Shown here in pieces: positions 1 through 32,000 of a DNA stretch of 32,000 nt (position 1 is the stretch's first letter; every line of letters begins with the position of its first letter). Source of the DNA: Dickeya dadantii NCPPB 898 (GTDB lineage Bacteria > Pseudomonadota > Gammaproteobacteria > Enterobacterales > Enterobacteriaceae); assembly GCF_000406145.1 (NCBI RefSeq), contig NZ_CM001976.1, positions 193,186 through 225,185 of the forward strand, in the 5' to 3' direction. A program made the position numbers and the translations under genes. Under the pieces are notes generated by a model. The model worked only from the letters and a program-made list of their open reading frames with translations. It was not told where the DNA came from and ran no database searches.

Positions 1-2
1 GT

Positions 3-362
3 ATCGACCGGGCACATACCGAGGCACTGACAGACAGCGCCCGGCAACAGCGCGAACTGTTAACCGAAGTACGGGCACTGGCCGACGATGCCAGAAACGT
101 GCTGGCGCAGGTGCGCGAGCGTGAGCAACAGCGTTATGCCGAAGGGGAAGAACGCCGTGAAAATCTGCGCGAAGTTATGCAGTCCGATACGTGCGCTAAC
201 ACTGTGGTGCCTGCTGCTGTCAGCGACAGCCTGCAAAAACGCGCCGCCGTCGCTCAGCGTGCAGATACTGCACGACCCGGCGCCGCCCAGCCTGACGGCG
301 CCGACACCGACGCCCGCACTGAAAACGCCGGTGACCTGGGGCGCGGTCGCGCTCTGGAGTGA
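3..362 (+). CDS. lysB: i-spanin, P2 LysB/Rz-like (5' end off-window)
   Basis: Frame 3 is open from the window edge to TGA 360-362. The charged coiled-coil-like text ...QQRELLTEVRALADDARNVLAQVREREQQRYAEGEERRENLREVMQSD.. fits Rz/LysB. It lies directly upstream of R, as in P2. Confidence 0.6.
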   Translation: MDRAHTEALTDSARQQRELLTEVRALADDARNVLAQVREREQQRYAEGEERRENLREVMQSDTCANTVVPAAVSDSLQKRAAVAQRADTARPGAAQPDGADTDARTENAGDLGRGRALE

Positions 363-465
363 TCAGCTTTTGGATGCGCTGGACACCTGCAACGCAGACA
401 AGGCCGCCATCAACGATTTATACCTGCGTCGCCTTCAGCGCCTGAAGGACGCGGCCACACCATAG
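88..465 (+). CDS. lysC: o-spanin lipoprotein, P2 LysC/Rz1-like, overlapping lysB in another frame (likely start ATG 136)
   Basis: The ORF overlaps the lysB 3' end out of frame and extends beyond it. It has a hydrophobic leader ending in the lipobox-like LLLSATAC, followed by a Pro-rich mature part, which is the overlapped spanin architecture of P2. Confidence 0.6.
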   Translation: MPETCWRRCASVSNSVMPKGKNAVKICAKLCSPIRALTLWCLLLSATACKNAPPSLSVQILHDPAPPSLTAPTPTPALKTPVTWGAVALWSDQLLDALDTCNADKAAINDLYLRRLQRLKDAATP

Positions 466-469
466 GGGA

Positions 470-934
470 ATGCTCATGCTGAAAACCAACTCGCTACGCA
501 CCGCGCTGACGGCATCCAATACCTGGTGCCGGGCCAACCCGGAAGCCTTCACGGTGTTTGTGGAAGAAGGCGGCATTGAAACCACCGGGGAAACGCCGTC
601 GTTTCTGTACCGCTACTCGCTGGTGCTGTTCGTGATGAACTTCACCGGCGATATCGACGATTTCACCTTACCGCTGATGGCCTGGTTGTGGCAGAACCAG
701 CCCGACCTGCTGCTGAACCCGCAAAAGAACCGCGAGGTGAAATTCACCACGCTGATCAATAACGACGACAGCGCCGACATTCTGTTTGAAATTCCGGTGC
801 GTGAGCGGGTTAAGGTCACGCGGGACGATAACGGCATCCTGCGTGCCGAACATTTGCCTGAACCTCGTCCGCGTCTCACCGGCGGGGTATGGGATGCGGT
901 GCTTGACGATGCCACCGGGGAGGCAGCGGCATGA
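470..934 (+). CDS. R: tail completion protein gpR
   Basis: 154 aa. MLKTNSLRTALT...FTGDIDDFTLPLMAWLWQNQPDLL aligns with remembered P2 gpR (MLKPDSLRRALT...FTGDFDLLIVPVLAWLRENQPDIM). Synteny supports it. Confidence 0.85.
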   Translation: MLMLKTNSLRTALTASNTWCRANPEAFTVFVEEGGIETTGETPSFLYRYSLVLFVMNFTGDIDDFTLPLMAWLWQNQPDLLLNPQKNREVKFTTLINNDDSADILFEIPVRERVKVTRDDNGILRAEHLPEPRPRLTGGVWDAVLDDATGEAAA

Positions 935-1569
935 CGGATAAATTATTTCACGCGCTGGATAAGGTGTTTGATGACATCCTTTCCGGCCTGTCACCTGCCG
1001 GACGGCTGAAAACGGCCCGTCAGGTCGGACAGGCGCTGCGCCGCAGTCAGCAGCAGCGCATCCGGGCGCAGAAAAACCCGGACGGCTCGGCTTATGCGAC
1101 CCGCCGCCGCAAGGTGCTGCGTTCGCAAAAAGGAATGGTCTTTGTCTGGGAAGGCCAGGTGCGCCACCTGAAGAACTGGCACGGCGGCCGGGGAAAATAC
1201 GGCCGCACGATCACCGGCTTTGATGAAGACCGCAACGCCATCCGCACGTTTTACCGCAGCGATATTGAGCGTTATATCGAGATCAACACGCAGGCGGTGC
1301 GCCGCACGACCAGCAAGACAACCCCGATGTTTCAGCGCCTGCGCGGTTATCGTTTTCTCAAAATGCGGGCCGATACCGACGGTGCCAGCGTAGGATTTGA
1401 CGGCATCGCCGGTCGTATCGCCCGCGTGCATCAGTACGGCGAGCGTGACAAGGTCGGGTCGGGCGCCTTTGCCCGCTACCCGGTGCGTGAACTGCTGGGG
1501 ATCTCCCTGGCTGATGAGCGTCTGATCCAGGACGCGGTGATCAACAGTCTGGGGAGTGCCGCCACATGA
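931..1569 (+). CDS. S: tail completion / virion morphogenesis protein gpS
   Basis: ATGA overlap with R. The motif ARQVGQALRRSQQQRIRAQKNPDGSAYA and ARVHQYG match P2 gpS. It is longer than P2 gpS because of an internal insertion. Confidence 0.8.
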   Translation: MTDKLFHALDKVFDDILSGLSPAGRLKTARQVGQALRRSQQQRIRAQKNPDGSAYATRRRKVLRSQKGMVFVWEGQVRHLKNWHGGRGKYGRTITGFDEDRNAIRTFYRSDIERYIEINTQAVRRTTSKTTPMFQRLRGYRFLKMRADTDGASVGFDGIAGRIARVHQYGERDKVGSGAFARYPVRELLGISLADERLIQDAVINSLGSAAT

Positions 1570-2147
1570 GCGCTGAACTGATGCGATTACTGGAAAACCT
1601 GTTGCGCGTCGGCGTCGTCACGGCGGTTGACCCGGCAACCTGGCGGGTACGTGTTAAGAGCGGTGAATTGCTCACCGACTGGCTACGCTGGAACACCACG
1701 CGCGCCGGGGCGTTTAACGTCTGGTTCCCGCCTGCCGTCGGAGAACAGGTGTTGCTGGGTTGCCTTGGCGGTAATCCGGAAACCGCCGTGATTATCGGTA
1801 GCCTGTTCAGTGAAGCCCACCCGGCACCCGGCAACAGCCTGAAGGAAATTGTGATCACCGCGCCGGACGGTGCCCGGTTTCGGTATGACGCCGTAGCGGG
1901 TTCGCTGGAAGCAACCGGCATGAAAACCGTCAACGTGGTGGCCTCGGTCAGCGTCACACTGAATACGCCGGTGGTGGAATGCACTCAGCACCTGAAGGCC
2001 CGCACCGTGGAGATCACCCACGGCGGCACCCTGGCCGGTAATGTGGCACATTCTGGCGGCGCGATGACCTCTAACGGCGTCCAGGTGGATAACCATCGCC
2101 ACGGCGGCATTCAGCCCGGCGGTAGCTGGACGAGTGGTACACAATGA
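1566..2147 (+). CDS. V: baseplate spike/assembly protein gpV
   Basis: ATGA overlap with S. TDWLRW..RAG....W.PP.VGEQVLL and the C-terminal SNGV..DNHRHGG match P2 gpV. Confidence 0.9.
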   Translation: MSAELMRLLENLLRVGVVTAVDPATWRVRVKSGELLTDWLRWNTTRAGAFNVWFPPAVGEQVLLGCLGGNPETAVIIGSLFSEAHPAPGNSLKEIVITAPDGARFRYDAVAGSLEATGMKTVNVVASVSVTLNTPVVECTQHLKARTVEITHGGTLAGNVAHSGGAMTSNGVQVDNHRHGGIQPGGSWTSGTQ

Positions 2148-2512
2148 CCGCGACCTATACCGGCATGAATCCGTATGGCACCGGCACCCTGACCGATGCC
2201 GATCAGCTCTGGCAGTCGGTGCGTGACATTCTGACTACGCCGCTGGCCTCGCGGGTGATGCGCCGGGATTACGGCAGCCTGATCCCCGACTTGCTGGATG
2301 CGCCGCAGAATGCCGTTACGCGGCTTCAGTTGATGAGTGCGGCCGTTATCGCCCTGACGCGCTGGGAGCCGCGTATCTCGCTGAATGCCGTCGATATTCG
2401 TTATTCAGCATCGGGAGCGGTAGACGTGGCGTTATCGGGGTTGATTACCGAAACGATGCAGGCGGCCAACGCTGCCATCACGCTCAGGGGTGACAGTGAT
2501 GGCAACGGTTGA
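2144..2512 (+). CDS. W: baseplate wedge protein gpW (gp25/GPW family)
   Basis: MTATYTGMN...SVRDILTTPLASRVMRRDYGSL...WEPR matches P2 gpW almost motif for motif. Confidence 0.9.
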   Translation: MTATYTGMNPYGTGTLTDADQLWQSVRDILTTPLASRVMRRDYGSLIPDLLDAPQNAVTRLQLMSAAVIALTRWEPRISLNAVDIRYSASGAVDVALSGLITETMQAANAAITLRGDSDGNG

Positions 2513-3395
2513 TTTATCGCAGTTACCCCAGCCGCAGATCATTGAAGTGCTGGACTTCGAAGTCATCCTTCAGGACGTGAAAGCGGTGATGATTGCCGCC
2601 TTTCCGGCCGCTCAGCAGGCGTCCGTGACCGCCGCGCTAGCGCTGGAGTCCGAGCCACTCACCGCGATCGCGCAGGTGATCGCCTACCGGGAAATGATGT
2701 TACGCCAGCGGATTAACGAAGGCGCGGAAGCCTGCCTGCTCAGCTACGCCGTGTCATCCGATCTGGATAATCTGGCCGCCAACCTGAACACCAAACGATT
2801 GACTATCACCGAAGCGACCGACACCGCCGATGCCGTGATGGAAAGCGACAGCGCGCTACGCTTGCGGGCGCAGGCGGCTTTTGAGGGACTGAGCGTGGCC
2901 GGGCCGACCGGCGCGTATGAGTATTTTGCCAAAAGTGCCAGCGGCAAGGCAGCGGATGCCAAAGCGATCAGCCCGTCCCCGGCGGTAGTGGTGGTGTCGG
3001 TGTTATCCACCGAGGGAGACGGCAGCGCCTCGGCTGACCTGCTGGCGGCGGTCGATGCCGCGCTGTCTGCCGATGATAAACGCCCGGTTGGCGACCGCCT
3101 GACGGTACAAAGCGCCGAGATAGTGCGTTATGCCATTACGGCGGTGTTGTACCGCTATCCGGGGCCGGAATCGGAGCCGATCCAGCAGGCCGCACAGCAG
3201 GCATTAACATCATGGCTCAGCGCACAGGGGCGCATCGGGCGCGATGTGGCTCGCTCGGCCATTATGGCGGCGCTGCATGTGCAAGGGGTGCAACGCGTTG
3301 AACTGCTGGAACCGGCGCAAGACATCGTGATCAGCGACACGCAGGCGGCGTACTGCACCGGGTTCACGATCACCGAGGGCGGCAGCGATGAGTAA
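2490..3395 (+). CDS. J: baseplate protein gpJ (probable start ATG 2499)
   Basis: LESEPL, FEGLSVAGP.GAY.Y, GPESEPI, ALHV.GVQRVEL and the ending GGSDE match P2 gpJ. Size is about 300 aa. Confidence 0.9.
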   Translation: MTVMATVDLSQLPQPQIIEVLDFEVILQDVKAVMIAAFPAAQQASVTAALALESEPLTAIAQVIAYREMMLRQRINEGAEACLLSYAVSSDLDNLAANLNTKRLTITEATDTADAVMESDSALRLRAQAAFEGLSVAGPTGAYEYFAKSASGKAADAKAISPSPAVVVVSVLSTEGDGSASADLLAAVDAALSADDKRPVGDRLTVQSAEIVRYAITAVLYRYPGPESEPIQQAAQQALTSWLSAQGRIGRDVARSAIMAALHVQGVQRVELLEPAQDIVISDTQAAYCTGFTITEGGSDE

Positions 3396-3996
3396 CAGCC
3401 TGCTGCCCCCGTCAGCCAGCGACTTTATGCGCAACGTCGCCAGCTCCACCCAGCTCCTGAGTGGGATAGCGGTCGATCTGGATACGTTATGGGACGCTGA
3501 GCGCTGCCCCGTCGGGTTATTGCCGTACCTTGCCTGGGCGCTGTCGGTTGACCGCTGGGATAAGCGCTGGTCAGAACAGACCAAACGCCAGGTGATCAAG
3601 GCGGCCTGGCTGGTACACCGTCAGAAGGGCACTATCGCGGCATTGCGCCGGGTGGTGGAGCCGTTCGGCTATCTGATTCGCATTACCGAGTGGTGGCAGA
3701 CTGGCGGCACGCCCGGCACCTTCCGGCTGGATATCGGCGTGCAGGATGCTGGCATCACCGAAGAAACCTATCTGGAGCTTGAGCGGCTGATCGCTGACGC
3801 CAAACCGGTAAGTCGCCACTTGCTGGGGCTAAATATCGTCATGGACTGCGCGGGTAATATCCCGCTGGCCGCCGGGCAATACAGCGGCGATGCGCTGACC
3901 GTTTACCCCTATTTTCCCGAAACGATTACCACCGGCGGTGCGGATATACACGCAGCGGCGATACATCTGTCTGACAATGTGAGCGTGAACGCATGA
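3388..3996 (+). CDS. I: baseplate/tail protein gpI
   Basis: LLPYLAWALSVDRWDKRW, GTIAALRRVVEPFGYLI.ITEWW and PGTFRLDIGV match P2 gpI. It overlaps J and H by 8 and 4 nt. Confidence 0.9.
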   Translation: MSNSLLPPSASDFMRNVASSTQLLSGIAVDLDTLWDAERCPVGLLPYLAWALSVDRWDKRWSEQTKRQVIKAAWLVHRQKGTIAALRRVVEPFGYLIRITEWWQTGGTPGTFRLDIGVQDAGITEETYLELERLIADAKPVSRHLLGLNIVMDCAGNIPLAAGQYSGDALTVYPYFPETITTGGADIHAAAIHLSDNVSVNA

Positions 3997-5387
3997 CAAC
4001 AAAATATTTTGCCTTGCTGACAAATACCGGCGCGGCGCTGCTGGCGAACGCTACTGCGCTGGGGCGGCAACTGTCGATTACACAAATGGCGCTGGGCGAT
4101 GGCGGCGGCACACTGCCGACCCCAGACTCGGCACAAACGAAACTGGTGAACGAACGGCGCCGGGCGCCGCTCAATTCCCTGGGCGTTGACCCGGCGAACC
4201 CGAGTCAGATTATTGCCGAACAGGTGATCCCAGAGGACGAGGGCGGCTGGTGGATACGTGAAATCGGTCTGTATGATGCGGCGGGTAACCTGATTGCCGT
4301 CGCCAACTGCCCGGAAACCTACAAGCCGCAATTACAGGAAGGCTCTGGCCGGGTGCAGACGGTGCGCATGATTTTGATTGTCAGTAGTACCGAAGCGGTA
4401 ACGCTGAAAATCGATCCGTCGGTAGTGCTGGCGACGCGTGCATATACCGACGGTAAGGCCACCGAAGCGAAAACCTACACCGATGTTCAGACGAACAACG
4501 CCAAAATTGAAGTGAAAGCTTACGCCGATAACCTGCTGGATCAGCTCGCGACGACGATGACGGCAACGCTGACCGAAAAAATGGATAAAACGCAGAACGG
4601 CGCGGATATTGCCGACGTGGCAAAATTTCTGGAAAACATCGGCCTGACAGCGCCACGGTTTAGCGGTGTGGTTGGCACAACCCGTAACGCCAAAATGAGC
4701 ATTACAACGGCATCCGCGACAGCGACCTTTACCGCAGATGAAATCATTGTGGCCGAGTCGCTGGGCGGGCGGCAATATCGCCTCAGTTTGTTTAACGCCA
4801 GCGTCAATCTGGCAATGACCGGCGCTGGCGGTATGGACACAGGAGCGGCACCGGCGGCGGGCTTTGTGGCGCTTTACGCCATCTACAACCCAACCAGCAA
4901 GGCACCGGCACTGCTGGCAGTGAATACCACCAGCGCGGTATCACCTGAAATTTACACTGGCGGCAACATGCCGGCCGGCTATAGCGCATCAGCACTGGTC
5001 AGTGTCTGGCGAGTATCATCATCACGATTTGTGGTGGGCTATCAGTCAGGGCGCCATATCAATATTATGCGCAGCGCCGCGCTCAGCAGCACAACGCAGC
5101 ATGCTGACTTGATCCCCCTCTCTCTGGCCGGGTTGGTGCCGCCAAATGCCCATTCGGTGAATGGCGACGGCTACACGACAACGAGCGATGGCTCGACGGT
5201 AGCCGTGAATTTCGCGATCGCATCATCGGCAACAGGTATTAACCGGTATTCGGCGACGCAATTTGGTTCACTGTCGATGCCTTTTTCATCCGTCGCCATT
5301 ATTGACGCCCAAACGGTTTATTACACCGCAACCATCGTTTCCGGGGCGTTGACGATGGCCATAAACGTGAGTGGGTACGAGATATGA
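3993..5387 (+). CDS. H: tail fibre H1 (resident copy in the V-W-J-I-H operon)
   Basis: The N-terminal roughly 150 aa (GDGGGTLPTPD..Q..L.NE..R..LN...VIPEDEGGWWIREIGLYD..GNLIAVANCPETYKP...EGSGRVQTVRMILIVS) match the P2 gpH N-terminal domain. Confidence 0.9.
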   Translation: MTTKYFALLTNTGAALLANATALGRQLSITQMALGDGGGTLPTPDSAQTKLVNERRRAPLNSLGVDPANPSQIIAEQVIPEDEGGWWIREIGLYDAAGNLIAVANCPETYKPQLQEGSGRVQTVRMILIVSSTEAVTLKIDPSVVLATRAYTDGKATEAKTYTDVQTNNAKIEVKAYADNLLDQLATTMTATLTEKMDKTQNGADIADVAKFLENIGLTAPRFSGVVGTTRNAKMSITTASATATFTADEIIVAESLGGRQYRLSLFNASVNLAMTGAGGMDTGAAPAAGFVALYAIYNPTSKAPALLAVNTTSAVSPEIYTGGNMPAGYSASALVSVWRVSSSRFVVGYQSGRHINIMRSAALSSTTQHADLIPLSLAGLVPPNAHSVNGDGYTTTSDGSTVAVNFAIASSATGINRYSATQFGSLSMPFSSVAIIDAQTVYYTATIVSGALTMAINVSGYEI

Positions 5388-5539
5388 TTTACGTTCAATT
5401 TTCTGATTCATCGCAAACTGACGTTGTTGCTGTATTCAGTTGCCCGCAGGATGAAGCGGCTTACCAACATCAGGGGCAGGTACCAGACAATGACGCACGC
5501 TATCTGACATTTATCTCTAAGCTGGAGCAGGTCGAGTAA
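5384..5539 (+). CDS. 51-aa ORF translationally coupled to H1 (occupies the gpG position; function unknown)
   Basis: ATGA overlap with the H1 stop. Translation is MIYVQFSDSSQTDVVAVFSCPQDEAAYQHQGQVPDNDARYLTFISKLEQVE. It is below the ORF-track size cutoff and I recognise no Tfa/gpG motif. Confidence 0.35.
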   Translation: MIYVQFSDSSQTDVVAVFSCPQDEAAYQHQGQVPDNDARYLTFISKLEQVE

Positions 5540-5547
5540 CAGATAAC

Positions 5548-5565
5548 ACGGCCCTGTCGGGCCGT
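5548..5565. terminator. GC hairpin between convergent H1 operon and U (weak, no clear U-tract)
   Basis: acggccc-tgtc-gggccgt, a 7-bp stem that overlaps the U stop codon. Confidence 0.3.
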
Positions 5566-6074
5566 TAAAACAGCCCTTTCACCGTATCGATAGCGCCCGT
5601 CGCTGCATCCTTAACACTCTTCATCGCGTTGGTTGCCGCACTGCGCGCAGTGTCCATCAGGTCGCTAAAGGATGATGATTGCAGCTTCTCCCGCAGGTCT
5701 TCATCACAGCGCTGAAAGCTCAGCGAAAACTCAATCTTCTTTGCCTTCCCGTAGCGATTCAGTTCTGTGCGCGTGGTCTGCATACCTGTCAACACGTACA
5801 TGCCGTAAATCTGCCCGGTGCCGTCAATCAACGGCCAGGGGCGGCCGCTGTAGGCTTGCGTGGTTAGCGCGGTTAACGACACTTCACCACCGGTAATTTC
5901 AGGGTACAGCACGCCGCTCAGCGTGATCTGATCTTCCCCGGCGCCAATGTATTGCCATTTTGCGGAACGGTTAATCCGCTCATTCTTTACATGCCGCCAG
6001 GCACGCGACTGCTGAAGCTGTTGATAAGGCAAGGTACGCAGCTCAAACACAAACAGCCCATACACCATCATCAT
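5565..6074 (-). CDS. U: tail protein gpU
   Basis: MMMVYGLFVFELRTLPYQQLQQSRAWRH...ITLSGVLYPEITGG matches P2 gpU (MMMVLGLFVF.LKTVPYQELQRQRSWRH). Confidence 0.85.
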   Translation of the reverse strand: MMMVYGLFVFELRTLPYQQLQQSRAWRHVKNERINRSAKWQYIGAGEDQITLSGVLYPEITGGEVSLTALTTQAYSGRPWPLIDGTGQIYGMYVLTGMQTTRTELNRYGKAKKIEFSLSFQRCDEDLREKLQSSSFSDLMDTARSAATNAMKSVKDAATGAIDTVKGLF

Positions 6075-6086
6075 CGGTTTTTCTCC

Positions 6087-9080
6087 TTACTCTCTGTCTC
6101 TGAAACTGCCACGCTGAAGTCTGTCGCGGCGGGCCAGTTCGGCACTGACCGCATCGGCCACAATACGGCCCAGCTCTCGGGCGTCCTGCCGTTCAACACC
6201 GTGCAGGTGTATATGGATTTCCCCGTTGAAACCACTCGCCGCCGGTGTTCTGGCCGCCGGGCGACTGACCGGGGACGCATCGGCCTGTTTGACGGGCAGC
6301 GTTGCCGCGACCACGGCGGGGCGGTCGCTGAGCGCCTGCATGGTCTGCGCAGGCTGTGAGGGGGCAGAAGGTGTGCCGCCAGTGAGCCGGGATTCCTGCC
6401 ACTCGCCACGCACGGCCAGCGCTTTCGGCAGATTTTTGAATACGATATCGCCGGGGCCGATGCGCTTTTTGGTTTCTTCCAGCACGCCGCCGGTGTTGTC
6501 GGCAATCTTCTGCAAACGGCGCTGGGTGCCGCTGTCCCCGGTCAGGGGCGGCTTGGGCGCGGGTGGAGGCGCAGTGGTGGCCCCCTTCAAATCGCCAGTC
6601 AGGCTGGTGACCAGACCCTGAAGCCGGTTTTTTCCTTCCGGCGTCAGTTCGCCCTTCAACTGGTCGGCTTTTTTCTGAGCCGCATCCAGTCCCGACGGGA
6701 TCAGGCCGAGCTTTTCCAGAACCCAGCCAATCCCCTCCATCAGCTTTTGCAGCGGCCATAACAGCATTTCCAATGCTGACCCCAGCACCTTACCGAATCC
6801 ATAGCCCGCGATCGCGCAGTCATCCAGCGTCTTCTTTGTGGTCTGGATCGGGTCAAAGAGTTGCTTAAACCGATCCCACAGGCGCGACACGGCCGACACA
6901 ATCACATCAAAGACGGGGGCCAGGCCGGTAAATGTCTGACGAATCGGGCCAAGACTGATAACAATGCCGGTAAACATCCCGCTGAAAAACGTTTTGATAG
7001 GCTCCCAGAAGCGCCAGATAAGCAGCCCTGCCGCCACAAACGCCGCACCAATCAACCCGATCGGGCTTAACAGCAATGACAGCACGCCGCCTAACATCGA
7101 GACGGCGCCGGTGATCAGGCTCCATAGCGCAGGCAAGCCGCTTAGCCGCAACAACAATCCGCCAACGCCCCTGACCAGTGAACCTAACGCCGCCGCCGGC
7201 GAGGTGAACACGGCCAGCAACATGCCGCGCAGCGGGGTCAGTGTCGTCGTCAGTCGGCCCGCGCTGCCGGAAAAAAGCTGTAGCCAGCCGCCCATGCGTG
7301 CCATCGGCCCGCCGAGCAGGCTACTTAACCCCGAAAACAGCGACAGCGCGCCACCGACGCCCCGCGAACCCAGCAGCAGTGAAAAGCCGAGCTGGAGCTT
7401 AGCCAGCGGCCCCATCAACAGGCCAATTGCCAGCGAGGTGCCGCCGATTGCCACCGTGAGTGCCAGCGCACCGCCGCCGGCCAGTAACAGCGTCTGCGTC
7501 AGTTTGGGGTTTTCTTTCACCCAACCGCTCACGTTGGTGATCACATCACTTAATCCCTGCGTCAGGCTACGCAGCGGCTTATCTGTCGTCTCTTCAACCT
7601 GAATACGGAAGCCTTCCCAGGCGCTGTCGAGGTTTTTCAGGTCGCCGCCCAGGTTGTCCGCCATCTTTTTAGCAACGGCGTCCGCTTCACCCTTGGCTTT
7701 TTTCAACTCCCCAGACAGTTTTCCCAGCGCGCCGCTACCGGCCGCCTGTACCAGTGTTTGCAGGCCGACAAAGGCTTCCTCCCCGGCGATATCCTTGAAG
7801 AAGGACACCTGATCGACCTGGCCGTATTTTTGGGTCGCCTTGTACAGATCGCGTAACACGTCCTGCATTGGCCGCATCTTGCCTTTGGCATCGGCCACCG
7901 ACACGCCCAGCTCTTTTAACGCCGCCGCTGCGGCTTTCGGCGGCGAGGCCAGCCGCGAAAGGCTGGCACGCATGGCGGTACCGGCATCACTGCCGCGAAT
8001 ACCGTTATTCGCCAGCATGCCGGCCATCGCGGCCGCATCTTCCAGACTGATCCCCAGCTTGGCCGCCACCGGCCCGGCGTATTTCATGGTTTCGCCGAGG
8101 CTGAACAGGTCGGTGTTGGTGCGGGTAAACGCACCGGTCAGCACATCGCTGACCCTATCCATCTGGCTCGCATCCAGATTGAACTGCGACAGGATATTTG
8201 AGCCGATATCGGCGGTTTCGCCCAGCTCCATGCCACCGGCCAGCGCCATATTCAGCACGCCCGGCAGTGCCGCCTGAATAGCTTGAGGCGTAAAGCCGGC
8301 CATCGCCAGAAACGCCTGCCCGCTGGCCGCATCGCGGGTGGTGAATGCGGTTTCCGCGCCGAGCTTTTTGGCCTGCGCCCGCAGGGCCGCCAGTTGCTGA
8401 TCGCCTTTATCCAGTCGAGTCAGCGCCTGAACGCGCGACATCTCTTCATCAAACCCGACCGCCGGGGCCAGAAATTGCCCACCCGCGTATCCGACTGCCG
8501 CCCCGCCCGCCACCGCCATTGTGCCGCTGCCGCGCAGCTTGCCCGCCGTCTGCTGCATCCGCTCATAGCGGGCGCGGGCCTGCGTGACGGCAGCCAGTTG
8601 CCGCCGCTCTCGCTCCAGTGTCTGGTTATATTGTTCGGTGCGCCGGATGGCGCTCTGGATGGTGGCATTACTGCCGACCAGCGACACGCCATGACCGCGT
8701 ACCGCCTGCGAGGCAGCGCGCAGCTTGACCACTTCCTGATCGCGGGTGATGTTCAACCGCTCCAGTTTGGCGGCCAGTGAGGCCATGTGCTCCCGTTGCT
8801 TGTCAGTCAGCACCGTGCCGCTTTGCTGGGCCTTTTTCAGCCCGTCCAGGCTACGGCTGGCTTCATCAATCTTGCGAGAGGTCTTTTGTACGCTGTCGCG
8901 CAGGCGATTGAAGGACTTGGACTGTTGATCCAGATCCTTGATGGCGGCCTGGGTACGTTTGAGGGATTCAGATAAACCGCCCGCACTCTGGCGGGCGGTG
9001 TTGACCGGGCGGGTCAGGCGGTCGATAGCGCTGAAGGCTACGCGGATATCAAGGCTTTTCATCGGCTTCACTGGCTCCAC
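6087..9080 (-). CDS. T: tail tape measure protein gpT (alternative start ATG at 9062)
   Basis: A 997-aa protein with an N-terminal coiled-coil, central Gly/Ala/Leu-rich hydrophobic repeats, and a position between E/E' and U. Confidence 0.9.
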   Translation of the reverse strand: MEPVKPMKSLDIRVAFSAIDRLTRPVNTARQSAGGLSESLKRTQAAIKDLDQQSKSFNRLRDSVQKTSRKIDEASRSLDGLKKAQQSGTVLTDKQREHMASLAAKLERLNITRDQEVVKLRAASQAVRGHGVSLVGSNATIQSAIRRTEQYNQTLERERRQLAAVTQARARYERMQQTAGKLRGSGTMAVAGGAAVGYAGGQFLAPAVGFDEEMSRVQALTRLDKGDQQLAALRAQAKKLGAETAFTTRDAASGQAFLAMAGFTPQAIQAALPGVLNMALAGGMELGETADIGSNILSQFNLDASQMDRVSDVLTGAFTRTNTDLFSLGETMKYAGPVAAKLGISLEDAAAMAGMLANNGIRGSDAGTAMRASLSRLASPPKAAAAALKELGVSVADAKGKMRPMQDVLRDLYKATQKYGQVDQVSFFKDIAGEEAFVGLQTLVQAAGSGALGKLSGELKKAKGEADAVAKKMADNLGGDLKNLDSAWEGFRIQVEETTDKPLRSLTQGLSDVITNVSGWVKENPKLTQTLLLAGGGALALTVAIGGTSLAIGLLMGPLAKLQLGFSLLLGSRGVGGALSLFSGLSSLLGGPMARMGGWLQLFSGSAGRLTTTLTPLRGMLLAVFTSPAAALGSLVRGVGGLLLRLSGLPALWSLITGAVSMLGGVLSLLLSPIGLIGAAFVAAGLLIWRFWEPIKTFFSGMFTGIVISLGPIRQTFTGLAPVFDVIVSAVSRLWDRFKQLFDPIQTTKKTLDDCAIAGYGFGKVLGSALEMLLWPLQKLMEGIGWVLEKLGLIPSGLDAAQKKADQLKGELTPEGKNRLQGLVTSLTGDLKGATTAPPPAPKPPLTGDSGTQRRLQKIADNTGGVLEETKKRIGPGDIVFKNLPKALAVRGEWQESRLTGGTPSAPSQPAQTMQALSDRPAVVAATLPVKQADASPVSRPAARTPAASGFNGEIHIHLHGVERQDARELGRIVADAVSAELARRDRLQRGSFRDRE

Positions 9081-9536
9081 TTCGGATAGCCGCCCGCGCG
9101 CGCCAGGCTATCACGTCGCCCAGATCCATGCTGAACAGTTCAGAGGGCGGCCAGTTAAAAACAACGGCGATATCGGCGACCAGATCGTCTATCTGGTCGA
9201 ACTGCAAGACGGTTATGCTTCCTCCGTCGCCTCCGCGTTCGGCTCGCCAGGCTCCGCATGTACTAAAAAAGGCGTGATGGCCTCCGCCAGCCGCATGAAA
9301 TCGCGGGTATCCATCGCGTTGATCTCGGCCAGCTTCAATTTTGGCGAGGTGACGCGCGTTAACAGGGTGGTGATGGAATCCACGTCCATATTCAGGACGT
9401 TGACCAGCCGCAGGCCGCGCAGCGAGCCAGCCTGTTTGATGTCGTCGGTGATTGCCACCTGGCTGATGGTGCTGTCGCCACGCGCGATGGGTGTTGCCAG
9501 GGTAACGGTGTTGTCGTTCGGTGTGTTCATGGTCAC
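9049..9536 (-). CDS. E': gpE+E' fusion via programmed -1 frameshift
   Basis: The slippery heptamer T_TTT_TTA (plus strand 9264-9270) sits in the E frame. The -1 frame then reads ...ITVLQFDQIDDLVADIAVVFNWPPSELFSMDLGDVIAWRARAAIR... to TGA at 9051-9049, overlapping the start of T. Confidence 0.7.
9213..9536 (-). CDS. E: tail assembly chaperone gpE (likely start ATG 9530)
   Basis: About 105 aa between FII and T. GGAG lies about 9 nt upstream of ATG 9530. The layout and length are as in P2 gpE. Confidence 0.85.
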   Translation of the reverse strand: MTMNTPNDNTVTLATPIARGDSTISQVAITDDIKQAGSLRGLRLVNVLNMDVDSITTLLTRVTSPKLKLAEINAMDTRDFMRLAEAITPFLVHAEPGEPNAEATEEA

Positions 9537-9577
9537 AGGCTCCGGGCGGCTGGTGTGGCCGCCATTGTTAAGATTGT

Positions 9578-10093
9578 TCAGTTACCGAGTCCGAGCGCGG
9601 AGGTGATGCGATCCGGGTAGATGTTTTTGCCGTTTTTCTTGTAGATGAAATTCAGCAGGTCAATTTCCAGCACCGATTGATCGTCAATCGACAGCTTGTA
9701 ATAGGTGTTTTTCAGCGCATAGGTGACGGATGTGTCTTCGCCCTGCTTAGACTCGCCGCCGTCAATCTCGGTAATACGTCCGCGCATTTCCACCTCAACA
9801 AGCTGGCTGTCGCCGTCGGTGTAGTATTCCCCCGCAAAGCGCAGGCGAACGTCATCGATATCGCCGCCGTATTCCAGCAACAGCTTTTTCTCCATGCCGC
9901 CGACGACCATCTGCGCTTCCAGCGCGCCGGAGTCCATGCCGAGATCGACCGCCACCGAGCCAATCATGCCGGCGCCCTGAAAGTCTTCCGTTTTGCGGGT
10001 CAACTTTGGCAGCGTGACGGAGGTGACCTTGCCGATCTGGTTGTTGCCGTTCACAAAGCAGGTGAACAGGCGCAATTTATGCGGTACGGCCAT
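9578..10093 (-). CDS. FII: tail tube protein FII
   Basis: 171 aa. Its ATG immediately follows the FI stop (TAAATG). Size and position match P2 FII. Confidence 0.9.
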   Translation of the reverse strand: MAVPHKLRLFTCFVNGNNQIGKVTSVTLPKLTRKTEDFQGAGMIGSVAVDLGMDSGALEAQMVVGGMEKKLLLEYGGDIDDVRLRFAGEYYTDGDSQLVEVEMRGRITEIDGGESKQGEDTSVTYALKNTYYKLSIDDQSVLEIDLLNFIYKKNGKNIYPDRITSALGLGN

Positions 10094-11284
10094 TTACACA
10101 CCTCCCAGCGACGAGAACGCGGAATCAAAATAGTCATCGGTGAAGGTCTGGTATAAGGTCAGGTCTTCCAGCGGCGGTACCGGCGTGTACTTGTAACGCA
10201 CGCGCACCTGTCCCTGTCGTAGGCCGGTTGTGGGGTTGTCCTGAATATCGAACCAGCATTCCCCGCCGATCAGCCTGCCTGCGGTCACCAGCGCGCTCAG
10301 CTTGCCGTTGATGCCGTTCACCACGTCTTTCACGTTGGCCGGGGTAAGCGGTTCGTCAACGGCTTCAAACTGCGCTTCCGCGATACTGTCGGCGAGGATT
10401 TGCGCGGTACGGGTGTACACCTCAAACAGGTAATCATGGGTGTCGGTGGTGCGGTTGCCCCAGAACCGGAACCCGTTGCGCTTAATCAGCGTGGTGATCT
10501 CTTTATTGTTGAGTTCATTGGCGTCGCTGTCTTCGGCCTGAAGCGACCAGAACACATCACGCGAGATGCCCAGTACGTTATTTACCGCCACGTTCGACAG
10601 CGACTTATGCCAGCCCTGAGCGTTATCAATCGCCGCACGAAGGCCGCAGGCATACGCCGGCGCCGGGAAGGTTTCATTGCTGCCGGAGAGTGGGTTATAG
10701 GCGATGAAATCCGGCCAGATCACCATCAGCTCACGATAAGCAAATTGCGCACGGTAGGTGATGGCCTCCGCCATCGTGGTGCAGCCGTGACAACCGGCGT
10801 AGACAAACGCCCGCAGATTTTGCGCAATAACACACAGCGCTGACGTCACTTCGGCGGTGTCATAGTCCGGTACCGCCAGAATGCGCGGCCGGTAATTGAC
10901 CTTCGCCTCTGCCGTCAGCAAGGCATACATGCCGGTATAACTGCCGTCTGCCGCCGTCCCGCCGATGATCAGTTGGGACTGGGTTTTTTCGCCGCCTTCG
11001 ACTGCTGCCGCTACCCGCACTACGATCACTTTTGGGCTGGTCTGGTCAGCAATCGCTTTCAGCGTCTTGTAGAGCGAGCCGGTTTTACCCGCCTTGCCCA
11101 GCACGCTATTCACCCGTGTGATGAGCACCGGCGTATTCAGGGGAAAGGTGTCTGCATTCGCATCATCCGCCACGGCCACCACGCCAATCACACTGGAATC
11201 AATGTCATTGATTGCGGTTACCAGGTCGGTATTTTCACGAACACGCACACCGTGGAAACGTGTCTCGGACATGTTCGCCACCAT
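10094..11284 (-). CDS. FI: contractile tail sheath protein FI (probable start ATG 11272)
   Basis: MSETRFHGVRV...DADTFPLNTPVLITRV...KAGKTGSL...LKAIADQ matches the P2 FI N-terminus. Length is about 392-396 aa. Confidence 0.9.
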   Translation of the reverse strand: MVANMSETRFHGVRVRENTDLVTAINDIDSSVIGVVAVADDANADTFPLNTPVLITRVNSVLGKAGKTGSLYKTLKAIADQTSPKVIVVRVAAAVEGGEKTQSQLIIGGTAADGSYTGMYALLTAEAKVNYRPRILAVPDYDTAEVTSALCVIAQNLRAFVYAGCHGCTTMAEAITYRAQFAYRELMVIWPDFIAYNPLSGSNETFPAPAYACGLRAAIDNAQGWHKSLSNVAVNNVLGISRDVFWSLQAEDSDANELNNKEITTLIKRNGFRFWGNRTTDTHDYLFEVYTRTAQILADSIAEAQFEAVDEPLTPANVKDVVNGINGKLSALVTAGRLIGGECWFDIQDNPTTGLRQGQVRVRYKYTPVPPLEDLTLYQTFTDDYFDSAFSSLGGV

Positions 11285-11305
11285 TACGTTATTGAGTTCA
11301 TGGCG

Positions 11306-11363
11306 ATAATCCCCGATATCCGTCGCGCACTCACGCGCTGACGGGTCTGGCCGTCCGGCGACA
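11306..11363 (-). promoter_or_regulatory. candidate Ogr-dependent late promoter for FI (P_F-like)
   Basis: The minus strand reads TGTcgccggacggccAGA (11363-11346), then 34 nt, then GATTAT (11311-11306), about 25-35 nt upstream of the FI start. The dyad centre is therefore near -55. Confidence 0.45.
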
Positions 11364-11401
11364 ACAAAAAGCCATTTTTCCCCACGCGTGCGCGTGAAAT
11401 C

Positions 11402-12565
11402 ATGCGGCGAAAACAGGGGGAAACGATGGCTATCACCGAACTGACTGACACACTTATCAATGCTGCGAAACGCTACGATGACGCGCTGACCGAGGCGGTA
11501 AAAAGCCCGGCTTTCAGCATTACGCTGGGTGGGAAATCACTGAAGGAGCTGAGCGACCGGCTGATCTCGCTGTCGCTGACCGACAACCGGGGCTTTGAGG
11601 CCGACCAGCTCACGCTGTCGATAGACGACAGTGACGGACGGGTGGAACTGCCACCCCGCGGCGCCCAGATTGCGCTATCCATCGGCTGGCAGGGTGAGGC
11701 GCTGACTTACAAAGGGCTGTATACCGTGGATGAGATTTCCCACGAAGGCCCGCCCGATGTACTGGGCGTGACGGCCAGAAGTGCGGATTTCCGCGAAGAG
11801 TTCAACGTGAAACGGGAAGTCTCCTGGCATGACGTGACTGTAGAGCGCGTGGTGTCGGCAATCGCGCACCGTTACGGGATGAAGGCGCAAATCAGCGACA
11901 TGCTGATGAATATCGAAATCGACCACGCCGACCAGACCGAAGAGAGTGATATGTCATTCCTGACCCGTATGGCCGAGCAATTGGGGGCGATTGCCACCAT
12001 TAAAAACGGCACCTTGCTGTTTATCCTGCCCGGCGGTGGTGTGACGGCATCCGGCAAGGCGCTGCCGTCGGCCAGCCTCACCCGTAGTAGTGGTGATGGT
12101 CACCGTTTTCGCATCGCGGATCGGGATGCCTACACCGGTGTGCGCGCCTACTGGCTGGATCTGAAATTCGGTAAAAAGAAGAAGGTCAGCGTAAAGCGCC
12201 GCCGGACAAAGCCCAAACCGAAAAAGGAAAAGAGCAGCAGCCGTGAAGGCGATTACATCACCGGCGCGGAAGGTAACGTGTTCGTGCTGCGCAAAACCTA
12301 TCAGAATGAAGAGGTCGCCAAACGGGCCGCCGCGGCTAAATGGCGCCAGTTGCAACGCGGCGCCGCCGAGTTCTCGATCACCCTGGCGCGTGGCCGTGCT
12401 GAGCTGTATCCCGAAATGCACCTGACAGTAAGCGGCTTTAAACCGGATATCGACAATCAGGACTGGATTATCGCCCGGGCGGAACACGTTATTGATGGCA
12501 ACGGCTTTACCACCCGTCTGGAACTGGAAGCAAAAATCCCTGACTGGATAGCGGAAAGTGAATAA
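11402..12565 (+). CDS. D: late control / tail protein gpD (alternative start ATG 11426 with GGGGGA RBS)
   Basis: LISLSLTDNRGFEADQL, RSADFR, SWHD, FLTRLAE, the Lys-rich linker and WRQLQRGAAEFSITLARGRAE match P2 gpD. It is 387 aa. Confidence 0.9.
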   Translation: MRRKQGETMAITELTDTLINAAKRYDDALTEAVKSPAFSITLGGKSLKELSDRLISLSLTDNRGFEADQLTLSIDDSDGRVELPPRGAQIALSIGWQGEALTYKGLYTVDEISHEGPPDVLGVTARSADFREEFNVKREVSWHDVTVERVVSAIAHRYGMKAQISDMLMNIEIDHADQTEESDMSFLTRMAEQLGAIATIKNGTLLFILPGGGVTASGKALPSASLTRSSGDGHRFRIADRDAYTGVRAYWLDLKFGKKKKVSVKRRRTKPKPKKEKSSSREGDYITGAEGNVFVLRKTYQNEEVAKRAAAAKWRQLQRGAAEFSITLARGRAELYPEMHLTVSGFKPDIDNQDWIIARAEHVIDGNGFTTRLELEAKIPDWIAESE

Positions 12566-12601
12566 AATGGCAGCGAGTTCAACTCCCACAGGGGAGCCAT
12601 T

Positions 12602-12850
12602 ATGTTCAGATGTCCTTTCTGCGGAGCAATGGCCCGCACCCGTACCAGTCGCCGCCTGAGCGATATCACCATCCGGCAGTATCACCAGTGTCAGAACCTG
12701 GAATGCAGCGAGACGTTTACCACCCTCAACACGGTAGAACGGCGCGTGTCAAAGCGTACGCGGGAAGACCCGTTACCGCCTGACTTTATCCCGCAAGACG
12801 CCTTTCCGGCTTCGCATTACGGGCGAGATCAGTTGAATCTGGCGTTGTAA
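12602..12850 (+). CDS. ogr: Ogr-family zinc-finger late transcription activator
   Basis: MFRCPFCGAMARTRTSRRLSDITIRQYHQCQNLECSETFTT matches P2 Ogr (MFHCPLCQHAAHARTSRYITDTTKERYHQCQNVNCSATF), with C-X2-C...C-X4-C. Confidence 0.9.
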   Translation: MFRCPFCGAMARTRTSRRLSDITIRQYHQCQNLECSETFTTLNTVERRVSKRTREDPLPPDFIPQDAFPASHYGRDQLNLAL

Positions 12851-12854
12851 AACC

Positions 12855-12883
12855 AAAGCCCCGCAGGATGAGTGCGGGGCTTT
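12855..12883 (+). terminator. rho-independent terminator after ogr
   Basis: aaagccccgca-ggatgag-tgcggggcttt, an 11-bp perfect stem. GC content drops sharply immediately downstream. Confidence 0.7.
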
Positions 12884-13308
12884 GAAACAACAGGAAACTG
12901 GTAAAAGTGGCACAGAGAATTAGCCTCATACACCATTTAATGTAATGATTTGTTTTTTCTTTAATTTTTCCTGACATTGCGTAGTGCCAAACTACTCGTT
13001 GGAGTATGTGCCCCATTCAATCCCTTATCTCATACTTATCTTCTCTAAAATCGACTGGATTTAGCATTTTAAATGTGATATTCAAGGCGGCTTTTTATTT
13101 TTTGGAGAAAAGCCCGCATTTTTGCAGGTTTTTGGTGGATTGATACTGCTGTTTTGGATGTACTTTAGTGATCGTGCGTGGTTGTAAACCAACAAAATGT
13201 TTTTTTGATTTATCCCAGTTACTGGATAAATTTTTTGTAGTAGATTTAACTATGAGAACAGATTTCATTGACTCGGATCAACGGTGTTTCAGCTTGGAGA
13301 CTTGAAAA

Positions 13309-13794
13309 ATGGAAATGAAGGCAGTTAAGTCTGTACTTAGTTCCCATTGGGATGGTCGTCTGCCTGTCAGACCCGATATCATTGCCCATCGTATGGGAAT
13401 AGATGTAAATCCTTTGCCTGTAAGCTACTCAGGCTCGGAGCCATGTGGTATGGCTGAGATAACATGGGATGGTAGGATGGCAGTCTACTATAACAAGAGT
13501 GATTCTCATTCTCGAATAAGGTTCACGCTTGCTCATGAATTAGGGCATCACATACTGGGCCATACAAAATATCAGGCTAAATTCCGCGATTATCCTGGAA
13601 CGTTGAACAACACCGGTAATTCTCTTGACGAGCGAGAGGCTAATCGTTTTGCTGCTGAACTGCTAATGCCAGAAGAAGCTATTGATACTATGATTAATAA
13701 TGAAGGTATTCATTCAATTGACGCGCTTGCTAGCACGTTTGACGTATCTAGAGACGCAATGTATTGGCGGCTAAAAAACTTAAATTATGTTTAA
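13309..13794 (+). CDS. ImmA/IrrE-family (Peptidase_M78-like) zinc metalloprotease
   Basis: HEXXH motif in FTLAHELGHHILGH (HELGH at 13534-13548), plus the downstream EREANRFAAELLMP typical of the family. The gene is AT-rich and has no adjacent HTH partner ORF. Confidence 0.8.
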   Translation: MEMKAVKSVLSSHWDGRLPVRPDIIAHRMGIDVNPLPVSYSGSEPCGMAEITWDGRMAVYYNKSDSHSRIRFTLAHELGHHILGHTKYQAKFRDYPGTLNNTGNSLDEREANRFAAELLMPEEAIDTMINNEGIHSIDALASTFDVSRDAMYWRLKNLNYV

Positions 13795-13862
13795 GTTTGA
13801 ATTGTAAGTATCAATACTGATTCATTAATATAAAGCCACTTCTAATCTTTGGGTGGCTTATT

Positions 13863-14657
13863 ATGTCAAACAATAATTCCCATACTAATGGTTCCTCTGC
13901 TACACGTCAAAACACATCTGCACATCAGTCTGTAATTGAAAATGATCAGTCATTATCTTCCAGAAGTGAAAATCTACAGAGCCGAACACAAGAACAGTCT
14001 CAAGCAGTACAGCCCAATTCTTTTAATATAAACCCTGGTGTAGTAGCTCCAGATTCTTCTGGTGGTGCAACGAATCCAAAATTGCCTCTAAATGACTACG
14101 ATGGACCGATCTCTGATCAACATCTCAAGCACTCTTCTGATAATCATAAAGACAGACGAAAAATGCGCTGGGGATTGTTCAGTGTCGGCTTGTTAGCGAG
14201 CATTGGTTTTTTGGTGACTGGTGCGATAATGTCTTACCTAATCATTTCAAATATGCTTTCAACTAATGAATTTATTAGGGAAGGAGTTAATACAATAATT
14301 ACTAATACATCACCAGAAAAAACAAAAGAAATTATTCTCCAATTGGCTCCTAATCCACCTGAAAGCCTTGTTCATGCGCATGATGCTGCGAAAGAGGTGT
14401 TGATACAAACAAGGACACAACAACAAGATCTATTGGGTAAATTCTTGGAATCGACTAACTGGACTTCTATTAGCCCGATGATAACACTGGTGGCATTTAT
14501 TTTAGGTGTTGGCCTAACACTTGCTATCGCTTTACTGAGAGCATTATTTCGCGAAGATCAAGCAGAAAAAACAAATCCACTTTCAGATGTTGCATCACCT
14601 CTCAGTAAATTGATAGAAAATTTTATTGATTTAATTATGAGCAAATTTAGGAAGTGA
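13863..14657 (+). CDS. 2-TM membrane protein with about 100-aa polar low-complexity N-terminus, unknown function
   Basis: Two hydrophobic helices (WGLFSVGLLASIGFLVTGAIMSYLII and ISPMITLVAFILGVGLTLAIALL). The N-terminus is Q/S/N-rich. I recognise no family. Confidence 0.55.
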   Translation: MSNNNSHTNGSSATRQNTSAHQSVIENDQSLSSRSENLQSRTQEQSQAVQPNSFNINPGVVAPDSSGGATNPKLPLNDYDGPISDQHLKHSSDNHKDRRKMRWGLFSVGLLASIGFLVTGAIMSYLIISNMLSTNEFIREGVNTIITNTSPEKTKEIILQLAPNPPESLVHAHDAAKEVLIQTRTQQQDLLGKFLESTNWTSISPMITLVAFILGVGLTLAIALLRALFREDQAEKTNPLSDVASPLSKLIENFIDLIMSKFRK

Positions 14658-14761
14658 ATATGTTATGCCCACCAATGGTGGGCATCGTATCGATGTGGTC
14701 GATATGTGGACATTGTAAGAAATAAATCCTTTTATTTCATGTGGATGGTGTAATTATTTGT

Positions 14762-14808
14762 ACACCATCCCTGTCTTTCGCCCTCCTTGATGGAGGGCTT
14801 TTTTTTGG
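14762..14808 (+). terminator. rho-independent terminator within CpxQ/cpxP-3'UTR-like element, copy A
   Basis: acaccatccctgtctttc-gccctcc-ttgat-ggagggc-tttttttt. It aligns with 22327-22370. A weaker match to the element's 5' part reaches back to about 14726. Confidence 0.6.
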
Positions 14809-14881
14809 GGCGAGCTATAGGATTGTGTGACTATCCTGCCCTGATCGTAAGCCATCCGTTTTCTGCAGGATGGCGGATATC

Positions 14882-15370
14882 CTAATTTTTATGCCATTTT
14901 TGTGTGATGGGATTACTGATTTTGTTCTCTTCCAGGGAAAAGGTCCCATTCTGTTGCGCTATTGCCTCTCCCGTTTCAACGATCGCATTTTGTATAAAAT
15001 ACTTTTCTTTGTCGCCATTAATGAATGTGAGTTGATGAAATGCAGTCTTTTTCCCCCAGTCTTCTGAAGGCAATGAGATATATCTGATGGTATAGGTTTG
15101 ATCCTGAAAATTTCCCTGCATGACGTAAACGCCATAATGCTCTTCACCTTGCGATATTATTTTATAAATACCGTTGTCGTAATAGAATATTTCTGCATCG
15201 GGGAACGGTTTTTTCTCATAGAGTTTACGGTAGTGCAGTGTTTGCCTGTAGGTCGGTTTACCAAAGCCAACCTCAAGTTTTTTTTCATTATTATCCGTTG
15301 TTAATGAGCTTGCCTGACTGGGGATTATTGCCATAAGCCCCAGGAAGAGAAATGGAAAATTCATTTTCAT
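14882..15370 (-). CDS. secreted/periplasmic protein of unknown function
   Basis: Sec-type signal peptide MKMNFPFLFLGLMAIIPSQASS with no lipobox Cys. GGAG RBS. AT-rich. Confidence 0.6.
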   Translation of the reverse strand: MKMNFPFLFLGLMAIIPSQASSLTTDNNEKKLEVGFGKPTYRQTLHYRKLYEKKPFPDAEIFYYDNGIYKIISQGEEHYGVYVMQGNFQDQTYTIRYISLPSEDWGKKTAFHQLTFINGDKEKYFIQNAIVETGEAIAQQNGTFSLEENKISNPITQKWHKN

Positions 15371-15544
15371 GTCTTATCTCCTTCACCTTTCTTCATGTTG
15401 TGTCTGAAAAATAATAATAATCGCTGGCTTAGTTGCTATTTTCAGCCCGGTTATTTTCTGGGGGAGTGATATTTCTGTCATACCAATGATGTTACTAATC
15501 ATCATTCACTTTCCAGATCTCCATAGTTATAAAAAACTGAACGG

Positions 15545-15728
15545 GGTTTGTTGTGCTATCGCTGTTCCAACCCTCGCTGCGCGCGTTTTTGCTGGCCCGT
15601 CAGCATAATGTCCTCCACTGCCACAACGGGCTGAAATCGCTTGGAAAAGCGTGTATCGACAGGCGTGGCGGTATCTGTTCCATACCCTTGCATGGGTCCC
15701 TTTATCGCTAATTCTGATGAGACACGTT
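15545..15728 (+). pseudogene. decayed 3' stub of a gene I homologue upstream of H2
   Basis: Translations in shifted frames (QPSLRAFLLARQHNVLHCHNG, then GVAVSVPYPCMGP) align with gpI AKPVSRHLLGLNIVMDCAGN and GDALTVYPYFPET. The stub ends at the H2 ATG, as the real I/H junction does. Confidence 0.5.
15552..15609 (+). promoter_or_regulatory. Ogr-box-like late promoter (degenerate right half-site) for H2
   Basis: TGTgctatcgctgttCCA (15552-15569), then 34 nt, then CATAAT (15604-15609). Confidence 0.4.
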
Positions 15729-17006
15729 ATGAGCACAAAATATACCGCTCTGCTTACCCAGGTGGGGGCAGCCAGGCTGGCGAATGCGATTGCGCTGGGA
15801 AAACAGCTGGAAATTACCCAAATGGGGGTGGGAGACGCTGGTGGCACGCTGCCGACGCCGGATGCGGCACAGACCAAACTGATTAACGAAAAACGACGCG
15901 CGCCGCTCAATTCACTGAACATCGACCCGACCAACGCCAATCAGATTATTGCCGAGCAGGTGATTCCGGATCACGAAGGTGGATTCTGGCTGCGTGAAAT
16001 CGGTTTGTATGACGCCGATGACAATCTGGTGGCGGTGGCCAACTGCCCCGAAACCTATAAACCGCAGATGCAGGAAGGCTCCGGCCGCGTGCAGACGGTA
16101 CGCATGATTCTGGCGGTCGGTCAGACTGATGCGGTGTCGCTGAAAATCGACCCGGCGGTGGTGCTGGCTAGCCGGCAGTATGTGGATAACATGGCCCTGG
16201 CTAAAGCTAAAAATGGCGAGGATATTGCGGATAAAGCGCAGTTTATAGAGAATTTGGGCGTGAGGAGCTCATTCTCCGGTGTAATTGGCATGACGCGAAA
16301 TGCCACGATGAATATTCCCTCCGTTTCTTCTAATGCCAGATTTTTTGCCGATGAAATCATTGTTGGAACGTCTTTGGGAGGACGCCAGTATCGAATTGGT
16401 TTATTCGAAAAGACGATCGATCTGACAAAAACTGGCGTTGGGGGGATGGATACCGGAACGGTCCCTGATGAGGGTTTTGTCGGGATTTATGTCATTTATA
16501 ATCCGGCGACGATGGCGTCAGGCTTGCTCGCGGTTAACGCCACTTCGGTCAAGTTGGCGGAGATCTATAACGGAACCAATATGCCGGATGGATATACAGC
16601 ATCGGCATTATTGACGGTTGTGCCGGTCAAGGCGGGTAAGTTTATTCCATTATCTGTTCGAGAGCGGATCGTATCTACACCATCAAGGAAAATATATTCT
16701 ACTTTAAAAGGCTCAGTAGATTTTAATATTCCTATTAGTGCTATTGTTCCATTAAATACTAAATATTTAAGTGGACATGCTCGACAAGGTAGCACTGCTT
16801 CTGGGTCATTATCGATGACAATTTCTGGTAGTGAAAATGGTTTATCTGGGCAGCAGATGACAGCCTATATTATGGAAAATGGACTTATCTCGCAGAATTA
16901 TGCTGATATTGTAATCGTTAATGATGGCTATATTTCTATCGCCACAAGTAATGCAACGTTAGGAAATGCAACATTTGACGTTTATGTTTCTAGATACTCG
17001 ATATAA
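15729..17006 (+). CDS. tail fibre paralogue H2 (H1-type body, distinct tip)
   Basis: Starts MSTKYTALLTQVGAARLANA. It has the conserved gpH N-domain. The ORF-track extension back to 15651 runs through the gene I stub. Confidence 0.85.
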   Translation: MSTKYTALLTQVGAARLANAIALGKQLEITQMGVGDAGGTLPTPDAAQTKLINEKRRAPLNSLNIDPTNANQIIAEQVIPDHEGGFWLREIGLYDADDNLVAVANCPETYKPQMQEGSGRVQTVRMILAVGQTDAVSLKIDPAVVLASRQYVDNMALAKAKNGEDIADKAQFIENLGVRSSFSGVIGMTRNATMNIPSVSSNARFFADEIIVGTSLGGRQYRIGLFEKTIDLTKTGVGGMDTGTVPDEGFVGIYVIYNPATMASGLLAVNATSVKLAEIYNGTNMPDGYTASALLTVVPVKAGKFIPLSVRERIVSTPSRKIYSTLKGSVDFNIPISAIVPLNTKYLSGHARQGSTASGSLSMTISGSENGLSGQQMTAYIMENGLISQNYADIVIVNDGYISIATSNATLGNATFDVYVSRYSI

Positions 17007-17060
17007 TATATGATTGGAACGATTTTTCATAAAAATCCACTTGATTTTTAAATTACATAT

Positions 17061-17090
17061 TGGTCTCATTAATAACTGAGACCATTTTTT
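17061..17090 (+). terminator. rho-independent terminator after H2
   Basis: tggtctca-ttaataac-tgagacca-tttttt. Confidence 0.7.
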
Positions 17091-17104
17091 AGAGAATATA
17101 CCCG

Positions 17105-17351
17105 TGATTTTACCCACGTAAAGTGGATACAGCCCTAAGCGAGGTTCTGGTTTTCAAATTGTTCCGGGTTGAGGCCGCCGCAAGCACTATGTCGATGCCA
17201 GCGGTTATAATCGCACTCGATATAATTAAACACCGTTGTTTTCATCTTTTCCCGACTGGCAATGTGCTTGCCGTGGATACATTCAATTTCAGCGAATGGA
17301 AAAATCTTTCCACGCAGGCATTATCACAACAACATCTTTTGGCACTCATGC
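17105..17351 (-). mobile_element. IS3-group fragment: terminal inverted repeat plus orfB 3' end
   Basis: The end reads tgattttacccacgtaaagtggatacagccctaagcgaggttc. The minus-strand translation ..[49 protein letters not shown] resembles the C-terminus of E. coli IS3 OrfB. It is truncated by the next IS. Confidence 0.65.
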
Positions 17352-17367
17352 TGTAAGCTCACCCGTT

Positions 17368-17658
17368 TTAGTTCCACACATTTTTTGAGATTTCCGGGTT
17401 TTCAGCTATCAGCCGGTATTCTTCCGGCGTCAGGTTATTCAGGGATTCATGAGGCCGTTCGCTGTTGTATTCGTGCAGCCAGCGCTCTGTGATTTCCCTG
17501 ACTTCATTCAGTGTTCTGAACAGATAAAAATCCAGGATTTCTGTCCGGTATGTCCGGTTGAACCGCTCGATGAAGGCATTTTGTGTCGGCCTGCCAGACT
17601 TAATAAAGTCCAGCATCACACCATGCTCCTCCGCCCACTGCGCCAGCGTCAGAGACAC
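17368..17658 (-). pseudogene. IS3-family orfB, C-terminal part
   Basis: ..GRPTQNAFIERFNRTYRTEILDFYLF...YNSERPHESLNNLTPEEY. The frame continues upstream as PELVSLTLAQW, which is the expected continuation of ...RMDNG at 19215. Confidence 0.75.
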
Positions 17659-17672
17659 CAGCTCGGGGTCGT

Positions 17673-19206
17673 GGTACCTGTGTAATACCTGACTGATGAG
17701 CTACTGGTCAGCATGTCATAAATTTTCTACACCAGGAATGAGTGCAACGTCTGGAGAAATATCATGATTGACATTACCTGCTGCGATACCCCGGTAACAT
17801 GGGCTACTATTGATATTGCTAAAAAATATCACGATGCAAAGATTAAACGCTCAAACGGTCAGGTTGTTTATCTGCGCGTCGAAAACTCACTCTCCGGGTA
17901 TACCCGGTTAATCAATCTTGCCCGTGGAGCCGGGGAAAAGAGGGTTGCCGGTTTCGAACCGACCGCCGATTATCACCGTAATATTGCCTAGTGGCTTCAG
18001 GAGCAGGGCGTCGAGTGCCATCTTGTTTCCTCGCTGGCCTGCGCCAGGGCGCGCGAAATACTTTTCAAAACCTGGGATAAAAATGACCGGAAAGATACCT
18101 GTGTCATTCTCTATCTTATGGGGCAAGGGGTTTCATCACCTTTTTATGATCCCCTGGCTAATGAAATGATGGATATTCAGGAGGTATCAAATACCTATTA
18201 TCAGATTTCCCTTGCAAGAACCCGCAGCCTCAACAGCCTGGTAAATCATTATCTGACGTTATATTTTCCTGAAGCTGAACAGTTTTACACCAGTCCCGGA
18301 CAGAATGGTTTTGTCAGTTTCTGCTGAGATTCCCCACACCACTGACAATCACCTCAATGGAAAAACACCAGTTTTTTGAGGAAGCCTGGGACATTATTGG
18401 CCGCAAACATACAAACAACAGTTTCTTGAACAGTTATATAACATTGCCGGGAATTCTGTAGCCCTGCCGCTGACGGAAAATTGCCTGGCTGTTACCACGT
18501 TTAAGCTACAAATCCGGCGGTACGTTGAACTGACTCTTCAACGACTCCAGTTAGAAAAAATGGCTGAAAGCTATCTGCAGGATCGCGCTGATTACCGCCA
18601 TCTGCGCTCGCTACCCGGCGTAGGCCCGGTGATTGCAATGATGATCATTGCTGAAAGCGGCGATCTGAACCGTTTTGCTCATTACCGTCAGTATATTAAT
18701 TACTGCGGATTTAACCTTTCAGCCAGTCAGAGTGGACAAAGGTGTAGTGGTTATAGCCTGTCAAAACGTGGAAATGCACGGCTGAGATATGCATTCTGGC
18801 TCGCTGCTACAGTCGCCATCAGAATGCAGGAAAACACCCTCAGGAACAAATATGAGCGCTATCTTAACATGGTGATACACCTGATCAGCGTCGTAAGGCC
18901 ATAACGGCTGTTGCAGCAAAACTTGCACGAATAGCGCATTCTGTAGTGAAAAGAAATGTAGATTATCAGAGGTATTTCGATATAAGCCATGGGACGTGAT
19001 TCAAACGGGTCGTAAGGCGCATCGCGACCACCAGATAATGCTCAATGCCCATGGCTTTTCCTGATGCTTTGTTAAGTCCTGTCGGGCCATATGGACCCTT
19101 GTATATCATGGTAAGCACGCCTGGCCAGCGGCGGACAGCAATATCACAATCAGAAACCGGCATGTGCTCTGGCAGACCTTTTTTTGTAAATCAGATTGAT
19201 TAAGAA
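17673..19206 (+). mobile_element. IS110-family element nested in the IS3-family orfB
   Basis: A roughly 1.5-kb insert sits exactly between the two halves of orfB and carries IS110-type transposase fragments. Confidence 0.65.
17764..18904 (+). pseudogene. IS110-family (DEDD) transposase, frameshifted
   Basis: Pieces lie in at least 3 frames: WATIDIAKKYH...GFEPTADYHRNIA, then WLQEQGVECHLVSS...DRKD, then LRSLPGVGPVIAMMIIAESGDLNRF...SGYSLSKRGNARLRYAFW. Confidence 0.65.
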
Positions 19207-19706
19207 GGTAGTCCGTTATCCATCCGCATCTTCAGCTGATAGCCGCGATTTGCCACGACCTTGTCCAGTATACGGATAACCCGTTGTGCCGGGATATTCG
19301 GGTCGATTTCAATGGCCAGTGCTTCGCGGTTAAAGTCATCCACCACATTGAAAGTCCGGAATCGTCTGCCACACATCAGCGCATCGTGCATGAAATCGAT
19401 GGACCAGCTCTGGTTGAGCGCTTCCGACGTAGCCAGTGGTGCCGGGCTACGCACCGGCAGACGCTGCTTTCCCTTACGACGAAAATTCAGTTTCAGCAGG
19501 CAATAAATCCGGTGAACACGCTTGTGATTCCAGGCGCTGCCCTGCCTGCGAAGCACCTGAAACAGTTTCTTAAAACCGTATCGCGGATAGCGTTCCGCCA
19601 TTTCAGTCAGTACCTGGATCACCGGTTCATCCCTGCCCGTATCCGGCTGATAAAAATAGACCGTCCTGCTCAGCGACAATGTCCTGCATGCCTGGTGGAT
19701 GCTCAT
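19200..19706 (-). pseudogene. IS3-family orfB, N-terminal part
   Basis: YGFKKLFQVLRRQG...WSIDFMHD...DDFNREALAIEID (the first D and second D of the DDE motif). It ends prematurely at the IS110 junction. Confidence 0.75.
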
Positions 19707-19756
19707 CGAAAATTGTGTTGTCAGGTAACCGACGAGCTCACGCTTTATCGCTGGTT

Positions 19757-20023
19757 TTAAAGCTTTTTTTCGATAACGTCTTTTAACGCCCGGTTCTCCA
19801 GACTCAGATCGGCAAACATTTGTTTGAGGCGACGATTTTCGTCCTCAAGATCCTTCATCTTTTTGATATCAGAGGTTTCCATACCGCCAAACTTTGCTTT
19901 CCAGTTATAGTACGAGGCCTCGGATATCCCCGCTTCCCGGCAGACATCTTTGACTGTGCGTCCGGCTTCGACGGACTTGAGAACGGCGATGATCTGGTGT
20001 TCGGTGAATCGGGCTTTACGCAT
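19757..20023 (-). CDS. IS3-family orfA (HTH + leucine zipper) with A_AAA_AAG frameshift site
   Basis: RFTEHQIIAVLKSVEAGRTVKDVCREAGISEASYYNWKAKFGGME. The slippery AAAAAAG (plus strand 19763-19769) lies just before the stop, and the -1 frame runs into orfB. Confidence 0.8.
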   Translation of the reverse strand: MRKARFTEHQIIAVLKSVEAGRTVKDVCREAGISEASYYNWKAKFGGMETSDIKKMKDLEDENRRLKQMFADLSLENRALKDVIEKKL

Positions 20024-20216
20024 GACGAGCTCGTCTCAGGGACATAATCAGTATGTCGGGAGATCTCTAAAAGTGAATGGTCCGGTTTGGCGGGATGCTT
20101 ACAGATCAGTTCAGTGTCACTATGGCACATTTTTTCTCTATTTCTGAGTCTTTATTAATGTTATATTCAGAGTAATAAATTGCAAGCTGTGCTGTTGAAC
20201 TAATAGAGTAGATGAT

Positions 20217-21200
20217 ATGGATATTTGTATTGAAGAGGCTGTAAGGCAAAGAATTCTCAAGATGACTAAAGAGCTGAGAATTGAGAGAATAGTACTTGGT
20301 ATGGATATGAGCACTCCAGGTATTGAGATTTCTCCTCTTTATAATCCAATAACGGATAAATCAAAACATAACGTATATTATACCGATTATACATCTGCTG
20401 AAGAATCACGTAAAAAGCATGCTGACTATGAACACGATGAAATCGTAGATCTCGATTTCATATGGGATCAGAAATTAACACTTTCTGAGTGTGTTCCTGC
20501 TGGGAATAAATTTGAATGGGCAATTGCGTCACATGTCTTAGAGCATGTCCCTGACCCTGTTGGATGGATGAATGAGATTTTAGACACACTGAATGATCGA
20601 GGAATTATTTCTCTCGTACTTCCTAATGCAGATTTAATTGGAGATCATTTAAGAAAAAAAACAGAAGTTTCGGATTTGATAGAGTCATGGCTTTATGGTA
20701 GGGAATTACCCGGACCATCTCAACTATACGACTTTCTTAGAAACACAATATCTCAAGGAAGTACGTCTGTCGCTTCAGGTGACGGCAGGCACTATACGAA
20801 AAAACAAGCAATTGACTTTGTAATCCACTCATGGACAACTGGCGAATACCTTGACGCACATTGCTCTGTGTTCAGTCCGGAAAGCTTTGTTGAGCTCATT
20901 GAAGAGTTAACGTCACTTGGCATAATGAATGTTAAAGTTGTTGAGCTTTGTCCGGCAGGTCAGGAGTTTTATGTGAAACTACAAAAAATGGGGCCCCCTT
21001 CGCTATTGCTACCCCAACGCTTTTCTCCTTATAGTTCAATGGAGTCCGCAGATCACCAGATCGCCTGTCTTACTAAAGACCTTCAGCATGCAAGGATGGC
21101 ATTTAATCAAGCCGTTGAAGTACAGGAAAAACTTAAAAAGGAAATAGAGAATTTGCAAAAAGGGCCACTCTATTTTCTTAAGCGTATACTTCATAAATAG
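20217..21200 (+). CDS. putative SAM-dependent methyltransferase-like protein with C-terminal coiled coil
   Basis: GIEISPLYNP...VYYTDY...FEWAIASHVLEHVPDPVGWMNEILDTLNDRGIISLVLPN resembles a class I MTase fold family, judged from memory only. The gene is AT-rich and flanked by insertion sequences. Confidence 0.45.
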   Translation: MDICIEEAVRQRILKMTKELRIERIVLGMDMSTPGIEISPLYNPITDKSKHNVYYTDYTSAEESRKKHADYEHDEIVDLDFIWDQKLTLSECVPAGNKFEWAIASHVLEHVPDPVGWMNEILDTLNDRGIISLVLPNADLIGDHLRKKTEVSDLIESWLYGRELPGPSQLYDFLRNTISQGSTSVASGDGRHYTKKQAIDFVIHSWTTGEYLDAHCSVFSPESFVELIEELTSLGIMNVKVVELCPAGQEFYVKLQKMGPPSLLLPQRFSPYSSMESADHQIACLTKDLQHARMAFNQAVEVQEKLKKEIENLQKGPLYFLKRILHK

Positions 21201-21339
21201 TAAAGTTGGCGGCGTATGCCGCCTCAAAAAATTCTATTTCTCTAATTGAGAAAGCGTTCAGAATTCTGTGTCACGTTAAAAAGACGACAGCGCCATCATA
21301 TTATTCAGCCGCTCGTCAAAATGAATGGCTAGCTGGGGT

Positions 21340-22258
21340 AATGTCAAATTCCAGTTCTGGACGGACATTGTCCATTTTTTAAGAGCTTGTCCGTAATTCT
21401 GTGTAACTGCCACGGTATTAAAGGTGATCGCTCAGGCGGTCACCGAACTAGATAATAAAACGGCTCATCGCCAGCCGCCAGTTTTGGATCGGCATACTCC
21501 ATTTTTTCGACGCCGCCCGTATCGCCAGATAAACAACCTTGCGCACCGAGTCGTCCGTTGGGAACACGCTGCGTTTCTTTATTGCCTAGCGGATAACGCT
21601 GTTCAATGATTCTATTGCGTTGGTGGTATATATCGCCTTACGGATGTCGGGCGGGTAGCCAAAGAGCGTGTCCAGTGCCATCAGCGCCGCCTCCTCTGTG
21701 GGGGCCTGATACACCGCCTTCAACCCGCTGGTGACCTCTTTGTAATCCTTCCACGACACGTATTTCAGGCTGCTACGCACCATGTGGATGATGCAGAGCT
21801 GGGTATGTGTTTGAGGATAAACGCTGTTTATCGCATCCGGGAAGCCCTTCAGACCGTCCACGCAGGCAATCAGGATGTCCTGAAGCCCCCGGTTTTTCAG
21901 CTCCGTCAGTACATTGAGCCAGAACTTCGCGCCTTCATTTTCGGCCAGCCACATACCCAATTTCGGCCAGCCACATACCCAATAACTCTTTCTGGCCTTC
22001 TGTACTGATGCCCAATGCGAGGAGCACGGCTTTGTTGATTACGCTGCCGCTGTAACGAACTTTTACCACGATACAATCAAGATAAACAATCGGATACAGC
22101 GAGTTCAGTGGCCGATTTTGCCATTCTGTCACCTGTTCTTTAACCGCATCAGTTACTTTGGATATCAGCGTGGGGAAACATCTGCATCATACATCTCTTT
22201 GAAGGTGGCAACGATTTCCCGCGTGGTCATGCCTTTGGCATACAGAGATAAAATCTGG
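21340..22258 (-). mobile_element. IS256-family element remnant (transposase pseudogene, 5'-truncated)
   Basis: [14 protein letters not shown]...[24 protein letters not shown]...[12 protein letters not shown]...CIIHMVRSS...[11 protein letters not shown]. It carries two in-frame TAG codons near the 3' end and a 22-bp tandem duplication (21939-21982). The lower boundary is approximate. Confidence 0.7.
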
Positions 22259-22261
22259 ACT

Positions 22262-22303
22262 GACCCCGCTTAGGGCCGTGTCCACATTAGGTGGGTAGGA
22301 TCA
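22262..22303. repeat. orphan IS3-group terminal inverted repeat
   Basis: The reverse complement tgatcctacccacctaatgtggacacggccctaagcgggg pairs with the IS3 end at 17105. The two ends bracket the whole 5.2-kb IS mosaic. Confidence 0.55.
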
Positions 22304-22370
22304 GTAACCTGTTTTCCTTGCCATAGACACCATCCCCATCTTTCGCCCATCTTTGATGGCGGGTTTTTTT
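22304..22370 (+). ncRNA. CpxQ sRNA / cpxP 3'UTR-like element with terminator, copy B
   Basis: gtaacctgttttccttgccatagacaccatccccatctttcgcccatctttgatggcgggttttttt. From memory it resembles the conserved enterobacterial cpxP 3' end, and cpxP is the upstream neighbour of fieF in E. coli. Confidence 0.4.
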
Positions 22371-22397
22371 GTCCATACTCTGTGCCGCCTTTTCTTA

Positions 22398-22581
22398 GTA
22401 CTGTTGTGCCATGACTGTGCGAACCCCCACGACGCGCGTTTTTGCTGGCCCGTCAGCATAATGTCCTCCACTGCCACAACGGGCTGAAATCGCTTGGAAA
22501 AGCGTGTATCGACAGGCGTGGCGGTATCTGTTCCATACCCTTGCATGGGTCCCTTTGTCGCTAATTCTGATGAGACACGTT
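22398..22581 (+). pseudogene. decayed gene I 3' stub upstream of H3
   Basis: Near-identical to the H2 stub from about 22430 onward, with recognisable similarity from about 22400. Confidence 0.5.
22405..22462 (+). promoter_or_regulatory. Ogr-box-like late promoter (degenerate right half-site) for H3
   Basis: TGTgccatgactgtgCGA (22405-22422), then 34 nt, then CATAAT (22457-22462). Confidence 0.35.
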
Positions 22582-23868
22582 ATGAGCACAAAATATACCG
22601 CTCTGCTTACCCAGGTGGGTGCAGCCAGGCTGGCGAATGCGATTGCGCTGGGAAAACAGCTGGAAATTACCCAAATGGGGGTGGGAGACGCTGGTGGCAC
22701 GCTGCCGACGCCGGATGCGACACAGACCAAACTGATTAACGAAAAACGACGCGCGCCGCTCAATTCACTGAACGTCGACCCGGCCAACGCCAATCAGATT
22801 ATTGCCGAGCAGGTGATTCCGGATCACGAAGGTGGATTCTGGCTGCGTGAAATCGGTTTGTATGACGCCGATGACAATCTGGTGGCGGTGGCCAACTGCC
22901 CCGAAACCTATAAACCGCAGATGCAGGAAGGCTCCAGCCGCGTGCAGACGGTACGCATGATTCTGGCGGTCGGCCAGACTGATGCGGTATCGCTGAAAAT
23001 CGACCCGGCGGTGGTGCTGGCTAGCCGGCAGTATGTAGATAACATGGCTGACGGAAAACTGGCTAAAGCTCAAAATGGTGCGGATATTACGAATAAAGCT
23101 CAGTTTATAGAGAATTTGGGTGTGAGGAACTCATTCTCCGGTGTAATTGGCATGACGCGAAATGCCACGATGAATATTCCCTCCGCTTCTTCCAGCGCCA
23201 CATTTACTGCCGATGAGATAATTGTTGGAACTGCTCTGGGGGGAAACCAATATCGGATTGGTTTATTCAAGAAGACGATCGATCTGACAAAAAATGGCGT
23301 TGGGGGAATGGATACCGGAACGGTCCCTGATGAGGGGTTTGTCGGGATTTATGCCATTTATAATCCGGCGACGATGGCGTCAGGCTTGCTCACGGTTAAC
23401 GCCACCTCAGTTAAATTGCCGGAAATCTATAACGGAACCAATATGCCGGATGGATATACAGCATCGGCATTATTGACGGTTGTGCCGGTCAAGGCGGGTA
23501 AGTTTACCGTATTATCTGTCTTTGGAAGGCAAGTGCATATTCCTGGAGTACGAGTCTATTCTGGATTACCAAATACATCAGGTGTTGATATTCCCGTTAG
23601 TAAATTCATTCCATTGAATACAAGAACTATTAGTGGGGTATTACGGCAGAGTAGTACGGGAGATGGCCTTGTATCCATAACAGTATCTAGTAATCTGAGT
23701 CCTGTTTCTGGTCAGCAGATGACAAATTATGTGTTTGCAAATATGGAGGTGTCAAATAATTATGCTGATATTCTGATTGTTGATGAGGGACATATTGTGG
23801 CTGCTGCGAGTAACGCAACATCAGGAAATGCGACGGTTATTATTGGCATATCTAAATATGCTATATGA
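22582..23868 (+). CDS. tail fibre paralogue H3 (near-copy of H2 with replaced tip)
   Basis: Starts MSTKYTALLTQVGAARLANA. It is nearly identical to H2 up to ..VPVKAGKF and then diverges. Confidence 0.85.
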   Translation: MSTKYTALLTQVGAARLANAIALGKQLEITQMGVGDAGGTLPTPDATQTKLINEKRRAPLNSLNVDPANANQIIAEQVIPDHEGGFWLREIGLYDADDNLVAVANCPETYKPQMQEGSSRVQTVRMILAVGQTDAVSLKIDPAVVLASRQYVDNMADGKLAKAQNGADITNKAQFIENLGVRNSFSGVIGMTRNATMNIPSASSSATFTADEIIVGTALGGNQYRIGLFKKTIDLTKNGVGGMDTGTVPDEGFVGIYAIYNPATMASGLLTVNATSVKLPEIYNGTNMPDGYTASALLTVVPVKAGKFTVLSVFGRQVHIPGVRVYSGLPNTSGVDIPVSKFIPLNTRTISGVLRQSSTGDGLVSITVSSNLSPVSGQQMTNYVFANMEVSNNYADILIVDEGHIVAAASNATSGNATVIIGISKYAI

Positions 23869-23949
23869 AATTCTGGTTGATGATGAGTTTATGAGATTTT
23901 TACTGTATTATCCTGTTTTTTAATATTATTTTTTTTGGTTTTTATTCAT

Positions 23950-23980
23950 TGATCTCATTAATAATCGAGGCCATTTTTTT
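23950..23980 (+). terminator. degenerate copy of the H2 terminator after H3
   Basis: tgatctca-ttaataat-cgaggcca-ttttttt. The stem is imperfect and homologous to 17061-17090. Confidence 0.4.
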
Positions 23981-24019
23981 GTAAGAGAAAATATTGTTAA
24001 TTCTAAGTGTTTTATCTGT

Positions 24020-24077
24020 TGTGCCATAAATATCACACCTCCCATATCGAATTATTTCATTAAGCGAGCAGCATAAT
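24020..24077 (+). promoter_or_regulatory. Ogr-box late promoter candidate for H4 (inside an AT-drifted gene I stub, about 24013-24201)
   Basis: TGTgccataaatatcACA (24020-24037), then 34 nt, then CATAAT (24072-24077). Confidence 0.5.
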
Positions 24078-24201
24078 GTTTTTAACGATAACAATGGGCA
24101 TGAATTACTTGAAAATTATGACGATCCATTTTCTTTCATAAGCATTTCATACCGGTGTTATATGACCTTTTCCTTTATAAATAATCCTGCAGAGAGCAAA
24201 T

Positions 24202-25494
24202 ATGGGTATTAAATACGTTACATTGCTTACCCGGGTCGGCGAGGTCAAACTGGCAGCATCGATCTTGACCGGAAAACCACTGCAAATTGCCCAAATGGGG
24301 GTGGGAGATGGCGGCGGTACTCTGCCGACGCCGGATGCGACACAGACCAAACTGGTTAATGAGAAACGGCGTGGTGCCATCAATTCACTGACGATTGATC
24401 CCAACAACACCAACCAGATTATTGCCGAACAGGTGATCCCGGAAAATGAAGGTGGGTTTTGGTTACGCGAAATCGGCCTGTATGATGTGGATGGTGATCT
24501 GATTGCAGTCGGTAATTGCCCGGAAACCTATAAGCCGGAATTGAAGGAAGGCTCCGGTCGGGTACAGACGGTACGCATGATTCTGATTGTGAGCCATACT
24601 GATGCGGTGATGATGACGTTTGACCCAACGGTGGCGCTGGCAAGCCGGCAATATGTCGATGACAAGACATTATCCTCGCTAGCGTATACCGACACGAACG
24701 TGATCGAAGTTAAATCGTATACTGACAACTTGTTAGCGGAGCATATTGCTGCGGCCGATCCGCACAAACAATATGCGCCGATTGATAGCCCGGTATTTGT
24801 TGGTAACCCCACTGCGCCGACACCGCCTTTCTTTGATGCCGACACCAGTATCGCCACCACCGCGTTTGTACAACGTGCGTTGGGAAATATGAAATCAGCG
24901 TTTGGCGTCAGGGAAAATAAGGTACTTACCAGTGATGCCTTTGGCTGTTTCATCGAGTCGCAAATAGCCGGTATCACGATTACGTTGCCTGATGCATCAC
25001 TTTGTCCTGGCGGAGTCATTGAGTTTAATAATATTTCCAATGGCGCAGTTACTGTTTCTGGCGCGAGTGTAGATATTCTCGGACCGAATAATCCATCTGG
25101 TTCGAAGATGTTGAAAATTCAAAGTGGCGTAAATGTAAAATTTCTTTCCACTGGGCCGCAATGGAGAGCGATAGGTGGAGTAGGGATTGCTGGTGCAGGA
25201 TTGAATGGTTATCAGGTGTTGCCATCTGGTATTATTATTCAATGGGGTGTTGGAAAAACGTTAGCAGCAGGTGTTATTAATCAAACATTCCCTATTGTAT
25301 ATCCCAATAATTTTTTCTCAGTAGTCATTACAGAAAATAATTCCGTTGGGTGGAATTACACTGGTGTGACTGTCTATGGGCAAAGCAATAGTACCAAGGA
25401 AATGTTAAAAGGGTATGGTGCTTTTGTCCGTAATGGTGGTTCTGTCGAATTTTCTTCTGATATCTCTTATCAATTTATTGCGATAGGGAACTGA
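24202..25494 (+). CDS. tail fibre paralogue H4
   Basis: It has the gpH N-domain and a shaft segment shared with H5 (ASRQYVDDKTLS.LAYTDTNVIEVKSY.DNLLAEHIAA..PHKQYAP). The motif ATTAFV is present. The AT-rich C-terminus contains YQVLPSGIIIQWG, a tip type common in enterobacterial phage fibres. Confidence 0.85.
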   Translation: MGIKYVTLLTRVGEVKLAASILTGKPLQIAQMGVGDGGGTLPTPDATQTKLVNEKRRGAINSLTIDPNNTNQIIAEQVIPENEGGFWLREIGLYDVDGDLIAVGNCPETYKPELKEGSGRVQTVRMILIVSHTDAVMMTFDPTVALASRQYVDDKTLSSLAYTDTNVIEVKSYTDNLLAEHIAAADPHKQYAPIDSPVFVGNPTAPTPPFFDADTSIATTAFVQRALGNMKSAFGVRENKVLTSDAFGCFIESQIAGITITLPDASLCPGGVIEFNNISNGAVTVSGASVDILGPNNPSGSKMLKIQSGVNVKFLSTGPQWRAIGGVGIAGAGLNGYQVLPSGIIIQWGVGKTLAAGVINQTFPIVYPNNFFSVVITENNSVGWNYTGVTVYGQSNSTKEMLKGYGAFVRNGGSVEFSSDISYQFIAIGN

Positions 25495-25502
25495 GGTGTA
25501 AT

Positions 25503-25880
25503 ATGTTTTATTCCAAGTCAAATAGTGGTTTTTATAGTAAAGACGTTAATGGCGCTAACATTCCCGATGATGCTGTTGAAATTAGTGATGATTATTATCA
25601 ACATTTATTGAATGAGCAGGCGCTTGGCAACACGATTATTTTTGATGAATTGGCGAAAAAACCTATCGCCGTTACCCCGGCCCCCGTATCAGAAACTCAG
25701 TTGGCTGAAGCAGCACGGCGGCAGCGTGACAATTTATTGATCGCCAGCGATTGGACCCAGGTGCCGGATGCGCCGGTTGATCAGCAAGCCTGGCGTTCTT
25801 ATCGTGCAGTATTGCGTCAGGTGCCGGAACAAACAGGTTTTCCTCACAATGTAGAGTGGCCGGTGTCGCCTGGAAAATAA
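25503..25880 (+). CDS. tail fibre assembly chaperone for H4
   Basis: The C-terminal R.QRDNLLIASDWTQVPDAPVDQQAWRSYRAVLRQVPEQTGFPHNVEWP is a typical chaperone motif. GAGGTG RBS. Confidence 0.8.
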   Translation: MFYSKSNSGFYSKDVNGANIPDDAVEISDDYYQHLLNEQALGNTIIFDELAKKPIAVTPAPVSETQLAEAARRQRDNLLIASDWTQVPDAPVDQQAWRSYRAVLRQVPEQTGFPHNVEWPVSPGK

Positions 25881-25925
25881 ATAAAAGCGCACTTTATTCA
25901 CGCTCTCCGCTTTGTTTCATTTTTT

Positions 25926-25951
25926 CCCGCCTTTACGGCGGGTTTATTTTT
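25926..25951 (+). terminator. rho-independent terminator
   Basis: cccgcc-tttac-ggcggg-tttattttt. Confidence 0.7.
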
Positions 25952-25961
25952 AATTACATGT

Positions 25962-26019
25962 TGTGTCATGGCCGACACAACGCCAGCCATACGACACGAT
26001 GCTATCCCCTTTGGATAAT
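25962..26019 (+). promoter_or_regulatory. Ogr-box late promoter candidate for H5 (inside a gene I stub, about 25955-26131)
   Basis: TGTgtcatggccgacACA (25962-25979, part of the 7-bp inverted repeat TTGTGTC/GACACAA), then 34 nt, then GATAAT (26014-26019). Confidence 0.5.
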
Positions 26020-26131
26020 GTTGTCTGAAACAGCAATAGAATGGAATGCGTTGCAAATACTGGTGGCTATTTTTTCAGGCAATTATTGCAACGTCAGTGA
26101 CACTTTTAGGCGACATAAGGGGATACTGATT

Positions 26132-27316
26132 ATGGCAGTGAAATATATGGCATTGCTTACTCATGTGGGAACGACGAAATTGGCGAATGCCACTGCGTTG
26201 GGAAAAACGCTGGATATTACACATATGGGGGTAGGTGATGGAGGTGGAAATCCGACAACGCCAGATCCTGCTCAAACGGCATTGGTTAATGAAAAACGTC
26301 GTGCTCCACTAAATTATCTGAGTGTGGATCCGGCTAATCCCAACCAGATTATTGCCGAACAGGTGATTCCGGAAAATGAAGGCGGATTCTGGCTGCGTGA
26401 GATCGGTTTGTATGACGCGGATGGCGATCTGATTGCGGTGGCCAACTGCCCGGAAACCTATAAGCCGGAACTGAAGGAAGGGTCTGGCCGGGTACAGACG
26501 GTGCGCATGATTCTGATTGTTAGCCATACCGATGCGGTGGCGTTGAAGTTTGACCCAGCGGTGGCGCTGGCAAGCCGGCAATATGTCGATGACAAGACAT
26601 TATCCGCGCTGGCGTATACCGACACGAACGTGATCGAAGTTAAATCGTATGCTGACAACTTGTTGGCGGAGCATATTGCTGCGACCAATCCGCACAAGCA
26701 ATATGCGCCGATTGTCAGCCCGGCGTTAACCGGTATTCCCACCGCGCCGACAGCGGTGGCAGGAACCAATACGACACAACTGGCAACCACTGCGTTTGTT
26801 GCTGGCGCTATTGATTTGCTATCAGGTAAAACAGACAACAACGTCAAACTAAAACTGGATATTAACGACATCGTTGGTATTCCATTGCCGTGGCCGCAGG
26901 CTACCGCCCCGGCGGGCTGGCTTAAATGTAACGGTCAAGCGTTTGATAAAAATCGCTACCCGCGGCTGGCGCAGGTTTATCCGTCAGGTGTATTGCCGGA
27001 TTTACGCGGCGAATTTATTCGTGGTTGGGATGATGGGCGAGGAGTAGATACCGGGCGCGCTATTTTGTCAGCACAAACGGGATCACTCATCGTTGGCGAT
27101 ATTGCCAACAATATTAACATGGCGACGCTGAATAATGTTGGCGAAGCAGCGACAAAAGCCAATGTAGGCTGGGATACCGCTGAATTGACCTCAGCCAAAT
27201 ATCCGTCCATCCGGGTTAACGTTGTGTCTGGTCAAACGGCGACTGATCCCTATCCATATTGTGGTGTCGCCCGCCCCCGCAACCTCGCCTTTAACTACAT
27301 CGTGAGGGCGGCGTGA
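26132..27316 (+). CDS. tail fibre paralogue H5 with tail-collar-type C-terminal domain
   Basis: Starts MAVKYMALLTHVG with an AAGGGGA RBS. The C-terminal PLPWPQATAPAGWLKCNGQAFDKNRYPRLAQVY...LPDLRGEFIRGWDDGRG is the phage tail collar motif. The ORF-track start at 25856 is read-through of the upstream region. Confidence 0.85.
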   Translation: MAVKYMALLTHVGTTKLANATALGKTLDITHMGVGDGGGNPTTPDPAQTALVNEKRRAPLNYLSVDPANPNQIIAEQVIPENEGGFWLREIGLYDADGDLIAVANCPETYKPELKEGSGRVQTVRMILIVSHTDAVALKFDPAVALASRQYVDDKTLSALAYTDTNVIEVKSYADNLLAEHIAATNPHKQYAPIVSPALTGIPTAPTAVAGTNTTQLATTAFVAGAIDLLSGKTDNNVKLKLDINDIVGIPLPWPQATAPAGWLKCNGQAFDKNRYPRLAQVYPSGVLPDLRGEFIRGWDDGRGVDTGRAILSAQTGSLIVGDIANNINMATLNNVGEAATKANVGWDTAELTSAKYPSIRVNVVSGQTATDPYPYCGVARPRNLAFNYIVRAA

Positions 27317-27936
27317 TGACGGTCCCGACACAGGAAGCATGCGCTATGCTGACGGCCGAGGGGCTGGCGTCCCGTGCAGGCTGGTTACGGGTGTATCATG
27401 CGGATACGGTAACCCGTGAATATGATGGCTACAGCGAGGAATATCTGATGTTGGGAACAGGGATTCCGGCGCACAGTTATGCTGATGGGCCGCCGCAATC
27501 TGTGGCGGAAGGGCAAACGCTGCGCCGTTCGTCCGATGGTCTACGGTGGGAACTGATACCAGATCTTCGCGGGCGGACTGTCTACGATACACAGACGCGC
27601 CAGCCGCAGGTGGTGAGTGAGCTGGGGCCGTTGCCCATCAGTCTGACCCTGCTGCTGCCTGCCAGCGAGTTTGACTGCTGGAATGGTGTGCAATGGGTGA
27701 CCGATATCGCCGCTCATCAGGCAAGTCTGGCGCAGTCGGCGCGGCAGGAGCGCGATACCCGGCGTCAGGTTGCGCATGACCGTATCCGGGAACTGACCTA
27801 TGCGCAGGAACTGGAGATGGCCACCGAACAGGAAATCCGGGCGCTTAAGGACTGGAAAATCTATCTGGTGCAGTTAAGCCACATCGACCCGACCCATGCG
27901 CCGGATATTGACTGGCCGACCATACCAACAAACTGA
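27316..27936 (+). CDS. Tfa/gpG-type tail fibre assembly protein for H5
   Basis: GTGATGA overlap with the H5 stop. The C-terminal YAQELEMATEQEIRALKDWKIYLVQLSHIDPTHAPDIDWP is the Tfa signature. Confidence 0.85.
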   Translation: MTVPTQEACAMLTAEGLASRAGWLRVYHADTVTREYDGYSEEYLMLGTGIPAHSYADGPPQSVAEGQTLRRSSDGLRWELIPDLRGRTVYDTQTRQPQVVSELGPLPISLTLLLPASEFDCWNGVQWVTDIAAHQASLAQSARQERDTRRQVAHDRIRELTYAQELEMATEQEIRALKDWKIYLVQLSHIDPTHAPDIDWPTIPTN

Positions 27937-27953
27937 TTTGAATCTGTCGTGAT

Positions 27954-28001
27954 ACCCGTTCGGAATAACAACGCTCTGTTATTCCGAACGGGTTGTTTTT
28001 T
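27954..28001 (+). terminator. strong rho-independent terminator
   Basis: A 17-bp perfect stem, acccgttcggaataaca / tgttattccgaacgggt, followed by tgtttttt. Confidence 0.8.
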
Positions 28002-28081
28002 ATTGGCCTCTCTGACCGGCTGTTTATCCCCTTGCTTCTTAATGAGATCTTCATCTTGCTGGCAGGCATCAATAGCTTTGT

Positions 28082-28138
28082 TGTGCCATCGTCGTCACAC
28101 CCTTGTGAACGGGTGATTTTACTGGCTATCAGCATAAT
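28082..28138 (+). promoter_or_regulatory. Ogr-box late promoter candidate for H6 (inside a gene I stub, about 28075-28240)
   Basis: TGTgccatcgtcgtcACA (28082-28099), then 33 nt, then CATAAT (28133-28138). Confidence 0.5.
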
Positions 28139-28240
28139 GGTTGTCAGAAGGCAGACAGGACAATCAGCACTTGCCGTGCTTTGATCCTCCCCTGCAGCTG
28201 CCTGACCTTTTTCTTTAAAATCATGCTGATGAGAGAATCG

Positions 28241-29599
28241 ATGGGGACCAAATATTTCACCTTGCTCACCCAGATGGGTGAGAAAAAACTGGCGGCTGCG
28301 ATAGCCGCAGGAAAACCGCTGGAGCTGGTACAAATGGGGGTGGGGGATGGCAACGGTGTACTCCCCGCCCCGGATTCGGTACAGACCAGACTGGTTAATG
28401 AAAGACGGCGTGGGGCCATCAATTCACTAACGGTCGATCCGGATAATGCCAGCCAAATGATTGCCGAACAGGTGATCCCGGAAAATGAAGGCGGGTTCTG
28501 GCTGCGTGAAATCGGTCTGTACGATGTGGATGGCGATCTGATCGCGGTCGGCAACTGCCCGGAAACCTATAAGCCAGAATTGAAGGAAGGTTCCGGTCGG
28601 GTACAGACGGTACGCATGATTCTGATTGTCAGTCGCACCGATGCGGTGACGCTGAAGTTTGACCCGACGGTGGCGCTGGCGACACGGCGTTATGCGGATA
28701 CGTTGCTGGCCGATCATGTGGCAGCAATGAATCCGCACAAGCAGTATGCACCGATTGAAAGCCCGGTTTTTACCGGTAGTCCTACGGCACCGACACCAAC
28801 GGCAGGCGATAACAGTAAAAAGCTGGCAACAACGGAATTCGTCGCTGTCGGGCTATCAGGGAAAATGGATAAAAATCAGAACGGTGCTGATATCCAGGAT
28901 CCTGCCCAGTTTGTCAAAAACCTTGGTTTAGAAAGTCGCTTTGCAGGCCGCATCCTGCGCATAAAAAAAATCACCTCAAGCCAGAACTATCAATGGCCTG
29001 ATGATGTGTCTGCTATCGATGTCACCATTTGCGGTGCGGGCGGTGGTGGTGGTGCGGCGGCGGCATCCGCACAGAATTATCACTCGGCTGGGTCTGGCGG
29101 TGGCGCGGGTGGCTGTGCACGATCTTTTTATCGTAAAGGTGACATTCCTGCGTTGATCTATCTGGAGGTCGGAGCAGGCGGTATAGGCGGTGTAGACGCG
29201 ACATATGAACCGGGGTTGGGTGGCGCGACGAAATTTGGAACGTTAATGACGGCGAACGGGGGGTCAAGAGGTGCTAACGGTATTGCGATTGCAATCGGTA
29301 TGTCCGTCTTGATTGGTAACGGCGGTGGGGGTAATGCGTCTGGTGGGAATCTTGTCGCGGGTTTTGGCGGCTCAGGTACGCCTGCGATGTTTTTCAATAG
29401 TGGCTATGAATCCGGTGCGGGCGGTGATTCTGTTTTTTCATTTGGTGTACCGCCGATTGCATCAAATGCGCCTATAGGCGGATTTGATGGCGTAGATGGT
29501 GCTGGCGGTAGTGGCGGATATACGGTACCCGCAGGAGCCAGTGCTAAAGGCGGCAATGGCGGTAATGGCGTTATCATGATTGTGGAGTATTCAGCATGA
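28241..29599 (+). CDS. tail fibre paralogue H6 with glycine-rich C-terminal domain
   Basis: Starts MGTKYFTLLTQMGEKKLAAA. It has the gpH N-domain. The C-terminal roughly 190 aa are rich in GGxG runs (GAGGGGGAAAAS, GSGGGAGG, GNGGGGNASGGN, GAGGSGG). Confidence 0.85.
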   Translation: MGTKYFTLLTQMGEKKLAAAIAAGKPLELVQMGVGDGNGVLPAPDSVQTRLVNERRRGAINSLTVDPDNASQMIAEQVIPENEGGFWLREIGLYDVDGDLIAVGNCPETYKPELKEGSGRVQTVRMILIVSRTDAVTLKFDPTVALATRRYADTLLADHVAAMNPHKQYAPIESPVFTGSPTAPTPTAGDNSKKLATTEFVAVGLSGKMDKNQNGADIQDPAQFVKNLGLESRFAGRILRIKKITSSQNYQWPDDVSAIDVTICGAGGGGGAAAASAQNYHSAGSGGGAGGCARSFYRKGDIPALIYLEVGAGGIGGVDATYEPGLGGATKFGTLMTANGGSRGANGIAIAIGMSVLIGNGGGGNASGGNLVAGFGGSGTPAMFFNSGYESGAGGDSVFSFGVPPIASNAPIGGFDGVDGAGGSGGYTVPAGASAKGGNGGNGVIMIVEYSA

Positions 29600-29991
29600 G
29601 TAAAATATACGCGGTAATCGAGAACGGCGTGGTGATTAATACCGTGGTCTGGGATAGCGATGTTGAGGCTGACTGGAAGCCGCAGAATGGCGCGTTAATC
29701 GATATTTCATCAGAGCGTGTCGGTGTCGGTTATTTGTATTCTGACGGCGTGTTTACTCCACCCGAGAAACGCCGCGATGAATATATTGCGGACGCCACGC
29801 TACAAAAAACGCAGCTATTGTCAGAAGCGCAAAAAGCGATAGCAAACTGGCAGACCGACCTACTGCTGGGAATTATTTCTGACGATGATAAAAACCGGTT
29901 GGCCCGTTGGCGCGAGTACATGAAACAAATTGACGCTATTGATGTGCAGACCGCCCCAGCTATCAACTGGCCAATTCCCCCAGTCTCCTAA
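29596..29991 (+). CDS. tail fibre assembly chaperone for H6
   Basis: ATGA overlap with the H6 stop. The C-terminal LLLGIISDDDKNRLARWREYMKQIDAIDVQTAPAINWP is Tfa-like. Confidence 0.8.
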   Translation: MSKIYAVIENGVVINTVVWDSDVEADWKPQNGALIDISSERVGVGYLYSDGVFTPPEKRRDEYIADATLQKTQLLSEAQKAIANWQTDLLLGIISDDDKNRLARWREYMKQIDAIDVQTAPAINWPIPPVS

Positions 29992-30497
29992 CTGGATGTA
30001 GATGCCTTGCCCGCAGCCGGCCACAGCATCTCAACCAACTGCTCTGGATAGACTTGGTCCTGCGTGGCCAGCAGTTCATCGCGGCTCCACCAGTGGTGGT
30101 CCCGCATCACTTCCCGTTCATGTGCTGTCCATGCGTCAGTGTGGATGGCGCTGTCTGCAACGTGGATGACAAAAAACCGTTCATCGGCAATCACGGTGTC
30201 CCCGTTGGGCATCGCCATGTTAAAGGTTTGGGCAGCGAGGCAGGGGCCGGGGTCCTGGCGGCGGATGCCGGTTTCTTCCCACAGCTCCCGCAGCGCCGCT
30301 TGCTCAAAGCTTTCTCCGCTTTCCACTGCGCCGCCCGGCGTGGCCCAATAACGTTTCCCGGCAAGGGCATCACGAGTATGGTGAAACAGGAATAGCAACA
30401 CCCGTTGTTCAGGATTGAGGATCAGCAGGCGTGAGGCAGGTCGGCGTTTCATAAGGTTTCCTGGCGTATATCTGGTCGTCAGTATTTTCCCCGTCAT
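29988..30497 (-). CDS. Nudix hydrolase (likely start ATG 30452)
   Basis: Nudix box GGAVESGESFEQAALRELWEETGI. Its stop overlaps the stop of the convergent chaperone gene by 4 nt. Confidence 0.85.
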   Translation of the reverse strand: MTGKILTTRYTPGNLMKRRPASRLLILNPEQRVLLFLFHHTRDALAGKRYWATPGGAVESGESFEQAALRELWEETGIRRQDPGPCLAAQTFNMAMPNGDTVIADERFFVIHVADSAIHTDAWTAHEREVMRDHHWWSRDELLATQDQVYPEQLVEMLWPAAGKASTSS

Positions 30498-30654
30498 CTG
30501 AAGTGATGTCCATGCCGGCAGGCGAAATCCGCATGATGGCGCGGTTGCCGGTGTATGTCGGGCAACTGTCGGGTTGCTGTCCGGTTACTGTCGTGGTGTA
30601 TTGGCGGGGGCTGGCGCAGGCTGTTAGCAGGGTTTAATACAACAGGAGTACATC

Positions 30655-31125
30655 ATGAATACGATCAAATCACAGCGTCTTGCCCGCGCCTGGTCTCAGG
30701 AACAACTGGCTGAACTGTCTGCATTGAGCGTCAGAACCATCCAGCGGATCGAAAATGGGGAACGCGCCAGTCTGGAAACGCTCAGCGCCATTGCCGCCGC
30801 GTTTGGCGTTAACGTGACGGCGCTGATGGAGGAAGACAGCGAGCAGGCGGTGAGCGGCGAATCGCTGGCGCAGCGTATTGAGCTGGCCAGAACGCAGGTC
30901 GGGCAGGAGAGCCGTTTCTGGCGCAGCCTGCTGCTGTTTGTGCTGGTGAATGCGCTGTTGTTTGCCGTCAATCTGTTGGTCAACCCGCAAACGCACTGGT
31001 TCTTATGGCCGTTGTTGATTTGGGGCGGTGTGCTGGCGATTCGGGCGGCGCGGGTTTTCTGGCTGCGCGATCGCTGGTCGCGCTGGGAACAGGAGCGGTT
31101 GCAGAAAATTCTACGCAAGCCATAA
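30655..31125 (+). CDS. XRE-family HTH regulator with C-terminal 2-TM domain
   Basis: WSQEQLAELSALSVRTIQRIENGERASLETLSAIAAAFGV, plus two hydrophobic helices and a WLRDRW-type tail. Confidence 0.8.
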   Translation: MNTIKSQRLARAWSQEQLAELSALSVRTIQRIENGERASLETLSAIAAAFGVNVTALMEEDSEQAVSGESLAQRIELARTQVGQESRFWRSLLLFVLVNALLFAVNLLVNPQTHWFLWPLLIWGGVLAIRAARVFWLRDRWSRWEQERLQKILRKP

Positions 31126-31254
31126 ACCTGTCATCATTGAACGCTGTGCTTATGTTGGGAAACCGGAATTTATCGGGAAACCGGAAGTAAAGTGTCACGG
31201 TTTTCCCGCGTCAGAATTCGGTATACTGGCCCCCTCGTTTGGATGGAATAGTGT

Positions 31255-32000
31255 ATGAATTCTCATTACGCACGTCTGGTGACGACAGCCGCTTTTTTGG
31301 CTACCGCCACGGCGTTATCGTTATTTGGTCTGAAGGTGTACGCCTGGTGGTACACCGGTTCAGTCAGTTTGCTGGCGTCGCTGGTTGATTCGCTGGTGGA
31401 TATCGCGGCGTCGCTGGTCAATCTGCTGGTGGTGCGGTATTCGTTGCAACCCGCCGATACGGAACATACGTTCGGGCATGGCAAAGCCGAGTCGCTGGCC
31501 GCGCTGGCGCAGAGCATGTTCATTTCTGGTTCGGCGCTATTTTTGTTATTGACCGGCGCCCAGCATCTGATTACCCCGCAGCCGTTGCAAGGGCCTGAAC
31601 TGGGGATGTGGATTACGATCATTGCGCTGGTGGCGACAGGGCTGCTGGTCAGTTTCCAGCGTTGGGTGATCCGTAAGACTCATAGTCAGGCGGTGCGGGC
31701 GGATATGCTGCATTACCAGTCGGACGTCCTGATGAATGGCGCGATTTTGCTGTCGCTGGCGTTGAGCTGGAAGGGAATTAATTGGGCCGATGCGGTGTTC
31801 GCGCTGGGGATCGGCGTCTATATTTTAGGCAGCGCGTTGCGAATGGCGTATGAGGCTATTCAGGCGCTGTTGGATCGAGCCTTGCCGGACGAGGAGCGGC
31901 AGGAAATCATCAATATTGTGTCCTCATGGCCGGGCGTAAGCGGCGCGCATCAGCTGCGGACTCGCCGTTCAGGCCCGACCCGCTTTATCCAACTGCATCT
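31255..32000 (+). CDS. fieF: cation-diffusion-facilitator Fe/Zn efflux transporter FieF/YiiP (3' end off-window)
   Basis: [67 protein letters not shown]...[13 protein letters not shown]...[40 protein letters not shown] is nearly colinear with E. coli FieF. The ORF is absent from the ORF track because it has no stop within the window. Confidence 0.9.

Follow-up and report, generated by a model that had tools for sequence, protein, structure and literature searches.

The window, i.e., the whole 32,000-nt stretch of Dickeya dadantii NCPPB 898 DNA analysed here, comprises the right arm of a P2-like prophage and an array of five tail-fibre cassettes, H2 to H6, located on the Dickeya chromosome between cpxP and the NUDIX/fieF genes, an interval which contains the attachment site used by this prophage (Table 1). 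A Pfam search identified the full-length gpH N-terminal domain (PF12571) in six + strand genes (H1 to H6, E-values 7e-60 to 5e-65), confirming the set of related fibre genes proposed in the first-pass annotation. H1 alone abuts gene I (3388-3996), with stop and start overlapping in ATGA, and is predicted to be translationally coupled to it; as also noted earlier, it is the only fibre gene of the V-W-J-I-H operon, and H2 to H6 start 2.9-15.4 kb past ogr.

The prophage arm carries LysC, R, S, V, W, J, I and H1 on the + strand, U, T, E, FII and FI on the - strand (5565-11284), and D and ogr on the + strand, a gene order shared with Enterobacter phage phiT5282H, to which it is 78% identical at the nucleotide level. 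A hairpin plus T-run follows ogr (~12857-12886), and two cargo genes lie between ogr and attR; in another locus with the same prophage (L066) the cargo at this place is only 64%/44% identical, and the prophage/attR junction recurs. attR is a copy of the terminator/att sequence present just downstream of cpxP in non-lysogenic Dickeya (terminator at 14780-14798). As the prophage ends at attR, the array lies beside it and is not part of it. The earlier description of five extra cassettes outside the operon thus holds insofar as they are complete with docking domain, several also with chaperone, but not as an appendage of the P2-like element.

D. oryzae and D. zeae likewise have a homologue of the 162-aa ORF (unk162) in the stretch from cpxP to their first cassette. 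An insertion-sequence graveyard parts H2 from the other cassettes, and a second, fuller att copy 32 nt before the H3 box marks the native start of the array. The NUDIX, HTH-2TM and fieF genes occur in the same order beside the array in L011, L012, L029, L030 and L090. Inverted repeats of at least 40 nt were not found in the window, nor were resolvase/invertase or reverse-transcriptase domains in its scanned ORFs, in agreement with the initial reading, which had seen no invertase, inverted fibre segments or reverse transcriptase.

Table 1. Features of the window (positions from its first nucleotide; promoter elements and terminators are predictions).
Feature	Positions	Strand	Details
Prophage right arm, P2-like, Novemvirus-type	88-12850	both	Pfam matches
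H1	3993-5387	+	PF12571 4.7e-65; prophage's own fibre
Prophage late promoter box, upstream of FI	11344-11366	-	TGTTGTCGCCGGACGGCCAGACC, 34 nt, GATTAT
ogr, late-gene activator of prophage	12602-12850	+	PF04606 4.9e-17
M78/CapP-like peptidase, prophage cargo	13309-13794	+	between ogr and attR
264-aa membrane protein, prophage cargo	13863-14657	+	between ogr and attR
attR of prophage	14762-14811	+	blastn: cpxP-downstream region of L011/L012; attL of E. coli P2-like prophages at cpxP
unk162 (162-aa ORF)	14882-15370	-	91% aa identity, same place in L011
Cassette H2	15549-17084	+	box 15549-15559; TGT-N12-CCA 15552-15569; -10 CATAAT 15604-15609; terminator 17061-17084; no chaperone
H2 ORF	15729-17006	+	PF12571
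Insertion-sequence graveyard	17100-22000		Pfam: IS3, IS110, IS256 fragments
isrN-like RNA	19616-19758		Rfam isrN 126 bits
Orphan methyltransferase	20217-21200		
Second att/terminator copy (cpxP-downstream sequence)	22303-22370	+	
Cassette H3	22402-23868	+	box 22402-22412; TGT-N12-CGA 22405-22422; -10 22457-22462; no chaperone; degenerate terminator only
H3 ORF	22582-23868	+	PF12571
Cassette H4	24017-25942	+	box 24017-24027; TGT-N12-ACA 24020-24037; -10 24072-24077; terminator 25926-25942
H4 ORF	24202-25494	+	PF12571; Gp53-like C-terminus
H4 chaperone	25503-25880	+	PF16778
Cassette H5	25959-27993	+	box 25959-25969; TGT-N12-ACA 25962-25979; -10 GATAAT 26014-26019; terminator 27954-27993
H5 ORF	26132-27316	+	PF12571; Collar domain
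H5 chaperone	27313-27936	+	Caudo_TAP
Cassette H6	28079-29991	+	box 28079-28089; TGT-N12-ACA 28082-28099; -10 28133-28138
H6 ORF	28241-29599	+	PF12571; Gly-rich domain
H6 chaperone	29596-29991	+	Caudo_TAP
NUDIX hydrolase	29988-30497	-	Pfam
HTH-2TM protein	30655-31125		Pfam
fieF	from 31256		continues past window end

Each cassette consists of a predicted promoter, a leader of ~100-120 nt with a conserved GAGA ribosome-binding region at its end, H, an optional chaperone gene and usually an intrinsic terminator, the last being identified after H2 and after the chaperone genes of H4 (G4) and H5 (G5). By this layout, H2 to H6 would be five independent late transcription units of the Dickeya chromosome. 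Four differing C-terminal receptor-binding types are represented among them, and their N-domains are 68-80% identical to one another, 68-76% to the fibre of the dickeyocin P2D1 and 66-76% to H1.

The upstream landmarks share a common architecture. An 11-mer box, TGTTGTGYYAT, occurs five times in the window (0.05 expected by chance), always on the + strand and ~160-185 nt before an H start; it precedes all of H2 to H6, H1 being the only H start without it. The box lies inside TGT-N12-(A/C)(C/G)A, followed after 33-34 nt by CATAAT. H4 to H6 display a perfect TGT-N12-ACA, then C/GATAAT at the same spacing, which places the dyad centre at about -55 if transcription is assumed to start ~7 nt past the -10 hexamer; H2 and H3 have TGT-N12-CCA and TGT-N12-CGA, the CCA form being that of the P2 PO and PF activator sites annotated in AF063097. 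A sigma-70 -35 element could not be matched at four of the five array promoters, and H5 has one weak match (9/12). Beyond the window, the box is present 150-185 nt before the ATG in 84 of 88 unique regions upstream of array fibre genes, the exceptions being H1, two sequences in which the variant GGTTGTG stands instead, and a deleted pseudogene. As a control, among the 80 best IMG/VR loci matching the H N-domain, the motif was found at none of the 72 fibre genes abutting gene I and at all 11 of those apart from it, and the exact promoter pattern occurs in just 18 of 2.9 million IMG/VR contigs, nearly all with several copies per contig. The landmarks fit a predicted, activator-dependent late promoter of the P2 Ogr/Delta type.

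The box of the adjacent prophage (TTGTTGTCG..GGCCAGAC) is of Novemvirus flavour and differs from that of the array. In D. dadantii 3937 (L171), which harbours P2D1, the array 11-mer is found exactly twice (0.05 expected), once upstream of X and once upstream of the sheath gene, and a terminator and a late promoter with TGT-N12-ACA stand between gene I and P2D1's own H. By box sequence, the predicted array promoters match P2D1 and not the adjacent prophage.

Arrays of the same kind recur in many independent assemblies, one of them a 5.2-Mb single-contig genome; this dispels the concern of an assembly artefact. The comparison of related genomes for cassette number and order, suggested at first pass, revealed 3-5 cassettes at the locus in five other Dickeya genomes, with no prophage or tail genes within 8-10 kb, and cassette types and order kept as orthologues across species. 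Arrays between cpxP and NUDIX-fieF without a neighbouring prophage occur in D. oryzae, D. undicola, D. solani, D. zeae EC1 and CP094943.1, and up to six or seven cassettes are found on array contigs not placed at a locus. Not every cassette is kept, since other genomes include some that carry a truncation, a frameshift or an insertion sequence.

Ogr-family activators work in trans on unlinked promoters, and P2 Ogr and P4 Delta cross-activate each other's late promoters. We consider it probable that the array is a library of alternative fibres, unlinked and Ogr-driven, that serves the P2-type tails made in the cell. Such tails would be produced on induction of the genus-wide P2D1 tailocin or of the neighbouring prophage; the concurrently made Ogr-type zinc-finger activator would also fire the array promoters in trans, and the array fibres would trimerise with their chaperones and dock via the conserved N-domain on baseplates under assembly. 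The output would be particles, or a particle population, with several receptor specificities, and therefore possibly a broader killing or host range. P2D1 indeed encodes an ogr homologue (PMC10719855, supplementary file 3). On the other hand, mass spectrometry of eight gel bands of P2D1 particles from strain 3937, which may or may not carry the array, detected only its two in-cluster fibre proteins (PMC10719855). Moreover, the two in-cluster fibres of an Erwinia rhapontici tailocin (L089) have N-domains 92% identical to each other, as opposed to 68-80% within the array, so one baseplate might not accept all five.

Other origins and roles can be envisaged for these cassettes. The 170-190 nt upstream of each extra fibre gene had initially been taken for a decayed 3' end of gene I, making the repeated unit a duplicated gene I/gene H junction. 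The landmarks are shared by all five segments, most pairs of which align to each other with Smith-Waterman z of 3-130, and a few short strings of the gene I 3' end resemble them by eye, e.g., GTCATGGACTG and GCTGGCC...CAATACAG. However, when gpI was compared by tblastn with the 300 nt preceding H2 to H6, only scattered, non-colinear matches were returned (best E 0.57, 1.5-kb database), and Smith-Waterman alignments of these segments with the last 200 nt of gene I from the window, P2 and phiT5282H were at chance level (z -1.0 to 2.25), so that the gene I stubs were rejected within the sensitivity of these programs; as the landmarks fall on the promoter dyad and -10 hexamer, a constant distance apart, the junction is scarcely credible as the repeated unit, a P2-type late promoter being predicted instead. 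Debris of serial integration, i.e., decayed P2-like prophages or att-proximal cargo left at the cpxP attB with no present function, is quite unlikely: it would agree with the position exactly at a P2-family attB, the two att copies in the window, the insertion-sequence fragments and pseudogenised cassettes in the window and its relatives, and the GC content of the array (0.39-0.56), lower than that of the flanks, but the ~25 arrays examined contain no further phage genes between their cassettes. Since a canonical P2-type fibre gene lacks its own promoter (0/72), ordinary prophage decay would not leave promoter-equipped units; furthermore, the promoter elements are the best-conserved non-coding positions, and dN/dS against orthologues is 0.05-0.5 at dS up to saturation (H4 included, at saturated dS), which we read as evidence for retained function of the array fibres.

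The cassettes might alternatively act mainly as donors, their receptor-binding ends recombining through the N-domain into the H slot of an active prophage or tailocin, one of the two roles suggested at first pass. Phage lineages do keep the N-domain and exchange the remainder: H1 shares 94% identity with a sister phage's fibre (L031) over 150 aa, beyond which the two are unrelated, H1 ending in the H2/H3 type and L031 in the H5 (Collar) type. Likewise, dS between H2 and H3 is 0.027 within the first 150 codons and 0.51 in the remainder, a sign of recent conversion covering promoter plus N-domain. Yet homology between H1 and the array is confined to the 5' side (300 nt of the N-domain, 74% nt identity), leaving no 3' arm for a clean replacement; no recent exchange has taken place, H1 being only ~50% identical overall to H2/H3; types and order of the cassettes are conserved as orthologues, as noted above; and, with start codon, ribosome-binding site, predicted promoter and often terminator, the cassettes do not appear to be silent. 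A primary role as reservoir is thus unlikely, and the other suggested role, several fibres on one baseplate, fits the anatomy better because every cassette is a predicted independently expressed unit. Very unlikely, finally, is a host counter-measure in which Ogr of an infecting P2-like phage fires the fibres onto its progeny, retargeting or disabling them and limiting spread among kin. Promoters that should respond to a trans-acting phage activator, location at the landing site of P2-like phages and N-domain diversity (66-80%), as if for several baseplates, are compatible with it, but the proposal is purely inferential, the box matches resident tailocin promoters but differs from those of the single phage that could be compared, and PADLOC found no known defence domain in unk162 or the orphan methyltransferase.

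A library of alternative fibres would share its purpose, more than one receptor specificity from one tail, with the invertible fibre switches (Mu Gin, P1 Cin, carotovoricin Er) and with diversity-generating retroelements, unlike which the window contains no invertase, inverted repeats or reverse transcriptase. The first-pass claim of novelty was too strong, as multi-fibre P2-type tailocin loci are already published (PMC6629978, PMC13280938). Xenorhabdicin xnp1/xbp1 is a P2-type tailocin with many extra fibre/chaperone genes (up to 13), associated with killing spectrum; these fibres have no N-terminal docking domain and are thought to exchange or invert with the main fibre (PMC13280938), whereas every array copy is complete with its own predicted promoter. 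Multi-fibre R-type tailocins (kosakonicin, PMC6629978; Pseudomonas chlororaphis 30-84; Pragia/Leminorella; metagenomic L104/L106/L111) combine several complete fibres and chaperones with one tail kind, and in the metagenomic P2-like clusters a late-promoter-like motif precedes each of three in-cluster fibres, again tempering the novelty claim. Those loci keep their fibres within the tail cluster, in the stretch from gene I to the sheath gene, while the array of Dickeya is unlinked, occupies a phage attB and is conserved across the genus, an arrangement not found in the literature searched.

Dickeyocin P2D1 (PMC10719855) belongs to the same genus, shares the identical late-promoter 11-mer TGTTGTG(C/T)CAT and likewise has a fibre gene forming a separate late-promoter unit; the P2D1 literature searched does not mention the cpxP-fieF array. 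It differs in lying at a separate locus, the 8-10 kb around the array being free of tail genes in five genomes, and in having a resolvase-type invertase and an N-domain-less fibre fragment, both missing from the array. In comparison with annotated P2 activator sites, the late promoters of P2 (PP, PO, PV, PF) and of its satellite P4 resemble those of the array in their TGTTGT-containing dyad of the TGT-N12-(A/C)CA type, ~55 nt upstream of the start by spacing, with a -10 hexamer and no usable -35. The P2 promoters drive four structural operons, in contrast with the single fibre cassettes of the host chromosome that the predicted array promoters would drive. P4 sets a precedent in that its genes, although unlinked, belong to the P2 late regulon.

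Six plus-strand genes of the window carry a complete baseplate-docking N-domain (PF12571, profile positions 1 to 149-150 of 150, E 7e-60 to 5e-65), as the first-pass annotation had proposed: H1, the fibre gene of the P2-like prophage in the left of the window, and H2-H6, five extra fibre genes, all intact, that form an array. Pairwise identity over the first 150 residues is 66-97%, and these lead into different C-terminal types (one type without a Pfam family in H1, H2 and H3, Gp53-like_C in H4, Collar in H5 and the Gly-rich Gly_rich_2 in H6), with fibre-assembly chaperones (PF16778, Caudo_TAP) directly behind H4, H5 and H6 and no standard chaperone found behind H1, H2 or H3. The N-domain and the variable C-terminal part are those of the P2 gpH family, and the family's position after gene I is held only by H1, which overlaps the gene I stop codon; no gene I was found upstream of H2-H6. 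The earlier observation was largely right, H1 being the sole fibre gene of the V-W-J-I-H tail operon; its placement of the array outside that operon was true but understated, as the array lies outside the prophage altogether.

This location follows from comparison with other genomes. Among species-representative genomes, relatives of H4 occur in Dickeya oryzae and D. undicola, and further arrays were found in D. solani, D. zeae EC1 and a 5.2-Mb genome (CP094943.1), the closest found, with ~95% nucleotide identity from H4 to fieF. All five genomes share the order cpxA, cpxR, cpxP, array, NUDIX gene (opposite strand), HTH-2TM gene, fieF and pfkA, with no phage genes within 8-10 kb of the array, and the window ends in the same NUDIX, HTH-2TM and fieF genes. 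The sequence immediately downstream of cpxP in these genomes is present in two copies in the window and is also the attL of E. coli P2-like prophages inserted beside cpxP. Moreover, an IMG/VR contig from a second strain (L066) reads ogr, M78 peptidase, membrane protein, att sequence and, immediately, the first cassette. The prophage therefore ends at attR, the first att copy, and the array is chromosomal, adjoining ogr because the phage attachment site stands at its head. Prophage cargo beyond ogr is ruled out by the att mapping and the prophage-free genomes, and a multi-fibre tailocin locus, with its fibres inside a tail cluster, does not describe an array that is flanked in those genomes by cpxRA-cpxP and NUDIX-fieF-pfkA. 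A record titled 'Escherichia phage P2' begins at attL by int; the 63 bp that it matches in the window are att sequence from downstream of cpxP and not a cos site.

The prophage arm is 78% identical in nucleotide sequence to phiT5282H (Enterobacter phage, Novemvirus), both having the FI-U block inverted relative to canonical P2, which is usual in the phiT5282H/Novemvirus group and makes FI and D divergent from one 117-nt intergenic region. GC content drops from ~0.60 to 0.39 right after ogr, stays at 0.39-0.56 up to ~30 kb and is 0.56-0.59 thereafter. The genes for an M78 peptidase resembling CapP/RmrA (PADLOC capP, 2e-26) and a 264-aa membrane protein lie between ogr and attR and so within the prophage, as morons do. 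The prophage on the second-strain contig is the same one (D 98% and Ogr 100% identical), yet its M78 peptidase and membrane protein share just 64% and 44% identity with those of the window, so that this two-gene cargo looks like a fast-changing hotspot, judged by sequence, and is possibly a defence or immunity module. With the prophage Ogr, the P2-family late-gene activator, as search query, no Dickeya protein was returned.

The two att copies bracket a 7.5-kb stretch with a 162-aa ORF, H2, IS fragments and a methyltransferase gene; the second copy retains more of the cpxP-side flank than the first, D. oryzae and D. zeae have the 162-aa ORF at the corresponding site, and H2-type and H3-type cassettes stand in tandem in D. 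solani. The stretch is a putative rearranged extra head of the array, and second integration, IS-mediated rearrangement and imported DNA are candidates for the origin of the att duplication.

Features located in the window
Feature	Position	Details
P2-family prophage right arm	88-12850	LysC, R, S, V, W, J, I, H1 (+); U, T, E, FII, FI (-); D, ogr (+); Pfam
51-aa ORF overlapping the H1 stop codon	5384-5539	full-length match to phage family phrog_20339
Inverted FI-FII-E-T-U block	5565-11284	
Prophage cargo between ogr and attR	13309-14657	M78 peptidase; 264-aa membrane protein (phrog_8096)
First att copy (attR)	14762-14811	cpxP-downstream sequence
Second att copy	22303-22370	cpxP-downstream sequence
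Near-identical H2/H3 stretch	15549-16180, 22402-23035	promoter, leader, 150 codons
Intrinsic terminator	17061-17084	after H2
Intrinsic terminator	25926-25942	after H4 chaperone (G4 unit)
Intrinsic terminator	27954-27993	after H5 chaperone (G5 unit)
IS graveyard	17100-22000	
rve/IS3 fragments	17368-17658, 19200-19706	
IS110 pieces	17764-17991, 18560-18904	
isrN match	19616-19758	Rfam, 126 bits (strong)
Orphan methyltransferase	20217-21200	low GC
IS256 fragment	21586-21960	
Second TGTTGT-like string	24078-24100, 26020-26045, 28139-28165	also in array promoters of other loci

The segments upstream of H2-H6 had been read as decayed 3' ends of gene I, and this proved wrong: under tblastn, blastn-short and shuffled Smith-Waterman comparison, gpI gave only scattered tblastn matches to the upstream 300 nt (best E 0.57), and the last 200 nt of three gene I sequences aligned at chance level (z -1.0 to 2.25). 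The landmarks that these segments share are real, most segment pairs scoring z 3-130 against shuffled scores. The 11-mer TGTTGTGYYAT (the box) occurs five times in the 32 kb, on the plus strand only and each time upstream of one of H2-H6, with 0.05 occurrences expected. The dismissal of known switches also held, for a Gin/Cin-type invertible switch in that the window has no inverted repeats of at least 40 nt and no Resolvase domain in the ORFs scanned, and for a diversity-generating retroelement in that these ORFs have no reverse transcriptase domain, the direct repeats found being the fibre N-domains themselves and not template/variable repeats.

The landmarks are instead predicted to be Ogr/Delta-type P2 late promoters. 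Upstream of H4, H5 and H6 the box lies within a perfect TGT-N12-ACA dyad, H2 having TGT-N12-CCA and H3 TGT-N12-CGA, and in all five cases 33-34 nt separate the dyad, predicted near -55, from the -10 hexamer (CATAAT or GATAAT for H4, H5 and H6); a -35 consensus scan matches H5 only, and weakly. The activator sites annotated in P2 (AF063097) are cTGTTGTGTCAGTGATAAGCCA for PO, gGTTGTGCTGTCGATTAGCCA for PF and aTGTTGTCTGG... for PV, and CCA is the form of the dyad in PO and PF. By their left half-site, the CCA variant of H2 and the spacing to the -10 hexamer, the array promoters therefore have the hallmarks of Ogr-dependent late promoters. Each cassette consists of promoter, leader of ~100-120 nt, fibre gene, optional chaperone gene and terminator (found after the H2, G4 and G5 units), and by promoter geometry and terminators would be a separate transcription unit. 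Leader stability does not exceed that of shuffled sequences (z -0.4 to 0.9), and Rfam gave no match in the leaders, which speaks against a structured leader RNA. Most cassettes have another conserved TGTTGT-like string (consensus GTTGTCAGAGGCAACAAC) immediately behind the -10 hexamer, around the expected transcription start. In three comparison loci (L020 ~2347-2937, L021 ~1672-2262 and L027 ~2347-2937) such a promoter is followed directly by an H4-type chaperone gene without a fibre gene.

Three controls beyond pattern matching support the promoter prediction. The box lies 150-185 nt before the ATG in 84 of 88 unique upstream sequences from ~25 related arrays, the exceptions being H1, two sequences with a P2-PF-like GGTTGTG and one deleted pseudogene, and the best-conserved non-coding columns upstream of array genes are the box, ACA and the -10 hexamer. 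Among the best 80 IMG/VR loci matching the H N-domain, the motif is found within 330 nt upstream of none of the 72 fibre genes that abut gene I and upstream of all 11 that stand apart from it. The full pattern TGTTGTGCCAT-N7-ACA-N32-35-CATAATG occurs in 18 of 2.9 million IMG/VR contigs, nearly always 2-4 times per contig; a looser pattern gave mostly single matches, and of the 57 loci newly fetched with it, 55 resembled no window protein.

The sequence of the predicted promoters also points to a particular tail. P2D1 is a conserved P2-like tailocin of Dickeya, and the supplement describing it lists an Ogr homologue, known from there only, and places genes I and H 355 nt apart (PMC10719855). 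In the P2D1 clusters compared (D. dadantii 3937, L171, CP002038.1 2732588-2753199, and the two array-bearing genomes L093 and L094), gene I is followed by a terminator, TGTTGTCTCC...ACAAC, 34 nt, CATACT, a long leader and H, a late-promoter-like layout; the tailocin fibre is therefore built like the array cassettes. The 20.6-kb cluster of strain 3937 contains the box at two sites only (0.05 expected), 119 nt before X and 92 nt before the sheath gene, and TTGTTGTCG...GGCCAGAC is the sequence of late promoters of the adjacent prophage type. By sequence, the putative array promoters are thus matched to the late promoters of P2D1 and not to those of the prophage. The N-domain identities single out no partner tail, the P2D1-like fibre being 68-76% identical to H2-H6 and 80-83% to H1, and H1 66-76% to H2-H6. 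Between its fibre and sheath genes (12359-18992) the strain 3937 cluster also holds a phytase-like gene, an MFS transporter, a Smr gene, a chaperone, a resolvase-type DNA invertase (16945-17514) and a 230-aa Collar-domain fibre fragment without docking domain, which mass spectrometry had detected in particles as the 'side tail fiber'; the cluster may have an inversion or exchange switch.

The comparisons show the anatomy, location, conservation and promoter kinship of the array, and a mechanism may be proposed on this basis. Judged from sequence geometry, the five array promoters would respond in trans to an Ogr-type activator, which would be supplied by P2D1 once DNA is damaged and, as Ogr-family proteins cross-activate, probably by the prophage too. 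The fibres would dock through their N-domains on baseplates under assembly, and the output would be particles, or particle populations, with several specificities. A weakness of the docking idea is that the N-domains are rather divergent, whereas those of the two in-cluster fibres of an Erwinia rhapontici tailocin are 92% identical.

Rivals to such a trans-fired fibre library are a recombination reservoir, debris of serial integration and a host counter-measure against P2-like phages. For the reservoir reading speak H2 and H3, whose dS of 0.027 over the first 150 codons and 0.51 over the rest indicates that promoter and N-domain were homogenised not long ago, by gene conversion or by recombination that stopped at the N-domain boundary; against it speaks the predicted promoter that each cassette carries. 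Debris would suit an array head at a phage attB with a duplicated att sequence, and the decay of single cassettes in other genomes (truncation, frameshift or IS insertion). The order of cassette types is nevertheless the same from species to species, a sign that the locus is old and maintained; it has 3-5 cassettes in the five placed genomes and up to six or seven in unplaced IMG/VR contigs. As to dN/dS between orthologues, against CP094943.1 it is 0.27 for H3, 0.14 for H5, 0.14 for H6, 0.43 for the H5 chaperone and 0.19 for the H6 chaperone, against D. oryzae 0.08 for H4 (dS 1.7) and against L008 0.07 for H6. For a counter-measure speaks the site at a P2-like attB, and against it the resemblance of the promoters to those of P2D1 by sequence. 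We regard as rather unlikely the joint reading, in which Dickeya holds a tailocin specificity module apart from the tail genes, as a genus-wide array at a P2-like attB, wired by Ogr-type promoters only and fired by any P2-type activator, its host fibres being loaded on tailocins and on resident or incoming P2-like virions and retargeting phage progeny.

P2D1 is under study for biocontrol, and its killing range, which takes in many Dickeya, Musicola and even Pseudomonas, has been discussed only through its in-cluster fibre genes (PMC10719855, PMC12904277). If three to seven unlinked fibres are co-expressed, this range and strain differences in it would need re-reading, and fibre genotyping of Dickeya would also have to cover the cpxP-fieF array. 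The promoter box together with PF12571 offers a simple signature for trans-wired specificity loci; array-only IMG/VR contigs, which contain the array and nothing else, are reported by prophage predictors as small orphan viral regions. P2-type tailocins could also be retargeted with promoter-fibre-chaperone units as ready parts.

R-type tailocins with several fibre genes are known from Kosakonia (PMC6629978) and also from Pseudomonas chlororaphis, and Xenorhabdus has up to 13 fibre and chaperone genes, with the difference that its extra copies carry no docking domain and are proposed to work through exchange or inversion (PMC13280938). Three metagenomic P2-like clusters (L104, L106 and L111) consist of J, I, three fibre cassettes and a sheath gene, with a late-promoter-like motif before each (TGT-N12-CCA, spacer, -10-like hexamer) in the geometry of the sheath-gene promoter; Dickeya is therefore not alone in having one promoter per fibre. 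A headless P2-like cluster of Erwinia rhapontici (L089, 10001-13516) has two fibre-plus-chaperone pairs, the second behind a duplicated sheath-gene late promoter and the first sheath codons. An array unlinked from any tail cluster, genus-conserved, at a phage attB and sharing a tailocin promoter box was not found described in the literature searched. The Dickeya array is not categorically new, and it bears on the target range of a studied biocontrol tailocin.

Follow-up and report, generated by a model that had tools for sequence, protein, structure and literature searches.

Tail-fibre cassettes of a chromosomal island in Dickeya dadantii carry P2-type late promoters resembling those of P2D1-like tailocin clusters

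The window analysed here is a stretch of 32,000 nucleotides from Dickeya dadantii NCPPB 898 (NZ_CM001976.1:193186-225185). Here a complete P2-like prophage is integrated beside a chromosomal island of tail-fibre cassettes (14762-31125, plus strand), which lies between cpxP and fieF and outside the prophage. The island is the equivalent of the cpxP-fieF island of strain 3937 (97% identity to 3937 positions 185100-186995 and 185887-195474), and its gene order is orf162 (minus strand), H2, IS debris, a methyltransferase gene, H3, H4, H5, H6, a NUDIX gene (minus strand) and an HTH gene. Its end was placed at that of the HTH gene, the similarity to 3937 running on to the window end at 32000; beyond H6, the last cassette, come the NUDIX and HTH genes and then fieF. 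A comparison of gene order with 3937 and eight other Dickeya records showed that the island recurs across Dickeya, and in 3937 the array, to which Dda3937_03056-58 and 04432-34 belong, sits between cpxP and fieF without an adjoining prophage. The right end of the prophage is at about 12883, some 33 nt past its ogr gene.

All cassettes are on the plus strand. The H2 fibre gene (15729-17006; Pfam Phage_tail_fib, 3.6e-62) is followed by a terminator-like hairpin (17061-17084), and a T-run terminator (22347-22370) lies just upstream of the promoter of H3 (22582-23868), an H2 paralogue that is 97% identical over the N-terminal 150 aa. The H4 unit (24202-25880) consists of a fibre gene (24202-25494), an assembly chaperone gene (25503-25880, Phage_tail_APC) and, after it, a terminator (25926-25942); the H5 unit (26132-27936) of a fibre gene (26132-27316), a gene for a tail-fibre assembly protein (27313-27936, Caudo_TAP) and a terminator with a 17-bp stem (27954-27993). 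The H6 unit (28241-29991) likewise pairs a fibre gene (28241-29599) with an assembly protein gene (29596-29991). According to the same terminator scan, the terminators that immediately precede the H5 and H6 promoters are strong. The N-terminal domains of the array fibres, presumed to bind the baseplate, are about equally similar (65-78%) to the fibre of the prophage and to that of the dickeyocin P2D1 of strain 3937, so that either machine may be the recipient.

Ahead of each fibre gene, the first-pass annotation had described a dyad of the TGT-N12-ACA type followed by a -10 hexamer, and all five pairs were found again in the sequence. They consist of TGTGCTATCGCTGTTCCA (15552-15569) and CATAAT (15604-15609; expected start A 15617) in H2, TGTGCCATGACTGTGCGA (22405-22422) and CATAAT (22457-22462) in H3, and three perfect dyads, as had been claimed, in H4 (24020-24037, CATAAT 24072-24077), H5 (25962-25979, extended to GTTGT-N12-ACAAC, GATAAT 26014-26019) and H6 (28082-28099, CATAAT 28133-28138; expected start A 28146). 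The spacer between dyad and -10 is 34 nt in four sites and 33 nt in H6, the distance from the -10 to the fibre ATG is 102-124 nt (about 100-125 nt in the annotation), and TGT starts at -63/-64 (annotated as about -64). The proposed absence of an obvious -35 holds for four sites but not for H5, where a sigma-70 scan detected a weak -35-like hexamer. By BLAST, the homology between H2 and H3 starts exactly at the dyad (15549 and 22402), and the upstream regions of H4, H5 and H6 share no detectable similarity outside the motif.

Whether the dyad exceeds chance, a question raised with the original description, depends on the element counted. TGT-N12-ACA alone is not enriched (10 found, 6.2 expected), whereas the longer TGTTGTGYYAT (5 against 0.05) is a real shared element, and GTTGTS-N47/48-SATAAT (5 against 0.02) picks out the H2-H6 sites and nothing else. 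Scoring with a weight matrix, also suggested then, gave a concordant result: a matrix built from only ten annotated or candidate P2/186/P4 late-promoter sites, none of them from the window, placed H2, H5, H3 and H4, in this order, first to fourth among 63,942 window positions and H6 tenth, and four window sites scored at least 15.9 when Markov simulations predicted 0.1. The exact pattern also matches 19 IMG/VR loci, with up to five matches per locus, and both Dickeya species returned by a genome scan. The late-promoter architecture precedes about 90 of the 99 H-like genes in the IMG/VR loci found through the motif, and 28 of 34 in loci fetched through their proteins instead.

The late promoters of P2 (PP, PO, PV, PF), 186 (p12, pV, pJ) and P4 (Psid, PLL), whose activators are the zinc-finger proteins Ogr, B and Delta, resemble the array sites in their partial dyad TGT-N12-ACA/CCA near -55 and in having a -10 without a -35 ahead of morphogenetic genes. 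The extended left arm GTTGTG is that of P2 PO and PF and 186 pJ and pV, and the dyad-to-start geometry is the same, TGT lying at -64 to -66 from the annotated starts of P2 PO, PF and PV and 186 pJ. The five array sites are thus genuine promoters of the P2 late class, although they differ in several respects: their -10 is near consensus, unlike that of P2 late promoters; they sit outside any phage genome, their dependence on an activator being predicted; and each fibre gene has a promoter of its own, whereas H and G of P2 and 186 are read from the V-operon promoter. The right half of the H2 dyad had been regarded as degenerate and the promoter as possibly weakened. However, CCA is the normal form in P2 PF and PO and 186 pJ and pV, and the start of the H2 orthologue is the stronger of the two mapped in the array (see below). 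The H3 promoter allele reads ...GCCA in other strains.

An origin of these promoters by exaptation of gene I remnants was considered and rejected. The segments upstream of the fibre genes had been taken for gene I stubs, but blastn and tblastn searches of the five regions against gene I (3388-3996) and its product yielded only noise (best E values 0.76 and 3.9). Since no gene I homology exists there, the comparison that had been drawn with a homologous stretch inside gene I is groundless.

The orthologous region of strain 3937 is 97% identical to the array in the window, and published dRNA-seq data (PMC9239193, Tables S1/S2) place the primary transcription start of the H2 orthologue at 185955 (109 reads) and that of the H6 orthologue at 191620 (60 reads; -10 CATAAT, discriminator GGTTGTC), the predicted positions being 185954 and 191619. 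Both starts are 8 nt after CATAAT, close to the 7 nt anticipated by the first-pass annotation. For the H4 and H5 orthologues, on the other hand, no TEX-supported start was mapped in that dataset; the former has a mutated left half (TGTTTTTCCAT) and an intact CATAAT, and the latter has none despite its perfect dyad. As the starts come from pooled cultures without deliberate induction, some activator-independent activity is possible. After topoisomerase I inhibition, the part of the PMC9458453 supplement considered here lists the array genes Dda3937_03056, 03057 and 03058 as up (log2 1.3-1.5) together with recA, uvrA and sulA, and the P2D1 gene 03808 as up by 1.13; the P2D1 sheath and baseplate genes do not appear in that part of its induction table.

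Two sets of late promoters were compared with those of the array. The ogr gene of the adjacent prophage (12602-12850, plus strand) encodes a protein of 82 aa with a CPFC...CQNLEC zinc finger (PHROG/Pfam Ogr_Delta), which shares 39-42% identity with P2 Ogr and 186 B and only about 38-41% with the Ogr of P2D1. The site described before FI on the minus strand (TGT-N12-AGA, 34 nt, GATTAT) is present as the promoter of the prophage sheath gene (11306-11363, TTTTTGTTGTCGCCGGACGGCCAGA). It is conserved upstream of FI in relatives with 75-99% FI identity, more distant ones having ACA as the right half; its score on the P2/186/P4 matrix is low (rank 1900). The prophage late promoters use TTGTTGTCGCCGG...AGA, and their dyad core differs from that of the array. 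In P2D1-like tailocin clusters, by contrast, the sheath and X-operon promoters have the same arm as the array promoters, TGTTGTGCCAT, at the same spacing. Two of these clusters (L140 and L204) match the gene order of 3937; their FI promoter, cTGTTGTGCCATCGGATAGCAA...CACTAT, is the top matrix match of the locus (18.2), and gene X is preceded by a second copy of TGTTGTGCCAT. This FI promoter recurs in five more clusters, and six more end in an ogr whose product shares 60-65% identity with P2 Ogr and 186 B. The P2D1 sheath start in 3937 (2751779) is 24 nt before the ATG, the distance predicted from CACTAT to ATG in L140, and the fibre gene of the P2D1 cluster, too, forms a unit of its own, a terminator and a start following gene I. 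Judging from synteny offsets with a further cluster (L210), the P2D1 cluster of 3937, about 2.5 Mb from the island, probably contains ogr as well.

The passages on P2D1 in PMC10719855 and PMC12297226 call its regulation unknown and do not describe the fibre array, and the array gene identifiers had no match in the literature searched. Term searches of the text of these two papers and of bioRxiv 2024.09.28.615580 found no mention of an ogr at the right end of P2D1-like clusters. Mass spectrometry of selected gel bands of purified P2D1 is reported to have detected no fibre proteins other than the two encoded in the P2D1 cluster (PMC10719855), which speaks against a use of array fibres by P2D1.

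We believe, with a probability of roughly 0.6, that the array is a set of autonomous late transcription units that would respond in trans to a protein of the Ogr family, most probably the Ogr of P2D1, a tailocin known here from 3937 and the P2D1-like clusters. From sequence comparisons we infer the dependence on such a protein, the identity of the Ogr that acts, and the use of the fibres by P2D1 or a phage. Each cassette is a self-contained unit preceded by the terminator of the previous one. Its promoter combines a partial dyad (G)TTGT-N12-ACA/CCA centred near -55 with a good -10 (CATAAT/GATAAT) and no usable -35; the fibre gene follows a 5' leader of about 95-117 nt and precedes the assembly chaperone, where there is one, and the terminator. 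The P2D1 Ogr would be made once DNA damage derepresses the tailocin, bind the array dyads and recruit RNA polymerase. In this way expression of the distant cassettes would accompany that of the tail genes and make alternative fibres available. Because the array is outside the prophage and its promoters match those of P2D1, P2D1 may draw on the array for such fibres.

The first-pass annotation had wired the cassettes to the prophage ogr, and a reading in which they belong to the prophage and are switched on by its Ogr upon induction has points in its favour, although we consider it unlikely. That gene is 2.7 kb from the first cassette, the prophage FI and P/O promoters have a GTTGT left arm, N12 spacing and 34 nt to the -10, and two other genomes (L111; L011/L030) likewise have the prophage beside the array. 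Besides, Ogr-family members are able to activate each other's promoters, as occurs among P2, 186, P4 and PSP3. However, homology among the prophage copies stops at 12883; the same prophage, with an identical Ogr, is found without the array beside pgsA-uvrC or pflB; and the array of 3937 has active starts with cpxP, not a prophage, beside it. The prophage dyad core (TGTCGCCGGACGGCCAGA) is unlike that of the array and scores low on the matrix, and the two Ogr proteins are divergent. Thus, both the observation and the interpretation put forward at first stand in part: the late-promoter architecture is real, but the array promoters match P2D1 better than the prophage, whose more divergent Ogr possibly cross-activates them.

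It seems improbable that the array relies on ordinary sigma-70 promoters whose strong -10 suffices without any activator and whose dyad persists solely by descent from one duplicated ancestor. The CATAAT hexamers are indeed much nearer consensus than the -10 of P2 late promoters, starts were mapped in cultures without deliberate induction, and the many cassettes fall into few sequence classes clearly related by descent. Nevertheless, the H4, H5 and H6 upstream regions can be aligned only in the motif, and the dyad arm recurs in P2 and 186 promoters as well as in promoters of P2D1-like clusters that are not homologous to those of the array, namely those of the sheath gene and the X operon. Moreover, a -35 is missing from four of the five sites, no start is mapped for the 3937 allele in which CATAAT is intact but the left half mutated, and the array genes rise together with SOS genes. 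Finally, the pin gene of P2D1, the start of the H2/H3 duplication exactly at the dyad and the conserved 5' coding region of the cassettes could suggest a recombination substrate instead of a promoter (either a target of the Pin-type invertase or a stretch of homology that anchors cassette swaps), but this is very improbable, as the block is, to our knowledge, unlike the 26-bp hix/gix/cix crossover sites, inversion would not exchange copies that are all directly oriented, the distance from the site to the transcription start is fixed, and the same element precedes sheath genes that are not exchanged.

Trans-activated late units of the kind proposed here have a counterpart in satellite P4, in which genes outside the helper genome carry the helper late-promoter architecture and are trans-activated by Ogr-family proteins. 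P4, however, is a mobile replicon that supplies its own activator, Delta, along with capsid-size determinants, whereas the sequence of the Dickeya island presents no replication, integration or activator genes, its products being fibres and chaperones only. Invertible fibre segments (Mu Gin, P1 Cin, carotovoricin and the P2D1 pin segment) also diversify the receptor-binding end of one contractile machine, but do so by site-specific inversion, one promoter reading one of two ends; in the array every alternative fibre has its own promoter, which points to co-expression rather than switching. Xenorhabdicin and photorhabdicin (PMC13280938) are likewise P2-derived contractile tailocins with several alternative fibre modules and an Ogr-family regulator (ogrK) in the locus, their modules lying in cis, flanked by the sheath gene on one side and the main fibre gene on the other. 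The Dickeya array differs in being a second set of complete cassettes at a separate locus, each having a promoter and a terminator of its own and most also a chaperone. With P2D1 it shares the promoter arm and geometry of the P2D1-like clusters (PMC10719855, PMC12297226) and, in the data considered above, the rise under DNA-damage-type stress, despite its distant position. If our preferred reading is true, remote cassettes with tailocin-matched promoters would supply P2D1 with alternative fibres.

ORF and protein family scans identified in the window the tail half of a P2-like prophage, with R, S, V and W followed by J (2490-3395), I (3388-3996) and the fibre gene H1 (3993-5387) on the forward strand, U, T, E, FII and FI (5565-11284) on the reverse strand, and D (11402-12565) and ogr (12602-12850) again on the forward strand. 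The J protein matched a Dickeya dadantii protein at 100% identity, and exact-sequence look-ups of FI, H4, the HTH protein and P0099 retrieved no record. Compared with P2, the FI-FII-E-T-U block of this prophage lineage, flanked by 5388-5564 and 11285-11401, is inverted, as it also is in Enterobacter phage phiT5282H, so that FI and D are transcribed divergently out of an intervening region of 118 nt, inside which the dyad of the FI promoter sits. The accessory stretch, 97% identical to D. dadantii 3937, carries the tail-fibre cassettes H2 to H6. H2 (ATG at 15729) comes after an M78 peptidase gene and two unknown ORFs, H3 (start at 22582) after IS debris and a methyltransferase gene, and in H4 (24202-25880), H5 (26132-27936) and H6 (28241-29991) a chaperone gene directly follows the fibre gene, with NUDIX and HTH genes after H6. 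H3 is a paralogue of H2 (N-terminus 97% identical), the edge of the duplication coincides exactly with the promoter dyad (15549 and 22402), and strain 3937 has one copy only. The interval between them (17007-22400) contains fragmentary ORFs, IS110-family and IS3-family transposase fragments, an isrN-type RNA match (19616-19758) and the methyltransferase gene (20217-21200).

The first-pass annotation had proposed a late promoter upstream of each fibre gene, and its dyads and -10 hexamers were all found in place, together with the minus-strand FI site (11363-11306). The partial dyad TGT-N12-ACA, centred at about -55, is perfect in H4 (24020-24037), H5 (25962-25979) and H6 (28082-28099); the right half-site reads CCA in H2 (15552-15569) and CGA in H3 (22405-22422). 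CATAAT or GATAAT follows at all five sites (15604, 22457, 24072, 26014 and 28133), 34 nt past the dyad except in H6 (33 nt), and lies 102-124 nt from the ATG of a gene encoding the P2 gpH N-terminal domain (Pfam Phage_tail_fib; E 3.6e-62 for H2). A sigma-70 consensus scan of the five sites detected a -35-like hexamer (4/6) at H5 only, and the promoters of H5 and H6 each have a strong terminator directly before them. Beyond the motif, nothing could be aligned among the H4, H5 and H6 upstream regions. The idea that the promoters arose within remnants of gene I had to be abandoned (best E 0.76 by blastn and 3.9 by tblastn, nothing by MAFFT), and neither BLAST search disclosed a second gene I-like segment anywhere in the window. 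A regulatory RNA in the long 5' leaders was also rejected, since these gave folding z-scores of -0.9 to +0.5 and no Rfam match.

As to chance, the bare TGT-N12-ACA dyad is not enriched in the window (10 found, 6.2 expected) and was dropped as a signal in favour of the longer arm plus spacing, for which the suggested rarity did hold: TGTTGTGYYAT and GTTGTS-N47/48-SATAAT were each found five times (0.05 and 0.02 expected, respectively), the matches being exactly the five sites. The promoter code can be written TGTTGTGCCAT-N7-ACA/CCA, 33-34 nt, -10. Immediately past the -10 there is a second GTTGT motif, (G)GTTGT(C/G)AGA (26020-26030 and 28139-28149), which occurs in many cassettes of loci L002-L022, includes the A mapped as +1 in most classes of cassette and is absent from H2, H3, H4 and the sheath and X promoters of P2D1, the P2-like tailocin (dickeyocin) of strain 3937. 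It may act as a discriminator or a second half-site, or may reflect shared descent.

The arrangement is that of the textbook P2 late promoter. We scored the window with a weight matrix built exclusively from ten P2/186/P4 sites, namely annotated P2 and 186 activator sites and starts plus candidates upstream of 186 orf32, P4 sid and PLL. Among 63,942 window positions, H2, H5, H3 and H4 ranked first to fourth and H6 tenth, bearing out the expected resemblance, and four sites reached 15.9 bits against 0.1 expected from Markov simulations. Functional P2/186 sites are mostly TGT-N12-CCA with a GTTGTG left arm (PF, GGTTGTGCTGTCGATTAGCCA; PO, TGTTGTGTCAGTGATAAGCCA; 186 pJ and pV), and therefore the CCA of H2, first taken for a degenerate half-site, is the normal form. 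The TGT starts at -64 to -66 in PO, PF, PV and pJ, and at a predicted -63/-64 at the window sites.

The exact pattern was present in 19 IMG/VR loci, which had at most five sites each, spaced 1.4-1.9 kb, and in two Dickeya species in a genome-collection scan that was not exhaustive, since it returned those two species only though 3937 has exact matches. In the pattern-matched loci, about 90 of 99 H-like genes had the architecture 147-182 nt upstream of the ATG, many of the sites being preceded by a T-run. When loci were fetched through their proteins, with no use of the motif, it was found in 28 of 34 H-like genes, the exceptions being the prophage I-H junction, the 3937 allele with a mutated left half and two cases rich in AT. 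Another P2-like tail cluster (L139; IMG/VR UViG_2808606816_000003, 1950-12462) has TGTTGTGCCATCGGCATGACT...CATTAT in the gap after gene I, followed by several fibre-plus-chaperone cassettes, each with GTTGTC-N11-CCA-N34-CATAAT. Per-cassette late promoters therefore exist beyond the array considered here, which lies between cpxP and fieF (14762-31125).

P2D1 is placed at 2.73-2.757 Mb of the 3937 chromosome in the published descriptions of its cluster (PMC10719855, PMC12297226). The distance to this island is about 2.5 Mb. We located a P2D1-like cluster in IMG/VR (L140, L204 and L205) that reproduces the gene order of the 3937 table (H, a 447-aa gene, ydaL, pin, two side-fibre genes and a sheath gene starting MSDYHHG) and has a degenerate P2 early region at its left end. 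Its sheath promoter, gtcTGTTGTGCCATCGGATAGCAA-N34-CACTAT, is the best matrix match of the locus (18.2 bits), and the 31 nt from -10 to ATG match the 24-nt leader in 3937 (start 2751779, ATG 2751803). A second TGTTGTGCCAT lies upstream of gene X (L140), at the head of the late X operon. The promoter of the cluster's own, primary fibre gene is of the late type and occupies the non-coding gap past a terminator, downstream of gene I; its start was predicted 124 nt past the I stop, as compared with 127 nt observed in 3937. Five further P2D1-like clusters have the same sheath promoter, so that the FI promoters of six in all carry TGTTGTGCCAT, and H6 and the P2D1-like FI promoter have the 12-mer TGTTGTGCCATC in common. 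The array sites thus bear the tailocin-type promoter sequence.

Six further P2D1-like clusters finish on the right with U, D and an ogr gene (MMHCPLCRHSAHARSSRYLSENTKERYHQCTNVNC..., 63-64 aa), whose product shares 60-65% identity with P2 Ogr and 186 B but only 38-41% with the window Ogr. This likeness of activator and promoters to those of P2/186 explains why the array scores high, and the prophage low, on a matrix of E. coli phages. Searches for a second Dickeya Ogr with the window and P2 proteins yielded no match of the P2D1 type; that type came to light only when IMG/VR contigs were followed outward from the tube gene of P2D1-like clusters. From the offsets in L210 and the published cluster end (2,757,061), the ogr of 3937 itself would lie at about 2,756,860-2,757,050. 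These sequences point to the P2-like ogr as a candidate activator. About 90 nt upstream of it, L206-L216 display a conserved AT-rich repeat, TTTGCAAATTCGAATTC, and then a -10-like element, a region that looks like an operator-controlled promoter and may be comparable with the CI-repressed pB of 186; a gene for a 289-aa double-HTH repressor is found at the opposite end (L205, 1-870). Between E and U, L206, L207 and L208 have a tape-measure match of 330-376 aa; L210 and L214 have about 1.2 kb and no match to the P2 tape measure, which fits the published remark that P2D1, with a tail of 166 nm, "lacks" one. In Xenorhabdus, too, P2-type tailocins have an ogrK gene, and their variable fibre regions lie in cis (PMC13280938).

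The orthologous island of strain 3937 is included in a published map of transcription starts (PMC9239193). The 3937 sequence predicted starts at 185954, 189500 and 191619, and the dRNA-seq primary starts are at 185955 (109 reads) and 191620 (60 reads), with no further start in 185.1-193 kb in the table (PMC9239193). These starts, 8 nt past CATAAT and with the dyad from about -64, coincide with the predictions, and therefore two promoters fire at the position set by the architecture. The transcription-unit table lists Dda3937_03056-58 and Dda3937_04434 as separate units, with CATAAT as -10 and GGTTGTC as discriminator (PMC9239193). Starts at the predicted positions are thereby borne out, through the orthologues, for two of the five sites but not for the H4-type and H5-type ones, which have no TEX-supported start in that dRNA-seq (PMC9239193). 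The H4-type promoter of 3937 (about 187,500) reads TGTTTTTCCAT instead of TGTTGTGCCAT in the left half with CATAAT intact, an allele also present in L119 and L120; this one natural allele agrees with dyad dependence. Under topoisomerase I inhibition Dda3937_03056, 03057 and 03058 went up by log2 1.3-1.5, together with recA, uvrA and sulA; the rise was 0.7 for 04434 and 1.1 for 03808, the fibre gene of P2D1, in a portion of the induction table that does not extend to the P2D1 sheath and baseplate genes (PMC9458453 supplement). That the promoters are constitutive and keep the motif by descent alone retains a low level of plausibility, given their near-consensus -10 and the starts detected in uninduced pools. 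Nevertheless, the motif also stands at the non-homologous sheath promoters, four of five sites have no -35, the mutated allele has no mapped start, and the array genes respond to stress.

Control exclusively by the adjacent prophage is unlikely. The cassettes had been attributed to this prophage, but they proved to lie outside it. The identical 82-aa window Ogr is encoded in many Dickeya genomes, and in all prophage copies the homology to the window stops at 12883, 33 nt past ogr; the other copies are flanked by pgsA-uvrC or pflB-focA-ycaO and have no fibre array, and, conversely, 3937 and other strains have the array but not the prophage. The ORF of 162 aa to the left of H2 led to ten records, which, where both flanks are visible, have the order of D. 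dadantii 3937 (CP002038), cpxA-cpxR-cpxP, orf162, fibre cassettes, NUDIX, HTH and fieF, and in the shorter ones the cpx side only. Set against 3937, the window contains an insertion immediately downstream of cpxP that comprises the prophage and another 1.9 kb. The 12884-14761 stretch, with an M78 (ImmA/IrrE-type) peptidase gene (13309-13794) and a 264-aa ORF, is absent from 3937 and the other prophage copies, but L011 has it next to the same prophage; it may be cargo of the phage or have inserted separately. What would speak for the prophage is that its late promoters, including the FI promoter traced in relatives with 75-99% FI identity and the P/O promoters read in L124 (a relative that shows the element to be a complete P2-like phage, with genes for portal, terminase, scaffold and capsid), have the GTTGT arm, the N12 and the 34-nt distance in common with the array. 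They read, however, TTTTGTTGTCGSCGGASGGCCAGA, a different core of low score on the P2/186/P4 matrix, and the Ogr also differs from the P2D1 type. The FI site itself is weak on both matrices (rank 1900 on one, number 10 on the other); it was given up as a strong in-window control and kept only for the conservation upstream of FI and its P/O twin in L124. Finally, a recombination site does not fit a conserved block with copies in direct orientation, at a fixed distance from the start and present also at sheath genes.

We propose, as the most likely mechanism, that each cassette is an autonomous late transcription unit, in which an Ogr-family zinc-finger activator, a type that at P2-class promoters works through the alpha subunit of RNA polymerase, may bind the dyad at about -55 and recruit the polymerase to a promoter without -35. 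Judged by sequence, the cognate activator would be the P2D1-type Ogr, acting in trans from its distant locus, and the Ogr of the adjacent prophage may cross-activate. As a result, several fibres, with chaperones where present, would be co-expressed alongside the tail machinery. As a guide to the particle that would receive the fibres, the fibre N-termini were uninformative (65-78% identity to both candidates), and published mass spectrometry of P2D1, on selected gel bands, lists only P2D1-cluster fibres (PMC10719855). On a wider reading, to which we would give roughly one chance in three, the cpxP-fieF island is a free-standing, trans-regulated receptor-binding repertoire, whose late-promoter code answers whichever P2-type machine has been induced, P2D1 or a P2-like prophage landing beside the island, giving particles of mixed specificities. 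The island, with four to six complete cassettes of fibre plus chaperone and no tail, activator or mobility genes, would then be wired by regulatory mimicry, much like the satellite P4 to its helper.

The P2D1 papers describe its regulation as yet to be elucidated (PMC10719855, PMC12297226), and the recent ones ascribe the killing range, which reaches Pseudomonas, to P2D1-cluster fibres alone. A limited literature search found no mention of the array genes or of a cpxP-linked Dickeya fibre locus. Three findings appear to be new: complete fibre cassettes arrayed at a chromosomal locus apart, every one of them under a late promoter of its own; the match of these promoters to those of the P2D1 tailocin; and the presence of an ogr where P2D1-like clusters end. 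With them, the question of P2D1 regulation becomes a set of directly testable proposals. Four to six more fibre genes at a distant locus bear the P2D1 promoter code. If trans-activation is true, the specificity of soft-rot tailocins would depend on genes beyond those of the cluster, which would affect the prediction and engineering of killing spectra, and the array would be a clear bacterial case of remote structural genes recruited into a phage-derived regulon. If the repertoire reading is also true, fibre choice would be a chromosomal trait common to tailocin and phage.
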